Positions 1 to 64,000 of a DNA stretch of 64,000 nucleotides are shown one piece after another. How positions within the stretch are numbered: the first letter of the stretch is position 1; each line of letters opens with the position of its first letter. The translations under genes and the position numbers were made by a program. Location: contig JBBRTE010000011.1 in assembly GCA_038244715.1 (NCBI GenBank), positions 75,386 through 139,385 of the forward strand, in the 5' to 3' direction. Below the pieces are notes generated by a model that saw only the letters and a list, made by a program, of their open reading frames with translations, was not told where the DNA came from and searched no databases. This stretch comes from Thermoanaerobaculia bacterium. GTDB taxonomy: Bacteria; Acidobacteriota; Thermoanaerobaculia; Gp7-AA8.

Positions 1-218
1 GCGCCGTGGCCCAGGGCATCAAGAAGGAACGGGCCGCGCTCAACGGCAGCGCCGGCGATGCCTATGTCAGCCTGCAGCTGATCGATGCGCTGCAGAAGAA
101 GGAGATCCGTCAGATCCCGAAACTTCCCAACGGCAACGTGATCATCGACGGGAACAAACTGCTCGAACAACTCGGCGTCATTCAATACCAGCAACAGAAA
201 GCAGCCTCGGACCAGTAA
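1..218 (+). CDS. 3' end of an SPFH/band-7 (stomatin/prohibitin-like) protein; the 5' end lies outside the window
   Basis: The reading frame is open from the window edge to TAA at 216-218. The C-terminal motif 'NGNVIIDGNKLLEQL' resembles SPFH-family tails. The family assignment rests on weak recollection of the motif only. Confidence 0.3.
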   Translation, partial: AVAQGIKKERAALNGSAGDAYVSLQLIDALQKKEIRQIPKLPNGNVIIDGNKLLEQLGVIQYQQQKAASDQ

Positions 219-809
219 ATGCTCAATATCGCCGGCGCCGACTACGACTACGCGCAAGTCGTGTACGTGGTGCTGCAGGAATGCGAACACCGCCGCCGCG
301 GCTTCGAAGCGGCGGACCTCGACGCGGAGGTGCTCGCCTGCGCGAAGGAGAAACTCGCGGAGATCAAGGCAACCTTCGACGAGTTCGGCGGATCCGCGTC
401 CTATTGGGAAGCGTTGGAGAAAGAGGTGACCGAAGTGGTCATCCCGCAATATCTGGCGGAGTCTCGAACGGAAATGGAGCTGGAGCGCAACAGCTTCGGC
501 GTCTGGCGCGACGGCGACCTCGCGGCACGTTTCGCCTTCGCGCTGGCCGGGCTGTTCATCGGCAGCATCATCATCGCACTGCCGTTCATCCCGATCGTCG
601 AAGACATGTTTGCGTTCGCTCTGACGGTGATCGGATTTCTCTACCCCGAGCTCAAGCGGTTCCTGCACGAACGCCGGTACGCGAAGGCGCTCAACGGCAT
701 TGTCGACGACAGTGCCCGCTATCAGGAGAACGGGCGGCTTCACTACATGACCACGAGCGACATCCGGAACGCATTCGATCCCAACGATCCCCGCCGCCTC
801 CCGCCCTGA
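219..809 (+). CDS. hypothetical membrane protein (196 aa) with two hydrophobic helices in the C-terminal half
   Basis: The ATG directly follows the TAA of the upstream ORF. There is one long hydrophobic stretch, 'FAFALAGLFIGSIIIALPFIPIVEDMFAFALTVIGFLYP'. No recognisable catalytic motif is present. Confidence 0.4.
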   Translation: MLNIAGADYDYAQVVYVVLQECEHRRRGFEAADLDAEVLACAKEKLAEIKATFDEFGGSASYWEALEKEVTEVVIPQYLAESRTEMELERNSFGVWRDGDLAARFAFALAGLFIGSIIIALPFIPIVEDMFAFALTVIGFLYPELKRFLHERRYAKALNGIVDDSARYQENGRLHYMTTSDIRNAFDPNDPRRLPP

Positions 810-825
810 CGAGACGCGTGCGGAT

Positions 826-1872
826 TCAGTCCTGCTCCGCGGCCAGCTCTTCGTGCTTTTCGACGGTGTCGTCCGGCAACTGGTCGCGCAGCCACAGCCG
901 CTCGACGATCGGATACGCCGCCACGAAAGGAAGAATCAGAATCGCGCCGGCCACTCCCTGCAACGTGCCGCCCACCATGATCGCCAGCAGGACGGTCAGC
1001 GTCGAGAGCCGCATCTGCTTCCCGTAGACCCGCGGCACGATGAAGTAGCTCTCCACCAGGTGATAGAGCATGTATCCCCCGAAAACGAACAGCGCCCTCA
1101 TCGGCCCCAGCGTCAAGGCCAGCAACAACGCGGGAACGGTCATGACGATCGTCCCCACGACCGGCAGGAGATCGGCGAGGAAGGCGATGACGGCCAGCGG
1201 GAGCGCGGCGGGGACGCCCGCGAGCACCAGGACCAGATAGGCCCAGGCGGCGCAGATGAAGCAGGTGATCACCTGCCCGCGCATGTACGCCAGGACTACT
1301 TCGCTCATCTCGACGCCGGTCTGTCTCAGCCTGGCCCGACGGTTTTTCGGCGCGAAATCGATCAGCCACTCGAATACCGTGCGGCCCTCGATCAGCAGAT
1401 AGAGCGCCACGACGATGACGAAGATCATCGCGGTGATGACCTCGATCGCGTACTTGCCGGCGATGAATCCCCGCATCAGCCAGACTTTCACCTCTGCCGG
1501 TGCGCTTCCGTGCAGGCGCTTGAGATAGGGCGCGAGGGCGGGGTAGCGCTGCCCCACGCTCTGCTCGATGCGCGGCAGCTGCCTCGAGACCTCGATCACC
1601 TGATCACTCATGGCCGGAACGATCACCGCGAAAAAGACGACCAGCAACCCGAGCATCAAGGCACCGATCACGATGACGCCGAACGGCCTGCGCAGGCGAC
1701 GACGTTCCAGGTAGAGGACCAGCGGATCGAACATTACCGCCAGAAGAACCGCCACCACCATCATCAGAATGACCGGCCAGAGCCTGATGACGCAGAGGAA
1801 GAGGAGCAGCGTCAGAGCGACTTTCAATAGCGTCGTGAACGGGATGCGCAGCTCCATCGGGTCGGGCATCTT
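826..1872 (-). CDS. AI-2E family transporter (PerM/UPF0118-like permease)
   Basis: Multi-TM protein whose C-terminal half is typical of the AI-2E family ('...LPVVGTIVMTVPALLLAL...LYHLVESYFIVPRVYGKQMRLSTLTVLLAI...'). The start was chosen at the internal 'MPDPMELRIP...' ATG, because the upstream extension of the 415-aa ORF is hydrophilic junk. Confidence 0.8.
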   Translation of the reverse strand, partial: KMPDPMELRIPFTTLLKVALTLLLFLCVIRLWPVILMMVVAVLLAVMFDPLVLYLERRRLRRPFGVIVIGALMLGLLVVFFAVIVPAMSDQVIEVSRQLPRIEQSVGQRYPALAPYLKRLHGSAPAEVKVWLMRGFIAGKYAIEVITAMIFVIVVALYLLIEGRTVFEWLIDFAPKNRRARLRQTGVEMSEVVLAYMRGQVITCFICAAWAYLVLVLAGVPAALPLAVIAFLADLLPVVGTIVMTVPALLLALTLGPMRALFVFGGYMLYHLVESYFIVPRVYGKQMRLSTLTVLLAIMVGGTLQGVAGAILILPFVAAYPIVERLWLRDQLPDDTVEKHEELAAEQD

Positions 1873-1951
1873 GTTACGTAATGCACAACGCCCGCCGTCG
1901 CGGATACCGGGGTGCGTTATCCTCCTCCGCGCAAAACGAAGGAGATCAACC

Positions 1952-3004
1952 ATGCGGAAACTTGTTATGGCCATTGCTATCCTCGCAGCGGTATCCGCAC
2001 GCGCGGAGCAGAAGAACGTGCAGTTGCTGACCAACCTCTCGGACGCACAAGTCGGACTGGCCATGAACAACATGTCGGCCTCACTCGGAGTCCATTGCGA
2101 TTTCTGTCACGTCTTCAACGAGCAAGCGAAGGCGCTCGACTTCCCCAACGACGCCAAGCCGGAGAAGAAGACCGCGCGCGAGATGATCCGCATGGTCCTC
2201 GACCTGAACGAGAAAAACTTCAAAGGCCGTCCCATCGTCGGTTGCTACACCTGCCATCTCGGCAAGACCAATCCTTCCTCGATGATCAAGTTTCCGCTCG
2301 CGCCGGCCGCGAAGGAAGAGTCCGACGAAGCCCGGGCCGCTGAGCGCAAGACCTATCCCACCGCGAAAGAGCTGCTGGCGAAGTACACGACGGCCATCGG
2401 CGGCGACGCGGCGATGAAGAAGCTGGCTACCGCACCGATGTCGGCGAAAGCCAGCCGCACAGACGCTGCGGGACGCTCGATGCCGATCGAGGTCTACAGC
2501 ACCGGCGGCAGGATCCTCGTGCACTCCACGCCCACGGAAGGACCAGCCATGACGACGATGGCCGGCCCCGAGAGCGGCTGGATGCAGGGGCGGCAGGGGC
2601 TGCGCTCCTTCACGGGCGCGGACGCAGCGACCAGTCTGATGTTTGCGCGCGCGTATGAGCCGGTCACCTCGCTGCCCGACAACGCGCGGGTCTTCGGCAA
2701 GGAGACGATCGACGGTCACGACACGTGGTCGATCGGAGCGCAGATCGACGAGCACACGCGAGAGCGGGTGTGGTTCGACGCTGCGACGGGCCTTCCGCTG
2801 CGGCGCATCATCACGGTCGACTCACCCGTCGGCCGCATTCCCACCCAGACCGATTTCGACGACTACCGCGACGTCGCCGGCGTCAAAGTGCCCTTCACGG
2901 TGCATGTCTCCAGCGTCAACGGCGGGCAGAACGCGACGCGGAAATACAGCGCGATCGAGCTGGGCGCGGCCGTCGACGAGAAGATGTTTGACGCCCCAAA
3001 ATAG
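1952..3004 (+). CDS. secreted di-haem c-type cytochrome of the reaction-centre cytochrome-c-subunit-like family, with a C-terminal beta-rich LolA-like domain
   Basis: A signal peptide 'MRKLVMAIAILAAVSARA' is preceded by the RBS AAGGAG. There are two CxxCH motifs (CDFCH, CYTCH), separated by the 'KKTAREMIRMV' motif seen in this family. The C-terminal 200 aa form a domain of unknown function. Confidence 0.65.
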   Translation: MRKLVMAIAILAAVSARAEQKNVQLLTNLSDAQVGLAMNNMSASLGVHCDFCHVFNEQAKALDFPNDAKPEKKTAREMIRMVLDLNEKNFKGRPIVGCYTCHLGKTNPSSMIKFPLAPAAKEESDEARAAERKTYPTAKELLAKYTTAIGGDAAMKKLATAPMSAKASRTDAAGRSMPIEVYSTGGRILVHSTPTEGPAMTTMAGPESGWMQGRQGLRSFTGADAATSLMFARAYEPVTSLPDNARVFGKETIDGHDTWSIGAQIDEHTRERVWFDAATGLPLRRIITVDSPVGRIPTQTDFDDYRDVAGVKVPFTVHVSSVNGGQNATRKYSAIELGAAVDEKMFDAPK

Positions 3005-3021
3005 AACGAGGAGTTGCCTGA

Positions 3022-3046
3022 GGCACTCGGCCTCGTGCCGAGTGCC
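3022..3046 (+). promoter_or_regulatory. perfect 10-bp stem-loop (GGCACTCGGC-CTCGT-GCCGAGTGCC) in the cytochrome/amidase intercistronic space
   Basis: The inverted repeat was read directly from the sequence. It is not followed by a T-run, so it is probably not an intrinsic terminator. It sits 15 nt upstream of the amidase start. Confidence 0.3.
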
Positions 3047-3060
3047 GTACTATTGAGGGG

Positions 3061-4077
3061 ATGCGGGGCGGACCGATGGACCGGGTGAAGCGGCAGGTGC
3101 TGCGTGAGGCGGTGGTGGATAACCTCGATACGATTCGAGGCCTCCCACCGCGCTCGTTGCGCCCGTCGCGCCGCCTCGGACATCTTTTCCTGCGCCGCGC
3201 GCCACTGGTCATCATCCCGCTGATGCTGGCCACGTTCGCCTTTCTCAGCAACACGGGCGGCCCGGCTGCGGCGAACACCGTTCCCACGCCGGCGCGGCCG
3301 CCGGCTCCCCATCAGACCGCCCTTCATGCAGCACCCATTCTTCTGTCGGACACGCTTCAGCCGATCAGTGCCTCGGCGTTTCCGCTGTCGGTTCATCGCG
3401 TGGTTCTCGACGCCGGTCACGGCGGCACGGATCCGGGCGCGTCGTCCTCGTCGAACCTCAGCGAGAAAGAGATCACGCTGGACATCCAGAACCGGCTGAG
3501 CACTTTGTTGCGCAGGAACGGATTCGAGGTCGTCGTCACTCGCGCGGACGATCGCCTGATCCCGCTGCGCGAGCGCGCCCGGCTGGCGAACGGATCGGCG
3601 TCGGACATCTTCGTCTCGATTCACGTGAACTCCATCCCCCACCCCGACAACCACGGCGTGGAGACGTACTACCTCGGTCCCACCAACGATCCCACCCTCA
3701 CGCAGCTAGCCGCTGCGGAGAACCGAACGTCGGGTTACGCGCTCGCCGATCTCCGCAAGCTGCTCGATGGCGTCTATGCGGACGTTCGTCGCGATGAGTC
3801 GCATCGCCTTGCCACCGCCGTGCAGCACCAGTTGTTCAGCGGCTTGAGCGGCGTCGATCCCGGCCTGGAGAACTGGGGCGTCAAACGGGCACCGTTCATC
3901 GTGCTTGTCGCCACGGAGATGCCGGCCATCCTCGCCGAGGTGGGGTGCCTCTCCAATCAGCGCGAGGCGGAGATGCTGCACAGCGCCGCATATCGCGAAC
4001 AGATCGCGCAGGCGCTCTTCCACGGAATCCATACATACGCCAGCGCCAATGACGCGCCACAGAGGAAGGGAACCTAA
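3061..4077 (+). CDS. N-acetylmuramoyl-L-alanine amidase (Amidase_3, AmiC/CwlD-like) with an N-terminal TM anchor and a Pro-rich linker
   Basis: Amidase_3 signature 'VVLDAGHGGTDPGA...EKEITLDIQNRL...GFEVVVTRADD...IFVSIHVNS' precedes a C-terminal 'AILAEVGCLSNQREAEML' region. The RBS GAGGGG lies upstream. Confidence 0.8.
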   Translation: MRGGPMDRVKRQVLREAVVDNLDTIRGLPPRSLRPSRRLGHLFLRRAPLVIIPLMLATFAFLSNTGGPAAANTVPTPARPPAPHQTALHAAPILLSDTLQPISASAFPLSVHRVVLDAGHGGTDPGASSSSNLSEKEITLDIQNRLSTLLRRNGFEVVVTRADDRLIPLRERARLANGSASDIFVSIHVNSIPHPDNHGVETYYLGPTNDPTLTQLAAAENRTSGYALADLRKLLDGVYADVRRDESHRLATAVQHQLFSGLSGVDPGLENWGVKRAPFIVLVATEMPAILAEVGCLSNQREAEMLHSAAYREQIAQALFHGIHTYASANDAPQRKGT

Positions 4078-5111
4078 TGCCTAATGAATCCGAGATCCTC
4101 CACGTCGGGATCGACCTCGGCACATCGCGCAGCGCCATCTCCGCGTCGAACGGGGAGCGCTTCGTTGTCGACAGCTTCGTCGGCTGGCCCGCCGACATGG
4201 TCGCGAAGAAAGTCCTCAAGCGCGATGTCCTTATCGGCCATGAAGCCGTGACCAATCGCACAATGCTCGACCTCCATCGTCCGCTGGAGCGGGGACTGCT
4301 CAAGGAAGGTTCGGAGAAGGACGTCGAGGCCGTGCGCGAGCTGCTCAAGCATCTGCTCCGCCTGGTCGGGGTCAGTTCGAACGGCAAAGTGGACAGCTCC
4401 AATGTGCGCGCCGTCGTCGGCGTCCCCGCGGCCGCGCTGCGCACCAACAAGCAGTACCTGCGCAACTCGATGAAAGGCATCGTCGACAGCCTGATGATCG
4501 TCAGCGAGCCGTTCGCCGTCGCCTACGGATTGAATGCGCTGCTGCACACGATGATCATCGACATCGGCGCCGGCACCACCGACTTCTGCGTCATGAAGGG
4601 CCGCTACCCCAGTGAAGAGGATCAGAGGACGCTGACCATCGCCGGCGACTCGCTCGACACGCAGCTTCTGAAACTGATCGAAGAGCGCTATCCCCAGGCG
4701 ACCGTCAGCGTCTACATGGTGCGGGAGTGGAAGGAAAAGTTCAGCTTCGTGGGTGAGGCGCCGAAACGGTTGCTGGTCACCGCTCCGGTCAAAGGCGTTC
4801 CGACGGAGCTCGACATCACGAACGAGATGAAAGCCGCCTGCGAGACGCTGCTCGGGCCGGCGATCGAGACGATGCTCGACCTGCTCTCCCGCGTCGAGCC
4901 CGAGTTTCAGGAGAAGGTTCGCAACAACATCATCCTGTCGGGCGGCGGAGGTCTCATCCGCAATCTCGACAAGACGCTCGAAGAAGCGCTCAAACAGTTC
5001 GGCGGCGGCACGGTGACGCACATGAAGGATCCTGTATTCGTCGGCTCCGACGGCGGCCTGGCGTTGGCACTCGACGCGCCGGACAGCGATTGGGAGAAGT
5101 TGACGGCCTAG
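4077..5111 (+). CDS. actin-like ATPase of the MamK family (bacterial actin homologue)
   Basis: Motifs match a MamK sequence recalled from memory and run collinearly along the protein: 'GIDLGTSRSAI', 'FVGWPADMV', 'VVGVPAAA', 'VSEPFAVAYGL', 'IIDIGAGTTDFCVMKG', 'EKFSFVGE', 'ILSGGGGLIRNL', 'KDPVFVGSDGGLALA'. The recalled MamK sequence itself is unverified. The start ATG overlaps the amidase stop codon (TAATG). Confidence 0.75.
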   Translation: MPNESEILHVGIDLGTSRSAISASNGERFVVDSFVGWPADMVAKKVLKRDVLIGHEAVTNRTMLDLHRPLERGLLKEGSEKDVEAVRELLKHLLRLVGVSSNGKVDSSNVRAVVGVPAAALRTNKQYLRNSMKGIVDSLMIVSEPFAVAYGLNALLHTMIIDIGAGTTDFCVMKGRYPSEEDQRTLTIAGDSLDTQLLKLIEERYPQATVSVYMVREWKEKFSFVGEAPKRLLVTAPVKGVPTELDITNEMKAACETLLGPAIETMLDLLSRVEPEFQEKVRNNIILSGGGGLIRNLDKTLEEALKQFGGGTVTHMKDPVFVGSDGGLALALDAPDSDWEKLTA

Positions 5112-5353
5112 GTCTCAGGAAAACCGTGCACCGTCCTGCCGATCGCAAGGTCCCTCTCCCCGCTGCGCGGGGCGAGGGTTGCTCGCGCAGAAAAGAACCG
5201 TCGCCGTGATGTCGATCGCGAGGTCCTTGCCCCACGAAAGCAGGAGCGGATTGCTCGCGCGGAAGAGCGCCCCGAGCGACAAAGGTTCCCTGAAAAACGA
5301 GCGTTTGGTGGTACCGCACGAGCGTTTGGTGGGTCCGTGGCCCGCCTCTTCGC

Positions 5354-5902
5354 TCACTCCTCAGCCATCTCGAGTAGAGCGTTCACCGTGTTCCAGTTTC
5401 TCGCCGTCACGTTCACTCCGATCTTCTTCTCGGTCAGCGCGTTGGCGATCTTCGAGTCGGCGATGCCGCCGGGGAGATAGAGATACAACTCGCGGGCTCC
5501 GCAATGAAGATGTTCGGTCGAGGATTTCAGAGCGGATAGCGTCGCCACTCCGGCATCGCCGATCTCGCCGGCCAGAAAGGCCACGAGCAGTGCCTTCGGA
5601 TTGACATCGTCCATGCAGGCAAACGGATTTGCGGTGATCACTGCCCGCAACTCGTCGGGGGTCCGCAGGATGACCTTCGCGTCGAACCCGCTGGCGTCGC
5701 GAATCGCCAACTCGATCATTGTCACCAGCGCCGCCGGCTTCCCGGCGCTCCGAAAGACGATGTTCCCGCTCTGGAGATACGTTCGGACGGCGCTCAGTCC
5801 CTGCGACTGACACGCCGCCCGGAGCGCATCCATCTTCAGCTTCTTGTTGCCCCCGACGTTGATACCGCGAATGAAGCCGATGAAGTGCTGAGTTGCGGGC
5901 AT
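5354..5902 (-). CDS. DUF1697 family protein
   Basis: The N-terminus 'FIGFIRGINVGGNKKLKMDALR' matches the DUF1697 signature. The size, 182 aa, is typical for the family. Confidence 0.7.
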   Translation of the reverse strand: MPATQHFIGFIRGINVGGNKKLKMDALRAACQSQGLSAVRTYLQSGNIVFRSAGKPAALVTMIELAIRDASGFDAKVILRTPDELRAVITANPFACMDDVNPKALLVAFLAGEIGDAGVATLSALKSSTEHLHCGARELYLYLPGGIADSKIANALTEKKIGVNVTARNWNTVNALLEMAEE

Positions 5903-5968
5903 GACTTCATTATGACGCCGCGGTATGCGACGGTGCCATCGGCACGCTGCGCTATCATTCCGTCACTC

Positions 5969-8056
5969 ATGTCCGCTTTCCCCTGCATCAAGTGCGGCGC
6001 CGAGATCGACCGCGCCTTCAAAGCCTGTCCACACTGCGGTGAGCCGGTCACGGACTTCCTCCGTGAATACGCCGACAAGCCGATCGACGGGAAGTATCGA
6101 ATCATCCAGCGCCTCGGCATCGGCGGGATGGGCGAGGTCTTCAAGGTCGAGCACACCTTCCTGGGCTCGATCCGCGTCGTCAAGATCATCCGTGCCCAGA
6201 TCTCATCGAGCAGCGATGCCCACGAGCGATTCCTGCGCGAGGCGCGGCTAGCCACCAAGGTTCAGCACCCGAACGTGGCCACGCTCCACGATTTCTCCGC
6301 ACTCCCGGACGGCTCCCACTACATGGTCTGGGAGTACATCGAAGGACAGAACCTGGCGCAGATTCTCCGGCAGCAGGGAATCCTGGCGCCGAAGCACGCC
6401 GTGAGGATCGCCATCCAGGCGCTGGCCGGTCTCGAGGCCATCCACCGCGCCGGAATCGTTCACCGCGACATCAGTCCGGAGAACATCATGATCACGCACG
6501 CGCGCGATGGCTCCGAGTTCGCGAAGATCATCGACCTCGGTGTGGCCAAGGTCGCGGAGTCCGATGCCGGCATGACGCAGACCGGCATGTTCGTCGGCAA
6601 GTTCCGCTACGCCTCTCCCGACCACCTCGGCTTTCTTCCCGCTGGCGAGCGGATCGACGAGCGCGCCGACCTCTACTCGCTGGCCGTCGTCCTGTACGAG
6701 ATGCTGACGGGCCGGCCACCCTTCGAAGCCACCTCCCCGCACGAGTACATCATTCATCACTCGAAAGACGAGTACCTGAACTCTCCCGACCTCGATCGCA
6801 TCACCGGAAGTCCGGCGTTGCAGGAGGTCCTCGCGCGCGGGCTCGACCGCGATCGCAACAAGCGCTATGCAACCGCACGCGAATTCTCCGACGCGCTCGC
6901 GGTCATCGAACCTACGCTCCCGGATGAGACCGCGAAGACGGTTTCTCTCGCCTTCGACGCCGACGCCACGATGGTGACGGAGCGGACGCGCAGCGGTCAG
7001 CCTCCACCGGTCACCGGCGCGGCCACGATGGCGCCAGCCGGGACCGCGTCACCTGCGACGCGCGCCGTTACCGCTGCGTCTGTCGCGCCCGCCGCCTCCG
7101 TCGTGCCCGCGGTATCCCCAACGATGGCGCAATCCGTTACGCGGCCGGCAGTACGACCGGAGAAGTCTCCCGCAATGGACGCGCCCGCCACCGTCATCGA
7201 CCCGATGCCGATGCCCGCGGCACCGCTCACCCCCGCTCCCCCACCCGCGGCAGCGGCCCCCGCGCGTGCACCGGGACCGCGCACCGGCACCATCATCGTC
7301 ATCAGCGTCCTGGTCCTGCTTCTCCTCGGCGCCGTTGCCGTGATCGCCTTCATGCGTTTCCGCTCGCAGTTCTTCTCGACATCGACCTCGAGCACCACAA
7401 CGGCCACGACCGCGACCATGACCTCCAGCGCGTCGACCGCGAAACCATCACAGACCAGTGTCGACGTCACGCCACCTGTCCCCGTCATCGTCGATAACAC
7501 CACCGGGACGGCGACGGTAACCACGGCGACAATGATCACCGCGCCCGTCACGACCACTACGGCCGCTCCCATCGTCCAGCCACCGACGACGACGCGCGCT
7601 CCAGTGAAGCCGCGACCGGTGCCCGTTCCGGAGCCCGCTCCGGTCGAGGAAGCTCCGGTTCCGGAACCGGAGCCGGCACCGTCCTCAGCCCCCGTCACGT
7701 ACCGCGAGAAAGGCGACGGGAACGCGAACGACGCGGCCCTCGCCGCACTGCACCAGCAGATCGGCGGCGCCTCCCGCGTTTACCTGAGCGGCGGCGACGC
7801 GGAGATGATCAATGATCTCTACAAGTCGATCCGCGCGGCGGGCGTGAGCATCGGCGAAGGCGCGCCGGTCGAGATTCGCTTCACCGGTTCGGTCGACTCG
7901 AAGGGATTCGGCCGGAAGAGCCGTGGCGCGAACGCCACGATCAAGAAGAACGGCCGGGTGATCTTCCAGTACGCGATGCCCCGCGAGGATTACCGCGTAG
8001 GCGACAGCCCGGCCGAGGCATTCGCGAGAATCCTGACTGAGGCGCTGTCGAAGTAA
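5969..8056 (+). CDS. Ser/Thr protein kinase with an N-terminal zinc ribbon, one TM helix, Pro/Thr-rich linkers and a C-terminal extracytoplasmic domain of unknown function
   Basis: 'CIKCGAEIDRAFKACPHCGEP' forms the zinc ribbon. The Hanks kinase motifs are 'GIGGMGEVFK...VKII', 'HRDISPENIM' and 'DLGVAK'. The TM helix is 'TIIVISVLVLLLLGAVAVIAFM', followed by a T-rich low-complexity stretch and a roughly 130-aa C-terminal domain. Confidence 0.8.
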   Translation: MSAFPCIKCGAEIDRAFKACPHCGEPVTDFLREYADKPIDGKYRIIQRLGIGGMGEVFKVEHTFLGSIRVVKIIRAQISSSSDAHERFLREARLATKVQHPNVATLHDFSALPDGSHYMVWEYIEGQNLAQILRQQGILAPKHAVRIAIQALAGLEAIHRAGIVHRDISPENIMITHARDGSEFAKIIDLGVAKVAESDAGMTQTGMFVGKFRYASPDHLGFLPAGERIDERADLYSLAVVLYEMLTGRPPFEATSPHEYIIHHSKDEYLNSPDLDRITGSPALQEVLARGLDRDRNKRYATAREFSDALAVIEPTLPDETAKTVSLAFDADATMVTERTRSGQPPPVTGAATMAPAGTASPATRAVTAASVAPAASVVPAVSPTMAQSVTRPAVRPEKSPAMDAPATVIDPMPMPAAPLTPAPPPAAAAPARAPGPRTGTIIVISVLVLLLLGAVAVIAFMRFRSQFFSTSTSSTTTATTATMTSSASTAKPSQTSVDVTPPVPVIVDNTTGTATVTTATMITAPVTTTTAAPIVQPPTTTRAPVKPRPVPVPEPAPVEEAPVPEPEPAPSSAPVTYREKGDGNANDAALAALHQQIGGASRVYLSGGDAEMINDLYKSIRAAGVSIGEGAPVEIRFTGSVDSKGFGRKSRGANATIKKNGRVIFQYAMPREDYRVGDSPAEAFARILTEALSK

Positions 8057-8130
8057 GGCGACGCCATCGCGCTCGGGGCCGAGCCTCTGATCCGGAAAGG
8101 GGCCAGGTTGACCCCTTTCCGATCCTTGTT

Positions 8131-11100
8131 CTACTTTTTCGCGCTCGGTGCGCGCAGCGGGAACGCGGGGCGCACATCCTTCTGCGGTGGGTTCGCGGCG
8201 AGCTGCTTCATCGCGATGTCGAGCGCCTTCTCGAGTTGCGGATCGCGGCCGGCAATGATGTCCGCGGGCGTCTGTTCCACATCGACATCGGGCGGAACAC
8301 CCTCGTTCTCGACGACGAATCCTTCCGGTGTCCAGATGCCGAGGTTCGGAGCGGTGATCGTGCCGCCATCCATGAGAACGGGAAATCCGAGAATGCCCAC
8401 CAGCCCGCCCCAGGTGCGCCGGCCGACGAGGGTTCCGAGCTGCAGCTTGTGAAACATCCACGGCAGCAGGTCGCCGCCCGAGCCGGCGGTCTCGTCGATG
8501 ATCATCACCTTCGGTCCCTGGATCGAGGCCAGCGGGGTCTTCAGGTCGGCCCCGTAGCGCATGGCCCAGTGGCTGATCATCGGACGTCGCAGGATGTCGA
8601 TGTAGTAGTCGGCCACACTTCCGCCCCCGTTGTGGCGCTCGTCGACGATGATCGCCTCGCGGTCCGCCTGCGGGAAAAAGTAGCGCTTGAAGTACGTGTA
8701 GCCTGCTCCTGCCGTGTTGGGCACGTAGACATAGGCCACGCGACCGTTCGACGCTTCGGTGACTTTGCGCAGATTTCCTTCCACCCAGTCGCGATTGCGC
8801 AGCGGCGCCTCGTCCTCGATGGGCACGACCTTGACGACGCGCGACCCGCTGCTGTCCGCGTTCGGTCCCACGGTCAGCTCCACGATCCGCCCTGCCGTCT
8901 GTTCGAAGCGGCTGTAGAGATCTTCGGGATATCTCAGATCGTGGCCATCGACGGCGAGCAGATACTCGCCTGCCTTCACGTCGATGCCCGGCTCCGTCAA
9001 CGGCGACCGCAGCTCCGGGTTCCAGTTCAGTCCACCGAAGACTCTCGCGAACCGGTAGCGGCCGTTCTCGACTTTGTAGTCCGCGCCGAGGAGACCGCCC
9101 GGAACGGCTTCAACATCGGCCAGTGAGTCGCCGCCGCCGAGGCGATGATGGCCGACGGAGAGCTCGGAGGACATCCACATCATCACCCGGTTGAGGTCCT
9201 GCCGCACGGCGAGATCCGGAAGAAGGGCGGAGTACTTGGCGCGCATTGCGTTCCAGTCCGCGCCGTGCATGTTCGGGTCATAGAAGTAGTCGCGATTGAT
9301 GCGCCACGCTTCTTCGAAAATCTGCCGCCATTCGGCGCGGGGATCGATCTTCACCTGCAGCTTGTCGGTGGCGAGCTTGAACTTGGTCAGGTCGAGCTTT
9401 TCGCCGACATCGATCAGCGACCAACCATCCTTGTCGATCAGAATCCGCTTCCCGTCCGCGGAGAGATGAAACGCGTCCACCTTTTCCAGGAGCGTTTCCT
9501 CTTTCTTCTTCTCCAGATCGAAACGCTGCAGGCTGCTCTCATCGGGACCGAAGCGATTCGTACCGGCGGACTTGAGATAGAAAATCTGTCCGCTCTTGCC
9601 CACCTGCAGCGCGTCGTAGCCGGCGGCCTTGGGAGGGAGGGAGACGATGCGCTGGGTGAGTCCGTCGAAGTCGACGACCACCTTGACGACCTTCGTGGCC
9701 GATTTCGCCTTGTCCGCGCTGGCCTTTTCGTCGGCCGGCTTGTCGCTGGCTTTTGTCTCCGCCTTCATCGCTGATTCGTCGGCGCTCTTCGCGGCCTCCT
9801 CGTCGCTCTCCTTCGCGATCGGCGAAACGACGCCTTTCGGAAGCACGGCGAGGTAGATCGATTGTGTCGCCCGTAGATCGGAGTTCGACTGCGCGAACCA
9901 GTCCTCGACCGGTCCGGCGTCCGTCGATGCGAGGAAATAGAGATACTTCCCGTTCGGATCGAAGACCGGCTGGCTGGCGTCGGTGTAGGGATCGGTGACC
10001 GGATACGACTTCTTCTCGCCGATCGAGTAGAGGTAGATCCGATTCATGTACGTCGGCGTGTTGCGGGTGTATGCGAGCCACTGCGAGTCGGGCGCCCAGG
10101 AGTGATTGAGGACGCGCACCGGACCATAGAGAACATCGCTCGAGACCTTCTCGACCACACCGGAGGCGACGTCCGCAACATAGACCGAGCGTGAATTGTC
10201 CGCAAAGCTGATCTTCTTCGAATCGGGGGACCACTTCGGATCGTCGTAAAAGCCAGCGCCGTCGATCCGGATCTCGCGAGGCGTCCCTTTCCCGTCCTGG
10301 TCGCCGATGTTCAGGCGGTACTCGCCGCTGCGGTCGGAGAACCAGGCCATCGACTTTCCATCAGGCGCCCAGGCGGGCGAGCGATCGTTCGCCGCCGGTG
10401 TGCTGGTCAGATTTCGGTCGTCGCCCTTCTCGCGCGGGACGGTGAAGATGTCGCCGCGAAATTCGAAGGCCGCGCGCGCGCCCGAGGGAGACACGGCAAC
10501 ATTGCGGATGTACTTCTTCCCTTTCACGAACCGCGGCAGCGTTTCCACGAGGTCCGCCGCGATTCCGACTTTCAAACGGCTGCTGGTTCCGGTTTTCGGA
10601 TCGAGCAGATGCAGATAGCCACCCTGCTCGTAGATGACTTTCCCGGCGCCGGCAGATGCATTCACGACCGGAAAGTCCGCGTGATTGGTCAGAAGGGTCA
10701 TCTTCTTCGTCGATGGCTCGTAGCTGTAGAGGTTGAACTCACCGTCGCGGTCGGAGCGGAAGTAGATCTTCCCGTCGAGCCACATCGGATCGGTGTCGTT
10801 GCTTCGGCCAGCGGGCTGAGGAACGTGCTCTGTCGCATACGACGCCGTGTCGAAGATGACCAGATTGGAGACCTGACCACCGCGGTAGTGCTTCCACTCG
10901 TTGAATGCGTCGTTCAGCGGGACGTAGACAATCTTCCGGCCGTCGGACGAATAGACGGCCTTGGCCGCATGCGGAATCGGCAGCTTGGTCGCCATCCCTC
11001 CGGTCACCGGCACCGTGAATAGCTGCACGTACCGTCCGGTGTGGACCTCGCGCGGGGACGTGAAGAGGACGTTCGCGCCATCCGGTGTGAACCCGAGGGC

Positions 11101-11436
11101 GATGTCCGCCCGCGGATGCCACGTCAGCCGCTTCGGTACTCCCCCCTCGGCGGCCACGACGTAGACGTCGGTGTTGCCCTCGTACCGGCCGGTGAACGCG
11201 ATCCACTTCCCATCCGGAGAAAAGTGCGGACCCGACTCGATGCCGGGATGCGACGTCAGACGGCGCACTCCTGTCCCATCCAGGTTGGCCACCCAGAGGT
11301 CGTTCGCGTATCCGAACGCGATCCGGTCCGCGCTCACGGCGGGCTCGGAAAGAAGCCGGGTGTCATGAATGTCGACCGCCAGCAACGGCAACGCGGTCAG
11401 CACGAGAACGGTCAGCAACATCACACGAACGCGCAT
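8131..11436 (-). CDS. tricorn protease homologue (S41 family; PD40/WD40 beta-propellers + PDZ + C-terminal peptidase domain)
   Basis: The N-terminus 'DLWVANLDGTGVRRLTSHPGIESGPHFSPDGKWIAFTGRYEGNTDVYVV' is typical of tricorn. The C-terminal S41 domain is '...IIDETAGSGGDLLPWMFHKLQLGTLVGRRTWGG...'. A signal peptide follows the chosen 'MRVRVMLLTV' start. Confidence 0.8.
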   Translation of the reverse strand: MRVRVMLLTVLVLTALPLLAVDIHDTRLLSEPAVSADRIAFGYANDLWVANLDGTGVRRLTSHPGIESGPHFSPDGKWIAFTGRYEGNTDVYVVAAEGGVPKRLTWHPRADIALGFTPDGANVLFTSPREVHTGRYVQLFTVPVTGGMATKLPIPHAAKAVYSSDGRKIVYVPLNDAFNEWKHYRGGQVSNLVIFDTASYATEHVPQPAGRSNDTDPMWLDGKIYFRSDRDGEFNLYSYEPSTKKMTLLTNHADFPVVNASAGAGKVIYEQGGYLHLLDPKTGTSSRLKVGIAADLVETLPRFVKGKKYIRNVAVSPSGARAAFEFRGDIFTVPREKGDDRNLTSTPAANDRSPAWAPDGKSMAWFSDRSGEYRLNIGDQDGKGTPREIRIDGAGFYDDPKWSPDSKKISFADNSRSVYVADVASGVVEKVSSDVLYGPVRVLNHSWAPDSQWLAYTRNTPTYMNRIYLYSIGEKKSYPVTDPYTDASQPVFDPNGKYLYFLASTDAGPVEDWFAQSNSDLRATQSIYLAVLPKGVVSPIAKESDEEAAKSADESAMKAETKASDKPADEKASADKAKSATKVVKVVVDFDGLTQRIVSLPPKAAGYDALQVGKSGQIFYLKSAGTNRFGPDESSLQRFDLEKKKEETLLEKVDAFHLSADGKRILIDKDGWSLIDVGEKLDLTKFKLATDKLQVKIDPRAEWRQIFEEAWRINRDYFYDPNMHGADWNAMRAKYSALLPDLAVRQDLNRVMMWMSSELSVGHHRLGGGDSLADVEAVPGGLLGADYKVENGRYRFARVFGGLNWNPELRSPLTEPGIDVKAGEYLLAVDGHDLRYPEDLYSRFEQTAGRIVELTVGPNADSSGSRVVKVVPIEDEAPLRNRDWVEGNLRKVTEASNGRVAYVYVPNTAGAGYTYFKRYFFPQADREAIIVDERHNGGGSVADYYIDILRRPMISHWAMRYGADLKTPLASIQGPKVMIIDETAGSGGDLLPWMFHKLQLGTLVGRRTWGGLVGILGFPVLMDGGTITAPNLGIWTPEGFVVENEGVPPDVDVEQTPADIIAGRDPQLEKALDIAMKQLAANPPQKDVRPAFPLRAPSAKK

Positions 11437-11513
11437 GAAAGACTCCTGAACCTGGTCGGGATTGAACGGCGCCGCGACTGTAACGCCAAAGCAGGACCGC
11501 GTAAAATGACGAA

Positions 11514-12170
11514 ATGGCAAACGCGCGATTTACGGCCGTGTTGGAGGACGGGCACAAGGGAGTGGCGTTCGAAGTCCCGTTCGATCCGGCGGAACGATGG
11601 GGAACGAAACCCGAGCCTGTGGGTCCGCGGCGTCGCGGCCATCGCGTCTTGGGCAAGGTGAATGGCGTTGCCTTCAAGAGCGCGGTCGTCCCTCGCTCAC
11701 GGAGCTTCTGGGTGCTCATCGATGATGACGTCCGCGCGCAGGCAAAGCTGAAGCCGGGCACCACGGCGAAGATCGAACTTCGACCCGCGGCGCCGACGGT
11801 GACGGGCGATCCGGACATCGCGCTGGCGCGCCTCCGCAGCATCTGCCTGGCACTCCCCGATACCGAGGAGAAGGTCGCATGGGGAGAGCCGACGTTCCGC
11901 GTTCATGGGCGTCTCTTCGCGATGTTTGCGAACAACCATCACCACGACGGCCGCATCGCGGTTTGGTGCAACGCACCGGATGGAGCACAGCAGGATCTCG
12001 TCGCCGCGGATCCGAAGAACCTCTTCATTCCGCCCTACGTCGGTGCCGGCGGCTGGATCGGAATCCGGCTCGACACCCGACTGTCCAGGAACGCGTTGAC
12101 GGCGCTGCTCGAACAGGCCTGGCGCACGACTGCGGAAGCGCGCCGAGTCTCGAAGCGACGACGCCGATAG
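11514..12170 (+). CDS. DUF1905 + MmcQ/YjbR-family domain protein
   Basis: The N-terminal DUF1905-like region is 'FTAVLEDGHKGVAFEVPFD...RVLGKVNGVAFKSAVVP'. The C-terminal MmcQ/YjbR-like region is 'KVAWGEPTFRVHGRLFAMF...'. Confidence 0.55.
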   Translation: MANARFTAVLEDGHKGVAFEVPFDPAERWGTKPEPVGPRRRGHRVLGKVNGVAFKSAVVPRSRSFWVLIDDDVRAQAKLKPGTTAKIELRPAAPTVTGDPDIALARLRSICLALPDTEEKVAWGEPTFRVHGRLFAMFANNHHHDGRIAVWCNAPDGAQQDLVAADPKNLFIPPYVGAGGWIGIRLDTRLSRNALTALLEQAWRTTAEARRVSKRRRR

Positions 12171-12177
12171 CACGTCA

Positions 12178-12420
12178 TCACGAAGCAATGTCCGCAAGAG
12201 CCCGATAAGTCCTGCTCGACGCGCGATGCGTGATCAGCTGCCACGCCTTGATCGTGAACTCGAAGTCCCCGGCTGCCTGCTCCCGCCACTTTCTCAGCGT
12301 GCCGGGCGCGACTCGCGGCGCGTGGTGCTGTTGCCGGCCTGTTGGAAACGGTCGAACACGTGCGGAAGAAACTCGGCTCCAACGCTCGCCCTTGCGTGGA
12401 CGAGACATCGGCGGAAGCAT
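12178..12420 (-). pseudogene. possible remnant of a DUF72-family gene (short ORF retaining a 'W....GDFEFTIKAWQLITH' motif)
   Basis: 'LRKWREQAAGDFEFTIKAWQLITH' resembles the conserved 'W...P.GFrFavKa.ryiTH' block of DUF72 proteins. A full-length DUF72 gene lies at 56567-57271. The fragment lacks the N- and C-terminal parts of the domain. Confidence 0.25.
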
Positions 12421-12496
12421 TCTGCAAGTCGCAGGCCGCTCGCACAGCAGGCACAGGATTCCCCGTTCGTCCTTGGATCAACAGAGGTTGCGGGGA

Positions 12497-12934
12497 CTAC
12501 AACCTGGCCAGCTGCTCCTTCGGATACGCCCGCGGATCGACCTTCGGATGCGCTTCCGCGATCCGGCCGCTCTCGTCGATCAGGTACGCGATGCGTCGGG
12601 CGTATTCATCTCTGGGAGAGTCCGCCGCGCCGTACGCGAGACCGATCGTCCGCCCCGTGTCGCAGAGCAGCGGGAAGGGAAAGTCGAACTTCTCCGCGAA
12701 CCGTTTGTTGGCCTCCGCGTCATCGAAGCTGACGCCGAGGATGGTGGTGTTCTTCGCTTCGTACTGCGCCATGAGGTCCCGGAACCCGGAACCCTCGGCC
12801 GTTCAGCCAGGGGTATCGGCCTTCGGATAGAACCAGAGCACGACCTTGCGTCCGCGCAGGTCGCGGAGCGAGACCTCTCTTCCGCGATGATCGGAAACCG
12901 AGAAGTCCGGGGCTTCGTCGCCAACCTTCAACAT
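12497..12934 (-). CDS. selenocysteine-containing peroxiredoxin (Bcp/PrxQ family). An in-frame UGA at 12803-12805 replaces the peroxidatic Cys.
   Basis: Two ORFs in the supplied track (12803-13084 and 12497-12772) share one frame and are separated only by TGA. The joined product reads 'MLKVGDEAPDF...VVLWFYPKADTPG-U-TAEGSGFRDLMAQYEAKNTTILGVSFD...', which has the canonical Bcp active site 'FYPKA.TPGCT' with Sec at the Cys position. Confidence 0.7.
12773..12796 (-). promoter_or_regulatory. candidate bacterial SECIS hairpin downstream of the Prx UGA
   Basis: The mRNA sequence GAGGGUUCCGG-GUU-CCGGGACCUC forms an 8-9 bp stem (with G-U wobbles) and a GU-containing apical loop. The stem begins about 8 nt 3' of the UGA. 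Confidence 0.45.
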
Positions 12935-13002
12935 GCGCCCTCCTCGCAATGACGCCAGCACGAACCGGATCTTTCCAACCAGCGACACGCCGCCATTGTA
13001 GG

Positions 13003-13953
13003 TCAGTGGCGGGGTTTGGCGTGGCATTCGACAGGAGCGGTGCTGGCGTCGGGTGTCGATCCATCGGTCGCGAGGAAACGCCACTCGTAGCCGTGCTGGT
13101 GAAGTGTCATCAACAGCACCCCATGATGCGTGTGATCGAAGAATGCGCTGTTCCGCTTCAGGGAGCCCATCACGCGCAGCTCGGCGCCTCCGGTGCCAGC
13201 GACGAATTCGCGGAGACCGGCCGGCAACCGCGTGCCGGATGCGTCCTGCGGCTCGTACCGCTCGTAGTTGTGATCGTGTCCGTTGAGGACGACGTCGGCG
13301 CCGTGCACCAGCAGCGCATCCCAGAAGCGTCCGGTGCGCCGTCCCTGATCGCGCGGGTCATCGCCATGCTCGCTACCGGAACTGAACAGCGGATGGTGCC
13401 AGTACGCGAGGATGCATGGTCTCGTAGTTTCCCGCAGATCCTTCTCCAGCCAGGCGAGCTGCGTTGCGTTATCCACATGCTCGCTGTTCAGCGAAACGAT
13501 GTGCCAGTTGCGCAGGTCGAAGCTGTACCAGCCGAGGCCCGGCGGCCCGGCACGCGCTCCGAAGTAGCGGTAGTAGCCTCGGGCGCCGAGTGAGTAGTAC
13601 TCGTGATTGCCCGGCGAGGGATGGGTCCGGTCGAGAAACTGTCCCCATGTCGGCTGGTAGAACGCGGCAAACTGACCGCTGGTGCCTCGCAGATACGCGT
13701 TGTCGCCCAAGGTGTAAACCGTGGCCCGCGGGATCCGGACGATGATGGCCGCGGTCGCCGCCGCGTCGGTGAGATAGGAACCATTGGCGATGTCGCCGGC
13801 GCCCGCGAAGAGCACGTCATCCGCTCCCGGATCGTTCACTTCGAATTGCGGCACGGCGTCCGCCGCGGCCAGGAGCGCCTCCGGCGGCGGCCCGGAGGTC
13901 GTGCAGCGAACCGCTACGACGAGCAGGGCAAGAAGCAGCAGTTGGTTCTTCAT
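13003..13953 (-). CDS. secreted calcineurin-like metallophosphoesterase (purple-acid-phosphatase/PhoD-like)
   Basis: Signal peptide 'MKNQLLLLALLVVAV'. Metallophosphoesterase motifs 'GDIANGSY', 'TLGDNAY', 'GNHEY', 'WHHPLFSSG', 'VVLNGHDHNYER'. Confidence 0.7.
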   Translation of the reverse strand: MKNQLLLLALLVVAVRCTTSGPPPEALLAAADAVPQFEVNDPGADDVLFAGAGDIANGSYLTDAAATAAIIVRIPRATVYTLGDNAYLRGTSGQFAAFYQPTWGQFLDRTHPSPGNHEYYSLGARGYYRYFGARAGPPGLGWYSFDLRNWHIVSLNSEHVDNATQLAWLEKDLRETTRPCILAYWHHPLFSSGSEHGDDPRDQGRRTGRFWDALLVHGADVVLNGHDHNYERYEPQDASGTRLPAGLREFVAGTGGAELRVMGSLKRNSAFFDHTHHGVLLMTLHQHGYEWRFLATDGSTPDASTAPVECHAKPRH

Positions 13954-13975
13954 CGATGAATGAGTCCGTGTGGAG

Positions 13976-16900
13976 TCAGCTCTCCACGAGGACGCGCAGC
14001 TGTCTACTGGCCACGGTGAGCATGGCCAGATCGACCGATTGTGCGGCACGGAAGTCGGTCATCATCTGGTCGATCTTCTCGACTTCGCGCGGACGTGCCG
14101 CCAGCCATTTCTCCACCGGTTCGCGTGACCCGTCACTCTCGTTGATGACGCGCGACGCCAGCGTGCTCTGGTAGTGGAAGAGGTCATCAATCACCGCCGC
14201 GACCGCCGCCTTCTGCCAGGGAGTTTCCGCGGCGATCGACGCACCCGCGGTCCGCAGCCGTTCCAGTCCGAACCGCGCCCCGACACTGAAATAGACCTTG
14301 GCCACATCCTCCACCGGCCCACCCTTCCGCGAGAGCCGGACGATGTCGAGCGCGGCCCCCATGACGCCCAGACTGGCGATGCGGTAGGCCACACGCTCCG
14401 GAACGCCGTCCATCTCGAGCTCGCCCTGACGCGCCTTGAGCGACCCGAGGAGGGCGGCCGGGAGGATGTCGTTCAATTTGTCGGAGATCGCTGTGATCGC
14501 CGGGCGGAATTCGCTGACGTACCGCGCGGTGTCGAGCGTCTGGTAGTCGCTGGTGAGCAGCCAGCTCATGGCGCGCTCCAGCAAGCGGCCCACTTCGATC
14601 AGCATTTCGGTCTGCACACGAGCGGGCAGCACATTGTCCTGCCCCTCGATCTCGGACCAGAGGGCGCGAAGGTCGAACGACTCCCGGATGACCGTGAACG
14701 CCCGCGCGATGTCCGCCGTCGGCTTCCCCGTCTCCTCGGTCATCTGCCAGACGTAGGTCGGACGGATGCGATTGATGATGTTGTTCGTGACGTAGCTGGC
14801 GATGATCTCCCGGCGCAGCCGGTGCCGTTCGATCGTGGCGCGATAGGTCTCGCGCAACGGTTTCGGGAAATAGAGCACGAGGTCTTCGACGAGGAGAGGA
14901 TCGTCGGGCAGATCGCTGGCCAGGAGATCGGCGTAGAGGACGATCTTGCTGTAGGCGAGGAGCACGGCCAGCTCCGGACGGGTCAGCCCGACGTGCGCCG
15001 TGTGCCGCTGCGCGATCGTCTCGTCGTCGGGCAGACCTTCCAGTGCGCGATCGAGCCTGCCGGCGCGCTCGAGTGCGCGCATGAAGCGGGCCTGTTCGTC
15101 CAGGACCGACTCGCCGAGCGCCAGCGTGAGAGAGATGGCCTGGGTCTGCTCGTAGTTGTCGCAGAGCACGAGATGGCCGACTTCGGCCGTCATCGACGCG
15201 AGCAGCGTGTTCCGCTGCTCCAGGCCGGCCAGTTCACCGCGTTCGATGGCGTCGTAAAGCAGGACCTTGATGTTGACCTCGTGGTCCGAGGTGTCGACAC
15301 CGGCGGAGTTGTCGATCGCATCGGTGTTGATGTGGCCACCGCCGAGGGCGTACTCGATCCGGCTGCTCTGGGTGAAACCGAGGTTGGCGCCCTCGCCGAC
15401 GACGCGCACGCGCAGCTCCCGTCCGTCGACGCGCAGCGCGTCGTTGGCACGGTCGCGCGCCGCAGCGTGGTCTTCATCGCTGGATTTCACGTACGTGCCG
15501 ATGCCACCCAGCCAGAGCAGGTCCGCACGTGCGCGCAGGATTGCCTTCATCAGGTCTGCCGGTGGGAGCGTCTTCCTGTCGAGATCGAGGATGCGCATCA
15601 CCTCGTTCGAAACAGTGACCGTCTTCGCGCTGCGCTCCAGAACGGCGCCTCCGGGAGAGAGCAGGTCCGTGTTGTAGCCGTTCCAGTTGAGACGCTGATC
15701 GAACATCCGCTGACGCTCGGCCAGACTGACCGCCGGATCAGGATTGGGGTCGAGAAAGATGTGCGAGTGATTGAACGCCGCGATCAGCTTCGTCTGTGGC
15801 GAGAGAAGCATCGCGTTGCCGAAGACATCGCCGGACATGTCGCCGACGCCGACGACCGTGAACGGCTCGCGCTGGATATTCACCCCCAGCTCGCGGAAGT
15901 GGCGCCTGACCGCCTCCCACCCGCCCCGCGCGGTGATGCCCATCGCTTTGTGGTCGTAGCCCGCGCTGCCGCCGGAAGCGAATGCATCGCCGAGCCAGAA
16001 CCCGTATTCGGCAGAGATGGCGTTGGCGATGTCGGAGAACGTCGCGGTGCCTTTGTCCGCGGCCACCACGAGGTATGGATCGTCGGCGTCGCGCCGCACG
16101 ACGTCGCGCGGCGGGATGACGTCAGCGCCGCGCAGGTTGTCGGTGATGTCCAGCATGCCGCGGAGAAGCGTCTGGTATGCCGCCACTCCCTCTTTCTGAA
16201 ACACGGCGCGTTCCGGGGATGGATTCCTGACGACGAATCCGCCCTTCGACCCCATCGGCACGATCACGACGTTCTTGACGTTCTGCGCCTTCATCAGCCC
16301 GAGGATCTCGGTGCGGAAGTCTTCGCGGCGGTCGGACCAGCGGATGCCGCCGCGCGCGACCTTGCCGGCACGGAGGTGGATGCCCTCCATGACCGGTGAA
16401 TACACGGAGATCTCGAACATCGGCCGCGGCAGAGGCAGCTCGCGGATCGATTGCGACTCGAGTTTGAAGGAGAGATACGGTTTGCGATTTCCGGCGTCAT
16501 CGCGCTTGTAGTAGTTCGTGCGCAGCGTCGCTTCGATCAGCGTGAGGAAGATGCGGAGGATGCGATCCTCGTCCGGGTTCTTCACCTGTTCGAGAGCGTC
16601 TTCGACCTGAGCGCGGATCCCGCTGGCCGCCAGGTGCCGGCCGGTCACACCGGTCGAGGCCATGCTGGCTCCGCGCATCGTAGCCGAGCCCAGCGCCGGA
16701 TCGAAGTGCGTCTCGAAGAGCTGGATCAGCATCCGCGCGACCTCCGGATGCGCCGAGAGCGTCTGCTGCACAAGCGCCTCGCTGACATTGACGCCGATCT
16801 GCCGGATGTACTTGCTATACGCACGCAGCACGACCACCTGGTACCACTCGAGCTCGGCCGTGAGTACCAGCCGATTGAAGCCGTCGTTCTCCGCTTCGCG

Positions 16901-18829
16901 ATTCCAGACGCGGACGAAGGCCTCCTGAAACTTTTGTTTGATGGGCGTGAGGTCGTCCTGCATCCCCTCCGCGTTCAGGCTGAAGTCACGGATGCGCACC
17001 GTCGACGCCGCGCCGAACGGATGGACTTCGTACGGCTCCTCGGCAAGCACCTTCAGCCCCATGTTCTCGAGCCGCGGCATGATCTCGGAAAGCGGCACGG
17101 GGGGACCGGAGTGGATGATCTTGCAGTGGAACTGCCGCTCATCGCCCCGGTGGCGGTAGAGGTCGACCACGAGTTTGCCCGTAGCCAGGACCTCTTCGAT
17201 ATGGTCGATGTCGTACATCGCCGCGTCGGCCAGGAATCGCTCCATGTACGCGGCCGAGAAGGCCTTCTTGTAGCGGCGCTGCAGTTCGATCCCCTGTTCC
17301 TCGCCGAAGCGATGACAGAGCGTGTCGAGGAGACGGTCGCCCCAGGTGCGCGCCGCGTCCGACAGAATCGCCTCGATGCGCTTCTCGTCGACTTCGGGGA
17401 TCTGACCGGCGGTCGTGCGGACAACGAAGAGAATGCGCGCCAGCGGCGCGTCGGTCACGTGCTCGTAGACCGCCGTGTCGCGGCCGGCGAACTGCTCCTC
17501 CAGGATCTGCCTCGCCTTCTCTCGGAACTCGGCAGTGTTCTGATCGCGCGGCACGAACACGTAGCACGAGATGAATCGATCGAAGACGTCCTTGCGGGTG
17601 AAGAGTGCCACGCGGTGGCGCTCCTGGAGCAGCAGGATCCCGCGGGCGATGTCGTAGAGCTGCCCATCAGTGATCTGGAAAAACTCGTCGCGGGGAAACG
17701 TCTCCAGGATGTCGACGAGGGCCTTGCCGTTGTGGCTCCGCGGATCGAGGCCGGCACGCTCGATCGTGCGCTTCGCCTTGAGCCGCAGCATCGGGATCTC
17801 CCGCACGCTGCGGCTGTAGGCTGCCGAGGTGAAGAGACCGAGGAAGCGGTCTTCTCCGATGAGATTCCCTTCGTCGTCGTAACGCTTGATCCCGATCCGG
17901 TCGAGCGGCACCGGACGATGAATCGTGCTGCGGCTGTTCGCCTTCGTGATGATCAGCAGATCCTTCGTTCTGGCGTAGTCGCTGAACTCTGCGGTCAGCG
18001 GCGCGGAGCCGCGGGCGGCCGACTCGGCGCGAATCCCGCGAAGGATCCCCAGACCGCTTCCCGAGATGGGAGGCAGGTAGTCCTTCCCCTCACGCGTCTC
18101 GAATCCGTAGCGGCGAAACCCGACCAGGATGAAGTTTCCGTCGTCGAGCCACTGCAGGAATGCCCGCGCTTCGGCCACTTCCTCCTGCGGCATTGGCAGC
18201 GTCGCACGTTCGAGCTCGGCGACTTCCGCCTTGAGTGTGTCGCGCATCACCTGCCAGTCCTTGACCGCGGCCCGTACGTCGGAGAGCACTCGCTCGATGG
18301 CCGCGGAGATCGTCTGCAGCTCGGCGGCGTCGGTTTCCTGGTCCATCTCCAGGTGCATGTACGACTCGACAATCGCGTCCATGGGCGCTTCGTGCGTCGA
18401 TGTCAGCTCCACCCTCCGGCCTCCGGCATTGCGGCGGACGCGGACCACCGGATGCAGCAGGAGGTGGATGTTCCTGGCCAGACGGTTTACCTCGGCGCTG
18501 ACGGAGTCGACGAGGAAGGGCATATCGTCATTCACGATCTCGATGACGGTGTGCTCGATCCCCCATCCATTCGCTTCCACGGAGGGGTTGAACAGCCGGA
18601 TCTTCGGGGCACCGACGTGACGCATCTCGCCGAACTGCCAGAGCGAGAGTGCGGCGCCGAGAAGAGTGTCGAACGAGCTGTAGATGATGTCGTCGGGAGC
18701 GACCAGGGCGAAGAAGCGCCGCACGAAGGCCTCGGCGCTGTCCGCCTGCTCGCTGCTGACACGTTTGTGTGCTTCGGTGGCAAGGCGCTCGACGAGATCT
18801 GCCTTGCGCTGCTCAGGGGTCATGGTCAT
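13976..18829 (-). CDS. gdhB: NAD-specific glutamate dehydrogenase, large (about 1600 aa) GdhB/Bac_GDH type
   Basis: The 1617-aa product has the catalytic core '[41 protein letters not shown]' and the characteristic long N- and C-terminal regions. The start was taken at '[16 protein letters not shown]'. The 120 codons further upstream in the ORF are not protein-like. Confidence 0.85.
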   Translation of the reverse strand: [1617 protein letters not shown]

Positions 18830-18892
18830 GAATCGCGGCTCCTGCAACTGCGGGCGCCGATCATATCGCGGCACTAAACGTCCCGGCACCCC

Positions 18893-19312
18893 GTGAATGC
18901 CTTGAAACGATGGAAAGAAGGCACTGGCGTCGATGGTACTGTTCGTGCCATCACAGAGCGAGAGCGAGAGAACGAATTCATGGCGCCAGACAACAACGAC
19001 AGAGTCCCGACGTCCTCGATCGTCATGAAAGCGATGGACGCAAAGACGTTCATGGAGTTGGAGGTGTTCGTCAAAGACCTGGAGAGCAGGCCGACGGATC
19101 GGCTGCTGCGCGACCTGGGAGTCCTGGTGGGACTTTCCGAGGCGAAGGCGCAGATCATTTCCTACGTGGTGGCCACGAAGTTCCGGCATGCGGGCGCCGA
19201 GGAGCGCAGCGTCATCCTGGACAGCGTGGCCGCGACCTCGGAGAGCCTTCCCGAGGGCGACGACCGCAGCCGAGTCCTGGACGTGCTGAAACGGCTCCGC
19301 GGCGTGCTTTAG
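18893..19312 (+). CDS. hypothetical small protein (the start may be the internal ATG at about 18980)
   Basis: ORF with no recognisable motifs. It is divergent from gdhB. Confidence 0.3.
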   Translation: MNALKRWKEGTGVDGTVRAITERERENEFMAPDNNDRVPTSSIVMKAMDAKTFMELEVFVKDLESRPTDRLLRDLGVLVGLSEAKAQIISYVVATKFRHAGAEERSVILDSVAATSESLPEGDDRSRVLDVLKRLRGVL

Positions 19313-19693
19313 CCCAGGCGCTGCAGGCCGCTAGTCATGTGAGGCTCAGCTTGCGATATTCGCGTTCCCGTGTCGTCGTGCAAGGCAGGACAAAAAAATC
19401 ACGTCGCATTGACTTGAGACTCCGCCAGATTCGGGCCTGCGTGATCGAGATGCGCACGATTTTGTCGAGACGGCCAGGAACCACCCTGCAGGCGTCGTGG
19501 ACGACCGGCGACTCTGACTCAACGATCCACGTCGTTGCCATCAATAGGACCACGCCTGCACCGATCCATGGCAGCGCGTACCTGGCCACGAACGGCGCAA
19601 CTTCCCGACATCGCCTTCGGGCGAAGCTCCGATCACCGAGGAAGACGTGCGCGAGCGACGGCGGCCGACCTGGTCCGAGCACTCCGCGTTTTC

Positions 19694-21433
<1,740 letters not shown>

Positions 21434-21434
21434 G

Positions 21435-21944
21435 TCAGGTCCATTTCGCGGTTCGTTTTTCGAGGAAGGCGGCGAGGCCTTCCTGTGGCTCGCCGGTGGC
21501 GAAGAGATGTGCAAATGCGACGCGCTCGGTGACGTCGCCGCCACGTCCACGAATCAGCGCAGCCGCGGTGTCGAGAGCGAGCGGACTTCGCCCGCCGATC
21601 CAGCCCGCAAGCCACTCTATCGGATCGGCTCCGGAAGGAACAAGTGCGTCCGCCAAACCTTCCCCCACCGCATCGCGCGCCGTCATGGTCGTCCGGCCGA
21701 GCAGGTGCAATCGCGATGCGCGAGCACCGATGCGTCCCACCACAGCGCTCCATGCGTGCGGCGTATCGATCGTGATCGCTGCACGTTCGTCGATCGCCAC
21801 CCAGTCGCAGTGAAGTGCGGCGGCGAGGGGGGCACCGCGTAGATCGTTCGTTGCAACAGCGACCGTCATCTCCCGCCGCATGACCACGTCCTCGACACTT
21901 GCGGAAAGGAGCAGTTCCGGAGTGAGGACCCACACGCTGCTCAT
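21435..21944 (-). CDS. truncated enoyl-CoA hydratase/isomerase (crotonase)-fold protein (169 aa)
   Basis: The C-terminal two-thirds align with the crotonase fold, including the terminal '[14 protein letters not shown]' motif. The N-terminal about 90 aa of a normal crotonase, including the oxyanion hole, are absent. The start overlaps the methyltransferase stop codon (ATGA). Confidence 0.5.
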
Positions 21945-22687
21945 TCCTTCCGTGCCACCAGCAGCAGACCCGGACCGAAGGGAACGAACGAGAAGAGGCG
22001 GTCGATCGAGAAAATCGCACGGACCGCATTCACCAGCATGCGCGACCGGCCCGCACGGGCCACGGAGCGGAGTGCCGGGTCATCCTGGACCGACCGCCGG
22101 GAGCGGCGCTTGTTCATCGGCAGGATCACGAGCGTGTCGTAGACGAGGACGATGGGAAAACCCCAGAAGGAGGCCTTCCGGATCGTCATCGAGGCGTTCT
22201 CGAAGAGCGCCGTCAATTGCGAGCGTGCGTACCGCCGGCGGTGCTCGTAATAGTCATCGCTGGCCGTCCAGAGCGACTGCATCGCCGGAACGGTCGCGAT
22301 GCACGTTCCTCCTGCGGTCAGGACCCTGGAGATCTCGCCAACCGCCGACGCGTCATCGTCGAGATGCTCGAGGGTCTCCCCCGTCGTCACGCCGTCGAAG
22401 GCTCCGGAACGAAACGGCAGACGGGTGAGATCCCCGATGACGACTCCAATTCCGAGTGTTTTCCGGACGTGGAGGGCCGCATCGAGGGAGTAGTCGATTC
22501 CGACGACCTGGAAACCCCGCTGCTGCATGCGCGCGGCGAGCTGGCCGAGGCCGACGGCAGCATCGAGGATGCGGGCGCCGGGGGGCAACTGTTCCACCTC
22601 CCGGGTGATGATGCCGAGGCGGTATTCATGACGGGGACCGAACATCTCGGGCTGGCTTCCCCATGCGTGTGTATGTGTTTGCGTCAA
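21941..22687 (-). CDS. class I SAM-dependent methyltransferase
   Basis: 'ILDAAVGLGQLAARMQQRGFQVVGIDYS...VVIGDLTRLPFRSGAFDGVTTGETLEHLDD...LTAGG' matches Methyltransf_11/25-like motifs I to III. Confidence 0.7.
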   Translation of the reverse strand: MTQTHTHAWGSQPEMFGPRHEYRLGIITREVEQLPPGARILDAAVGLGQLAARMQQRGFQVVGIDYSLDAALHVRKTLGIGVVIGDLTRLPFRSGAFDGVTTGETLEHLDDDASAVGEISRVLTAGGTCIATVPAMQSLWTASDDYYEHRRRYARSQLTALFENASMTIRKASFWGFPIVLVYDTLVILPMNKRRSRRSVQDDPALRSVARAGRSRMLVNAVRAIFSIDRLFSFVPFGPGLLLVARKE

Positions 22688-22761
22688 TTCAAGTCCTGCA
22701 AATAATGACGAACTCCGCTATCATTGTGCACAAATTGAAATGCATGTTTGAAAGGAACTTC

Positions 22762-24084
22762 ATGCGACTCCTGAGATTAGCAGGCTCGGCCTTGGCGGCG
22801 ATCGCGGTCTTTTCCGTCGGGTCCGCCCTTGCGGCTGACCCGCCACATCTGAAGCCGAAGCCCGAGTACCAGGTCATCGGCGAGAAATTCGCGTTCAACG
22901 TCACGAGCGACCAGGGTTCCTTTCCCGGCCTCGGCAAGACGTACCACTACACCGACGCCGACGTACAGAGCTTCTTCATCAATATCTTCCAACTTGGCCT
23001 CAGCCCGACGCCCAATGTGTTCCCCGCCCCTAACTACATAGAACTCGGCTTCGTTCAGGGGAAGGGAGCGAAAGCCAACGACGACTGGTTCCTTACCCTT
23101 GGGACCAACCAGCTCGGGAGACCGCTCGCCACGGGAACGTACTTCCCGGCGACCCGCGCGCCATTCGCCTTCCCGAATACGGGCGGCCTCGATTTCGACC
23201 TGAACGGAGGCGGCTGCAACACACTCACGGGTCGCTACACGATCTCTGCGATCGCGTTCGATTGTAAGAATTTCGACGGAACCGGTCTTCGCTCGCACCT
23301 CAAGCAGCTGGTCATGAATTTCGAACAGCACTGCGATGGCCAAACGCCGGCCACGCGTGGACAACTCTCCTTTGTCGACCTGACCGGCGTTCCGTGCGAT
23401 GCCGGCACGGGAGGCTCGGGAGGAGGCGGCGGCGGTGGTGGTGGAACCCCGCCCCCGACTCCGACTCCCGCCGGCGCGCCGACGATCGTCCTGCCGGACA
23501 GCGTTCTTGCGGCCCCGGTCGTGATGTTGAACTCCAGCTCTACGACGGTTCTCTTCTCGACTGTCGCCACCAACACCGCCGCCGATGTGACGCTTACGGC
23601 GACGAGCGACTCCGACGACCTCCTGGCCACGATCAGCCCCGCGGTGATCAAGGCTCCGGGATCGGGCGATTCGGTGCTGACGATCAGGACCACATCGAAA
23701 ACACCGGCCGGCGATCACGTCATCACGATTACGGCCTCGGACGGAACGACGTCTTCCTCCGTTACGGTCTTCGTGACCGTGCTTTGCGATCCCCCCTTCA
23801 TCCTTGGCATCGACCAGCCCAAGGGCTCGACCGTCTCGCTCGGCCGGCCCGCACTCCTCTCGGTGAAAGCATCCGGCAGCGGTCCCTTCGCCTACCAGTG
23901 GTTCACCGGCGCCAGTGGCCTCGTGAACTTCCCGCTCGCGGGCGGAACAACGGCTAACTTGACGACGTCTGCTCTGAACGACACGACGTCCTACTGGGTT
24001 CGCGTGACGAACCCCTGCGGAAGCGTCGACAGCCAGACGGCGACAGTGAACGTTTCCTCCTCTGGAAAACAGGCGCGGCGCTGA
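22762..24084 (+). CDS. secreted protein with a Gly-rich/PT linker and C-terminal Ig-like repeat region
   Basis: Signal peptide 'MRLLRLAGSALAAIAVFSVGSALA'. The linker is 'GGSGGGGGGGGGTPPPTPTPAGAPT', followed by beta-rich repeats. No catalytic motifs were found. Confidence 0.45.
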   Translation: MRLLRLAGSALAAIAVFSVGSALAADPPHLKPKPEYQVIGEKFAFNVTSDQGSFPGLGKTYHYTDADVQSFFINIFQLGLSPTPNVFPAPNYIELGFVQGKGAKANDDWFLTLGTNQLGRPLATGTYFPATRAPFAFPNTGGLDFDLNGGGCNTLTGRYTISAIAFDCKNFDGTGLRSHLKQLVMNFEQHCDGQTPATRGQLSFVDLTGVPCDAGTGGSGGGGGGGGGTPPPTPTPAGAPTIVLPDSVLAAPVVMLNSSSTTVLFSTVATNTAADVTLTATSDSDDLLATISPAVIKAPGSGDSVLTIRTTSKTPAGDHVITITASDGTTSSSVTVFVTVLCDPPFILGIDQPKGSTVSLGRPALLSVKASGSGPFAYQWFTGASGLVNFPLAGGTTANLTTSALNDTTSYWVRVTNPCGSVDSQTATVNVSSSGKQARR

Positions 24085-24106
24085 ACCCCACTCCTATCGA
24101 AATCTC

Positions 24107-24140
24107 AAAACGCCCGGCCACGCCGGGCGTTTTGCTTTTA
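24107..24140 (+). terminator. rho-independent terminator (AAAACGCCCGGCCACGCCGGGCGTTTTGCTTTT)
   Basis: A GC-rich hairpin followed by a T-run, located 23 nt after the stop of the 22762-24084 gene. Confidence 0.6.
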
Positions 24141-24180
24141 TGATCCCTGCTCACAACACCTGCCGTTCGGAAAGGACCTC

Positions 24181-25365
24181 ATGAAACTACATTACGCGCT
24201 GGCCCTTCTGTTTCCCGTGGCTGCATGCGCACAGACTGCTCCCCTTGCGCCGTCCGCGCCGTCCCCGGCCGCCACCATGACCGCGTCCCCGGCCGCGCCA
24301 GCGAACGACGGCACATGGCAATTCGTCGTCTCCGGTGACTCACGCAATTGCGGCGACGTCGTCATGCCCGCGATCGCCGCGGCGGCAAAGACCCACGGCG
24401 CAGCGTTCTATTGGCACCTCGGCGACTGGCGCGCGATCTACAACTTCGATGAGGACATGGCCCAGGCCGCAGTGATGGCCGGCGCGCCGTTGCAGGTCCA
24501 CGCATACCTGGTCGCCGCCTTCAAGGATGCCCTCGACAACCAGGTCAAGGCGTTCGATGACCGCGGCATCCCGATCTGGACGGGCATCGGAAACCACGAG
24601 ACGGCCTGGCCGATGACACGCGCCGCCTTCGCGAAGTCGTTCCATTCATACCTCGACCTGCCCATGATCCGGGACCAGCGCCTGAAGGACGATCCTGCCG
24701 ATACGACGCCCCGAACGTACTTCCACGTCGTCAACAACGGGATCGACTTCATCACGCTCGACAACGCATCCTGCGACATGTTCGACGACGCCCAGATGGC
24801 GTGGCTCAAGCGCGTGCTCGCCCACGATGCTTCCGATCCGTCAATTCACACGGTGGTGGCGGGAATGCACGCCGCCTTGCCCGACAGCCGCTCGTGCGGC
24901 CACAGCATGGGCAACTATCCGATCCAGCAGACCAGCGGCCGCGCGGTGTACACGCTCCTCCTCGGCATGCGTGACACGCACAAGAAGAAGGTCTACGTCC
25001 TCGCCAGCCACTCGCACTTCGTCATGGACAACGTGTACGACACCGAGTACTGGCGCACGAACGGCGGCGTGTTGGAGGGGTGGATCGTCGGCACGTCCGG
25101 CGCCCAGCGTTACCGGCTCCCCGAGACCGCGATCCCGGGGCCGAACACGCGCACCGATGTCTACGGCTACCTTCTGGCGACGGTCCATCCCGACAGCTCG
25201 ATCACGTTCGCGTTCCAGGAGCTGACACCAAAAGACATCCCCGCGGACGTCATCAAGAAGTACTCGCGGAACTTCGTCGACAACGTCTGCTTCGCCGCGA
25301 ATCGAAACATGGCCACACAGACGGGCTACTGCCCGCCGATGCAGCAATGCACCGACGGCGACTGA
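24181..25365 (+). CDS. secreted metallophosphoesterase-like protein
   Basis: Signal peptide 'MKLHYALALLFPVAACA'. Degenerate calcineurin-like motifs 'VSGDSRNCGD', 'HLGDW', 'GIGNHET', 'ASHSHF'. Confidence 0.5.
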   Translation: MKLHYALALLFPVAACAQTAPLAPSAPSPAATMTASPAAPANDGTWQFVVSGDSRNCGDVVMPAIAAAAKTHGAAFYWHLGDWRAIYNFDEDMAQAAVMAGAPLQVHAYLVAAFKDALDNQVKAFDDRGIPIWTGIGNHETAWPMTRAAFAKSFHSYLDLPMIRDQRLKDDPADTTPRTYFHVVNNGIDFITLDNASCDMFDDAQMAWLKRVLAHDASDPSIHTVVAGMHAALPDSRSCGHSMGNYPIQQTSGRAVYTLLLGMRDTHKKKVYVLASHSHFVMDNVYDTEYWRTNGGVLEGWIVGTSGAQRYRLPETAIPGPNTRTDVYGYLLATVHPDSSITFAFQELTPKDIPADVIKKYSRNFVDNVCFAANRNMATQTGYCPPMQQCTDGD

Positions 25366-25381
25366 GCGGAGCCAGAACGAT

Positions 25382-25410
25382 AAAGGGCCGCGTCCGACGC
25401 GGCCCTTTGG
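25382..25410. terminator. hairpin terminator (AAAGGGCCGCGTCGGACGCGGCCCTTTGG) shared by the + strand gene and the tRNA on the - strand
   Basis: A perfect GC-rich inverted repeat flanked by an A-run and a T-run, giving a bidirectional intrinsic terminator. Confidence 0.55.
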
Positions 25411-25422
25411 ACAAATTTCGTT

Positions 25423-25498
<76 letters not shown>

Positions 25499-25589
25499 GG
25501 ACGACGGCGAAGAGTAGTCAGCGATCCGGATGCTGTCAAGCTCGTTGCCGGTGTCTCGCCCGCTAACGGCAGGGCCCTGATTCCTATTC

Positions 25590-26936
<1,347 letters not shown>

Positions 26937-26955
26937 CTAGCGGGAGACCTCGAGG

Positions 26956-29061
26956 CTACGCGGGCAGTTCAATTTCAAAGCGTGTTCCTCTCGGATGGTT
27001 GTCGTGAACGGAAATCCGGCCGTCATGGTCGTTCACGATGCGATGGACGATGGCCAGGCCGAGACCGGTGCCTCGCCCCTTGGTGGAAAAGTACGGGAGG
27101 AAAAGCTTCTCCTTGTCCGCATCCGGAACGCCGCGGCCTGGATCGACCACCTCGATGACGACGCGATGGGGTGCGCGCCGCGCGGACACGCGGACCTCGC
27201 CGGTTTCGGTCGCCTCGACGGCGTTCTTGAGCAGGTTGCCGACCGCTCGCCGGATTTGCTCCGGATCGACGAGCAGTTCGATGTCATTCTCAACCGAGAC
27301 ACTGACGGAGACGCCCGGCTTTCCATTGCGATACAGCTCCGCGGCCTCCTGCAGGATGTCCGCGAGCTGCGCGTGCCGCAGGTGCACGGCCGGCATGCGG
27401 GCGAACCGCGCGAACTCGTCGACCATCCGCTTGAGTTGTCCCACCTCGGTCACGATGGTCTTCGTCCCTTCTTCGATCGCGCGGGCCGTGTCGGGATCGT
27501 TGTTCTGAAACTTCCGGGCGATGCGCTCCGCCGAGAGCTGGATGGGCGTCAGCGGATTCTTGATCTCGTGCGCGATCCGGCGCGCTGCTTCGTTCCAGGC
27601 AGCCAGCTTCTGCGCCTGGACGAGCGATGTGGAGTCTTCGATGGCGACGACCCAGCCTTCATCGCCGCCGCCACCGGAAAGCCGCGCGACGGAGACTTCG
27701 AGATAGCGCAGTTCGCCGCCGCGGATCAACGTGACTTCGCGCGCCCGTCCCCCACGCGCGGTCAGTTCCCGGAGTGTGTCGGAAAGGGGCAGCAGGTCTC
27801 CGGTCAGCACCGAACAGAGGTTCGCGCGAGCCGGAGGCTCCTCGATCTGCAGCATCTGCATCGCGGCGTGGTTGACGCTGAGAAGCTCGAACGACTCCGT
27901 GAACGCCAGGATGCCGGCGGAGACGCTGTCGAGCACCGTCGACAGATACCGGTTCGCCTGTGTCAGCGCCTGCCGCTGCTCATCGAGCTGCGTCGACATG
28001 TCGTTGAACGACTCGATGAGGCGCCCCACCTCATCCGTCGCCGCCACCGCCACCCGGTACCCATAGCCACCCTCCGCAAGCTTCCCCGTCGCCTCAGCAA
28101 GTGCCTTGATCGGGATCGTGATGCGGCGCGAGGCGTAGATGGACGTCCAGAGGGTCCCGAAGAGGATCGCCAGTGTGACCGCCAGAAACAGCGACGTCTG
28201 CGAGGCTTTCAGCGTGGGCCGCTGCGCGTTGAGCTGCTCGAAATTCTTGTGCTGCACGATCGAGTCGTCGATGAGGTGACTCATCGTCGCCGGAATGAAG
28301 ACGCCGGCGATCGCGACGTTCGGCGTCGCCCCGATGCGGATCGCCGCGCGGATCCACTTCCCGCTCGCGCCGACGTCGATCTTCGTCGCCCGTGCGGACG
28401 CCCCAAGGTCATCGAAGAATTTCTTCGGCGGTTCGGACACCTCGTGGATCGGCGCGCGCGGATTGGCAACGACGCGCACGAGCGTGCCACCCCGATAGAG
28501 GCCGACCATGTCCACGTTGTGAAACTGCTGCACATGGTTGAGGACCGCGTCGAGTTGCGCCGGATCCTCGGCGACGTGACTGGAGGCCACCTCGCGCGCC
28601 GCTCCGGCCGCCATCATCGCCGACTGATCCTCGGCCATCCGTGCGATCGACTCCCCATTTGTGAGGATGCGGCTCACCGGGGCGTTGAACCAGCGGTCGA
28701 TCGAAGTCCGCAGAAGATCCGTCGCGAAGAAAAAGAGAATGAGGACAGGGATGAGCGATGTGGCCACCCAGGCCACAGCGAGCTTCGTCCGGAACCGCGA
28801 TCCGATGATGCCTCGCTGCCGCTCCAGGACCAGCTTCACCACTCCACGGAGGAGCACGAAGAGGATCCCGAAGATCAGGAGTACGTTGATGTTCGCGAGA
28901 ACGAACAGCAGCACCTGGCTGCTCAGGGCTTCGGGTGAGAGCTCCCTGGCCCTCTGGACGGCGTAATAAATCAGGCTCGTCGCAGCAAGGATCAGCAGCG
29001 GTACCGTCACGATGACCCGAGGGTCCTTGCGGTAACGCAGCAGGAGCGCGCGGAGGGTCAT
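26956..29061 (-). CDS. ntrY: sensor histidine kinase, NtrY-like (TM-HAMP-PAS-HisKA-HATPase)
   Basis: The H-box 'HEIKNPLTPIQLSAERI' is typical of NtrY-like kinases. N/G-box motifs and N-terminal TM helices are present. The stop overlaps the ntrX region in the classic ntrYX order. Confidence 0.75.
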   Translation of the reverse strand: MTLRALLLRYRKDPRVIVTVPLLILAATSLIYYAVQRARELSPEALSSQVLLFVLANINVLLIFGILFVLLRGVVKLVLERQRGIIGSRFRTKLAVAWVATSLIPVLILFFFATDLLRTSIDRWFNAPVSRILTNGESIARMAEDQSAMMAAGAAREVASSHVAEDPAQLDAVLNHVQQFHNVDMVGLYRGGTLVRVVANPRAPIHEVSEPPKKFFDDLGASARATKIDVGASGKWIRAAIRIGATPNVAIAGVFIPATMSHLIDDSIVQHKNFEQLNAQRPTLKASQTSLFLAVTLAILFGTLWTSIYASRRITIPIKALAEATGKLAEGGYGYRVAVAATDEVGRLIESFNDMSTQLDEQRQALTQANRYLSTVLDSVSAGILAFTESFELLSVNHAAMQMLQIEEPPARANLCSVLTGDLLPLSDTLRELTARGGRAREVTLIRGGELRYLEVSVARLSGGGGDEGWVVAIEDSTSLVQAQKLAAWNEAARRIAHEIKNPLTPIQLSAERIARKFQNNDPDTARAIEEGTKTIVTEVGQLKRMVDEFARFARMPAVHLRHAQLADILQEAAELYRNGKPGVSVSVSVENDIELLVDPEQIRRAVGNLLKNAVEATETGEVRVSARRAPHRVVIEVVDPGRGVPDADKEKLFLPYFSTKGRGTGLGLAIVHRIVNDHDGRISVHDNHPRGTRFEIELPA

Positions 29062-29627
29062 CTGCCGGTCTCCGCTGGCGCCATCACACGAACGGACCTC
29101 CAGCGCGTCGAGAACTCCCAGGGGATGAAGTAGAGCAGCCAGCCGCGCATCAGGTCGGCTTTCGCCCGCACCTTCAGTTTGTAAGGCGGACGCTTCCCGA
29201 TTTCGAAGAGGTTCGGCTCATCGATCGTGGTCATCGCCTTCTCGAGAGCAGCGAGATCACTGAATGTCTCCGAACGGACCAGCTTGTGATCCCGGCGGTA
29301 GTTGAGGAGGTATTCGCGGGTGAGCGAGTTGAAGGTGGCAATGACCTCGATGCGGGTGCGTCCAATGCCCTCGTCGAACCAGCGCGGCCGGTCGCGATAG
29401 ATCTCCACGACATAGGTCAGCGTCGTTGGCACACCGCTCTGGAGACCCTGCACAGTCTCCTGCCGCTCAAACGCGTGCGCCATCGTGAAGCGGACGCTGA
29501 CCTGCCGGTTGACGGCCCTGGCCGACAGCATGTCGATGGATGGATCAGCCGCCCGCGCAGCCGCCGCGGCTAGGAAAAACAGGACGGAGATAAGGGACAA
29601 TCTCACAGTGTGGCAATTTTGCCACAC
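29058..29627 (-). CDS. DUF4390 domain protein (periplasmic, signal peptide)
   Basis: Secreted roughly 190-aa protein encoded immediately upstream of ntrY, overlapping by 4 nt. This is the conserved DUF4390-ntrY-ntrX arrangement. Confidence 0.6.
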   Translation of the reverse strand: MWQNCHTVRLSLISVLFFLAAAAARAADPSIDMLSARAVNRQVSVRFTMAHAFERQETVQGLQSGVPTTLTYVVEIYRDRPRWFDEGIGRTRIEVIATFNSLTREYLLNYRRDHKLVRSETFSDLAALEKAMTTIDEPNLFEIGKRPPYKLKVRAKADLMRGWLLYFIPWEFSTRWRSVRVMAPAETGR

Positions 29628-29656
29628 TGCAGCGCATCGATCTCACAAATTTCGAG

Positions 29657-30535
29657 TTAGGCGAAGCTTTCGACGCGCCGGGCCGCGACGGCAGGAGCGC
29701 CATCCTCGGCTTCGGCCGCACTCAGGATCTGCTCGACGAATCGCGAGTGCAGGGCGTGACCGGCCTTGTACGCCGTGATCTCACCGACGACCGGCCGGCC
29801 GATCAGCGCCAGATCGCCGATCAGGTCGAGGATCTTGTGCCGGACGAACTCGTCGCGGAAACGGAGAGGGCCGTTCATCACTCCACCCTCATCGAGCACG
29901 ATGCAGTTTTCGACGGAACCGCCGCGAGCAAGTCCCGCCGCGCGGAGCTTGTCGACCTCATGCTTGAAGCCGAACGTACGGGCGGGAGCGATTTTCTTGA
30001 GGAAGTCGTCCCGGTGGAAATCGAACTGCAACGCCTGCTTACCGATGGTCGGATGGGCGAAATCGATCTTGTACTTCACGACGAGACGGTTTGCCGGGGT
30101 GATGCGGATGCTTCGGTTTCCGTCGGAAACCTCGATCGGTTGGTTGATTCGCAGCACGCGGATCTCGGCGGAGAGCTCACGGATGCCGGCCGCATCGATC
30201 AAATGCATGAACGGCAGCGCGCTTCCGTCGATGATGGGAACCTCGGGACCGTTGATGTGGATGTCCAGGTCGGTGATGCCGCAAGCCATCACCGCCGACA
30301 GCAGGTGCTCGACGGTTCCGACGGAGACATCGTCGCGGCCAACGGTCGTCGCGTGGTCGAGAGCCGTGGTCGATGCCTGCAGGGCAGGAATCCGCAACCC
30401 GAGGTCGGCGCGGACGAACGTGATGCCGCTGCCCGCGTGCGCTGGATGAAGCTCAACCTTCGTGTAGATGCCGGAGTGGAGACCGATGCCAGTGATGCTG
30501 ACTTTGGTGTTGATTGTCTTCCGTTTAACGTACAT
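29657..30535 (-). CDS. lpxC: UDP-3-O-acyl-N-acetylglucosamine deacetylase
   Basis: 'KRKTINTKVSITGIGLHSGIYTKVELHPAHAGSGITFVRADLG...HLLSAVMACGITDLDIHINGPEVPIIDGSA' is the LpxC signature. The start is at 'MYVKRKT'. Confidence 0.85.
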   Translation of the reverse strand: MYVKRKTINTKVSITGIGLHSGIYTKVELHPAHAGSGITFVRADLGLRIPALQASTTALDHATTVGRDDVSVGTVEHLLSAVMACGITDLDIHINGPEVPIIDGSALPFMHLIDAAGIRELSAEIRVLRINQPIEVSDGNRSIRITPANRLVVKYKIDFAHPTIGKQALQFDFHRDDFLKKIAPARTFGFKHEVDKLRAAGLARGGSVENCIVLDEGGVMNGPLRFRDEFVRHKILDLIGDLALIGRPVVGEITAYKAGHALHSRFVEQILSAAEAEDGAPAVAARRVESFA

Positions 30536-30700
30536 GTCCGTGGCCGTTAAGAGCAGAGGAAGTGCCACGGCAGCGAAACGCGGTAAAAACGAAAGGAAGC
30601 TGTTTGTTTTCAACAGTTGCGCCTTTCGGATGACCGGCGCTTCGTTTCGATTCTGTGGTGCTGTTGGGTCAGGATTGTGGTCTAAACGACACACCCTGAG

Positions 30701-31168
30701 TCATCGCTGCTTCATCGCGACGGCGGCCTCGCGGTCGGCTTCCCGTGCTTTTTCCGTCGCTCGCTTGTCGTAGAGCTTCTTGCCACGGACGACCGCGATC
30801 TCCACTTTCACCTTCCCCTTCTTGAAATAGAGGCGCAACGGAACGACCGTCAGACCCTTTTCCACGACCTGCTCGCGGAACTTTTCAATCTCGCGATGAT
30901 GCAGAAGGAGCTTCCGGTTTCTCTCCGCCTCGTGGTTCTGAAGGTTGCCGTGCGAGTAGGGAGAAATGTGCGCGTTGAAGAGAAACGCCTCGCCGCCCTT
31001 GAAGATGACGTACGAATCCTTGATATTCGCTTTCCCATCGCGCAGCGATTTGACCTCGGTGCCAGTAAGAGACACCCCCGCCTCGAGCTTCTGCAGCACG
31101 AAGTAGTCGTGAAAGGCCTTCTTGTTCGAGGCGATCAGCTTCTCGCCGGGATCGGGCTTTGTCGCCAT
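30701..31168 (-). CDS. smpB: SsrA-binding protein
   Basis: 'KLIASNKKAFHDYFVLQKLEAGVSLTGTEVKSLRDGKANIKDSYV' is the canonical SmpB sequence. The size is 155 aa. Confidence 0.9.
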   Translation of the reverse strand: MATKPDPGEKLIASNKKAFHDYFVLQKLEAGVSLTGTEVKSLRDGKANIKDSYVIFKGGEAFLFNAHISPYSHGNLQNHEAERNRKLLLHHREIEKFREQVVEKGLTVVPLRLYFKKGKVKVEIAVVRGKKLYDKRATEKAREADREAAVAMKQR

Positions 31169-31282
31169 GGGCCGCGGATTCTATTCGATGACAGGCCCCC
31201 GACTCGCCGGTGAGGCCGCTGGCGCCACGCCATCGAGGGTTACCTACGTTATGATCCGCGCGCTTTTCCGAGGGGTGCGTTC

Positions 31283-32341
31283 ATGGCGAAGAAGAACATC
31301 GTTCACGTGGTCGGGACCGGCACGATCGGAGAGCCGCTGATCGGGCTCTTTACCGATTTCAAAGACAAGTGGGGCATCGACGAAGTCACGTTTCACAAGC
31401 GCACACCGAAAGCCGATGACCGGGCCATGGTCGAACATCTCATCAACCACGGCGCGAAGCTCGTGGTCGACGAGGATGCCCGCGAGGAGTTCACGCGACT
31501 GGGCCATCGCGTCTCGTTCACGACCTCCGAAGCACTCGACCGCTCCACGGTCGTCGTCGACTGCACTCCCGCCGGCAACGACAACAAGGCCCGGTATTAC
31601 GACCGCTGCAGTGGTCCGAAAGGATTCCTGGCGCAAGGCTCGGAATTCGGCTTTGGACGGCCCTACGCCCGCGGTATCAACGAAGAGGTGCAGTCACCGG
31701 ACGAGCGATTCGTGCAGATCGTCTCGTGCAACACCCACAACATCTCGGTCCTGCTGAAGACGATCGCCTCGCGCTCCGGAAAGATCAGCCTGAACGCGGG
31801 CCGCTTCGTCTGCATGCGCCGCGCGAATGACGTCTCCGACTCGAAGGGCTTCATCGCGGCACCGGAGGCGGGCAAGCACGATGATCCGGAATTCGGCACC
31901 CATCACGCTCGGGATGCCTATCACCTCTTCCAGACCGTCGGTGAGAAGCTCAACCTGTTCTCCTCCGCGATCAAGATCAACACGCAGTACATGCACACTC
32001 TCTGGTTCGACCTCGATCTCAACCACGACACGACGATGGAGGAGGTCAAGTCGCTGATCCGCTCCAATCCGCGCGTGGCCTGCACGAACAAGCGCTCGGT
32101 GAACCAGATCTTCTCGTTCGGCCGTGACCACGGCTACTTCGGCCGGATCCTCAACCAGACGGTCATGCCGATGTCGACGCTCACGGTTCCGAACGCCCGC
32201 AAGGTCGTCGGATTCTGCTACACGCCGCAGGATGGGAATTCGCTGCTCTCGTCGATCGCGGCGACCCTCCGTTTCCTCGATGTCTCCAAACTCGAAGAGA
32301 ACCTGGACGTGCTGCGGCCCTACATTTTCCGGGAAATCTGA
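31283..32341 (+). CDS. type II (archaeal-type) NAD(P)-dependent glyceraldehyde-3-phosphate dehydrogenase homologue
   Basis: Rossmann motif 'VVGTGTIGEPL'. 'VVVDCTPAGN'. Catalytic 'IVSCNTHNISVLL' corresponding to archaeal 'VVSCNTTGL'. 'RRANDV', 'GTHHARDA' and 'MHTLWFDL' are collinear with archaeal GAPDH. Confidence 0.6.
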   Translation: MAKKNIVHVVGTGTIGEPLIGLFTDFKDKWGIDEVTFHKRTPKADDRAMVEHLINHGAKLVVDEDAREEFTRLGHRVSFTTSEALDRSTVVVDCTPAGNDNKARYYDRCSGPKGFLAQGSEFGFGRPYARGINEEVQSPDERFVQIVSCNTHNISVLLKTIASRSGKISLNAGRFVCMRRANDVSDSKGFIAAPEAGKHDDPEFGTHHARDAYHLFQTVGEKLNLFSSAIKINTQYMHTLWFDLDLNHDTTMEEVKSLIRSNPRVACTNKRSVNQIFSFGRDHGYFGRILNQTVMPMSTLTVPNARKVVGFCYTPQDGNSLLSSIAATLRFLDVSKLEENLDVLRPYIFREI

Positions 32342-32517
32342 TCCTCGTTTCGCGGGATCCCCGAGGCTGGTACCACGGTTGCGAACGCTGCGGCGTCGAC
32401 CCGACGGTCTTCGGTGGCTGGTGCTCATCATCCTGACCCTGCTCGCACCAAATCGCGGAAATGCTGTGTCCGTGGCAGCGTGGCAATCGTCCGCCGATTT
32501 GAGCTAGAGTCGCGGCC

Positions 32518-33381
32518 ATGGCGTGGTTCCGGAAAGAGAAAAAGCCGAAGGAAGCGGTCGAGAAGCAGGTGGCGATCCCGGAAGGTCTCTGGGTCAAGTG
32601 CGATGACTGCAAGGAGATCGTCTACCGCAAGGAAGTCGAGCAGAACCTCAACGTCTGTCCGAAGTGCGGGTATCACTTCCGTCTCAGTGCGCGTGAGCGG
32701 TTCGAGATCCTTTTCGACGACGGCAAGTACAAGGAATTCGCCTCGGACATCCGGTCGGCCGACCCCCTCGAGTTCCGCGATACGAAGCGGTATCGAGATC
32801 GCTTGAAGGTCTACGAGGCCCGCGTCGGAAAAGGTGACGCGGTTCTCTGCGCGGAGGGGAAACTCGACGGCATCAGCGTCGTGATCTGCGCCATGGAGTA
32901 CGCCTTCATGGGCGGTTCGATGGGATCCGTCGTCGGCGAAAAGATTACGATCGCCGCCGAGCGGGCACTGGAGAAAAAGGAGCCGCTGCTCATCGTCTCG
33001 ACCTCGGGCGGCGCGCGCATGCAGGAAGGGATCCTCTCGCTGATGCAGATGGCGAAGATCTCCGCGGCCCTGGCCCGGCTGGCCGAGGCACGGCTGCCCT
33101 ACATCTCGATCCTGACGGACCCGACCACCGGAGGCGTGACGGCGTCGTATGCGATGCTGGGCGATCTCAACATCGCGGAGCCGAAAGCACTGATCGGATT
33201 CGCGGGCCCGCGCGTTATCGAGCAGACCATCCGCCAGACGCTGCCCGAGGGGTTCCAGCGGGCCGAGTTTCTGGTGGAGCACGGGATGATCGACCTCATC
33301 ACGCCTCGCGCAGAGATGAAGCCGGCGCTCGGGCGCTTCCTCCGTATGTTCAGCGGAAAGAAGCGCGAAGCCGTGTCGTGA
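32518..33381 (+). CDS. accD: acetyl-CoA carboxylase carboxyltransferase subunit beta
   Basis: N-terminal zinc ribbon 'VKCDDCKEIVYRKEVEQNLNVCPKCGYHFRL' followed by the carboxyltransferase domain. Confidence 0.9.
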   Translation: MAWFRKEKKPKEAVEKQVAIPEGLWVKCDDCKEIVYRKEVEQNLNVCPKCGYHFRLSARERFEILFDDGKYKEFASDIRSADPLEFRDTKRYRDRLKVYEARVGKGDAVLCAEGKLDGISVVICAMEYAFMGGSMGSVVGEKITIAAERALEKKEPLLIVSTSGGARMQEGILSLMQMAKISAALARLAEARLPYISILTDPTTGGVTASYAMLGDLNIAEPKALIGFAGPRVIEQTIRQTLPEGFQRAEFLVEHGMIDLITPRAEMKPALGRFLRMFSGKKREAVS

Positions 33382-33385
33382 CGCC

Positions 33386-34606
33386 GTGATCCGCGAGGCC
33401 GTGCTCTGGCTCGATTCGCTCCAGGGCTCCGGAATCCGCCCCGGCCTCGGCCGCATGCGTGCGCTCCTGCGCGCGCTCGGCAATCCCCAGCACGCGGTGC
33501 TGTCGATCATCGTCGCGGGGACCAATGGAAAAGGATCGACGTCAGCCACGCTGGCATCCATCCTCCAGGTCTCCGGCTACCGCACCGGACTCTACACATC
33601 GCCGCATCTCGTCGACCTGCGTGAGCGTTGGGTCATCGCCGGTTCGATGATCGATGAGGCGTCTCTTGCTGCCGCGATCGGCCAGCTTCAGGAAGCCGCG
33701 CGACGTGCGGAGATCGTTCCGACGTACTTCGAAGCGCTGACGCTGATCGCGATCATCGCCTTTGCTGCGGCCGGATGCGACGTGGCAGTCCTCGAAGTCG
33801 GAATGGGAGGCCGGCTCGATGCAACCAACGTGGTACGGCCGCTCGCCGCCGTCATCACTCCAGTCGGATTCGACCACATGGAGTACCTCGGAAATACGAT
33901 CCGGAAGATTGCGATGGAGAAGGCGGGCGTCATTCATCGCGGTGCGGTCGTGCTCACGTCCAACGATGATCCCCGGGTACTCGACGTCATCCGGCGCCGT
34001 GCGGCGAGATTCGACAGCCCGCTTCATGTGGTCACGGGGACGCACGCCACACCCCTGCCGGGAGCCTTTCAGGAACGCAATGCGGCGCTGGCTGTGCGCG
34101 CGGCGGAAGAGCTGCAGCCAGCGCTTCCGAAGATCACGGCACAGTCAATCGAGCGCGGAGTTGCGGCCACGCGCTGGCGCGGAAGGCTCGAAACGATTCC
34201 GTACGGTGCAAAGACCGTCTGGATCGACGGCGGGCACAACGCCCATGCCATCGCGGCGATCGCACCATTTATCCGGGAACACATCGGCGCTCCCCGCCTG
34301 CTTGTGTTCGGGATCATGAGCGACAAGGATCTCGCCGGCGTGACGGCAGCGCTGTTCCCGATGTTCGACCGCATCATCGTCACGGAGCCGTATCCGCCGC
34401 GATCGACGCCGGTAGCCGAGCTGGTGGCGATCGCCGGCGGGATGTCGATCAGAGTCACCGCTGAACCCGAGCCGAAGGCCGCGTTCACGCGCGCGCTGGC
34501 GTCACGCTACAGCTCGATCGTCATCGCCGGGTCGCTCTACCTCGCCGGGGCGGCCATCGAGTTTTTCGATGCGCATCGCAAAGAGCAGCGCGACCAGCAG
34601 CATTGA
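33386..34606 (+). CDS. folC: bifunctional folylpolyglutamate synthase/dihydrofolate synthase
   Basis: 'IIVAGTNGKGSTSATLASIL' is the Mur-ligase P-loop. It lies downstream of accD in the conserved accD-folC order. Confidence 0.85.
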   Translation: MIREAVLWLDSLQGSGIRPGLGRMRALLRALGNPQHAVLSIIVAGTNGKGSTSATLASILQVSGYRTGLYTSPHLVDLRERWVIAGSMIDEASLAAAIGQLQEAARRAEIVPTYFEALTLIAIIAFAAAGCDVAVLEVGMGGRLDATNVVRPLAAVITPVGFDHMEYLGNTIRKIAMEKAGVIHRGAVVLTSNDDPRVLDVIRRRAARFDSPLHVVTGTHATPLPGAFQERNAALAVRAAEELQPALPKITAQSIERGVAATRWRGRLETIPYGAKTVWIDGGHNAHAIAAIAPFIREHIGAPRLLVFGIMSDKDLAGVTAALFPMFDRIIVTEPYPPRSTPVAELVAIAGGMSIRVTAEPEPKAAFTRALASRYSSIVIAGSLYLAGAAIEFFDAHRKEQRDQQH

Positions 34607-36286
34607 CGAGAGAACCCATGACACCACCACCAGCCCACGATGTCGTCCAAACCGAAGCGTGACGGTGCCACTGTGAGGAACGAAGATGCCGAGGCGGTCG
34701 AGATTCACCGGCGTGGTATCGAGCTCGCGACTCTCCATCTGCGCGGACCAGGCGTGGAAGTACGACTGGTCGGCCGCCAGCAGCGCTGGTCCCATCGAGA
34801 CCACCTCGATGACGATCGTCTGTCCATCCCGCGCGGAACGCGTCACCTGCGCGCCTGATGCGGACGTGTACGCGCGCGGCGCAACCGCCGGCGCACCCGC
34901 TTCGATCAGGTTCACAGCATCGGGGATCGCCGGCGCCGCGATGGCCGCCGTGAGGATCGCAGGCGGCGCCGTGGCTACGCGGAGCCACGCCGCGTTGCGG
35001 GTCGTCGCAAAGCGCTCCGCGGCGATCCGCGAAAGCAACGAGTGCATTCCGTCACCGGATCGGTTCAGGACGTACTCGAGACCTTGTGTTGCTCCGAACA
35101 GGGGCTCCCGGCGGCGCGCTCGCTCGCGATAACTCTCCCGATCGATCGTCTGTCCACCCGGCATCGTCGGAAGAAACACACGCCGCGCCATCGTGACCGG
35201 CGCCGCACCGTACGGCGCAAACCAGTCGATGGGGATCAGGAAGAACGCCCAGACCAGCAGAGGCACGAAGGTCACGATGGCCCAGATCCGGGGAGTTTCC
35301 GATACTCGAAAATACTCCGCAGCCAGCACGACGAGCGCAGCGCAGAGAACGAGGGCGAGTTTCTCCGGGAACCTGCCGATCCGCAATGCGCTGCCCGATT
35401 CCACCGCCGCCCGCACGACGGGGTTGAACGAGCCGAGCGCGAAAAACGCCATGAGTACGGCGATCACGGTGTAGCGCGATTTGCGAAACAACGCTGGAAC
35501 GATGATCAACCCGAGCATGAGTGACGGGAAAAGGTGCGGCGCGTCGATGCGGACGAACGGACCGGCCACCAGTTCCAGGATTCGCCGCGGATCGAACGAT
35601 GCGTTCAAAACCGTCCGCGCCGAGTAGCCGTGAGCGCGCTCCACCTCCCCCGCAATCTCGCCGTACGCGATGAGTTGCGGCGCCGCCAGGATCACCGCAA
35701 TGCCAACCGCCATGAGGATCGGCAGGATCCGCATCCGTCCCATCGCAAGGACGACCACAGCGATCGTCGCGGCGACGATCATCACCGGCTCTCCCGCCAG
35801 CGCGAGGAGTCCGAAGGCCAGACCGAGCTGACGGGCGCTGCGGCGTTCCACGGCTAGAAACGCGAACGGCACGAGCGCGACTGCGGTGATGAGGTTGTAG
35901 AACGACAGCGCAGAGATCGCGACGCCGGACAACACCCACAGCCACGCGCCGAAGGGTGAGCGTGTCACCGCCCGCATCGCCAGCCATCCGAGCACGAGGT
36001 GGAGCAGGAAGTGGAGATTGAAGGCGACGTGGGCCGGCAGAATCAGATAGAGGACGTTGTCGGGATAGAACGTCAGCGTGTTGGGATTGCCGGCCAACGG
36101 CTGTCCGCCCCCATCGGCGAAGTTCCACCAAGGGATCTCCCCCGCCCGGAACGCTGCCGCGGAGAGCACCTTGATCGGATAGTGCGTCGAGAAATTGTCC
36201 CGAAAGAACAGGAACCCGAAGGTCACCGCCAGCGCGCAGAAACCAGCGAGCAGGAGCAGAAAAAAGAGCCGCGGACGCACACTCAT
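34502..36286 (-). CDS. large polytopic membrane protein, probably a GT-C-fold glycosyltransferase-like protein
   Basis: At least 12 predicted TM helices with a large C-terminal soluble region. The start was taken at 'MSVRPRLFFLLLLAG', because the upstream part of the 784-aa ORF is antisense to the glyA promoter region and not protein-like. No firm family assignment. Confidence 0.4.
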   Translation of the reverse strand: MSVRPRLFFLLLLAGFCALAVTFGFLFFRDNFSTHYPIKVLSAAAFRAGEIPWWNFADGGGQPLAGNPNTLTFYPDNVLYLILPAHVAFNLHFLLHLVLGWLAMRAVTRSPFGAWLWVLSGVAISALSFYNLITAVALVPFAFLAVERRSARQLGLAFGLLALAGEPVMIVAATIAVVVLAMGRMRILPILMAVGIAVILAAPQLIAYGEIAGEVERAHGYSARTVLNASFDPRRILELVAGPFVRIDAPHLFPSLMLGLIIVPALFRKSRYTVIAVLMAFFALGSFNPVVRAAVESGSALRIGRFPEKLALVLCAALVVLAAEYFRVSETPRIWAIVTFVPLLVWAFFLIPIDWFAPYGAAPVTMARRVFLPTMPGGQTIDRESYRERARRREPLFGATQGLEYVLNRSGDGMHSLLSRIAAERFATTRNAAWLRVATAPPAILTAAIAAPAIPDAVNLIEAGAPAVAPRAYTSASGAQVTRSARDGQTIVIEVVSMGPALLAADQSYFHAWSAQMESRELDTTPVNLDRLGIFVPHSGTVTLRFGRHRGLVVVSWVLSSMLLVALLFAMRIEKLDGRPGEVERPGDDDRAVA

Positions 36287-36316
36287 CGCCCTGCGATTAT
36301 CGGATAAGATCGCCTC

Positions 36317-37603
36317 ATGACTACGACGATTCACGAGGCGCCCGGCGCCGCCACCGGTCACGACTTTCTGCAGCGCACGCTGGACGACGTTGACCCGGAC
36401 ATTGCCGCAGCCATCCGTCTCGAGACCGACCGGCAGAACGACACACTCGAATTGATCGCCTCCGAGAATCATGTCTCGAAGGCCGTCCTGACCGCGATGG
36501 GCTCGGTGTTCACCAACAAGTACGCCGAGGGGTATCCAGGCAAGCGGTATTACGGAGGGTGCGGGCCGACGGACGTCGTGGAGAACATCGCCATCGACCG
36601 CGCCAAACAGCTCTTCGGTGCCGAGCATGCGAACGTCCAGCCTCATTCTGGCTCGCAAGCCAATATGGCCGTTTACTTCAGCGTTCTTAAGCCCGGCGAC
36701 ACGATTATGGGGATGGACCTCTCCCACGGCGGCCATCTCACGCACGGACATCCGCTGTCGTATTCGGGCCGCGATTTCAACGTCGTGGCGTACCACGTCC
36801 GACAGGAAGACGAGCTGATCGACTACGACGAAATGGATCGCCTTGCGCAGGAGCACAAGCCGCGTCTGTTGATCTGCGGCGCGTCAGCCTACTCGCGCAT
36901 CATCGACTTCAAGCGCATTCGCGAGATCTGCGACCGGAGCGGCTCGCTGATGATGGCCGACATCGCACACATCGCCGGGCTCGTCGCCGCGGGCCTCCAC
37001 CCGTCGCCCGTTCCCTACGCCGACTTCGTCACGACGACGACCCACAAGACGCTGCGTGGTCCGCGCGCCGGACTGGTCCTTTGCAAAGCGGAGTACGCGA
37101 AGGATCTCGATCGATCCGTCTTCCCCGGAATTCAAGGCGGACCGCTCGTGCACATCATCGCCGCGAAGGCCGTGGCCTTTCACGAAGCGATGCAGCCCGC
37201 GTTCAAGGAGTACCAGGCACAGATCATCCGCAACGCGAAGGCGCTGGCTCAGGCGGTGGGAAGCGCAGGATTCCGTATCGTCAGCGGCGGCACCGACAAC
37301 CACCTGTTCATGACCGACGTCTTCTCGAAAGGGATCACGGGCAAGGATGGCCAGAACTTCCTCGAGGCCGCGAACATCACTGTCAACAAGAACACGATCC
37401 CCTTTGACACGCAGAAGCCGATGGTCGCCTCGGGCGTTCGCATCGGAACGCCCGCAGTGACGACCCGGGGCCTGCGCGAACCGGAGATGAAGACCATCGC
37501 CGAGTTGATCGCACGCGTCCTCGACGGCAAGGGCGACTCGGGCGTGATTGCGCAGGTTAAGGGAGAAGTGAAGCAGCTCTGCGACCGGTTCCCGATCTAC
37601 TGA
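36317..37603 (+). CDS. glyA: serine hydroxymethyltransferase
   Basis: '[39 protein letters not shown]' is canonical SHMT. The PLP Lys lies in the '[11 protein letters not shown]' region. Confidence 0.9.
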
Positions 37604-37626
37604 GTACACGCAGACAACGGCCGCTC

Positions 37627-38316
37627 ATGAAGAAAAAGTTTCCCTACTACCCGATCTACATCGACATCGAAGATCACGCCGTGTTGATCGTCGGCGGCGG
37701 CACCGTCTGTGCCCGCAAGGCAGAGACGATGATGCGTTACGGCGGACGCGTGACGATCGTCAGTCCGGAGATCACCGAGGAGATCGAGGCCTGGGAACGG
37801 GACGGGAAGCTCATGGTGCGCCGAAAACTGTACGAGCTGGCCGATCTGGAAGGCGCCTCGATGGTGATCGCCTCCACCGACGATCGCTGCGTCAACGCAC
37901 GGGTGGCACGAGATTGCCGGCGCCGACAGATTCCCGTGAACGTCGTCGACGTCACGCACCTCTGCGAGTTCATCGTCCCGGCGATCATTGAGAAGGGCTC
38001 GGTCCAGATCGCCGTATCGACCGGCGGCAAGTCGCCGGCCATTGCCCGTACATTGCGAGAGGATCTGCAGCGCTTCGTCGGTCCCGAGTACGCGGAGGTC
38101 AACGATCTCCTCGGCACGCTGCGCAAGTCCGCCAAGCGGGTGCTGCCGACGGACATCGATCGGAAGCGGTTCTTCGACTCGATCATCGCCAGTGGAATCC
38201 TTGACAAACTCCGGGACGGAAAACGCCGCGAAGCCTTCGAGGATGTCGCTCGCGCCTGCGAAGCCAACGGCGTCGCAGTCAGCGACGAGCTTCGCGAGCG
38301 GCTGGCCGGCGCGTAG
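37627..38316 (+). CDS. precorrin-2 dehydrogenase / sirohydrochlorin ferrochelatase (siroheme synthase N-terminal domain, SirC/CysG-N)
   Basis: 'VLIVGGGTVCARKAETMMRYGGRVTIVSPE' is the NAD-binding fold. 'IPVNVVD' and 'QIAVSTGGKSPAIARTLRE' match CysG-N/Met8p. Confidence 0.8.
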   Translation: MKKKFPYYPIYIDIEDHAVLIVGGGTVCARKAETMMRYGGRVTIVSPEITEEIEAWERDGKLMVRRKLYELADLEGASMVIASTDDRCVNARVARDCRRRQIPVNVVDVTHLCEFIVPAIIEKGSVQIAVSTGGKSPAIARTLREDLQRFVGPEYAEVNDLLGTLRKSAKRVLPTDIDRKRFFDSIIASGILDKLRDGKRREAFEDVARACEANGVAVSDELRERLAGA

Positions 38317-38322
38317 CGCACG

Positions 38323-39846
38323 GTGCACAATGCGTCCGTGCGGTTGACGCCTGCTCTCTACGCCCTGCTCGCGCTGCTCGTCGTCCCCGTCTTTCCGCAC
38401 TTCGTCTCGCCCAATGAGATGAGCCGCTGGGCGACGGCAGCGGCGCTCGTCGACCTGCACACCTTCGAGATCACGCCCCTACTCCCACTTCTCGGCGGCA
38501 CCGCCTTCGAGGACGCGTCCGAGGTGAATGGCCGCATCTACTCGAATAAAGCGCCCGGCGCTGCGATCGTGGGCCTTCCCGCGTATGGGATCGCGCGCGC
38601 AGTCGCCGGCCCGCCGTCGGCAGCGACGATGCGCACAACCGGGAACGCAATGCGGCTTCTGGCGGCGACGCTTCCGCTGCTACTCCTCGCATGGGCGGTG
38701 GCGCGGGCGGCGGGAACGCTCGGCGCAAGGCCCGAGCGCATCGAGGTCACGGTGCTCGCGCTCCTGTTCGCGACGCCACTCTTCGCCTACGGTCTGCTGA
38801 ACTTCTCGCACGCGCTGACCGCGGCGGCTCTATTCGGTGCGTGGGTCCTGCTGTTCGTCGAACGACACGACTATGGTGCCGGCGCCCTCATCGGCTTGGC
38901 GACGATCTCCGAGTATCCCTGCGCCATCGCGGGCGCCGTGCTGCTGCTGTGTGCCTGGAGGCGTGCGCCACGCATCCTCGCTGGCGCGCTTCCCTTCGCG
39001 GTCTGTCTCGGGGTCTACAACAAGCTTCTCTTCGGTAGCGTCTTCGCGCTCTCTTCGGGCCATGAGCGGAACGTGCAGTTTCGCTCGCTGGCGCGACAGG
39101 GGCTGTTCGGCATCGGGCTGCCGGAGCCGGGCACGTTGCTGCGACTGCTCTTCGATCCGGCCCGCGGTCTGTTCGTGTTCGCACCGATTCTTCTCGTGGC
39201 CCTGGCCGGACTCATCCGCCTGCGGCGGGTGCTACCGAGCGACGCATTTCTGGCGTTGCTTCTCGTTCCCGCGGCGCTGCTCCTTTTCTACTCGGGCTAT
39301 CCGAACTGGCACGGTGGATGGAGCGTGGGCCCGCGGTATCTCGTCCCCGCCATCCCGTTTCTCCTCTTTCCGCTCGCGTTCACGGCGACGACCGTCGTCG
39401 AATGGATTGCTCTCGGTGCGTCGGTCGCCGCGGTAGTGCCGCTGGCGTTGACCTTTCCCTTCGCCGATCGCAGTTTCGCCGCTCCCTGGTCGACGCTCGC
39501 AAGGCCGCTGCTGCGCGATGGTCTGGTGGCTCCGAACCTCCTGCACCTGGTGGGAGGCCCGCTCGCGATCGCAGTTCCCTTCGCCATCGTCGTGCTCGCG
39601 CTGACCGTTATCGCGAAGCGGAAGATGCTCTTCGTCCTGCTCGGCGTCGCGATCATGTTCGGGATGGGAGCCTGCCTTCCGGCTCCGACGCTCACGACGC
39701 GACTCCGGATCGGCTACATCGAGGAGGTCTACTTCGAGCAGCCCGGTGCGATGGCGCGCGCGCTCGGAGGGTTGCCTGTGCCGCCTCGGGCGCTCTCGCG
39801 CGCGCGAAGCGAGGAAATGCTGCCGCCTACGTCGTGGCCGTTCTGA
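38323..39846 (+). CDS. polytopic membrane protein, GT-C-fold glycosyltransferase-like (PMT/ArnT-like with a degenerate first-loop acidic motif)
   Basis: At least 11 TM helices. The first loop 'SPNEMSRW' sits at the position of the PMT/ArnT DE motif. It is adjacent to a Dpm1-like GT2 and a YfhO-like protein. Confidence 0.4.
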   Translation: MHNASVRLTPALYALLALLVVPVFPHFVSPNEMSRWATAAALVDLHTFEITPLLPLLGGTAFEDASEVNGRIYSNKAPGAAIVGLPAYGIARAVAGPPSAATMRTTGNAMRLLAATLPLLLLAWAVARAAGTLGARPERIEVTVLALLFATPLFAYGLLNFSHALTAAALFGAWVLLFVERHDYGAGALIGLATISEYPCAIAGAVLLLCAWRRAPRILAGALPFAVCLGVYNKLLFGSVFALSSGHERNVQFRSLARQGLFGIGLPEPGTLLRLLFDPARGLFVFAPILLVALAGLIRLRRVLPSDAFLALLLVPAALLLFYSGYPNWHGGWSVGPRYLVPAIPFLLFPLAFTATTVVEWIALGASVAAVVPLALTFPFADRSFAAPWSTLARPLLRDGLVAPNLLHLVGGPLAIAVPFAIVVLALTVIAKRKMLFVLLGVAIMFGMGACLPAPTLTTRLRIGYIEEVYFEQPGAMARALGGLPVPPRALSRARSEEMLPPTSWPF

Positions 39847-40609
39847 TGGACACTCGCGAGGCGGGATCGCGAAAGATCCGATGCGAGTAGAGATGCTTCT
39901 TGTGCAGCTTGTAGAGCACCATCGTCTTCAGGATCTCAAGGCCGTAGCGCACCGAACGCCAGAACCCGATCTGCGAGGCCTCGTCGAAATAGCGCGTCGA
40001 GATGGGAACCTCACGAATGCGCATTCCTTTGGCAACACCCTGCGCGATGATCTCGGTGTCGAACACGAAGTCGTCTGAATTCGCCTCGAAGTTGACGGCG
40101 TCGAGGTAGCGCTTCGAGTATGCGCGGAATCCCGAGTGGTACTCCGAGAGGAAGATGTAGAACGTGGCGTTCTCGACCATGGTCAGGAACAGGTTGGCCA
40201 GGTACTTCCACTTCGGCATACCGCCTTCCATGGGCCGGCCGCCGAGCATGCGCGATCCGAACACAGCCTCGCATTCCCCGCCGAGAAGAGGCTGGACGAG
40301 CTGCGGGATGATCTTCGGATCGTACTGATGGTCAGGGTGGACCATGACGAGGATCTCGCCGCCCATCTCGTCCATGGCGGTCCGGTAGCAGGTCTTCTGA
40401 TTGCCGCCATATCCCCGATTCTGTGGATGCACGACCACGCGCATCGGAAGCGAACGCGCCAGTTCCACCGTATTGTCACGGGAGCGGTCGTCGACGAGCA
40501 GGATCTCGTCCACCCAATCCTGGGGAATGTCGTCGAAGGTCGCCCGCAGTGTTTTCTCGGCGTTGTATGCGGGGAGAACAGCCACGACCTTTTTTTCGTG
40601 GAGCGGCAT
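39827..40609 (-). CDS. GT2 family polyprenol-phosphate mannose/glucose synthase (Dpm1/Ppm1-like)
   Basis: 'VVAVLPAYNAEKTL...EILLVDDRSRDNTVELA...HPQNRGYGGNQKTCY...' gives the GT2 DxD/Q..RW-type motifs. The start was taken at 'MPLHEKK'. Confidence 0.75.
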   Translation of the reverse strand: MPLHEKKVVAVLPAYNAEKTLRATFDDIPQDWVDEILLVDDRSRDNTVELARSLPMRVVVHPQNRGYGGNQKTCYRTAMDEMGGEILVMVHPDHQYDPKIIPQLVQPLLGGECEAVFGSRMLGGRPMEGGMPKWKYLANLFLTMVENATFYIFLSEYHSGFRAYSKRYLDAVNFEANSDDFVFDTEIIAQGVAKGMRIREVPISTRYFDEASQIGFWRSVRYGLEILKTMVLYKLHKKHLYSHRIFRDPASRVSIRTATT

Positions 40610-40670
40610 CGGCGGGCGAGAATAACACAGCGGATTAGCCCTCCTGCCGAGTCGACTACAATCGCCCGCC

Positions 40671-43205
40671 GTGAACGATGACGCCCCCCTTCCGCCAATC
40701 AGCCGGCGCACCGACCTGCTCGCCCTCGGCCTTCTCTTTCTGATCGCCACCGTCTTCTTCGGGGACGTGCTGTTCGGCGTCAACCAGCTCTACATGCGCG
40801 ACATGACGCGCTACTACTATCCGACCAAACAGGTCTTGCGCGAGATCGTCCAGCACGGCGAGTTTCCCTACTGGAACCGTTATTTCTCCGCGGGCCAACC
40901 GATCGCCGCAAATCCCGAGCACGAGGTCTTCTACCCGCTGACCTGGCTCATTCTTCTCCCGAGCTACGACCTCGGGTATCGCCTGCACATCCTCATCCAT
41001 ATCTACATCGGCCTTTTCGGGATGTATGCCCTCCTGCGATCGATGGGCCGCCGCCCGCCCGCGGCATGGATGGGGGCTTTGTCATTCGGCCTGGGCGGGA
41101 TCTACCTCTCGTACGTGAACCTGCTGCCGATTCTCTTCTGCGCGGCATGGCTCCCCCTCACGTGTCTCTTCGTCCGACGATTTCTGCTGCGCCGCAACAG
41201 CCGAGACTTCGCGGCCGCAAGCCTCTTTCTCGGCCTGCAGTGCCTGGTGGCGGAGCCGACCACCGTCCTGCAGACCGGCTTGCTGCTCGGTTTGTACGGC
41301 CTGTACCGTGGCTGGTACAGCACGCCGCGCTTCTCCAAGATGATCACGCGCACCCTCTGGATCGCGCTGATCTCGACTATGGGCTTTCTGATCGGGGCGG
41401 CGCAGATCCTGCCGGCACTCGATCACGTCCACGACTCGGCCCGTTCCCGCCCATTCGAGTTCGATCTCGTCAGCGCGTGGAGCATGCCGTGGCCGAAGTT
41501 TGCGGAACTGATCTTCCCTAACGTCCTCGGGCACATCTCCATCGGCAACGTCATGTACTACTGGGGTGGCGGGCTGTATGCGGGGATGGGCTCTCCATTT
41601 CTCTTCAGCATCTATGCGGGGATTGCAGTCATCGCTCTGGCGGTCGGAGGTGCGTTCGCGCGCCCTCGCGGCGGGCGGTTCGTCCTCCTCATCTGTTTTC
41701 TATCCTCGCTCCTTGCGCTGGGGTCGCACACGCCGCTGCTGCGGACGCTCTACGATGCAGGGATCGCGACCTCGGTCCGCTACCCCGAGAAGTTCATCCT
41801 GATGGCGGTCTTCGCGCTGATCCTCTTCGCCGCGGAGATGCTCGAGCGGATGCTCGCCGGCGACGAAGACGTTCGCAGCGGTGCCCTCGGGTTCGCGTCG
41901 GCAACCCTGGTCGTCGCAGCAGTCATCGCGATCAGCGGGTTCACGTCGTTCTATCCGAGGCTGTTCAACCTGCTCAGTAAGGCGACCGACATCGTGTCGG
42001 TACGGAAAGCGTGGGGACTTACGGCGGGCTCCGCGGGAACCTATATCGTCCTTCTGTCGAGGACGGACTGGATCATTGCCGCCGTTCGCGGAGCGGCGCT
42101 CGTGGGCCTGCTCGTCACGGTTCGCAACCGGCACCGACGCGTCTGGCTGGCGGCGGCTGCGGCGTTCGTCACGATCGATCTCCTTTACGTCACCTGGGAG
42201 CTCAACCCCCGTGAGCCGCGACGCTTCTTCGATCCGCCACCGGCTGCGCGCGCGTTCCCGAGCAATCGCCAGGCCTTCAGCATCTTTCACGAGGCGGACT
42301 GGTACGGGACGGAGAAACCGGCGCAGCAGTACTTCTCCACCGGCGACGCGGTCTACTGGGTCGTCCGCAACGGCCTTTTTCCGATGACCCCGGCAGGCGC
42401 CGGACTGCGTACGGTGCTCGAGCGCGACTACGACAAAACCGCTCTTCTCTCCACCGTCGATCTAACCGACTCGATCTGGGACGTCAAACGTTCCGGGCGC
42501 GCCGACTGGTACAAACCGTTCATGGCCATGTCCAACGCCTGGTACCGTGCGGTCTACCGAAACTTCGACAAGGAGAAACAGCGCAACCACGGAAGATTCA
42601 AGGAGTCGCTTCCCATGGGATTCGAAGAGGGTCCGCACTACCCCCGCTATTATTTCGCGGACCAGGTCGTGACCATCCACGACCGCGACGACTTCGTCAA
42701 GCAGCTCAGCACATCGGCCTTCACGAGTGGCGTCGCGTTTGTACAGCGGCCGTCGTTCGTCCCCGCCCGAGGTGTGATCAGCCGGGTCGTCGAGACCGCG
42801 AACACCGCCACGCTGGACGTCGAGAGTCTGGGACAGGGGTTCCTCGTGATGAGCGTGACCCCGCACAAGTACTGGACGATTCGCGTGGACGGCACAAGCG
42901 TTCCGGCAATCGTGACGAACATCGGCTACCAGGGAATTATCGTGACGCCCGGACGTCATCATGTGGTCATGGAGTATCGCAACGAGCTCGTTCGGATCGG
43001 TATGCTGATCTCGCTGGTCACCAGCGCGGTGCTGATCGGCATCCTCGTCGTGTATCGCACCAGGCCGTCCGAGGCATCGGCGGCTCCGGCTTATGAGGAA
43101 GCCGTACACGTCGTCGCCGACGCGACGGGAACGCATGTCGAGGCCGTGGTTCCCCCCGGCACGGCGGCGGGTGAGCCTCCGGACAGCGATGTCCAGGTGA
43201 GCTGA
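40671..43205 (+). CDS. YfhO-like large membrane protein (GT-C-like) with a C-terminal extracytoplasmic domain
   Basis: An 844-aa protein with N-terminal multi-TM region and YfhO-like overall architecture. It is divergent from the Dpm1-like gene. The family call is tentative. Confidence 0.5.
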   Translation: MNDDAPLPPISRRTDLLALGLLFLIATVFFGDVLFGVNQLYMRDMTRYYYPTKQVLREIVQHGEFPYWNRYFSAGQPIAANPEHEVFYPLTWLILLPSYDLGYRLHILIHIYIGLFGMYALLRSMGRRPPAAWMGALSFGLGGIYLSYVNLLPILFCAAWLPLTCLFVRRFLLRRNSRDFAAASLFLGLQCLVAEPTTVLQTGLLLGLYGLYRGWYSTPRFSKMITRTLWIALISTMGFLIGAAQILPALDHVHDSARSRPFEFDLVSAWSMPWPKFAELIFPNVLGHISIGNVMYYWGGGLYAGMGSPFLFSIYAGIAVIALAVGGAFARPRGGRFVLLICFLSSLLALGSHTPLLRTLYDAGIATSVRYPEKFILMAVFALILFAAEMLERMLAGDEDVRSGALGFASATLVVAAVIAISGFTSFYPRLFNLLSKATDIVSVRKAWGLTAGSAGTYIVLLSRTDWIIAAVRGAALVGLLVTVRNRHRRVWLAAAAAFVTIDLLYVTWELNPREPRRFFDPPPAARAFPSNRQAFSIFHEADWYGTEKPAQQYFSTGDAVYWVVRNGLFPMTPAGAGLRTVLERDYDKTALLSTVDLTDSIWDVKRSGRADWYKPFMAMSNAWYRAVYRNFDKEKQRNHGRFKESLPMGFEEGPHYPRYYFADQVVTIHDRDDFVKQLSTSAFTSGVAFVQRPSFVPARGVISRVVETANTATLDVESLGQGFLVMSVTPHKYWTIRVDGTSVPAIVTNIGYQGIIVTPGRHHVVMEYRNELVRIGMLISLVTSAVLIGILVVYRTRPSEASAAPAYEEAVHVVADATGTHVEAVVPPGTAAGEPPDSDVQVS

Positions 43206-43210
43206 CACCG

Positions 43211-44614
43211 ATGCGCCGCTGGGCTCTACCGTTCGCACTCCTCGTGGCCGGAGCCGCCTTCATCGCGGCGCTGCGGATCTACAACGAGCGCACCGGACGT
43301 GAGCTCGCCTCACGCCTCTGGATTCCGAAGGCGGCTGCGATCACCCCGGACGTCGCGCTCCTGCAGCAATATGTACGCATTGACACGTCGAATCCGCCGG
43401 GGAATGAGCTTCCCGGCGCGCGATTCCTGGCGGGCCTGCTCGAACGCGAGGGGATCCATGCCGAGATCATCGAATCGGCTCCTGGTCGCGCGAGTGTCTA
43501 CGCACGTATCAGCGGAAAGACTCATGGAGACGGGCTCCTGCTGCTGAATCACATCGACGTCGTCCCTGCGCCGAGCGCCTCGTGGACCCGTCCCCCGTTT
43601 GCGGCGGACGTGTACATGAATCAACTCTACGGCCGCGGAACGCTGGATATGAAGGGCATCGCCATCTGTGAGGTTCGCGCGTTCATCGGCGTGGCCCGCG
43701 CACACCGTACGCCGGAGCACGACCTCGTCTTCCTGGCCACCGCCGACGAGGAAGCGGGAAGCCGATACGGAATCAAATGGCTGACCGATCATCGCCCCGA
43801 TATCTTCGAGGGCATGCGATACGCGATCAACGAGGGGGGAATCACCGAGACGACCCAGGAACGCATTACCTATTTCGGCGTCGAGATCGGGACGAAGATG
43901 ACGGTCAAGGTCCGGTTGCGTGCACCGGACCGCGCTGCGATGCAGGCGCTGCGCATCGCGCTCGAACCCTTCATCACACCGGTCGACCCCGACCGTCTGC
44001 CGGGGCTGCAAGTACGCGAGTTCCTGCGCGATCTCGCCCCGCTGCGCGTGGAACAGGGACAGTACCTCAGCGACGTCAACCGCACGATCACGTCCGGAAA
44101 ATTCTGGCTCCTGACGAGTGGCTACCGCGAAGTGATGCAGAACGTGATCTGGCCGTCGACCATCGAACGCGACGCGCGCGGTGTCACGATGCGGGTCAAC
44201 CTCTACAACCTTCCCGACGAGAATCCCGATACGCGGATCGCCTGGCTCTCGGGTCTGGCTGCCCGCTATGGCGTGACGATCGACCAGGTCCTCGAGACGA
44301 GCGGACCAGCACCTCTCAGTTCGCGGCACACGCCGATGTATGCGCTGATCACGGCGGAGGCGGGACGACAGTATCGTGGGACGCGGACGGGCACGGAGAT
44401 CCTGGCGGTCTTCTACAACGATTCGCGGTTTCTGCGCACGCGAGGCCTCGACGTCTACGGCCTGATGCCGTTTCCGACGGACTGGTATCAGACGCAGGGC
44501 ATCCACTCCACAGATGAACGGATGCGGGTCGACTGGTTCAATCAGGGAGTGGTACTGGTCGGGCACATCGTCGAACGCTTCGCATTTGAGCGGTTGCCGG
44601 CAGCGCCGCCGTGA
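43211..44614 (+). CDS. M20/M25/M40 family metallopeptidase (deacylase-like), secreted
   Basis: 'VRIDTSNPPGNE', 'LLLLNHIDVVPA', 'GTLDMKG' and 'ATADEEAGS' are M20 metal-binding motifs. An N-terminal signal/TM segment is present. Confidence 0.7.
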   Translation: MRRWALPFALLVAGAAFIAALRIYNERTGRELASRLWIPKAAAITPDVALLQQYVRIDTSNPPGNELPGARFLAGLLEREGIHAEIIESAPGRASVYARISGKTHGDGLLLLNHIDVVPAPSASWTRPPFAADVYMNQLYGRGTLDMKGIAICEVRAFIGVARAHRTPEHDLVFLATADEEAGSRYGIKWLTDHRPDIFEGMRYAINEGGITETTQERITYFGVEIGTKMTVKVRLRAPDRAAMQALRIALEPFITPVDPDRLPGLQVREFLRDLAPLRVEQGQYLSDVNRTITSGKFWLLTSGYREVMQNVIWPSTIERDARGVTMRVNLYNLPDENPDTRIAWLSGLAARYGVTIDQVLETSGPAPLSSRHTPMYALITAEAGRQYRGTRTGTEILAVFYNDSRFLRTRGLDVYGLMPFPTDWYQTQGIHSTDERMRVDWFNQGVVLVGHIVERFAFERLPAAPP

Positions 44615-44720
44615 CACTATTTGTCATCGCAATCGCACGAAAACCGTCAACGGAGGCGAGTTTCGCTCGTGACTGGAAGCGCAACCCCATCGGAATCAAT
44701 GAGTTGAGTAATCCGGCCGA

Positions 44721-44737
44721 TCGGCATCCCGATTGCG
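44721..44737 (+). promoter_or_regulatory. candidate sigma-54 (-24/-12) promoter, CGGCAT-N5-TTGCG, upstream of the pilin gene
   Basis: The GG-N10-GC core with flanking bases matches TGGCAC-N5-TTGCW. It lies 33 nt upstream of the pilin ATG, in an AT-richer intergenic region. A sigma-54 activator (ntrX) is encoded in the window. Confidence 0.4.
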
Positions 44738-44768
44738 TTTATAGCCTTTCATTAGGAGGGTTCGATTA

Positions 44769-45269
44769 ATGATTAAAAAGAACCAGAAGGGTTTCACTCT
44801 GATTGAGCTGCTGATCGTCGTCGCGATCATCGGCATCCTCGCGGCGATCGCGATTCCAAACCTGCTCACGGCAATGCAGCGCTCGAAGCAGAAACGTACG
44901 ATGGCGGACATACGCACGATTGCTACGGCATGGGAAGCGCGCGCCACGGACGTCAACAAGTACAACGCCGCCGGCGCAGTGACGCTGCCGACGGTGACTC
45001 TGGCAGCGGGTACGATGACGACGATCCTGTCGCCGACGTACATCAAGTCGCTCCCGCCGCGCGACGGTTGGGGTAATGCGTGGGAGTATCACGCGGACAA
45101 GGATTTCCCCTCGACCACGGCTGCACAGCAGTACGCCATCCTCTCCTACGGCAAGGACGGCATCAAAGAGACGACGCCGCTTGGAAGCTCGACCACGAAC
45201 TTCGACTGCGACATCATCTACTCGCAGGGCGGATTCCTTCAGTACCCGGAAGGCGTGCAGCAGCAGTAA
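44769..45269 (+). CDS. type IV pilin / pseudopilin (prepilin-type N-terminal cleavage/methylation domain)
   Basis: 'KGFTLIELLIVVAIIGILAAIAIPN' is the class III signal peptide and methylation motif. The RBS GGAGGG lies upstream. The gene is monocistronic, with a terminator downstream. Confidence 0.8.
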   Translation: MIKKNQKGFTLIELLIVVAIIGILAAIAIPNLLTAMQRSKQKRTMADIRTIATAWEARATDVNKYNAAGAVTLPTVTLAAGTMTTILSPTYIKSLPPRDGWGNAWEYHADKDFPSTTAAQQYAILSYGKDGIKETTPLGSSTTNFDCDIIYSQGGFLQYPEGVQQQ

Positions 45270-45294
45270 GCACGTTTCTCAGGCCACAAATCGA

Positions 45295-45326
45295 AAGGGC
45301 GCCTTCGGGCGCCCTTTCTTTTTATG
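45295..45326. terminator. bidirectional rho-independent terminator (AAAGGGCGCCTTCGGGCGCCCTTTCTTTTT)
   Basis: A perfect GC hairpin flanked by an A-tract and a T-tract, lying between the convergent pilin and zinc-ribbon genes. The minus-strand gene's TAA overlaps the T-tract. Confidence 0.6.
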
Positions 45327-45936
45327 CGTGCATCGCCTTGATCGTTGCCGCCAGCGGAGCGTAGAGCCTCTCGTGATAACCGAACGCTTCCCGGTAGATC
45401 TGCTGGAACGCGCCGAGGTCCTTGGGGGTGACGACGAGGTTGACCCCGTAGAGAAAGGCTGCATTCCCATCCAGCGTGCGCAGCGAATCGGCGAACAGGA
45501 TGAAGAAGGCTTTGCGCCGGTCGGCCGGAGCGAGGGAGATGATCGGCGCAAAGTCGTTGAGCGGCGGCGGTGTCATCTGCGCCGGGTTGAGCATGACCAC
45601 CGGCGGAAAGTCCTGGATGAAATAGTCCCGCGCCTGAATGGGTGAGGCCATGTGGACGGGCATGAACCCGATCAGCTTGGCCGCTTGACGGAGCGCGGGA
45701 TGATCGTTCCCCACGATCAGCGCCTTCGCACCGAATCCCTGGTCCTCCTCGCTCCCCTGAGGAGCGTGTTCGGAGTGAGGGGGCATGGCGGCCGCGCCTG
45801 CCAGCTCGAGATTTCTCCGGTCGACGGTGAGCTTCGTCCCGCAGGCCGGACAGGGAATGGCGACCGGCTTCATCGGAAGCTTCGTCTCGTCGATCGAGAG
45901 CGTCTTCTGGCACGACGTGCAGGTGATCTTCATCAT
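45322..45936 (-). CDS. MJ0042-type zinc-ribbon protein with a C-terminal receiver-like (pseudo-REC) domain
   Basis: N-terminal zinc ribbon 'ITCTSCQKTLSI...PCPACGTKLTV'. The C-terminal 'KALIVGNDHPALRQAAKLIGFMPVHMASPIQARDYF...PPVVMLNP' resembles a CheY-like fold, with N replacing the phospho-acceptor acid pocket. The gene lies immediately downstream of pilT on the same strand. Confidence 0.4.
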   Translation of the reverse strand: MMKITCTSCQKTLSIDETKLPMKPVAIPCPACGTKLTVDRRNLELAGAAAMPPHSEHAPQGSEEDQGFGAKALIVGNDHPALRQAAKLIGFMPVHMASPIQARDYFIQDFPPVVMLNPAQMTPPPLNDFAPIISLAPADRRKAFFILFADSLRTLDGNAAFLYGVNLVVTPKDLGAFQQIYREAFGYHERLYAPLAATIKAMHA

Positions 45937-47082
45937 CTACTCCAGGATCGAGAGCATCGAGTCCGCATCCGATGCGGCGGCCGGTGCATCCGGTTCGTCC
46001 GTAAGGCGCAGTGCGAGATTCGTGGGATTGGTGGCATAGGCGAGCGCGGTCTCTTTCGAAACGATGCGGCGGTTCCAGAGCTTTTCCAGCTCGTCGTCGA
46101 AGGTCTGCATCCCGTCGACCGATCCGTCGTGCATGGCATCGCCGAGAGACCGGCCTTCCGTCTCGCCCTTCAGGATGTAGTCGCGCGTGCGCATCGTGGA
46201 CTTCAGGACTTCCAGGACGGCGATGCGTCCGCCGCCGACCTTCGGCAGAAGACGCTGCGAGAGGACATAGCGGAACGATTGCGCCAGGCGCGTGCGGACC
46301 TGTTGCTCCTGGTCCTTCGGAAAGACTCCCACGATCCGGTCGACGGTCTTGGCGGCATCGATCGTATGCAGCGTGGAGAGAACCAGATGTCCAGTCTCCG
46401 CCGCTTCCATCGCGATCTCGATGGTCTCGACGTCCCGCATCTCGCCGATGAGGATGACCTTCGGCGCTTGCCGCAATGCCGCCCGCAATGCCAGCGCAAA
46501 GGTCCTGGTGTCGGATCCCAGCTCGCGCTGATTTACCGTGGACTTGATGTGCCGGTGCATGTACTCCACCGGATCTTCGATGGTGATGATGTGGTACGCG
46601 AACTCCTGGTTGATCTGATTGATCAGCGCGGCCAGCGTCGTCGACTTGCCGGAGCCCGTCGGCCCCGTCACCAGAACGATGCCGTTCTTCAGATGAGAGA
46701 TGTTGCCCAGCTCCGCGGGGAGGTGCAGCGACTGCAGAGTTGGAATCCCCTCCGGAATGACGCGAAGCACGATCGCGTACGTTCCCCGCTGAGAGAAGAT
46801 GTTCACGCGGAAGCGCGTCTTCTGCGGGATCGAATAGGAGAGATCGACGGATCCGTTCGTGAGCAGCGTACGGGTGAGCTCGCGATCACCACGCAGCATG
46901 TGCATGGCGATCATCTCCGTCTGGTAGGGAGTCAGCCGGGGAAGTCCTGGGAAGTTGACGGGAACCAGTGCCCCATCGATCTCCACCTGCGGTTGCCGTC
47001 CGACCGAAAAGTTGAGGTCGGAGACGCGCTCCGAGGTCTTCAGCATCGTCTCGAGAATGGCGTCAAGGTTGAAGTTCTTCAT
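45937..47082 (-). CDS. pilT: type IV pilus retraction ATPase PilT
   Basis: 'IVLVTGPTGSGKSTTLAALI' is Walker A. 'ITIEDPVEY', 'ILIGEMRD' and 'GHLVLSTLHT' are PilT/PilU signatures. The start is at 'MKNFNLDAILE'. Confidence 0.85.
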   Translation of the reverse strand: MKNFNLDAILETMLKTSERVSDLNFSVGRQPQVEIDGALVPVNFPGLPRLTPYQTEMIAMHMLRGDRELTRTLLTNGSVDLSYSIPQKTRFRVNIFSQRGTYAIVLRVIPEGIPTLQSLHLPAELGNISHLKNGIVLVTGPTGSGKSTTLAALINQINQEFAYHIITIEDPVEYMHRHIKSTVNQRELGSDTRTFALALRAALRQAPKVILIGEMRDVETIEIAMEAAETGHLVLSTLHTIDAAKTVDRIVGVFPKDQEQQVRTRLAQSFRYVLSQRLLPKVGGGRIAVLEVLKSTMRTRDYILKGETEGRSLGDAMHDGSVDGMQTFDDELEKLWNRRIVSKETALAYATNPTNLALRLTDEPDAPAAASDADSMLSILE

Positions 47083-47136
47083 CGGTTGCTTTCGGTATGC
47101 GCCATTGTACGTGTACTGCCAAGTACAATCCTCGTC

Positions 47137-47544
47137 ATGTCCATCATGGCCATCGACTACGGGGGACGGCGGATCGGCGTGGCTGTGAGTGATTCCGGAT
47201 CGATCGCGACGGCGCACTCGGTCGTGAAGAACGAAGGCGAGATCATCGACACGCTGGCCGCCATCGCCCGCGAGCTCGATGCCGAGAGGATCATCGTGGG
47301 CGTTCCCCGACGCGCCCGCAGCGACTCCGGAGAACAGAAGTTCCGCGACTTCGCCGAACGGCTGCAGCAGAAAACCTGCAAACCCGTCCTGCTCTGGGAC
47401 GAAGCGCTCAGCACGACCGAGGCATCGCGGCAACTGCGCGATCGGGGGACGAAGCGCCGGCAAGCCCAGCGCGAAATCGACATGCACGCAGCCGCCGTCA
47501 TCCTTCAGTCATACCTCGACGACGTCGCCAGGAGGGCGTCATAG
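47137..47544 (+). CDS. ruvX: Holliday junction resolvase-like protein RuvX/YqgF
   Basis: 'IMAIDYGGRRIGVAVSD' is the RNase H-like YqgF N-terminus. The size is 135 aa. Confidence 0.8.
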   Translation: MSIMAIDYGGRRIGVAVSDSGSIATAHSVVKNEGEIIDTLAAIARELDAERIIVGVPRRARSDSGEQKFRDFAERLQQKTCKPVLLWDEALSTTEASRQLRDRGTKRRQAQREIDMHAAAVILQSYLDDVARRAS

Positions 47545-47657
47545 CCCGCCGCGCCCCCGGGGGCGGCGGCTGCCGGAAAATCCTGCATTCGCTGGGCACG
47601 ATCGGCATCTTCGCCGTTCTCCTGGCCATCGCCGGCGGCTGGTTCTTCCTGCGCGCC

Positions 47658-48632
47658 ATGCGCACGCCCTACAAGAACTACATCACGCCGTTCAAGGATG
47701 TCGAAGTCCGCCACGGCCTCCGCACCGCCACAATCCTCAAGCACCTCGAGAGCGAAGGGATCATCCGCGATGAGTACATCCCCCTCGTCTACATGAAGGT
47801 CGTCCGGCACAACGACAAGATCAAGGCAGGGATCTACGAGTTCTCCAAGGCCATGACCTCCGAGGAAGTGCTGGACAAGCTGATCCGCGGAGACGTCGTC
47901 GCGAAGAGCGTCACCGTGCGGGAAGGCCTGGACCGGTTCGCCGTTGCACACATCTTTGTGCAGGAGGGATTCGGCCGCGACGCGGAATGGGACAAGCTCA
48001 CCGCCGACCCCGAGCCGATCCACGACATCGCACCGGAAGCAAAGACCCTTGAGGGTTACCTCTTCCCCGACACCTACAAGTTCAATCCAGGCACACCGCC
48101 CCGCGTGATCGTGCAGTCGATGGTTACGAACTTCCGCAAACACTTCGGCGCCGAGATGAACTACATCGCCACCGGCCTCGATCTTCATCAGACCGTGACC
48201 CTGGCCTCCATCGTCGAGACCGAAGCGCGCATGCCGCAGGAGCGGCCGCTGGTCGCCTCCGTCTATCTCAATCGCATCAATCGCAAGATGCTCCTCGGCG
48301 CCGACCCCACGGTCATCTACGCGCTGAAACTCGCCGGCCGCTGGGACGGAAACATCCACAAGGCCGACCTGCAGATCGACTCGCCCTTCAACACCTATCG
48401 ATTCCACGGACTGCCGCCCGGACCCATCGCAAACGCAGGCCTGGCATCACTGCAGGCCGCTGCTGCGCCAGCCAAGAGCGACTTCCTCTACTTCGTGGCA
48501 AAACACGACGGCACCCATGCCTTCGCCACGAACCTCGCCGACCACGACCGGAACGTACAGATCTACCAGATTCAGTGGTACCGGGATCAGCGCGCCGCGC
48601 AGCAGGAACAGGCCCCACAGACCACCAAATAA
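47658..48632 (+). CDS. mltG: endolytic murein transglycosylase MltG (YceG-like)
   Basis: The YceG domain is '...TVREGLDRFAVAHIF...LEGYLFPDTYKF...LASIVETEA...GADPTVIYAL...FNTYRFHGLPPGPIANAG'. The expected N-terminal TM helix is encoded in-frame upstream of the first ATG, without a canonical start codon. Confidence 0.8.
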   Translation: MRTPYKNYITPFKDVEVRHGLRTATILKHLESEGIIRDEYIPLVYMKVVRHNDKIKAGIYEFSKAMTSEEVLDKLIRGDVVAKSVTVREGLDRFAVAHIFVQEGFGRDAEWDKLTADPEPIHDIAPEAKTLEGYLFPDTYKFNPGTPPRVIVQSMVTNFRKHFGAEMNYIATGLDLHQTVTLASIVETEARMPQERPLVASVYLNRINRKMLLGADPTVIYALKLAGRWDGNIHKADLQIDSPFNTYRFHGLPPGPIANAGLASLQAAAAPAKSDFLYFVAKHDGTHAFATNLADHDRNVQIYQIQWYRDQRAAQQEQAPQTTK

Positions 48633-48697
48633 CTGCTCGACCTGCACCTCCGTGCTATCCTCCGGACACCGCAAAAAAACCCGGGGGTCCCACGAGT

Positions 48698-50566
48698 ATG
48701 TCTGCGAAAAACCGTCCGTACGAGCAGTTCGGTTCCTTCATTCTCTTCAAGAAACTCGAAACGGATGCCCTCGGCGATCTGTGGCGCGCGGGCCGCGTCG
48801 ACAACGGCCACCTCGGTCCCATCATGGCCGTGCGGCGACTCACCGGTGGTAACCGCGCCGCACTCGTGGCCAGCGCGGCGGAGGCGAACCAGCTCGTCCC
48901 CCTGCTGAGTGGGACAACCTTCGCAAAAGACCAGTCGATCGACACGGTCAACGGCATTCCGTTCGTGGCCCATGAGTACGCGGGCGGGCGTTCCCTCCGT
49001 CACATCATCGACCGCGCTCGCGGCGGGACCGGGGTGACGCCCAATCCGATCCCGCTCGACCAGGCCATCGTCATCGCCGAGAAAATCGCCCTCTCGCTGT
49101 CGACCACGGCCGACCTGCGCTTCCTCGGTAATCGACTGGCGCATGGAGCGCTGATCCCGCAGTTTGTCTGGATTACCGATGAAGGTGAGATTCGCGTCGC
49201 GGGACAGCAACTCGGGAAGGGACTGCTCGCCTCGCTCTCCGATTCCAAGGTGGCCGCAGAGCTTGGGAAATACTTTCCGGCCGAGTATCGCGCATCGGGC
49301 GAAATTACGAAGACCACCGACGTCTACTCGCTCGGCGCGATCCTCTATCTGCTACTCAGCGGTGTCGAGCCGCCGGATTCCGTGACCGCGAGCGCCTTCG
49401 CACAGACGATCCGGGCCGCGAAAACGCTCGGCGGCCAGCCGCTTCCGGATGATCTTCGCGCGATCATCGAAATGTCTCTGGCCATCGACCCCACGACCCG
49501 GTACGCGACCATGAACGACATGAAGCAGGCTCTCTCGTCGCTCGTGCACGACGGCCGGTACTCGGCGTCCACGTTCAACCTCGCCTTCTATCTGAGTACG
49601 CTCCTCAAGCGAGAGCTCGACGGAGAGGTGATGGAGCGGGAACGGGAGTCGAAGGTGAACGTGGCTGCGTACGCCGAGACGTCCGCTCCTGCACCTGCAA
49701 CCGCACCGGTCGAGGCGATCTCAAGCCCGGACGATCGGTCCGCGAAGAACCGGATGCCGATGCTCGTCGCAGCAGCCGTCGTGCTTATCGGCGTCGCGGC
49801 TGGAGCGTTCTTTCTCTTGAAGCCGAAGCCAGCGCCAGTTCCGATTCATGCCGCGGCTCCCGCACCTCCCAGGCCGAAGATCGTCTCGCAGCCTGTCGTT
49901 TCGGCACCCGCGACCGCGACGGCTGCAACGCTCGATCCGAGCGCTGAGAAGAAGGCGTTCGAAGATGCCGTCGAGCAGAAGATGCAGGCGGAGATGATGA
50001 AGCTGCAGGCAGGTCTGAACCAGCAGCTCAAGCAACAGCAGTCGAAGAACGCTCCGGTGCAGACGGCGAGCATGGTCGCGCCGCCGCAAACGGCACCGCC
50101 GGTCGATGATCGCGGTTCGGCAGCGGCATTGGACGAGCGGAGGATGGCGTCGCGTCAGGACGCACAACCCCAACCGCAGCCCGCCACGCAGCAACCTGCC
50201 GTGGTTCCGCAACCGCAGCCGTCGTTCGTCGCACCGGCACCGGTCCCGCAGCAGGCACCCACCGTCCGTGAAGGCGACGTGGTCGACGTTACAGAACTCG
50301 ACCGGCTCCCGGAGCCGCTCTCCCCCATCCATCCGTTCTTCCCGCCACTCGCGGCGCGGCAGCATGCGGAGGCCACGGTGATCCTCTCGGCGCTGATCTC
50401 TGAGAACGGAGACGTATCGGAGGTGAAGATCCTCCGCGGCGATCCGCGCTTCGGCTTCAACGAGGCCGCGATTCGAGCGATGCGTGCCGTACGCTTCACA
50501 CCACCGATCAAAGACGGCAAGCGCGTCAAGACGTGGAGACCGCAGTCGATCACATTCAAGCAGTAG
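48698..50566 (+). CDS. degenerate protein-kinase-like domain, TM helix, Pro/Gln-rich linker and TonB C-terminal domain
   Basis: The N-terminal roughly 330 aa show a kinase-like fold: 'YEQFGSFILFKKLETDALGDLWRA' is glycine-loop-like, 'VYSLGAILYLLLSG' is activation-segment/alphaF-like, and the HRD/DFG motifs are absent. TM helix 'MLVAAAVVLIGVAAGAFFLL'. The C-terminal 'REGDVVDVTELDRLPEP...PPLAARQHAEATVILSALISENGDVSEVKILRG...FNEAAIRAMRAVRFTPPIKDGKRV' is a TonB_C domain. Confidence 0.6.
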   Translation: MSAKNRPYEQFGSFILFKKLETDALGDLWRAGRVDNGHLGPIMAVRRLTGGNRAALVASAAEANQLVPLLSGTTFAKDQSIDTVNGIPFVAHEYAGGRSLRHIIDRARGGTGVTPNPIPLDQAIVIAEKIALSLSTTADLRFLGNRLAHGALIPQFVWITDEGEIRVAGQQLGKGLLASLSDSKVAAELGKYFPAEYRASGEITKTTDVYSLGAILYLLLSGVEPPDSVTASAFAQTIRAAKTLGGQPLPDDLRAIIEMSLAIDPTTRYATMNDMKQALSSLVHDGRYSASTFNLAFYLSTLLKRELDGEVMERERESKVNVAAYAETSAPAPATAPVEAISSPDDRSAKNRMPMLVAAAVVLIGVAAGAFFLLKPKPAPVPIHAAAPAPPRPKIVSQPVVSAPATATAATLDPSAEKKAFEDAVEQKMQAEMMKLQAGLNQQLKQQQSKNAPVQTASMVAPPQTAPPVDDRGSAAALDERRMASRQDAQPQPQPATQQPAVVPQPQPSFVAPAPVPQQAPTVREGDVVDVTELDRLPEPLSPIHPFFPPLAARQHAEATVILSALISENGDVSEVKILRGDPRFGFNEAAIRAMRAVRFTPPIKDGKRVKTWRPQSITFKQ

Positions 50567-50578
50567 CCGGAACCGGTG

Positions 50579-52396
50579 CTACGGCACCTCCTTCCAGAAG
50601 ACGCGGTGTAGCTGGAGGCCGAGGTCGCGAGGGTCGCCTCCGGGATGCGTATGCGAAAGGTTGATGACGTGATCGACTGACAGCACGAGTTCGTCCGGCG
50701 ACGTGCTGCGCGAGGTCACGATGTAGAACCGTTCTACGTCTGACGACTTCGGGACGAACTCGTCGATCGGCGCACCGTCGAAAATGACGGTGACCTTCGG
50801 CGCCGGCTCGCTCGCCAGCGGAAGCGTGACGCGAAATCCGAGTTGCGCTCGCCGCCCCAGCGGTGCCAGCGTCGTGTGGCCCTCCCTTCCCATCCATCGC
50901 CACCGCTCACCCTCGTCGCCCACTTCCTCGCCGTACCAGCCCTGACCTGGCTTCACCCACCCCGCGACCGGCACGACGGAGCTCTCGAAATACCGCCTGT
51001 TGAACACGGCCCACAGCGGCTTGTGCGGCCGGTGGAAGTTCATCGCCTGGGCTGATGAATTCGGCTGGTCAGCGACGAACACAGCGTTCCGGTCCGCAGG
51101 AACGGTCGACGGGTCGAACGCATCGGGCACAGGGATGATCGTGTAGTCCGTCAGGAAGTACGCGACGAACGGCTCCATGCCGCCCGCTGCATAGACCTTC
51201 CCTCCCCGCGGAACGTTCTGTTGAATCCATCGCACGGCGAGCACTGGCGGTGATTCCGTCATTCGGACCTGCCAGATCCCAGGCCACACCCAAAGGACGT
51301 AGCGTCCGATGACGAGAGCGGCGAAGAGCGCCTGCGCCACTGCAGCGAGGCGCTCCCGTGAACCTGTACGAGACCGCGAAGTGAGGAAGCACGCGGCCAC
51401 GTCCATGCCGTCCGCGGCCAGCAGCACATTCGCCGCGATGTAGCCGAGCGACAGCCGGCTGATGCCTGTCGGATTCAGAAGAAACCAGGCCAGCAGGAAG
51501 TTCGGCTCGAACGCCAGCACCGCGTCGAGGTGGGCGCGCCGCGGACGAGCCAATGCCAGCAGCGTGAACGCAAACATCACCGTCGATGCGGCCCGAGACT
51601 CGAATGGATCAAAGAGAAAGTTGCGCAACAGGAACCGCATCGGAATGCGCTCCGGATTCAACGCGCCGTCGACCGTGGCCACGTAATGCTGATGCCACTT
51701 CGTCGCAGAGATGAAGTCCCCGACCCCCGTCAGTTCTGCAGCGATTCCATACCCCGCCAAGACCAGGACGACGATGAGCACAGTCCCTGTGATCGCATCC
51801 CGCCGAAGCCCCGAGCGCCATCGGCGCCACGACGCAACCATCCAGGGCCAGGCCAGCAGCACGTTCTGCGCACGCACCAGCATCGTCGCAGCGAAGAAAA
51901 CGCAACCCAGGATGTACGTCCACCGGCTGCGATCGTCGCGGAGAAGAAACGCGACGGCCGCCAGAGCCGTCACCAGCGCCAGCGTATCGGTGAATCCCGT
52001 ACCGCCCCAGTACCAGACGTTCGGCAAAAAGCTGAAGAGCAGTGCCGCGGTGAGGCATGTACGAAATCGGAAGCGCAGCGACCGCGCCAGCGCGACCATC
52101 GCGGGAAAGAGGAAGATCGATGCTCCGAAACTGACCGCGCGCAGAGCATGGAAGTCGTCGTGGAGAAACAGCCGAACGAGTTTCGCAAGAGCGAAGAAGA
52201 GGGGAAACCCGGGCGGATGCGGATGGTGCAGCGCGACGTCATAGTGCTGCAGCGCCGCAACGAACAACGCTTCGTCCCAGTCCCACATCGAATGGGAGAC
52301 GGCGACGACGCGCGTCAGGGCCACGAGACTGGCGAGAACGCCTACCGCCAGGCGCTGTTGCGATGTCAGCGGCGCGACCACGCCGCCCTGCATCAT
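50579..52396 (-). CDS. GT-C glycosyltransferase of the PMT/ArnT family (GT39/GT83-like; PMT_2 domain)
   Basis: At least 11 TM helices. The first periplasmic loop is 'SMWDWDEALFVAALQHY' (DE motif). The start could alternatively be at 52441. Confidence 0.7.
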   Translation of the reverse strand: MMQGGVVAPLTSQQRLAVGVLASLVALTRVVAVSHSMWDWDEALFVAALQHYDVALHHPHPPGFPLFFALAKLVRLFLHDDFHALRAVSFGASIFLFPAMVALARSLRFRFRTCLTAALLFSFLPNVWYWGGTGFTDTLALVTALAAVAFLLRDDRSRWTYILGCVFFAATMLVRAQNVLLAWPWMVASWRRWRSGLRRDAITGTVLIVVLVLAGYGIAAELTGVGDFISATKWHQHYVATVDGALNPERIPMRFLLRNFLFDPFESRAASTVMFAFTLLALARPRRAHLDAVLAFEPNFLLAWFLLNPTGISRLSLGYIAANVLLAADGMDVAACFLTSRSRTGSRERLAAVAQALFAALVIGRYVLWVWPGIWQVRMTESPPVLAVRWIQQNVPRGGKVYAAGGMEPFVAYFLTDYTIIPVPDAFDPSTVPADRNAVFVADQPNSSAQAMNFHRPHKPLWAVFNRRYFESSVVPVAGWVKPGQGWYGEEVGDEGERWRWMGREGHTTLAPLGRRAQLGFRVTLPLASEPAPKVTVIFDGAPIDEFVPKSSDVERFYIVTSRSTSPDELVLSVDHVINLSHTHPGGDPRDLGLQLHRVFWKEVP

Positions 52397-52455
52397 CCAC
52401 TGCTGACCACCGGCATCCGTCAAGCGGCACCATTCTCGCAAAATTCGTAGTGATC

Positions 52456-53505
52456 ATGCCGGGAAAGGGGGTCCGACGCCGCTGGAACCTCGACCTTCAC
52501 GGCATCCGCCGCGAAGGTAGCAAAGACTCAGAGTTCACCTATTGCAGCTCCCTAGGCGCCTCCATCGAGGACGAGAAGACGCTGGCCCGCATCCGCAAGC
52601 TTGGGATCCCGCCAGCCTGGCAGGACGTGCGCATCGCCCGCGGTGACGCTGCGCCACTGCAGGCGGTCGGCATCGACAAGAAGGGCCGCACGCAGTACCT
52701 CTATCACGCTCGCTTCCGGGCTCATCAGGAAGAGGAGAAGTTCAAGCGCGTCGTCGAGTTTGGCGAATCCCTTCCCGCTCTGAGGCGCCGCGTCCGCGCC
52801 GACCTCAAACGTCCTGACCTCGACCGCGACCACGTTCTCGCGGCCATCGTCCGCCTCATCGATCAAGGGTTCTTCCGCGTCGGTAACGACAAGAGTGCGC
52901 AGTCCGAGGCGACGTACGGATTGACAACGATCCGGAGCAAACATGTAACGCTCGAAGGATCCGTGATCCTCTTCGACTATGTCGGCAAGTGGAGAAAGAC
53001 GCAGAAGCGTGCGATCGAGGATGCAGAGGTCGCAACCGTCGTTCGCGACCTTCGCGAGCTGGGAGAAGCGGAGCTCTTCGCGTTCATCGACAACGGCAAA
53101 GTCCGCGATGTGAAGGACCGGCATGTGAACGACTACATCCAGTCGATCATCAGCAAGAACTTCACCGCGAAAGACTTTCGTACCTGGGCAGGCACCCTGC
53201 TCTGCTCCATCGCCCTCGGCATGGAAGGTCAGGGCTCGAGCAAGACCGAGCGGAAGCGTAAGATCAAGCTGGCGGTGCAGGCGACGGCCGAACGGCTGGG
53301 AAACACCCCGGCGGTCTGCCGATCGTCCTACATCTGTCCCCGCCTGCTGGACGAGTACATGGACGGCAAGCCGTTCGAGATGCTGCGCAAGCATCACAAG
53401 GGCTCGCCCGTCGTTCGGGTCGGCCTTTCGAAGGAAGAACGCGCACTCCTCAAGTTTCTCCGCGAGACGATCGCCGACCGCCGGCGCCGGCCGCGCGCCG
53501 CATAG
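52456..53505 (+). CDS. DNA topoisomerase IB (poxvirus-like bacterial TopIB)
   Basis: 'IRKLGIPPAWQDVRIA...IDKKGRTQYLYHARF...ATYGLTTI...RDVKDRHVNDY...FTAKDFRTWAGT...TPAVCRSSYI' gives the TopIB catalytic Arg/Lys/His and Tyr-containing C-terminus. The size is 349 aa. Confidence 0.8.
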   Translation: MPGKGVRRRWNLDLHGIRREGSKDSEFTYCSSLGASIEDEKTLARIRKLGIPPAWQDVRIARGDAAPLQAVGIDKKGRTQYLYHARFRAHQEEEKFKRVVEFGESLPALRRRVRADLKRPDLDRDHVLAAIVRLIDQGFFRVGNDKSAQSEATYGLTTIRSKHVTLEGSVILFDYVGKWRKTQKRAIEDAEVATVVRDLRELGEAELFAFIDNGKVRDVKDRHVNDYIQSIISKNFTAKDFRTWAGTLLCSIALGMEGQGSSKTERKRKIKLAVQATAERLGNTPAVCRSSYICPRLLDEYMDGKPFEMLRKHHKGSPVVRVGLSKEERALLKFLRETIADRRRRPRAA

Positions 53506-53792
53506 CGCGCTAGGACACTCGTCCAGCGTGCAGGTCAGACGCGGGTGCTCCGGATCGGTGAGGTCCATCTTGTCCCACGGAATGCGAGACGGTTTGGACT
53601 CGAGTTGCGTCACCCGCGACCGCCTGGTTCTGGCCGGAGCAGGCAGTAAGGAAACGCATGAGGCTAAACAGGCTCCATTGCCGCATCGTCCGCGGTCCCA
53701 GTGCATAAGCCGGCCGAGCCGTTTGAAGTTCCTCGATCCCAGGCTCGAAAACGGACTAATATGGCCTCTCGATTGCTTATTGTAAGTTCCAG

Positions 53793-54488
53793 ATGAATCC
53801 AAATAACCGAATTGCCGCCTTCGTGGCCGTCATCGCCTTCACCTTCGTGGTCCCGGCAGCCAGGGCCGCCATCGCGCAGGCCGTCACCTTCGACGAGAAA
53901 GTCGACAATTCGGCCGCGATCATCCTCGGCAAGTGCATGAGGACGGAAGCGAAGTTCGACCCCACGGGCCGCTGGATCGTGACGTACGCCACCTTCAACG
54001 TCGAGCAGTCGATGAAGGGAAACGCGGCCGGGCAGCTGACCGTGGTCACTCCGGGCGGCAGCGTCAACGGCATTCATCAGGAAACGATCGGCGTTCCGGT
54101 CTTTCGCGAGGGGGACGAGCATGTCGTCTTCCTCCGCAACACCCGCCTCGGACCCTCCCCGCTCTACTTCGACCAGGGGACCTACAACGTCGTGGAGGGC
54201 GAGCGCGGCGAGAAGATGATCGTGCCGATGCCGTCGAACGTCATGCACATCGACACGCAGCGCGCGATGGTCGTCGCTCCGTCAGACGAACCGAAGACGC
54301 TCGACGCGTTCAGGGTGGCGGTGGCCGATTCGATGAAGGGAAGCGCACGACGCGTGCAGATGAGCGCGATGGGCACCTCCGGCAGGCCACAGAAGTCGCT
54401 TCGGTCGGTTCTGGGCGAGAACAAACTGCTGATCGCTCTGGCCGCGATTGGGATCGCGATCGCGGGCTGGCAGCTACGGCGAGGGTAA
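53793..54488 (+). CDS. hypothetical secreted protein with a C-terminal TM anchor
   Basis: Signal peptide 'MNPNNRIAAFVAVIAFTFVVPAARA'. C-terminal 'LLIALAAIGIAIAGWQL'. The upstream region is AT-richer. Confidence 0.4.
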   Translation: MNPNNRIAAFVAVIAFTFVVPAARAAIAQAVTFDEKVDNSAAIILGKCMRTEAKFDPTGRWIVTYATFNVEQSMKGNAAGQLTVVTPGGSVNGIHQETIGVPVFREGDEHVVFLRNTRLGPSPLYFDQGTYNVVEGERGEKMIVPMPSNVMHIDTQRAMVVAPSDEPKTLDAFRVAVADSMKGSARRVQMSAMGTSGRPQKSLRSVLGENKLLIALAAIGIAIAGWQLRRG

Positions 54489-55109
54489 CTCTGCAACTTC
54501 CCCCAGGATCGGCTGAGCGCGAAGCCACGCCTTCGCATCGTCGAGATTTCTGACGTCGCGAAGGCTGACACGCCTCGTGGATCCGTCGTGGAGCGAAAAC
54601 TCCACGGCGTCGCCAGCGATACGAAACGTCCTCACATGCTTCAGGGCAATCCGCTTTCTCGGCAGGATGAGCCTCAAACGCGCCGTGAAGGTTTCATCCT
54701 CGACCTTTAGATAGCGGAACGATTGCAACCGGACCTCGAAGAAGGCGAAGAGCAGCAGGATCACCGGCGGCACGAACGATACGATTCGGAAGGACAGATG
54801 ATGGGGCTCGTAGAGTCGATGAATGGCCTCGACAAGCGCCATCGCCGCCCCGGCGATCTCGATCCACGCCAAGCGCTCGTGTCCCATTCCACGGGAGTGA
54901 CGAAGCCGTTCGCGAATGGCTGCCACGATGAGTGCCGCGCTGGCCGCGAGCTCCAGCCCGGGGAGAATCACATCGTGACTGTTTGGCGCGCGCAAATGGC
55001 CGGATGCCGCCAGGGCGAGCAGCAACGCTGCCGCGACATGCTGCAACGTCTGGATCCTCTTCATCCGCTCGGCGCGGCGCGATTGCACGGGAAAAAGCGT
55101 GGCTGGCAT
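54474..55109 (-). CDS. hypothetical membrane protein with a C-terminal PH-like (bPH) region
   Basis: Three or four TM helices. The C-terminal 'FRYLKVEDETFTARLRLILPRKRIALKHVRTFRIAGDAVEFSLHDGSTRRV' resembles bacterial PH-like domains. Confidence 0.35.
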   Translation of the reverse strand: MPATLFPVQSRRAERMKRIQTLQHVAAALLLALAASGHLRAPNSHDVILPGLELAASAALIVAAIRERLRHSRGMGHERLAWIEIAGAAMALVEAIHRLYEPHHLSFRIVSFVPPVILLLFAFFEVRLQSFRYLKVEDETFTARLRLILPRKRIALKHVRTFRIAGDAVEFSLHDGSTRRVSLRDVRNLDDAKAWLRAQPILGEVAELPSP

Positions 55110-55150
55110 TGGGAAAGCGATTGTAGCGGCCCGTCGACACGCGAGTTGGA

Positions 55151-55901
55151 TTGATTCTGCGCATGGTCAAATCCGCCCCGCGTGCCGATGTCCGCCGGGC
55201 GCTTGATCAGGACCAACTCGTCCTCTCCTATCAACCGATTCACGAGCTGGTTTCGGGCCGCATCATCAGCGCCGAGGCTCTGCTGCGTTCCCGCCGGGAA
55301 ACCGGCGAGATCCGCAGCGCGGTGCCACTGACGCAGGCCGCGGAGGAAGGTCCCGATCTCTTTCGACTCGATTCCTGGACGCAAGATCAACATTGAGATC
55401 ACGGAAGTCAGCTATATCGAGTATCCCAAACAGACGCGGCACGTCCTCGATGAAATGAAGGAGCTGGGCGTTCAGCTCTGGCTCGACGACTTCGGCACCG
55501 GTCACTCGTCGGTCGAGCACCTCCTGCGCTTCCCGCTCGACGGTTTGAAGGTTCCGGCGACGTTCATCGATCCCCTCTCTTTCGACAAGCGAGCCCGGGC
55601 GATCACGAAGTCGATGATCGATCTCGCGCACGATCTCGGAATGAAGGTCATTGCGGAGGGCATCGAACATCGCGAGCAGCTGGAGTTCCTGCGGACGATG
55701 GGATGTGACTACATCCAGGGGTTCCTCAATAGCAGACCGATGCCCCTGGAGGATTTCCAGAAGGTCCTGGATACGCAATCCGGCGTAACCGCGAAACCAC
55801 GCGGCCGGGAGACAGATCCCGTCAGGCCGTCTTCTTCAGCGGCTCCGAGGGGCAGTAGAAATCGCGGCGCCGGTCGAGGTCGTGCATCACGTTCTTCTTG
55901 A
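55151..55901 (+). pseudogene. stand-alone EAL-domain c-di-GMP phosphodiesterase gene interrupted by a frameshift near 55380-55395
   Basis: ORF 55151-55396 encodes the EAL N-terminus ('LVLSYQPIHELVSGRIISAEALLR'). After a frame change, 'KINIEITEVSYIEYPK' (the EITE catalytic block) and ORF 55455-55901 ('LWLDDFGTGHSS...VIAEGIEHREQLEFLRTMGCDYIQG') complete the domain. Confidence 0.6.
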
Positions 55902-56517
55902 ACTGGTCCGCACCACCGTTGCGCATCATCTCGTCGACGTACGCGGCGATGTCGACGATCTCCAGCCGCATGCGCACCGTCCGGAAGATGCTCGGCACGC
56001 GTCCCGGAATCTGCACGTGATGCAGTCCGCCGCTGTAGGCGATCAGCATCCTTCCCTCTTTCATCGCCATGAGAATGTCGGCGATGCCGCCGCGCACCGT
56101 CATGGGATTCCCCTGCAGGTCCAGCCCGTTCGCCCGCTTCATCCGCCCCTCGGGCGCGATGATGACCATTGAATGGGGATCGATCGCGCGGAGCAGTTCA
56201 AACCACGTGTGGTCACGCTCCCGCGTGATGGCGATGACGTGATGCGCCACGAACTTGAAGATCATTCCGACGAGCGGACGTCCGGTGGTCTTGTCCGCCG
56301 CCGGCACGACGCCGTGCGCCGCAAGACGCCAGATGAAATTCGGTGGAACGCCACCGAGGAAGACGGGTTCGAACAGGCTGGTGTGATTGAGGAAGGCGAC
56401 CAACCGGATGTCACGCCACGGTTTCGGCGGAACGTCGCCGACCCAGGCAAAATCATACCGGTAGAAGATCCTGCTGACGTACTTGAGCGTCGTCAGCATC
56501 GAGAAAACCATCAGGCT
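55822..56517 (-). CDS. lysophospholipid acyltransferase (PlsC/LPLAT family)-like protein
   Basis: 'VAFLNHTSLFEPVFLGG' and 'IIAPEGRM' correspond to acyltransferase motifs I and III. The start was chosen at 'MVFSMLTTL' to avoid overlap with the DUF72 gene. The longer upstream ORF extension is low-complexity Ser/Arg junk. Confidence 0.5.
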   Translation of the reverse strand, partial: SLMVFSMLTTLKYVSRIFYRYDFAWVGDVPPKPWRDIRLVAFLNHTSLFEPVFLGGVPPNFIWRLAAHGVVPAADKTTGRPLVGMIFKFVAHHVIAITRERDHTWFELLRAIDPHSMVIIAPEGRMKRANGLDLQGNPMTVRGGIADILMAMKEGRMLIAYSGGLHHVQIPGRVPSIFRTVRMRLEIVDIAAYVDEMMRNGGADQFKKNVMHDLDRRRDFYCPSEPLKKTA

Positions 56518-56566
56518 CCGCAGCAGGGACACGAGTGCGAAGGGTAGCGAAGGGTGAGTCGCGCCG

Positions 56567-57271
56567 TCAACGCAGTTGCGCACGGAACTGGACAGCGAAG
56601 CGAGGGCCATTCCCTTCGTCTTCATGTTTGAAGAAAACGTAGGCGTCGTTCCAGCTCTGCCGCTGCACCCGCTCGGCCCATGCCTCGAGCTCGCCCGGCG
56701 CGTATTCGGTGCGTCGCAAACGCATGTAGCCCCACGAGGCGGTGGGGACGACGAGCGCCTCGACATCCGTGACTTCATCGGTGTCCGCGGCGCAGAGGGC
56801 GATGTCGCGGTCGCGGAGAATCGAATAGACGTCGTCATCGAACCACGACGCGTGACGGAACTCGAACGCCACCCTCCGCTGCTCCGGAAGGGACGCGACG
56901 AACTCGTGGAGCAGTGCAGCATCCTTCCGCAGGTAGGGCGGGAGCTGGAAGAGGATCGGCCCGAGTTTGCTCTCGAGAACCGATGCGGCCTCGAAGAGGA
57001 ACACGACGTCCGCATCGGCACCCGCCAGCTTCTTCTGATGCGTGATCCGTTGAGGCGCCTTCAGGACGAACGTGAACCCCTCGGGCACCTGCTCGCCCCA
57101 CTTCGCGACCATCTTCGCGTCCGGCATCCGGTAGAACGTGTTGTTGATCTCGACCGAGTCGAAGCGCTCGCCGTAGTACGGGAGCATCTTCGTCGCCGGC
57201 AGATCCTCCGGATAGAACGTCCCCTTCCATTCTTTATAGCTGTAGCCGCTGGTGCCGACTCGGATGCGCAT
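56567..57271 (-). CDS. DUF72 (UPF0759) family protein
   Basis: 'IRVGTSGYSYKEWKGTFYPEDLP...YGERFDSVEINNTFYRMP...GFTFVLKAPQRITH' is the canonical DUF72 signature. Confidence 0.8.
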   Translation of the reverse strand: MRIRVGTSGYSYKEWKGTFYPEDLPATKMLPYYGERFDSVEINNTFYRMPDAKMVAKWGEQVPEGFTFVLKAPQRITHQKKLAGADADVVFLFEAASVLESKLGPILFQLPPYLRKDAALLHEFVASLPEQRRVAFEFRHASWFDDDVYSILRDRDIALCAADTDEVTDVEALVVPTASWGYMRLRRTEYAPGELEAWAERVQRQSWNDAYVFFKHEDEGNGPRFAVQFRAQLR

Positions 57272-57328
57272 GGGTGACTATCCTGCCACAGGCGTCTTCC
57301 CGCGAGCACGCGCGATACACTTCCCGCC

Positions 57329-58060
57329 GTGGGCGATGCCTCCGAGTTTTCCTTCCCCGTCCGCGGCGTTCTGAAGGCCTACCGGTGGCGACGGATCGAT
57401 CCCATCCCCTGGACACCGCTACGGAAACCGCTGGCCGAGGCGACGGTGGCAGTCGTTTCCACCGCAGGGCTGGTATTGCCGGACCAGGCTCCATTCGATG
57501 AATCGATCCTGGGCGGTGACAGCAGCTTTCGTGTCATCGGCGGCCAGACGGATATCGCAACGCTGATCGATACGCACCGCAGCAGGAGCTTCGACCACGC
57601 GGGAATTCGCTCCGATCCCAATCTGGCGTTTCCACTCGATCGCGTGCGGGAGATGGCCGCGGAGCAGCGGATCGGCAGCGTCAGCAAGAACCATCTCTCA
57701 TTCATGGGATCGATCCCGGCACCGGGAAGGCTGATGCGACACTCGGCCCCGGTTGCAGCGCAACACCTGGTCGATTGCGGGGTGGACGTCGCGCTCCTAG
57801 TTCCGGTGTGACCCATGTGCAATCAGACGGTCTGTCTGATCGCCGCAGAGCTCGAGCGACGGGGCATCACCACCGTCTGCCTCATGCTTCTTCGCGAGGT
57901 CGCGGAGAAAGTCCGCCCACCTCGGGCGCTTTTCGTCCCGTTCCCGCACGGATACCCGCTCGGTAAACCCAACGACCCCGGCACGCAGCGACGCGTCGTC
58001 GAGGCGGCACTGGCGCTGACGGAGATGGATTCCATGGCGCCGCTGCTCGTTGATCTGTGA
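57329..58060 (+). CDS. small GrdB/PrdB-family selenoprotein (glycine/betaine/sarcosine/D-proline reductase protein-B-like) with Sec in a UxxCxxC motif. The in-frame UGA is at 57809-57811.
   Basis: ORFs 57329-57811 and 57815-58060 share a frame and are joined by TGA. The joined product is '...DCGVDVALLVPV-U-PMCNQTVCLIAAELERRGITTVCLML...'. This parallels the GrdB/PrdB Sec region, recalled from memory as '...VILTST-U-GTCTRCGATMVKEIERAGIPVV' and not checked. Confidence 0.65.
57822..57840 (+). promoter_or_regulatory. candidate bacterial SECIS hairpin (AUCAGAC-GGUCU-GUCUGAU) starting 11 nt 3' of the UGA
   Basis: Perfect 7-bp stem with a 5-nt apical loop containing GGU, and canonical spacing from the UGA. 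Confidence 0.5.
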
Positions 58061-58102
58061 GCGGCAAGGATCTGTGAGCGGCAACGGGTCAGGACCGTTC
58101 TC

Positions 58103-58987
58103 TCACACCTTCTTCTCGGCACGAACCTCGAGCATCCCCTTGCGCCGCCGCACGTCGAAGCAGCGAGCGGGATAGGTTGTCGGGCCGTTGATCACGTGAC
58201 CATCCTCGAGGGCCAACTCGGACCCGTGCCAGGGGCACTGGATGGCGTCGCCGACGATCTTCCCTTCGTTGAGAGGGCCGCCGAGGTGGGGACAGGTGTT
58301 CGTGAGTGCAAAGTTGCCCGTGCCGTGTTTGACGAGGACGATCGCCGTCTCCTCGATGTCCACTCGCATCGGTGTGTCCTCGGCGAGTTTCGCCTCCTCG
58401 ATGGCGCCGTGGAAATGCGCCGGCTGTCCGGCGCCGGCAGTCGCGGTGTGATCGACCCCGACCTGCTCGCCGAAGACCAGATGACCACCGAGATATGCAG
58501 ACGCACCGGAGATGGCGAAGCCGAGCATCGAGAGCGCCACTGCCTTCGAGCGCTGCTTCTTCCGGCGGCGCATGATCAGTGACGACGCGTAGAGTGCGGT
58601 CGCGCCGACGTTGAGAAGCCCGTGGAGGAGTCCGATCGTCTTTGCCCGGCCATCCGTCTCCGACCAGTCCGTCGCGCCGGTGACCGCCGCGCCGACGGCA
58701 CCGGCGAGCCCGAGGGCGATCGCGACATCAGCACCTCCCTCGAGATGGGAACGGCCGCTGAGTGTGCCAATCGCGTCGAGCACCATGGCGACCGTCCAAG
58801 CACCGACGGGGATGTCGGTCAGCACGGGATGCAACGGATGACCGAGCCAGGTGCCGTGAAGCGCGTTCTTGATCGCCTGACCCGCTTCGCCAGGAAACAG
58901 CTGGTGGATCGCCTGGGAAATGGGATCGGCGGCGGCCTCGAGCCAATCCTGCTTCGCAATCGCGTCGAAAATCACTTCATTGCTCAT
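58103..58987 (-). CDS. DUF2231-like membrane domain fused to a Rieske [2Fe-2S] domain
   Basis: N-terminal 'HPLHPVLTDIPVGAW' membrane domain. The C-terminal Rieske boxes are 'CPHLGGPL' and 'CPWHGSEL'. The start is at 'MSNEVIFD'. Confidence 0.7.
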   Translation of the reverse strand: MSNEVIFDAIAKQDWLEAAADPISQAIHQLFPGEAGQAIKNALHGTWLGHPLHPVLTDIPVGAWTVAMVLDAIGTLSGRSHLEGGADVAIALGLAGAVGAAVTGATDWSETDGRAKTIGLLHGLLNVGATALYASSLIMRRRKKQRSKAVALSMLGFAISGASAYLGGHLVFGEQVGVDHTATAGAGQPAHFHGAIEEAKLAEDTPMRVDIEETAIVLVKHGTGNFALTNTCPHLGGPLNEGKIVGDAIQCPWHGSELALEDGHVINGPTTYPARCFDVRRRKGMLEVRAEKKV

Positions 58988-59045
58988 GGGAGACGCGAGC
59001 GCAAGAGCGATGCCGGGGGGAACTCGTCGAAGAACCCTTTCGCGT

Positions 59046-59828
59046 CTACCTCTGGTGCGTACCGCAGAAATACGTCGTTCTGCCGAACACGACCGTGCGC
59101 TGGATCGTGCCGCCGCAGCGCGGACAACGTTCGCCTTCCTCGCGGTGCGGGATGAGGTAGCGGGACGGATAGTCGCCACCGCCGGACTTGAACGTGATCG
59201 CTTCCCTGAGGATGGCGCGCATGCCGGCATGGATCGCTTTCACCTCGACATCCGACAGCGTATCGACCGCACGGCGGGGATGGATCGACGCACGGTAGAG
59301 CGTCTCATCGACGTAGAGATTCCCGAGCCCGGCGATGATCTCCTGGGACATCAACAGGGATTTCACGGCGCCGCGCCGTCCAGCCACGATCCGGCGAAAT
59401 CGGGAGAGGCGGAAGCCGGGATCGAGCGGGTCGGGGCCGAGGTGATGCTCGAGGATGAAGTGGTCGGGATCGGGTGTGAGGTCGACGACACCGAAGAGGC
59501 GCATATCGTCGTACGCCAGGTGCGCGCCATTCTGGAATTCGAACACGACCCGCGCGAAGCGGGGCTGGTCCTCCGCACTTCGGTAGTACAAGAGATCGCC
59601 GCTCATGCCGAAGTGCAGGTGCAGCCACGCCGCTCCGGCGGCCACGAACAGATGCTTACCGTGGCGGCGGGTCTCCGTGAACATCGTACCGGTCATCGCC
59701 TTTGAAAACAGCGTCTTGCGGACGCCGAGGATGCGCTCGTCGAGCACGCGGACACGGCGAACGGGCTGGTGCAGAGCATGATCCGCGAAGTAGCGGCGGT
59801 AGAGCTCGACCTCCGGAAGCTCCGGCAT
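59046..59828 (-). CDS. mutM: formamidopyrimidine-DNA glycosylase / Nei family (Fpg-like)
   Basis: N-terminal 'MPELPEVE' with catalytic Pro2/Glu3. H2TH region. C-terminal zinc finger 'CPRCGGTIQRTVVFGRTTYFCGTHQ'. Confidence 0.75.
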   Translation of the reverse strand: MPELPEVELYRRYFADHALHQPVRRVRVLDERILGVRKTLFSKAMTGTMFTETRRHGKHLFVAAGAAWLHLHFGMSGDLLYYRSAEDQPRFARVVFEFQNGAHLAYDDMRLFGVVDLTPDPDHFILEHHLGPDPLDPGFRLSRFRRIVAGRRGAVKSLLMSQEIIAGLGNLYVDETLYRASIHPRRAVDTLSDVEVKAIHAGMRAILREAITFKSGGGDYPSRYLIPHREEGERCPRCGGTIQRTVVFGRTTYFCGTHQR

Positions 59829-59874
59829 GGTTGCCAAGTGTACGATGCGGAAAATTCAAAGCGAGGAAAAACGT

Positions 59875-60432
59875 ATGGCGCGCGTTGCTGATGCGGAAGT
59901 GAGCCAACTCGATCGATCCATCCAGGCAGTCCTCGACGCGCAGGCGAAGCAGTGGGGAGCACCGCTGCTGAATCATCTCGTCTACGCGCGCCGCCCCTCG
60001 ATCTTCAAGGGCGTGCGGATGATGTGGAGTGGTCTGGGCACGTCGGGGCTGATCGACGGACGGCTGGCCGCCCTGGTCAACCGGCGCGTCGCCTTTCTGA
60101 ACGGTTGCGAGTTCTGACAGGACATCAACGCTGCGGTCGGCAGCGCACTGGGAATCGCGGATGAAAAGCTGTTGTCCCTGGCGGACTGGCGGTCGTCGCC
60201 CCTGTTCGACGACCTCGAGCAGCTCGTGCTGGAGTTCGCAGACGCGATGACGATCACCGGAAGCGACGTTTCGGACGCGCTGTTTGCGCGGATTCGGGAA
60301 CGCTTCGATGACGATACGATCGTCGAGCTGACAGAGATCGTGGCGTGGGAAAACGCCTCGTCGAAATTCAATCGGGCTCTCAGGATTCCGTCGCAGAACC
60401 TGTGGCGGCGGGAAGCTACGGCGAAGGATTAG
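59875..60432 (+). CDS. AhpD-like / carboxymuconolactone decarboxylase-family selenoprotein with a CxxU redox motif. The in-frame UGA is at 60115-60117.
   Basis: ORFs 59827-60117 and 60172-60432 share a frame and are joined by TGA. The product is '...RVAFLNGCEF-U-QDINAAVGSALGI...'. This matches the AhpD 'NGCxxCxxxH' core with Sec at the second Cys. The start was chosen at 'MARVAD', which has the RBS GAGGAAAAA. The longer ORF would overlap the fpg start. Confidence 0.65.
60130..60144 (+). promoter_or_regulatory. candidate bacterial SECIS hairpin (GCUGC-GGUCG-GCAGC) 12 nt 3' of the UGA
   Basis: 5-bp GC-rich stem with a GGUCG apical loop. It could extend with flanking pairs. Confidence 0.45.
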
Positions 60433-60462
60433 CCCGGCGGAAGACGCCGGCGTCCCGCGGCG

Positions 60463-60735
60463 TCAGCGCTTGCGCTTGGGGCGGCCACCGCTCCACGTGG
60501 CGCGCAGCATTTCCACCATGCCGTCGGAGTCACTGGCATTCGACAACGTGACATCGCTCTGCGACGCGGCCTCGATCAACGCACGGATCAGTTCTGCGCG
60601 CGAGATCGCCACGCTATGCCGTAGCCGGATGTCGACGGCAATCCGGTCGAGGAAGGCTACCTGCCGGTCGAGCAGGACGACCGTGATTTTGGACCATGTA
60701 TCGGATTGGGGCGCCGCACTCTTCGTCATTGCCAT
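60463..60735 (-). CDS. ribbon-helix-helix (CopG/Arc/MetJ-like) domain protein
   Basis: 'ITVVLLDRQVAFLDRIAVDIRLRHSVAISRAELIRALIEA' fits the RHH beta-alpha-alpha pattern. A basic C-terminal tail is present. Confidence 0.45.
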   Translation of the reverse strand: MAMTKSAAPQSDTWSKITVVLLDRQVAFLDRIAVDIRLRHSVAISRAELIRALIEAASQSDVTLSNASDSDGMVEMLRATWSGGRPKRKR

Positions 60736-60753
60736 CGATCGTCCTTACACCGG

Positions 60754-62094
60754 TTACTGCTCGCTCACGACGACGCCGTCGCCCTCGAAGCGGATCTTGA
60801 ACCCTACTTCATCCGCGTCTTCGATCATGACATTTTCCAGGAGCTTGTCATCCATCACGGTCGGGATCACGTTCCCGGTCCAGGCCACGAGCGCATTCGA
60901 AGAGATCGACAGCGGATACTCGCGCGTGACCCGCAGCGTGAGCGGCTCGATGTGCGTGGAGATGGCCAGCGATCCCTTGCCGAAAATCTTCACGGTGTCG
61001 ATCTTGCGCTGATACGTGCCGTCGTAGATGGGCTCGACGCGATACGTGAGCGTGTCCTCGAGCGCGAGCAGATTGCCGCCCTCGACGTAGATGAATTCCT
61101 CATTGAGATCGAGCAGGAAAGTCTTGCGACCCTTCTCGTAGACGAAGATCTTGCCCTGCCCGACCGCTTTCACGAGGGTCTGCGCCGTGGTTCCGAGAAG
61201 GCCGGACTCCGCCACGAATTTGAGGTTCCCTGAATAGCTCGAGACCGTCCCGCGCTTTACATGGACGCTGCGGCCGAAATTGATCTCCAGGAATCCGTTC
61301 TCGTGCAGGGTGAATGTCTTCGACGCCCCCTCGATCTTGTGCGCGAGATCGATGCGCTTGTCGTCGGCAAGCTGCGTCTCATCGACGGCATCCTGCAGTT
61401 TGCGAGCTGCGGTGTGCGCCGTGTCCGGCACCTTGGGCGCCTCCACGGGGTTCCGCGTGCCGCCGGGCTGCGTCATCAGCGGGCGAACCTCCGCCAGCCG
61501 TGCGTCGGTGAGTGGGACGATCTTCTGTGTCGTGATTTTCTGTGTCGTGCTCTTCGGTGCCGCCGCGCTGGGTGGTGCCGCAGGGGGCGGAGAGGTGATC
61601 CCGGTAGGCCCTTTCGGGCGCATCTCGGCCTCCACCTCGCGCACGAGCTTGTCGGCGCCAGCGAACCGGAGATGCTCGAGTGCCAGCCCCGGCTTCCGGC
61701 GCTGACGATAGAGCAACCCGAGATACAGATGGGATTTGACGTAGTTCGGCCGCAGCTCGATCGCCCGCAACAGATAGTGCTCCGATTCGTCGAGCTTCCC
61801 CTGCTTGAATAGGATCAGTCCCAGATTCGAGTGGAGAATGAAGACGTTCGGGTTCTCGTTCGCCAGCCGGCGATAGATCACTTCCGCTTCCGGAAACGCG
61901 TTCGTCTTGAAGTAGATCAGGCCGAGAAGATTGAGGACGTCGGCGTCATCGGGGCGAAGGCGCTGCGCATTCTCCAGCTCACGCCGCGACTCAGCGTAGC
62001 GCGCTTCCTGAAATGCTTCACGTCCGCGGTTGTAGTGAAGAAGGAAGACGCCCTGGTCGAACGGAGGAGCGACGGCAGGGTCACGTTCGGGCAT
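60754..62094 (-). CDS. TPR-repeat protein with a PT-rich linker and a C-terminal beta-rich domain of unknown function (possibly AIM24/DUF124-like)
   Basis: Three or four TPR motifs in the N-terminal 150 aa ('...LNLLGLIYFKTNAFPEAEVIYRRL...NLGLILFKQGKLDESEHYLLRAIEL...'). The linker contains the tandem 'TTQKITTQKI'. Confidence 0.5.
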   Translation of the reverse strand: MPERDPAVAPPFDQGVFLLHYNRGREAFQEARYAESRRELENAQRLRPDDADVLNLLGLIYFKTNAFPEAEVIYRRLANENPNVFILHSNLGLILFKQGKLDESEHYLLRAIELRPNYVKSHLYLGLLYRQRRKPGLALEHLRFAGADKLVREVEAEMRPKGPTGITSPPPAAPPSAAAPKSTTQKITTQKIVPLTDARLAEVRPLMTQPGGTRNPVEAPKVPDTAHTAARKLQDAVDETQLADDKRIDLAHKIEGASKTFTLHENGFLEINFGRSVHVKRGTVSSYSGNLKFVAESGLLGTTAQTLVKAVGQGKIFVYEKGRKTFLLDLNEEFIYVEGGNLLALEDTLTYRVEPIYDGTYQRKIDTVKIFGKGSLAISTHIEPLTLRVTREYPLSISSNALVAWTGNVIPTVMDDKLLENVMIEDADEVGFKIRFEGDGVVVSEQ

Positions 62095-62148
62095 GGACGT
62101 CGTTGATTGTACCAGCGCTCGCCTCGGGAGCAGGCCGTCCTTCCCGCC

Positions 62149-62823
62149 TTAACGCGTACCGAGGTAGCGCATCCCGGGGAGAAGAGCCAGAAGCGGCTGC
62201 GTGCGGCTGGGGAACCCACCGGCAAGTCTGCGCCCGCCTCGCCCGCCCGCGAAGCTCGTCGCCTGAGCGTATGGCGCACCGTAGTAGACCGTGAGCGCCC
62301 GCTTCACGTACGTCATCGTCTCTTCGTACGGGGGGATGCCTCGATACTTCGCCACGGCACCATCGCCGGCGTTGTAGGCGGCCAGGACGCGATGCAGATC
62401 GCCCCGGTAACGCGCCAGCAGGTCGGCCAGGTTGTGGACGCCGCCCCGGATGTTCTCCTCAGGATCGAAGACATTGTGAACACCGTACTGACGCGCCGTC
62501 TCCGGCATCAGCTGCATCAACCCGCGGGCGCCCTTGTTGGAAACGCAACGGGGGTTGAAATCGGATTCGACCTGAATCACGGCGCGTACAAAGATCGGAT
62601 CGACGCGGTACTGCGCGGCATAACGGTCGATATACGCATCGAACGTGGAGCGCCGGTCGCGCTGTTTGGCCCACCAGTTCCAGTCACTGCCGTGGCCCGC
62701 AGAGGATGAGGCGCCGAAGTTGGAGATGACCTTGGAACCGTCGCGCTTCACCACGAGACGGACCTGCGCCTGAAGAGACCCGACCATCAGGGCCAGCGCG
62801 AGAGCAACGGAAAGGGGACGCAT
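62149..62823 (-). CDS. lytic transglycosylase (SLT domain), secreted
   Basis: Signal peptide 'MRPLSVALALALMVGSLQA'. The SLT catalytic block is 'VIQVESDFNPRCVSNKGARGLMQLMPETA...AYNAGDGAV'. Confidence 0.75.
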   Translation of the reverse strand: MRPLSVALALALMVGSLQAQVRLVVKRDGSKVISNFGASSSAGHGSDWNWWAKQRDRRSTFDAYIDRYAAQYRVDPIFVRAVIQVESDFNPRCVSNKGARGLMQLMPETARQYGVHNVFDPEENIRGGVHNLADLLARYRGDLHRVLAAYNAGDGAVAKYRGIPPYEETMTYVKRALTVYYGAPYAQATSFAGGRGGRRLAGGFPSRTQPLLALLPGMRYLGTR

Positions 62824-62867
62824 TGGGGAAATCGTAGCATGGGGTGCCGGGCCGGGCTCGCTGGGAC

Positions 62868-63194
62868 CTACTTTCGGGTCCAGCGATCGGCGTCGCGAAC
62901 GCGATACTTCGTCATCACTGCCTGAAACGCCTCGTCCAGATCGATTCCGAGGGAGTTGGCGAGACAGACCGCCACGAAGATCAGGTCGCAGAGCTCCTCG
63001 GCCACCTCCCCCTTCCCCTCGCCGCCCTTCGGCTTCTTGAAGCCCGCCTCGTGACTGAGAGCACGCGCCAGCTCCCCCAGCTCTTCGGTAAGCCGCGCGA
63101 GCATCGACAGCGGTGGAAAGTAGCCTTCCTTGAACTGGCCGATGTAGTCGTCGACGTCCTTCTGGATGGGAGCGAAACTCATCACCGATTGCAC
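62868..63194 (-). CDS. MazG-like nucleotide pyrophosphohydrolase (YpjD-type small MazG)
   Basis: 'LTEELGELARAL...EVAEELCDLIFVAVCLANSLGIDLDEAF' is the MazG EExxE motif pair. Confidence 0.7.
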   Translation of the reverse strand: MQSVMSFAPIQKDVDDYIGQFKEGYFPPLSMLARLTEELGELARALSHEAGFKKPKGGEGKGEVAEELCDLIFVAVCLANSLGIDLDEAFQAVMTKYRVRDADRWTRK

Positions 63195-63724
63195 ATCGCG
63201 TACGCCTCGCGAAATGTGGGATTGTCGATGAGCGCCTGGTTGATCTCGAAGTAGCTGCGGACGACGTCGTTCGTCTGCAGAAGGCGCCGGCGGAGGTCGA
63301 CGGCAATGGCGCGCCAGAATTTACTGGCGGCCGCCGGGTGCTGCTGAAGAAACGTCGCCAGTGCCTGCATCGGCAGCGACATCACCTCGGTATCCGCAAC
63401 AGCGCGCAGGGTGGCCGAGGCGACGCCGTCTTCGATGATTGACAGCTCGCCGAAGCTCTGTCCCGTCACGAGATCGCAGAGAGGCACTTCCCGGTCGTTC
63501 ACGTTCCTGGACACCCGGATCCGGCCACTCTTCAGGACGTGGAGGGCCCGGTTTGCGTTTCCCTCGGCCAGAATTGTGTCCTCCGGCCCGAAGTGATGGA
63601 GCACCATCGACCGGCCGATCCCGGCGAGCTCCTCCTGGTCAAATTCGACGAAGAGACCTACGTTCCGCAAGAAAGATGAGTCTTCCACATGTCCCCCGTG
63701 ATCTGGGCTATGATGGCGCCACAA
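63182..63724 (-). CDS. cyclic-nucleotide-binding (cNMP/Crp-like) domain protein
   Basis: 'FGPEDTILAEGNANRALHVLKSGRIRV...GQSFGELSIIEDGVASATLRAVADTEV' is the cNMP-binding beta-barrel and phosphate-binding cassette. There is no C-terminal HTH. Confidence 0.65.
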   Translation of the reverse strand: MWRHHSPDHGGHVEDSSFLRNVGLFVEFDQEELAGIGRSMVLHHFGPEDTILAEGNANRALHVLKSGRIRVSRNVNDREVPLCDLVTGQSFGELSIIEDGVASATLRAVADTEVMSLPMQALATFLQQHPAAASKFWRAIAVDLRRRLLQTNDVVRSYFEINQALIDNPTFREAYAMCNR

Positions 63725-63802
63725 TTAAATCGAATAAAGCCGGACCAGCACGCTGAACCCGAAGAGTACAGCGGCTCGGCTGGCGCTTCCAAGGAGGACC
63801 GT

Positions 63803-64000
63803 ATGGATGGCCTCTTACGAGCTCTGATCAAGACTGTCCGTCGCCGGGTGCGCGCCGACGAAGAGCTGACGGTCGAAGCCGTGACCAAGGAGCTCGGATA
63901 CACGCGTCAGTACGTGTCCGGCCGTTTCCATCGCATCACCGGCCGCCTGCTGAGCCACTTCCTCAAAGAGAAGCGACTGGAGAAGGCGGCGCGGCTGCTG
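63803..64000 (+). CDS. 5' part of an AraC-family HTH transcriptional regulator gene that runs off the window
   Basis: ATG at 63803 with the RBS AAGGAGGA. 'LTVEAVTKELGYTRQYVSGRFHRITGRLLSHFLKEKRLEKAARLL' is an AraC-type HTH. Confidence 0.45.
   Translation, partial: MDGLLRALIKTVRRRVRADEELTVEAVTKELGYTRQYVSGRFHRITGRLLSHFLKEKRLEKAARLL

Follow-up and report, generated by a model that had tools for sequence, protein, structure and literature searches.

The peroxiredoxin gene and its surroundings

The 64-kb stretch of DNA analysed here (the window) contains, on its reverse strand, a gene for a peroxiredoxin of the Bcp/PrxQ type, whose frame runs from an ATG (12934-12932) to a TAG stop (12499-12497) and is interrupted only by an in-frame TGA (12805-12803), with neither frameshifts nor further stops (Table 1). 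When the TGA is read as selenocysteine (Sec, U), the product has 145 aa including U44 (145 sense positions) and the sequence MLKVGDEAPDF...VVLWFYPKADTPG-U-TAEGSGFRDLMAQYEAK...EQLARL. The ATG at 12934 was taken as the start because a Shine-Dalgarno-like element precedes it and because the N-terminus MLKVGDEAPDF is common to the homologs of 145 aa. In the list of open reading frames, the gene appears as two pieces in the same frame (12803..13084 and 12497..12772), which the first-pass annotation had described as parted only by the TGA and as reading, once joined, through a Bcp active site with Sec in the position of the Cys; the frame and the translation are as it had claimed. It had also anticipated that conventional annotation would yield two fragments, and gene callers do split the peroxiredoxin, with a 91-aa C-terminal fragment as one database record (P0052) and two separate calls in a Logan assembly (L001, run SRR19962014). 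This independent assembly is 100% identical to the window over positions 10497-14772, TGA included, although it may share the same reads.

Next to the gene lie, upstream and in the same orientation, a metallophosphoesterase gene and, in convergent orientation, a DUF1905/YjbR gene; these neighbors suggest no dedicated partner. Just upstream of the metallophosphoesterase gene, an open reading frame of 1737 aa (13976-19189, reverse strand) appears unrelated to the peroxiredoxin.

Table 1. Features of the window, with positions counted from its first nucleotide.
Feature	Position	Strand	Basis and remarks
Complete Bcp/PrxQ peroxiredoxin gene, predicted to contain Sec	12497..12934	-	Sequence and translation; PF00578; best matches Bcp/PrxQ
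Predicted Sec codon UGA (U44)	12803..12805	-	Peroxidatic Cys column of P-x-x-x-T-x-x-C
Shine-Dalgarno-like GAGGAGGG	12938..12945	-	Few nt 5' of the ATG; direct reading of the sequence
bSECIS-like hairpin inside the coding sequence	12774..12794	-	Stem GGGUUCCGG / CCGGGACCU, columns 12-20 with 24-32
Predicted YciW-related / AhpD-like (CMD family) selenoprotein gene, motif C-E-F-U	59875..60432	+	TGA scan; PF02627; NF053654

Family membership and active site

With a Cys put for the stop, the read-through product matches the Pfam families AhpC-TSA (PF00578, E 1.7e-34, residues 4-127 on positions 1-123 of the 124 of the model) and Redoxin. Among the NCBIfam models, the equivalogs for Bcp and PrxQ match best, with scores below the cut-off (100 vs 140 bits), and no NCBIfam model was above its cut-off for the read-through product, which suggests that there is no dedicated annotation model for Bcp-type Sec peroxiredoxins. 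The best matches in the PDB are Bcp proteins, aligned over the full length with E-values of 1e-22 to 1e-23. In these alignments, the Cys of 'TPGCT' in 5enu stands opposite the UGA, and the conserved active-site Arg, in the 'ARITFVID' of 3drn, opposite R114; the active-site motif P37-K-A-D-T41-P-G-U44 is the PxxxTxxC signature with Sec in the place of the peroxidatic Cys. The alignment check proposed in the first-pass annotation, that of the Cys and Sec columns, is therefore positive, with the UGA in the peroxidatic Cys column of Bcp/PrxQ both in 5enu and in the homologs.

Compared with the Cys-type Bcp/PrxQ proteins (E. coli Bcp, NF006960; Sulfolobus Bcp1, 3drn; and 5enu), the window protein has the same fold, length, motif and Arg, but it would carry Sec for the peroxidatic Cys and has no CxxxxC pair. 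Residue 49, at the +5 position that holds the resolving Cys of the atypical 2-Cys subgroup and is optional for the family, is a Ser. At first, the +5 Cys seemed to be absent from all Sec forms, but in a larger set this resolving Cys is present in 111 of the 240 Sec forms among the matches listed. The only Cys of the window protein is C91, in the motif 'LLCD'. The Cys of this motif is equally frequent in relatives with and without the +5 Cys, and a role of C91 as a substitute for the missing resolving Cys is not supported, as no complementary pattern with the +5 Cys was found.

PrxU, said to have been described by Sohling et al. in 2001 as a Sec-containing peroxiredoxin of Eubacterium acidaminophilum, likewise has Sec at the peroxidatic position, but it belongs to a different peroxiredoxin subfamily and is longer (model length of 233 in NF040737) than the window protein. 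The latter scores 43 bits against the NF040737 cut-off of 270 and hence is not a PrxU ortholog.

The hairpin downstream of the UGA

A hairpin starts 8 nt after the UGA and lies wholly within the coding sequence. Numbering the columns from the U of the UGA as 1, G12-G20 pair with C24-U32 around an apical loop GUU (12785-12783), and a possible lower stem extends the structure to 12768-12799. The first-pass annotation had noted here a bSECIS-like hairpin with a GU-containing apical loop about 8 nt after the UGA, and both the fold and the compensatory changes described below uphold it; the fold of the 71-nt single sequence is no stabler than those of shuffled sequences (z = -0.53), so that it is comparison, and not thermodynamics, that supports the hairpin. 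Folding of the single sequence was accordingly discarded as SECIS evidence, being uninformative in GC-rich coding sequence. An Rfam scan of the window returned only a tRNA-Gly and no match of the SECIS type.

In E. coli, the SECIS of the fdhF type is a hairpin within the open reading frame; it starts about 10 nt past the UGA, and its apical loop has a G followed by a U at a distance of about 20 nt from that codon. The window hairpin is likewise within the frame and near the UGA and has a G-then-U apical loop, but this loop has only 3 nt (GUU), there is no evident 5' bulged U, and at least three registers are found in the Prx family.

Among the Sec forms (218 unique sequences), the GUU triloop is found at the same position in 126 of the 215 that were folded, while in 58 the hairpin is in a second register, whose loop is of the CGUGAUC type, has 7 nt and lies 4 nt further on, and most of the remaining ones keep the GUU loop in a bulged variant. 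Constraint is also seen at synonymous sites. The Gly at +6 is encoded by GGG in 160 of 185 Sec forms; for comparison, the invariant Gly at -1 is encoded by GGC in 100, GGT in 88 and GGG in 27 sequences, and the Gly at +4 by GGG in no more than 6 of 161. The middle base of the +5 codon (column 17) and the synonymous third base of an Arg codon (column 27) vary together as G-C (103), A-U (46) and C-G (20), with a Fisher p of 8e-11 calculated without phylogenetic correction. In an alignment of 71 randomly drawn sequences, the register of the window has 76% of the cells paired, vs 33-52% when slid by 1-3 columns, and 29 double-change cells vs 8.4 ± 2.4 in shuffles.

RNAalifold gives no consensus pairs on the random family-wide set, because several hairpin registers are in use. 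It does predict the hairpin in the FRDL subfamily, which was chosen by protein motif and not by fold, and there the pair 17-27 is GC in 36 sequences, CG in 18 and AU in 1, with double changes in 19 of the 56 sequences. The close Sec orthologs with the TGA share the TCC/CGG variant of the hairpin that is found in the window. As looked for in a selenoprotein gene, a stem-loop is found just 3' of the UGA, with an apical loop beginning with G and with conservation beyond coding needs.

Part of this structure is already present in the Cys-type genes. In six close Cys-type orthologs, 5-7 of the 8 hairpin pairs are already formed, vs 8/8 in the Sec form of the window, and therefore the structure is partly a by-product of coding for EG(C/S)GFRD. 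The fold energies are -7.0 to -17.5 kcal/mol for the six Cys-type sequences vs -20.5 and -22.6 kcal/mol for two Sec forms. Judging from the sequences compared, the Sec forms have perfected a hairpin that exists partially in the Cys orthologs.

Conservation of the TGA and the Cys/Sec switch

At the peroxidatic column, the 120 closest database homologs have Cys (99), 'W' (11) or 'L' (1), and the only fragment among them is the C-terminal reading frame of the window itself. The closest full-length homologs, with 77-79% identity, carry Cys. The gene of the closest Cys ortholog (P0001, 79% identity; locus L249, compared with window positions 11514-12934) has the same convergent DUF1905/YjbR neighbor, and this synteny indicates that the Sec and Cys forms are true orthologs and that the switch between them was fairly recent. 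In one record with 'W' (76% identical, from three separate JGI metagenomes), the DNA has TGA at this place, followed by a hairpin nearly identical to that of the window, and the surrounding codons differ at synonymous sites. The single Leu belongs to a close full-length homolog (P0029, FYPKADTPG-L-TIEGRGFRDL) and might stem from a TGA-to-TTA change or an error, or the copy might be inactive.

Species-representative genomes and metagenomes were searched with a degenerate pattern for YP[KE]ADTPG followed by TGA and AC, with no hairpin content. At least 120 reference genomes carry the same TGA, as do at least 120 metagenome contigs, and in 223 of the 240 matches listed the frame stays open for 100-119 further codons of Bcp sequence. 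The matches listed include Acidobacteriota, Thermoanaerobaculia, Vicinamibacteria, Myxococcota/Deltaproteobacteria, Alpha- and Gammaproteobacteria, Planctomycetota, Gemmatimonadota, Acidimicrobiia, Binatia, Rokubacteria, Dormibacterota and others. Two contigs, one labelled as a Klebsiella pneumoniae MAG (L032, CAMBFS010000005.1) and the other as Patescibacteria (L033, DASRAN010000055.1), have Sec-type copies resembling those of the Binatia/Acidobacteria type (for the former, e.g., L026); they look like mis-binned contigs and not like a genuine occurrence in the labelled taxa.

In comparisons with the five closest Sec orthologs, the sequence downstream of the TGA has a Ka/Ks of 0.13-0.18 and the sequence upstream of it one of 0.10-0.14. 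Translation and selection therefore both extend past the UGA, which excludes a decaying pseudogene.

A second selenoprotein gene and the decoding context

A scan of the window for in-frame TGA codons amid strong coding signal returned a second candidate, 47 kb from the peroxiredoxin gene. Its TGA (60115-60117, forward strand) lies in the context NGCEF-U-QDINAAVG and is followed by a hairpin, CGCUGC-GGUCG-GCAGCG, at 60129-60145. With Cys substituted, the read-through product matches the Pfam family CMD and, over positions 1-179 of 179, the NCBIfam model 'YciW-related (seleno)protein' (E 1.1e-92, 308.7 bits vs a cut-off of 310). Its full-length relatives have 'W' at the TGA column in 23 of 24 cases and Cys in one, and dozens of short records for relatives start just past this column. 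For one relative followed to the DNA level, the codon is TGA and the same hairpin is present, with a loop that also begins at column 21. Three other in-frame TGA candidates, at 28277 (forward), 23717 (reverse) and 41425 (reverse), have no Pfam match and were dismissed as off-frame artefacts.

Some public pipelines (JGI and ENA records) give 'W' at the TGA of selenoprotein genes, as if TGA encoded Trp. A 'W' at an invariant Cys column can serve as a quick flag for selenoproteins in such databases.

Among the ordinary stops of the window, TGA is the most frequent, closing 24 of the 43 confident open reading frames, and consequently there is no global reassignment of the code. ARAGORN found no tRNA-Sec in the 64-kb window or in 1.5 Mb of retrieved loci, and selA, selB and selD were not found by eye among the right-sized reading frames of the window, which encode an amidase, methylmalonyl-CoA mutase, LpxC, an M20 peptidase, MltG and a TPR protein. 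Since two independent selenoprotein genes with intact hairpins occur within 64 kb, a Sec-decoding genome is by far the likeliest context, and the sel genes would be located elsewhere in the source genome.

Alternative explanations for the in-frame TGA

Because a change from TGC to TGA takes a single base, and because the closest full-length homologs carry Cys, one of them in a syntenic position, the gene might be regarded as a Cys-type Bcp pseudogene with a recent TGC/TGT-to-TGA nonsense mutation and a decaying downstream half. Against this, hundreds of diverged orthologs have the same TGA and an open frame, Ka/Ks is alike on the two sides of the TGA, no frameshift or further stop has accumulated, and the hairpin has all 8 pairs and codon choices specific to the Sec forms. 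The conserved TGA and the Ka/Ks effectively refute this explanation, which is extremely improbable. A sequencing or assembly error has to be considered for any metagenome-assembled contig, as single-base errors occur; yet the Logan assembly, even if maybe built from the same reads, is identical, and the TGA is family-wide in close Sec orthologs having the same TCC/CGG variant of the hairpin, so that the probability of an error is negligible.

A reading of the UGA other than as Sec, either by a reassigned code (TGA as Trp or Gly) or by near-cognate read-through, would agree with the 'W' that some pipelines give relatives at this column. It is exceedingly unlikely, given that TGA ends over half of the confident reading frames of the window, that a strongly conserved enzyme would lose its catalysis with Trp or Gly at the peroxidatic position, that the pattern matches span many phyla with the standard code, and that a conserved hairpin at SECIS distance would be needless under a reassigned code. 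The gene could, lastly, be a relic, truly of the Sec type but stranded in a genome that has lost the Sec machinery, its product truncated and non-functional. Bacteria have commonly lost the Sec trait in the course of evolution (PMC1794560) and no gene of the machinery was seen in the 64-kb window, but the presence of two intact selenoprotein genes with intact hairpins, together with the purifying selection on the Bcp gene relative to its nearest Sec orthologs, makes this very unlikely.

Proposed function and recycling

Here it is proposed, with high confidence, that a single, intact gene at this locus encodes a Bcp/PrxQ-type peroxiredoxin of 145 residues, in which the peroxidatic Cys is replaced by selenocysteine (U44) through a UGA recoded by means of the hairpin. 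We infer the insertion of Sec at U44 from the sequence features described above. The hairpin 8 nt after the UGA would act as a bacterial SECIS; by analogy with the established bacterial mechanism, it would recruit the SelB·GTP·Sec-tRNA(Sec) complex, and the UGA (12805-12803) would then be read as Sec. The enzyme would reduce peroxides via a selenenic acid at U44. Because the +5 resolving position is occupied by Ser49, U44 would probably be recycled either by direct reduction by a thioredoxin/glutaredoxin-type partner (a '1-Sec' mechanism) or through C91. As C91 shows no sign of having taken the resolving role, the 1-Sec mechanism, with direct reduction of the thioredoxin/glutaredoxin type, is the favored possibility.

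A broader reading joins these observations, and we put it forward tentatively, as possible but not probable. The +5 codon (TGC for Cys, TCC for Ser or CGC for Arg) is at the same time part of the SECIS stem, which would couple the RNA structure to the chemistry of the active site; the 'proto-SECIS' of the Cys-type genes may explain the repeated switching between Cys and Sec and the presence of at least three registers, perhaps independently arisen; and the combination of U44 with S49 may define a '1-Sec' Bcp with a different recycling. The +5 codon located in the stem and varying together with the synonymous Arg codon, the proto-hairpin and the several registers are modestly novel points, and they suggest a reason for the ready switching between Cys and Sec.

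Relation to known selenoprotein families

A gene of this kind is less novel than the first-pass annotation would suggest, as the Prx (TxxU) family of the Kryukov/Zhang/Gladyshev catalogues has long been known (PMC1088965, PMC1794560, PMC2398784, PMC13188914). The genome survey of 2006 lists a 'Prx' selenoprotein family (T/SxxU) with 12 genes and five inferred Cys-to-Sec events, and includes the Acidobacteria among the users of Sec (PMC1794560). In the Sargasso Sea survey, Prx (COG1225) ranks second in abundance among the selenoprotein families, with 43 sequences (PMC1088965), and the GOS survey reports 253 Prx sequences (PF00578, TxxU) as well as an AhpD-like 2 family (PF02627, CxxU) (PMC2398784). 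A review of 2026 places Prx (PF00578, TxxU, PxxxTxxU) among the experimentally supported selenoproteins, and the only Sec-peroxiredoxin with an experimental reference in it is PrxU of Eubacterium acidaminophilum (PMC13188914). The second gene of the window (59875-60432) fits the AhpD-like 2 family of the GOS survey.

The peroxiredoxin gene has every sequence feature of the Prx (TxxU) family, that is, the PF00578/COG1225 domain (COG1225 being the Bcp COG) and Sec in T-x-x-U, and by its sequence it is a further member of this long-known and abundant selenoprotein family. It shares with the family PF00578, the peroxidatic Sec, a predicted SECIS within the coding sequence just 3' of the Sec codon, widespread Cys homologs and frequent switching. 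It differs in coming from an Acidobacteriota-like lineage of the soil/sediment type, as judged by its closest relatives (Acidobacteriota/Thermoanaerobaculia MAGs), and not from marine plankton or Deltaproteobacteria, and in having Ser where many members have the +5 Cys; otherwise nothing essential differs. A literature search for selenocysteine together with PrxQ found no bacterial Sec-PrxQ under that name, and it seems that the Bcp-type Sec subtype goes by the generic 'Prx' label only.

As the window gene is one more member of a known family, it leaves the current understanding of selenoproteins unchanged, and its value is mainly one of annotation. Gene callers split the gene into fragments of 74-93 aa and 91 aa, or the TGA is read as Trp, and therefore both an antioxidant enzyme and the Sec-decoding trait of the Acidobacteriota-like lineage go unrecorded. 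Bcp-type Sec peroxiredoxins occur in at least 120 species-level genomes from many phyla, and this widespread form, of a subfamily different from that of PrxU, is a reasonable target for comparing catalysis by Sec and by Cys.

Follow-up and report, generated by a model that had tools for sequence, protein, structure and literature searches.

Three probable selenoprotein genes of described redox families in a 64-kb stretch of acidobacterial DNA

The SECIS elements of E. coli fdhF and Moorella fdhA are the prototypes of the bacterial hairpins that accompany selenocysteine (Sec) codons; the fdhF hairpin carries a GGUC loop, with G23 and U24. The bSECISearch model is said to come from Zhang and Gladyshev in 2005, and AhpD-like selenoproteins with a CxxU motif have reportedly been known since the same year. 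Sec-containing peroxiredoxins (Prx) are a top family in the selenoproteomes of the Sargasso Sea and GOS (PMC1088965, PMC2398784, PMC13188914); environmental ‘PrdB’ selenoproteins are likewise on record from the Sargasso Sea and GOS surveys (PMC1088965, PMC2398784), and a UxxC motif has been tabulated for the GRDB-type family (PMC13188914). Prx (TxxU), PrdB (UxxC) and AhpD-like proteins (CxxU) are among the most abundant selenoprotein families described. All three were described as selenoproteins about twenty years ago, so that the result reported here is a correct but routine repair of annotation and not a discovery.

The window, that is, the whole 64-kb stretch of Thermoanaerobaculia DNA analysed here, very probably holds three genuine selenoprotein genes, as judged from sequence comparison: a Bcp/PrxQ-type peroxiredoxin, an orphan member of the PrdB/GrdB family and an AhpD/CMD-like protein. 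Proteins of the 145-kb source contig have their matches in Thermoanaerobaculia MAGs. The first-pass annotation had placed in-frame UGAs in three thiol-redox families (Prx, GrdB-like and AhpD-like), and all are present at those genes; the range that it gave, 12773 to 60144, runs from the outer edge of the first hairpin to that of the last. The features are:

12497..12934, minus strand: Bcp/PrxQ-type peroxiredoxin gene, 145 codons including the predicted Sec44
12805-12803, minus strand: in-frame TGA (predicted Sec) at the peroxidatic position of PxxxTxxC/U, in the context ...FYPKADTPG-TGA-TAEGSGF...
12774..12794, minus strand: SECIS-type hairpin of the peroxiredoxin gene, 9 bp stem with a GUU triloop, or 8 bp with GGUUC
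57329..58060, plus strand: orphan PrdB/GrdB-like gene, 243 codons including the predicted Sec161, GTG start, U-P-M-C motif
57809-57811, plus strand: in-frame TGA (predicted Sec) of the UxxC motif, in the context ...LLVPV-TGA-PMCNQ...
57822..57840, plus strand: SECIS-type hairpin of the PrdB-like gene, 7 bp stem, loop GGUCU
59875..60432, plus strand: AhpD/CMD-like (YciW-related) gene, 185 codons including the predicted Sec81, C-E-F-U motif
60115-60117, plus strand: in-frame TGA (predicted Sec) of the CxxU motif, in the context ...NGCEF-TGA-QDINA...
60129..60145, plus strand: SECIS-type hairpin of the AhpD-like gene, 6 bp stem, loop GGUCG

The peroxiredoxin gene extends from an ATG at 12934, with the Shine-Dalgarno sequence GGAGG ahead of it, to a TAG stop codon at 12499-12497. 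Its product matches Pfam AhpC-TSA (PF00578) at 118.9 bits (cut-off 26) over a region that spans the TGA, and PKADTPG-U aligns with the TPGC of homologues, which have Cys where the window has TGA. As in the Sec peroxiredoxins (Prx, TxxU; PF00578), the PxxxTxxC motif would have Sec in place of its peroxidatic Cys. Of 79 metagenome relatives, 73 have TGA at this codon and six have TGC. With U replaced by C, the protein scores 100.3 bits against NF006960 (thioredoxin-dependent thiol peroxidase, Bcp equivalog), below the cut-off of 140; by these scores it is a family-level member of the Bcp type and not a certified Bcp equivalog. It also differs from the 2-Cys PrxU of Eubacterium acidaminophilum, being of the BCP/PrxQ type and matching NF040737 at only 43 bits. 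At the position of the resolving Cys (+5) the window protein has Ser, as do 47 of the 73 Sec-form relatives; 15 of the 73 have Cys.

For the PrdB-like protein, the match to Pfam GRDB (PF07355; 31 bits, cut-off 22) ends at residue 158 and the predicted Sec is residue 161, which puts the UxxC Sec right at the C-terminal boundary of the GRDB domain. Full-length homologues read PVCPMCNQ, with Cys aligned to the TGA, and all 79 sites found (loci L003-L082 and L001, plus the window), from many phyla, carry TGA there. Approximately 95 of the 120 best database matches are 160-aa truncations that stop exactly at the TGA. The protein resembles D-proline reductase PrdB and glycine reductase GrdB in having a UxxC motif with Sec at the same place, in a family that is predominantly Sec and not Cys, and resembles PrdB in its length of approximately 240 aa; nearly the whole NCBIfam PrdB model (TIGR04483) is matched, at positions 19-224 of 238. 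It is unlike PrdB in that the score, 117 bits, lies far under the equivalog cut-off of 300.

The AhpD-like gene begins with an ATG at 59875, downstream of GAGGA. Its product matches Pfam CMD (PF02627) at 28.7 bits (cut-off 23) and, with U replaced by C, the NCBIfam model NF053654 (‘YciW-related (seleno)protein’) at 308.7 bits over positions 1-179 of 179, the cut-off being 310; the shortfall of 1.3 bits is plausibly due to the U-to-C substitution. It thereby shares with the AhpD-like/CMD selenoproteins the fold family, the CxxU motif and an end-to-end model match. In 15 loci the codon is TGA in 14 and TGC in one. Many database matches are half-length proteins of approximately 100 aa, and ‘full-length’ JGI homologues show W at the Sec position, the TGA having been translated as Trp.

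In all three genes the family models span or abut the TGA, and homologues and a conserved peptide continue downstream of it; this 3′ peptide stays conserved in the related loci of each family. The first-pass annotation had expected automated calls to yield six fragment ORFs, which is largely what public gene calls contain: 160 + 81 aa for the PrdB-like gene, 80 + 104 aa for the AhpD-like gene, and a C-terminal fragment of 91 aa for the peroxiredoxin.

Each TGA is followed by a hairpin within the coding sequence: GGGUUCCG[GGUUC]CGGGACCU in the peroxiredoxin gene, AUCAGAC[GGUCU]GUCUGAU in the PrdB-like gene and CGCUGC[GGUCG]GCAGCG in the AhpD-like gene. The stems begin 8, 10 and 11 nt after the UGA and the loops 16, 17 and 17 nt after it, respectively; of the spacings proposed earlier (8, 11 and 12 nt) the first is exact, and the other two hold only if the outermost pair of the second and third stems is left uncounted. 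Minimum-free-energy folding shuts the peroxiredoxin loop further, to a GUU triloop. The loops GGUUC, GGUCU and GGUCG are present in the window as had been described, but GGUY as a conserved feature is not borne out: across the loop alignments of the three families GU alone is invariant, at positions 21-23, numbering from the U of UGA. Peroxiredoxin orthologues have loops of the form GGGU(U/A)CC (GGGUWCC), and those of the PrdB-like and AhpD-like genes alternate between GGUC and CGUG. Like the fdhF/fdhA elements, the window hairpins lie within the coding sequence, shortly 3′ of an in-frame UGA; the stem is short and G+C-rich, and the apical loop exposes GU at a distance of approximately 20 nt. 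GGUC, the loop of fdhF, is read in two of the three. Unlike the prototype, they have no identified bulged U, and the loop GU lies 1-2 nt nearer to the UGA than G23/U24 of E. coli fdhF.

Such an arrangement is rare in the window. When a stem of at least 5 bp with a loop starting GGU was sought 6-16 nt downstream of every TGA on both strands, 15 of 1708 TGA trinucleotides qualified (0.9%), all three candidates among them, which puts the probability of all three doing so at approximately 7e-7; with looser criteria the count rises to 53 of the 1708 (3.1%) and the probability to approximately 3e-5. By itself, folding energy is weak evidence for the hairpins, with z-scores of -2.4, -2.2 and -1.0.

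Hairpin conservation in Sec-carrying orthologues, the test on which the first-pass annotation had staked its claim, was found in all three families. The PrdB-like hairpin is 97.6% paired (cells of the alignment) across 74 distinct sequences, with compensatory changes in five of nine pairs; the observed covariation was reached by none of 500 shuffles, and one of the compensatory pairs couples a synonymous Asn third position with a Val/Ile first position. The peroxiredoxin hairpin, in 65 distinct orthologue sequences, has 95.7% of its cells paired and one compensatory pair (17-27, which swaps from CG to GC in 20 of the 65). The TGC (Cys) forms of the peroxiredoxin lack the hairpin, unlike the TGA forms: five of the six fold much more weakly, at -3 to -7 kcal/mol, and one at -13.3, whereas most TGA forms fold at -13 to -25 kcal/mol. 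For the AhpD-like hairpin, over 15 loci, there is conservation only and no compensatory change. Its stem, GCUGC/GCAGC, is retained in all Sec forms; it encodes a conserved Ala-Ala-Val-Gly-Ser peptide, and the sole Cys form also keeps it. The Ala codon in the stem is GCT in 14 of 14, a codon that makes up only 7.7% of Ala codons in the window genes.

A covariance model (R1) built from the PrdB-like and AhpD-like hairpins recovered only its own two sites in the window, at 54.1 and 38.5 bits. The scan that had been suggested as a way to further sites therefore missed the peroxiredoxin hairpin and yielded nothing new. The model is no generic SECIS detector, because family-specific coding sequence dominates it; that a model of two hairpin families misses the third indicates that the three hairpins share a geometry and not a sequence. 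An Rfam search with the hairpins, at E-values up to 10, matched no family.

Could UGA simply be a sense codon here (Trp under code 4 or Gly under code 25), with the hairpins incidental? JGI calls for relatives do read these TGAs as W and so arrive at full-length proteins, but the W calls come from short contigs (approximately 1 kb) whose DNA reads TGA. Moreover, the TGAs coincide with the catalytic Cys of homologues, not with Trp or Gly, and UGA is the commonest normal stop in the window, ending 23 of the 46 other genes, none of which has an internal TGA. Stop-codon usage effectively refutes a reassigned code, to which we give next to no credence. We consider it equally negligible that the genes are pseudogenes, or the TGAs errors of sequencing or assembly, with the fragments as the true (dead) products. 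The DNA comes from a contig assembled from a metagenome, and fragments are indeed what gene callers yield; against this, dozens of independent assemblies, drawn from several phyla, carry TGA at this very codon and conserve the frame and peptide downstream, and the locus recurs in an independent Logan assembly (run SRR19962014). Such conservation effectively refutes decay or error as the source of the TGAs.

A closer competitor accepts both UGA and hairpin but has them read as Cys through a SelB-type factor (a selC* tRNA-Cys with SelB*), or has Cys inserted facultatively when selenium is scarce; the proteins would then not be obligate selenoproteins. A selC* tRNA-Cys and a second SelB have been described in some anaerobic bacterial lineages (PMC7609411), and the sequence here gives no sign of which amino acid goes in. 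The reports of that system concern Firmicutes, Thermodesulfobacteria, Nitrospirae and Proteobacteria, however, and not Acidobacteria (PMC7609411); no such tRNA or factor was found among the window and the related loci, and all three proteins belong to recognised selenoprotein families. Decoding of this kind is thus very improbable, if less remote than the two possibilities above. What decides for Sec is the conservation of TGA and hairpin in related loci, together with Cys at the same position elsewhere.

Under the preferred reading, insertion of Sec at all three codons, UGA would replace the redox-active Cys of the family in each gene, and the GU in the hairpin loop would lie 21-23 nt from the U of that codon. 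SelB carrying Sec-tRNA(Sec) would bind the hairpin loop and bring in selenocysteine as the UGA enters the A site, whereupon translation would run on through the conserved C-terminal portion of the protein. Of the motifs so formed, TxxU would provide a peroxidatic selenol, and UxxC and CxxU selenenyl-sulfide redox pairs. The genes selA, selB, selC and selD are presumably present elsewhere in the genome. Neither the 64-kb window nor approximately 1.17 Mb of related loci yielded selA, selB, selD or a tRNA-Sec gene when searched by tblastn (E. coli SelA, SelB and SelD as queries) and ARAGORN, which is uninformative since linkage to selenoprotein genes is not expected.

Beyond the three, no further selenoprotein gene was found in the window when TGA-ending genes were searched for a coding continuation and a hairpin. 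Two candidates were rejected: a 90-aa ORF (60463-60735) ends in a TGA with a weak hairpin, but its long in-frame extension runs antisense to the AhpD-like gene and looks non-coding, and an EAL fragment (55455-55901) is preceded by several stops and not by a single TGA. In the approximately 1.17 Mb of flanking DNA taken from related loci, only one further convincing candidate was seen besides the target families.

The PrdB-like and AhpD-like genes lie 2.3 kb from each other as a local syntenic pair. Near the PrdB-like gene there is no prdA, prdC or grd gene; its neighbours in the window encode a DUF72 protein, a Rieske/DUF2231 protein and Fpg; nor did tblastn over 77 loci reveal a conserved partner beyond close relatives. 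The sole recurrent neighbour is DUF72, upstream in eight of the 77, all close relatives; a first ORF clustering that placed it beside the gene in 43 loci was misled by long antisense ORFs, which arise in high-GC DNA. A role as a Stickland proline reductase appears unlikely, given a TIGR04483 score far below the cut-off, the lack of prdA, prdC and grd genes nearby and the lack of a conserved partner. There are 418 relatives of the protein among GTDB species genomes, and neither a solved structure nor a fold neighbour was found for it.

The invariant TGA, the 418 relatives, the missing partner and the missing structural neighbour together suggest, as a tentative and rather doubtful reading, that the PrdB-like protein may be no proline reductase but an uncharacterised stand-alone UxxC selenoenzyme, widespread among bacteria of soil and sediment and nearly always Sec-dependent. 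A separate proposal, that the lineage is a selenoprotein-rich branch of the Acidobacteriota, we regard as similarly speculative, as we do the selenoprotein-rich genome suggested by the first-pass annotation. To our knowledge, this phylum currently stands outside those counted as selenoprotein-rich. An organism is termed selenoprotein-rich when it has at least six selenoprotein genes (PMC5029168).

These assignments leave selenocysteine biology unchanged, the families, motifs and SECIS logic being already established. Their value lies in annotation: in public calls such genes are split or misread, as 160-aa stubs, halves of approximately 100 aa or proteins with a “W”, and hundreds of related entries are concerned. 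The corrected annotation would restore three antioxidant/redox enzymes to this organism and mark its lineage as Sec-decoding.

In the window, three genes of thiol-redox families very probably encode selenocysteine (Sec) at a single in-frame TGA followed by a SECIS hairpin, as is suggested by their sequences and those of their relatives. Above the Pfam cut-offs, the Bcp/PrxQ-type peroxiredoxin matches AhpC-TSA (118.9 bits), the PrdB/GrdB-like product GRDB (31 bits), and the AhpD/CMD-like product CMD (28.7 bits). Amongst NCBIfam models, the PrdB-like product covers nearly all of PrdB TIGR04483 at 117 bits, below the cut-off of 300; the AhpD-like product aligns along the whole length of NF053654 (“YciW-related (seleno)protein”) once U is replaced by C, scoring 308.7 bits where the cut-off is 310. 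The latter two genes are local neighbours separated by 2.3 kb, a pairing whose synteny is kept in three relatives. The G+C content of the window is approximately 63%, and GC3 richness of the usual kind marks its real genes. The window lies on a contig of 145,032 bp, the proteins of which cluster at more than 90% identity with proteins of Thermoanaerobaculia MAGs.

Table. The three genes, their in-frame TGAs and the hairpins downstream.
12934 (ATG) to 12499–12497 (TAG), minus strand: Bcp/PrxQ-type peroxiredoxin gene, 145 codons, GGAGG before the ATG
12805–12803, minus strand: peroxiredoxin TGA, context ...VVLWFYPKADTPG-TGA-TAEGSGFRD...
Starting +8 from that TGA: hairpin with arms GGGUUCCG and CGGGACCU, loop GGUUC
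57329–58060, plus strand: PrdB/GrdB-like gene, 243 codons
57809–57811, plus strand: PrdB/GrdB-like TGA, context ...DVALLVPV-TGA-PMCNQTVC...
Starting +10 from that TGA: hairpin with arms AUCAGAC and GUCUGAU, loop GGUCU
59875–60432, plus strand: AhpD/CMD-like gene, 185 codons
60115–60117, plus strand: AhpD/CMD-like TGA, context ...AFLNGCEF-TGA-QDINAAVGS...
Starting +11 from that TGA: hairpin with arms CGCUGC and GCAGCG, loop GGUCG

The loops of the re-examined hairpins match exactly those reported in the first-pass annotation; of its spacings, 8 nt stands, whilst 11 and 12 nt become +10 and +11, the difference being whether the outermost pair is counted. A comparable hairpin follows only 15 of the 1708 TGA trinucleotides on both strands of the window (53 of 1708 under a looser definition), and all three candidates are among these; chance in-frame stops, already judged unlikely in that annotation, are therefore a poor explanation. 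Folding energy by itself is not persuasive (z-scores −2.4, −2.2 and −1.0). A reassigned genetic code, in which TGA would be a sense codon, is excluded because TGA normally terminates 23 of the 46 other window genes, none of which contains an internal TGA. Throughout the window, no further TGA-terminated gene was found to have both a hairpin and a believable coding extension beyond the stop.

In each of the three families, JGI homologues that seem to be full-length resemble tryptophan variants, having W at the Sec site; the DNA there reads TGA and does not translate through under code 11, and these homologues are therefore Sec forms called with the wrong code. Such calls come from JGI/IMG short contigs (loci L170–L172; protein matches P0169–P0193, P0293, P0298, P0021 and P0067), with spurious active-site W in, for example, NGCEFWQD, TPGWT and PVWPMC.

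The proposal of three Sec-encoding genes is well supported by their relatives, in which TGA occupies the site and Cys aligns with it, and the hairpins, whose lack of conservation would have counted as refutation, are retained in Sec-carrying PrdB-like, AhpD-like and most peroxiredoxin forms. About 95 of the best 120 database matches to the PrdB-like protein are 160-residue proteins ending precisely at the TGA; about 25 are full-length, most with PVCPMCNQ, and Cys therefore aligns with the TGA. A scan of GTDB species representatives (one genome per species) returned 418 relatives; the source genome is not one of these representatives, the top match being at 74%. The nearest 80 include Thermoanaerobaculia and other Acidobacteriota, Verrucomicrobiota, Binatia, Myxococcota, Desulfobacterales, Gemmatimonadota and Brocadiaceae. 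TGA is present at 79/79 locatable sites (nearest-80 loci, the window, and L001, an independent contig of the source organism), with the downstream peptide conserved and the hairpin in register at every one. In the hairpin alignment 97.6% of cells are paired, with compensatory changes in 5 of 9 pairs, and none of 500 shuffles matches the observed value. In one covarying pair, a synonymous Asn wobble base is matched with the leading base of a Val/Ile codon, which is hard to explain without RNA-level selection.

Amongst the nearest 79 metagenome peroxiredoxin relatives with the motif, the codon is TGA in 73 and TGC in six. The hairpin is present in most TGA forms, where energies span −13 to −25 kcal/mol; two are outliers at about −7.6 and rely instead on another hairpin lying more distally. 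Of the TGC forms, five lie between −3 and −7 kcal/mol only, and the sixth is at −13.3. Pair 17–27 switches from C-G to G-C (20 distinct sequences). All 14 Sec-form AhpD-like loci (window counted) keep the TGA and the GCUGC/GCAGC stem, with no compensatory change among them; the Ala codon in the stem is GCT in 14/14, a codon used for 7.7% of Ala in window genes. In the one Cys form found, the loop GU is gone, CAUGG standing in place of CGUGG.

Cys-form Bcp has a resolving Cys (CTAEGC), whereas the window peroxiredoxin has Ser there (UTAEGS), encoded by TCC at 12788–12790, five residues past the Sec codon. The 73 Sec-form relatives have S (47), C (15), R (5), T (4), K (1) or I (1). This Ser/Cys codon sits within the SECIS stem, and TCC to TGC is paired with a compensatory G to C in the opposite arm. 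Two Sec-form peroxiredoxins without the usual hairpin (L141:385–426 and L154:804–845) have a distal one with stem GGAUUC/GAAUCC or UUGGGUUC/GAAUCCAA and loop CGUGAUN; in L143, L144 and L160, the Cys forms nearest to them, a hairpin is lacking altogether.

The three hairpins are alike in geometry, not in sequence. Of the proposed GGUY loop consensus, the GU is invariant across families and is the sole invariant loop feature (positions 21–23, numbered from the U of UGA); the flanking G and Y are not, the loops being GGUC or CGUG in PrdB-like and AhpD-like orthologues and GGGU(U/A)CC in peroxiredoxins. The counterparts in Escherichia coli fdhF are G23 and U24. The suggested covariance model, built on two hairpin families, recovered its own sites (54 and 38 bits), left the third undetected and gave no new window sites.

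Neither selA, selB, selD nor tRNA-Sec was found in the 64-kb window or in the related loci searched. A SECIS-plus-coding scan of related flanks added just one convincing candidate, in L022: a Trx-like protein with FWNPT-U-GGC. This ResA/TlpA-like thioredoxin-fold protein (VVLLSFWNPT-TGA-GGCLVELP, UxxC, hairpin downstream) lies near the PrdB-like gene of an Acidobacteriota MAG, on the minus strand (TGA at index 11708 of the reverse complement). On the suggestion that the genome may be “selenoprotein-rich”, a term for at least six genes (PMC5029168), the local pairing of two of the three window genes and the single further candidate both bear, as does an Acidobacteriota example from the literature in which 6.8 Mb holds three known selenoprotein genes (PMC12013277).

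The window PrdB-like protein differs from PrdB (TIGR04483) in falling below the equivalog threshold. No prd or grd genes lie beside it in the window, and no conserved partner gene was found beyond close relatives. The AlphaFold model (md77b9af9ae4d) of its Cys homologue P0002 is confident (pLDDT 92.4), with no PDB fold neighbour at E ≤ 0.001 (Foldseek); phmmer found no PDB sequence relatives, and the PDB copies searched seem to contain no solved structure of the GRDB/PrdB fold. For these reasons the protein is probably a stand-alone UxxC redox protein, not a Stickland reductase; the same doubt over environmental “PrdB” selenoproteins dates from the first reports. A DUF72 gene (56567–57271, minus strand) is divergent from the PrdB-like gene across a 57 bp gap, a pairing limited to eight close relatives (L003, L007, L011, L014, L019, L033, L036, L051) and not family-wide. 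In a Binatia MAG (L008:10663 region), a second, apparently partial PrdB-like copy, some 4 kb further downstream, comprises the C-terminal part only, retaining TGA and PMCNQ.

Elsewhere, 13976–19189 (minus strand) encodes a giant NAD-specific glutamate dehydrogenase of 1737 residues, a Bac_GDH family member with all eight domains; the metallophosphoesterase and peroxiredoxin genes follow immediately downstream. The 148-residue ORF at 55455–55901 (plus strand) matches EAL over the final 94 positions only and has several stops upstream in frame, and so appears to be what is left of a truncated c-di-GMP phosphodiesterase gene. The longest DUF2231-Rieske ORF (375 residues; 58103–59230, minus strand) overlaps the end of fpg (59046–59837, minus strand) by about 185 nt, and the Logan call in L001 is 294 residues; the true start is thus probably further downstream. 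A 90-residue ORF (60463–60735, minus strand), between the AhpD-like and TPR-AIM24 genes, is also called in the independent contig L002 and has no Pfam match; its sequence (…ISRAELIRALIEAA…) suggests a putative ribbon-helix-helix-type regulator.

Prx (TxxU), “proline reductase PrdB” (UxxC, pfam07355) and AhpD-like/CMD (CxxU) proteins were among the commonest selenoproteins in the 2005 Sargasso Sea and 2008 GOS surveys (PMC1088965, PMC2398784) and are in a 2026 review table (PMC13188914); the AhpD-like subfamily is already covered by the NCBI “(seleno)protein” model. The three genes are further examples of established selenoprotein families, and their value beyond annotation repair is low.

Follow-up and report, generated by a model that had tools for sequence, protein, structure and literature searches.

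In 2005, Zhang, Fomenko and Gladyshev reported AhpD-like (COG2128/YciW) selenoproteins with a CxxU motif from the Sargasso Sea (PMC1088965). In the GOS data, AhpD-like proteins, together with peroxiredoxins (Prx, TxxU) and PrdB (UxxC), are among the most abundant prokaryotic selenoprotein families (PMC2398784), and AhpD-like selenoproteins are listed in recent reviews (PMC9312934, PMC13188914). An NCBIfam model, NF053654.1 'GroundWater_YciW', YciW-related (seleno)protein, describes a family that is already said to contain selenoproteins; the model name suggests a link to a 2026 groundwater MAG survey. Among proteins with Cys in place of Sec, M. tuberculosis AhpD (1knc/1gu9) and P. aeruginosa PA0269 (2o4d/7xw1) share an all-helical fold, with the CxxC-type centre placed where a helix begins. 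In M. tuberculosis AhpD, it is the second Cys (Cys133) that attacks Cys61 of AhpC, and Cys130 is partly buried (PMC6626918). The AhpD proton relay is formed by Glu118/Glu36 and His137/His55, with the Glu 12 residues before the first Cys and the His 4 residues after the second (PMC3141380).

The window, by which we mean the whole 64-kb stretch of DNA analysed here, carries a gene related to these systems. We are highly confident that positions 59875-60432 form one gene and that it encodes a genuine Sec-containing, AhpD-like protein. The features of this gene are as follows.

59875..60432, + strand: complete predicted coding sequence of the YciW-related / AhpD-like selenoprotein, 185 codons, Sec at codon 81, TAG stop at 60430-60432.
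59863..59866, + strand: Shine-Dalgarno-like GAGG, 8 nt before ATG 59875, read directly from the sequence.
60106..60117, + strand: redox motif C78-E-F-U81 (TGC GAG TTC TGA), aligned to the CxxC of Cys homologues.
60115..60117, + strand: UGA very probably read as selenocysteine; TGA in 93/93 loci.
60129..60145, + strand: bSECIS-type hairpin CGCUGC-GGUCG-GCAGCG, with a 6-bp stem and a 5-nt loop (60135-60139) that holds the invariant G60136 and U60137.

An earlier note on this DNA had proposed that a TGA splits two open reading frames that lie in the same frame, and this is the arrangement we find: the in-frame TGA at 60115-60117 stands between the ORF 59827/59875..60117 and the segment 60118..60432, and after it the same frame is open to the TAG. 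Translation through the TGA reproduces the proposed NGCEF-U-QDIN junction (...RRVAFLNGCEF-U-QDINAAVGS...). The peptide across residue 81 reads VAFLNGCEF-U-QDINAAVGSALGIADEK, and a longer stretch of the read-through product is ...NRRVAFLNGCEF-U-QDINAAVGSALG....

The upstream ORF has two possible starts, ATG 59827 and ATG 59875. We place the start at 59875 because residues 1-179 of the NF053654 profile align to residues 1-179 of the protein and because the orthologues all begin with MARV or MARI. The GAGG also backs this internal ATG, which had been proposed together with its ribosome-binding site; GAGG is found in some orthologues only, and in others the intergenic region, about 20 bp long, lacks it. 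A start at 59875 had further been expected to free the gene from overlap with fpg on the opposite strand. With the real fpg start (MPELPEVE) at 59828, 46 bp do remain between the two genes.

One line of evidence that the TGA is decoded comes from its conservation. A scan of one genome per GTDB species gave 16 loci, from Thermoanaerobaculia and other Acidobacteriota, Pyrinomonadaceae, Thermomicrobiales and Eremiobacterota, and a metagenome scan gave 80 further loci, mostly from soil. The peptide patterns used in these scans lay away from the Sec site or were biased to Cys codons there, and thus did not favour TGA. The orthologues are 63-85% identical in 97 loci. The codon at the Sec site is TGA in every one of the 93 loci in which the site can be read, the window included, and CEF-U does not vary among the orthologues. 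Cys (TGC) forms turned up in two cases only, and both look like recent Sec-to-Cys conversions: in one (L097, protein P0010) the GU of the hairpin loop is changed to AU, and in the other (L098, protein P0006) the hairpin is still intact. The mean entropies at codon positions 1, 2 and 3 are 0.50, 0.42 and 1.34 bits upstream of the TGA and 0.53, 0.39 and 1.33 bits downstream. This equality indicates that the downstream half is translated in the same frame and under the same constraint as the upstream half. As a separate observation on the YciW-related clade, its ratio of 93 TGA to 2 TGC differs from most bacterial selenoprotein families, which have many Cys homologues.

A second line of evidence is the hairpin. 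The core that had been noticed 12 nt past the TGA, GCUGC-GGUCG-GCAGC, is confirmed at 60130-60144, and an extra C-G pair extends it to 60129-60145, 11 nt from the UGA. The bSECIS model calls for a loop of 3-9 nt with a G in the first two loop positions, a stem of 4-16 bp, a distance of 16-37 nt from UGA to loop and a minimum free energy (MFE) of -7.5 kcal/mol or lower (PMC13188914). The hairpin agrees with the model on every point, with a 5-nt GGUCG loop, 6 bp, a folding energy of -11.2 to -12 kcal/mol and 17 nt from UGA to loop, a spacing at the lower limit of the model. Like the E. coli fdhF SECIS and the bSECIS consensus, it sits inside the coding sequence just after the UGA; unlike the consensus, it is very short and has no conserved lower stem. 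We take its GGUC loop to resemble the loop of fdhF, and a 17-nt hairpin 11 nt past the UGA presumably matches the minimal E. coli element.

For one sequence by itself, folding energy does not set the hairpin apart from shuffled controls (z 0.08 and -0.23; 63% G+C context), so the case for the hairpin rests on conservation. Of 85 distinct sequences, 84-85 retain each of the five core pairs; the changes at these pairs amount to six cases of G-C to G-U and one C-A mismatch, with nothing else. Loop positions 2-3 are G-U in all 85. The sixth pair is more variable (C-G in 50 sequences, U-A in 12, U-G in 2 and unpaired in 21). The stem is thus almost invariant, and compensatory covariation is limited to this sixth pair, where it is confounded by phylogeny. 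The long lower stem of the MFE fold is absent from the consensus fold of the 85 sequences, which contains the 5-bp core only.

Constraint is also visible at synonymous sites. Third-position entropy is 0.09 bits at the stem codon Ala GCU (89/90) and 0.31 bits at Ser AGC (85/90), compared with 0.87-1.97 bits at the other codons among 53 well-conserved four-fold-degenerate ones. The stem codon Gly GGC has 0.10 bits (78/79); it is conserved in 88% of the sequences, which places it just outside the 53-codon set. GCU is not a preferred Ala codon elsewhere in the orthologue genes. Rfam searches around the TGA yielded no SECIS family, whether run at gathering thresholds or with E up to 10 on 60090-60200.

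The two sides of the TGA belong to one protein. With Cys substituted for Sec, Pfam CMD (PF02627) matches residues 50-123, across the TGA, with 28.7 bits against a gathering cut-off of 23, and NF053654 matches in a single colinear stretch with E 1e-92. The assignment to the AhpD/CMD family thus holds, with one match of each model spanning the TGA, and the possibility that the halves come from unrelated families gives way to a single CMD/AhpD-fold protein. NF053654 scores the window protein at 308.7 bits when Cys stands at the Sec site and at 303.3 bits when X does; its equivalog cut-off is 310, and the protein lies 1.3 bits under it. Five orthologues (L002, L008, L012, L013 and L014; tblastn identity 65-84%) reach 315-351 bits, above the cut-off, and another (L016) scores 305.6 bits. 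The window protein is alike to the NF053654 family from end to end, with the same CxxU position, and differs from it in having 6 extra C-terminal residues and in its score just under the cut-off. TIGR01926, the model for the classical AhpD-like family, matches weakly (24 bits against a cut-off of 81.8), which places the protein in a separate subfamily.

Relatives of known structure point to the same fold. By sequence, the PDB relatives are Atu0492 (2gmy, E 2e-14), PA0269 (2o4d/7xw1/2ijc, about 5e-11) and D. radiodurans AhpD (6k40). The CxxC of 2gmy, 2o4d, 7xw1 and 6k40 aligns exactly on C78-E-F-U81, and that of about 80 Cys relatives aligns at the same place. In the alignment to AhpD/CMD proteins, therefore, the UGA coincides exactly with the codon for the second CxxC cysteine, and the Cys homologues that the earlier note had suggested looking for do exist (2gmy, 2o4d and the roughly 80 Cys relatives). 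Structure was examined by proxy, through the AlphaFold model of P0010, a natural Cys homologue with 67% identity to the window protein. This model (pLDDT 70.6 on average, block means 75-96 across residues 61-170) is all-helical and AhpD-like, and the motif corresponding to CxxU sits at a helix start. It matches the AhpD-like structures 7xw1, 2ijc, 2gmy, 6k40 and 6ohj at probability 1.00, with TM 0.79-0.87 normalised to the target. The top structural match is Bmp8 (6ohj/6ohi, E 1e-5), and M. tuberculosis AhpD is a marginal one (E 0.4-1).

The protein shares with the 2005 AhpD-like family and the GOS 'AhpD-like 1/2' families the CMD/AhpD fold, Sec at the second CxxC position and co-occurrence with Prx and PrdB selenoproteins. 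The 2005 and GOS families come mainly from marine metagenomes, whereas the present clade comes from Acidobacteriota (Thermoanaerobaculia) of soil and groundwater and from a few further phyla. The earlier note had counted this gene as the third for a Sec protein in the window, and that count holds, because two further genes also carry an in-frame TGA.

12497-12934, - strand: BCP-type peroxiredoxin with a TxxU Sec motif, TGA at 12805-12803 (...FYPKADTPG-U-TAEG), Pfam AhpC-TSA 118.9 bits.
TGA at 57809-57811: PrdB/GrdB-like protein with a UxxC Sec motif (...LLVPV-U-PMC), TIGR04483 117 bits, Pfam GRDB 31 bits.

Both TGAs fall at known Sec positions of known selenoprotein families, and these Sec-type genes support Sec decoding in the organism. 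The hairpins that follow them, AUCAGAC-GGUCU-GUCUGAU and GGUUCCGG-GUU-CCGGGACC, have G-U in both loops. Genes for selA, selB, selD and tRNA-Sec were not found within the 64-kb window, in which the ORFs of SelA, SelB or SelD size encode methylmalonyl-CoA mutase, a sigma-54 activator, an amidase, an MreB-like protein, SHMT and others. Other pairs of same-frame ORFs split by TGA (24082; 30701, smpB/lpxC; 58103, the Rieske end) were considered and set aside as ordinary gene ends, not Sec sites.

The surroundings of the gene are conserved only locally. Two features lie on its upstream side.

59046..59828, - strand: fpg (formamidopyrimidine-DNA glycosylase), divergent neighbour; TIGR00577, NF002211; Pfam Fapy_DNA_glyco, H2TH and zf-FPG.
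59836..59848, + strand: intergenic motif AAGTGTACGATGC between fpg and the selenoprotein gene, an exact 12-mer in the same place in 25 related loci.

The fpg gene adjoins the selenoprotein gene in 36 of 98 loci, all of them in the Thermoanaerobaculia-like clade. The other neighbours are genes for a Rieske/DUF2231 protein, a 90-aa ORF and a TPR-AIM24 protein, and this neighbourhood as a whole (fpg, Rieske, orf90, TPR-AIM24) is kept within the Thermoanaerobaculia-like clade only. In other lineages the gene lies beside an HD-domain protein (9 loci), DUF1330 (7) or a GntR-aminotransferase (5), and across lineages no conserved operon partner was found among the 98 loci. The motif AAGTGTACGATGC may be a promoter or a -10-like element; consensus scans around the gene gave no sigma-70 promoter and no intrinsic terminator.

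What would the CxxU centre do? The earlier note had placed Sec at the position of the resolving Cys, and this is the part of its reading that we would change. By analogy with the role of Cys133 in M. tuberculosis AhpD, Sec81 most likely replaces the attacking nucleophile. The nearest Cys relatives point the same way: in four of them the first Cys is gone (SxxC or RxxC) and the second kept, and only one shows the reverse. From these two observations, Sec81 is probably the attacker and Cys78 the resolver. The residues around the centre differ from those of AhpD. At the relay positions the window protein has Ala66 and Asn85, the latter invariant in the clade, and the AhpD Glu/His relay is thus absent. 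We considered whether loss of the relay is tied to the gain of Sec, with its low-pKa selenol, and rejected this, as the nearest Cys relatives (30-52% identity) likewise carry N or G at +4 and lack a conserved Glu. Compared with M. tuberculosis AhpD and PA0269, then, the protein has the same all-helical fold and the same kind of centre at a helix start, but Sec for the second Cys, Ala66/Asn85 for Glu/His, and no ahpC adjacent; the one Prx gene of the window is 47 kb away. With the Glu/His relay missing, the selenoprotein is AhpD-like in fold and redox motif, and is not AhpD in the strict sense.

We propose the following sequence of events. The UGA at codon 81 is very probably recoded to Sec with the aid of the mRNA hairpin 11 nt downstream, whose 5-nt loop shows a G-U, as in the elements recognised by the elongation factor SelB. 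Sec81 would then attack an oxidised substrate, which could be a peroxiredoxin sulfenate or disulfide, another protein disulfide or sulfenate, or a hydroperoxide, to give a selenenylsulfide. Cys78 would resolve this intermediate, forming an internal Se-S bond (selenenylsulfide), and a thiol reductant or system would re-reduce that bond. The protein would thereby act as a thiol/selenol oxidoreductase of oxidative-stress defence. Our inference as to the specific substrate is tentative, a little short of an even chance.

The alternative that survives best accepts a genuine selenoprotein and gives it a role away from peroxiredoxins, either as a small-molecule reductase (a reductive dehalogenase like Bmp8, a debrominase with the AhpD fold) or in the handling of sulfur or selenium metabolites, a role suggested for YciW-type proteins. 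It draws on the rank of Bmp8 at the top of the structural matches of the P0010 model, on the residues Ala66 and Asn85 where AhpD has its relay, and on gene context, in that no ahpC is adjacent and no partner is conserved across phyla. The near-total use of Sec in the clade also suggests selenium-dependent chemistry. Against this, Bmp8 is only 23% identical, and PA0269 and Atu0492 score about equally and are closer in sequence; PA0269 itself has weak peroxidase activity (PMC3141380). The window encodes a Sec-peroxiredoxin, the divergent neighbour fpg is a gene for the repair of oxidative damage, and no halogenase or organohalide genes were seen nearby. We regard this alternative as unlikely, but as deserving real weight.

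A stronger form of the same idea is suggested by near-obligate Sec, the missing Glu/His relay and Bmp8 as the closest structural match: the enzyme of this clade could catalyse a reaction for which selenium is indispensable, for example a reductive dehalogenation of the deiodinase kind or the reduction of some other small molecule, and would then not be a peroxiredoxin reductase. It seems to us improbable. If it were true, such an enzyme would be widespread in soil Acidobacteriota.

Explanations that deny Sec altogether fare far worse against our reading of the gene as one for a selenoprotein. The TGA could be read as a standard amino acid, through an alternative code (4 or 25) or through near-cognate read-through by Trp or Cys. 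Full-length homologues in JGI (P0001-P0005) do show W at the site (e.g., NGCEFWQDINAAV), yet the contigs behind these entries are about 1 kb long, and the W most likely arose when the gene caller fell back on genetic code 4. TGA serves as the terminal stop of the selenoprotein gene itself in 21 of the 93 orthologues, and in the window it is the normal stop of the conserved Rieske, smpB, SHMT and mutase genes. In addition, the site aligns with a redox Cys, so that a Trp or Gly there would abolish the CxxC centre, and the conserved hairpin fits the SECIS model. We judge a standard amino acid at this codon to be very improbable.

A pseudogene, or a TGA that results from a sequencing or assembly error, would mean a nonsense mutation in a former Cys codon and a truncated protein. 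This might seem to agree with the databases, in which standard gene callers split or truncate the gene and many entries are half-length proteins of 100-110 aa; however, a TGA at the identical codon in all 93 independent loci from several phyla, purifying selection that is equal down- and upstream of it and the conserved hairpin leave this explanation with hardly any credibility. The idea of two small genes, an 80-aa product ending at the TGA and an independent ORF from TTG 60172, follows the mechanical ORF list, which has 59827-60117 and 60172-60432 apart, but it has next to no chance of being right, given that the stretch of 18 codons separating the TGA from TTG 60172 (QDINAAVGSALGIADEKL) ranks with the best-conserved parts of the protein, one domain and fold crosses the junction, no ribosome-binding site precedes 60172 and the rare Cys forms are single uninterrupted ORFs. 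Altogether, the conservation of the UGA, the equal constraint on its two sides and the use of TGA as a stop elsewhere exclude, in our view, a pseudogene, two genes and an alternative code.

The selenoprotein gene is thus real but already known, as its family is curated in NCBIfam and AhpD-like CxxU proteins have been described since 2005. The value of the finding lies mainly in annotation: recognition by NF053654 restores a complete redox enzyme from calls that are split or truncated. Together, the Sec-peroxiredoxin, PrdB-like and AhpD-like genes mark this Thermoanaerobaculia-like soil bacterium as a user of selenium, with at least three selenoproteins in 64 kb.

The bSECIS-type hairpin that follows the Sec codon of the AhpD-like gene varies in its loop (window 60135-60139). 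Across the 85 loci aligned, loop positions 2 and 3 are invariably G-U, and positions 1 and 4 covary: the loop reads GGUCG in 41 sequences and CGUGG or CGUGA in 38, with CGUCG in only 3. A CGUGG loop allows position 1 to pair with position 5, leaving a GUG triloop. The joint change at positions 1 and 4 may reflect two clades rather than structural constraint.

Cys (TGC) versions of the gene were found at only two loci, L097 (2163-2777) and L098 (258-800). Both retain the GCUGC...GCAGC stem, and in L097 the loop G is lost (GUG to AUG, Val to Met). Together, the retained stem and the lost loop G suggest that these are recent Sec-to-Cys conversions in which the SECIS is decaying.

The short intergenic region between the selenoprotein gene and the divergent fpg contains the motif AAGTGTACGATG(C) (window 59836-59848, + strand), with an exact match at the equivalent position in 25 loci (e.g., L002 2984-2995). 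In L002, L003, and L006, 5 nt separate the end of the motif from the ATG, and a Shine-Dalgarno sequence is absent; such an arrangement would fit leaderless transcription from a candidate -10-like element, TACGAT. In the window, the intergenic region carries an insertion of ~24 nt that includes a GAGG.

Two further genes in the window have an in-frame TGA:

12497-12934, - strand, BCP-type peroxiredoxin (Pfam AhpC-TSA, 118.9 bits)
~57359-58060, + strand, PrdB/GrdB-like protein (TIGR04483, 117 bits against a cut-off of 300; Pfam GRDB, 31 bits)

The peroxiredoxin has TGA (12805-12803) at its peroxidatic position, WFYPKADTPG-U-TAEG, followed by a hairpin, GGUUCCGG-GUU-CCGGGACC (z -2.0), and is a selenoprotein of known type (Prx, TxxU). 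In the PrdB/GrdB-like gene, the TGA at 57809-57811 lies in a UxxC motif, LLVPV-U-PMC, and a hairpin, AUCAGAC-GGUCU-GUCUGAU, has its first nucleotide 10 nt past the TGA. Orthologues of this gene occur ~2 kb away from the AhpD-like gene in L004 and L010.

Other genes in the window include:

58103-59230, - strand, DUF2231 membrane domain fused to a C-terminal Rieske [2Fe-2S] domain
52135-53505, + strand, bacterial type IB DNA topoisomerase with the Pfam domains Topoisom_I and Top1B_N_bact, an enzyme uncommon among bacteria

The DUF2231-Rieske gene adjoins fpg, and 21 loci show synteny between it and the selenoprotein gene. Its mechanically called ORF probably begins too far upstream of the true start, which is likely MSNEVIF.

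Among public homologues, the "full-length" JGI metagenome gene calls (P0001-P0005, P0007, P0009, P0014, P0016, P0022, and P0025) have Trp at the Sec position (NGCEFWQDINAAV), and their contigs are ~1 kb long. This Trp is evidently an annotation artefact, TGA having been translated by genetic code 4. The artefact hides selenoproteins and could lead searches for Cys homologues astray.
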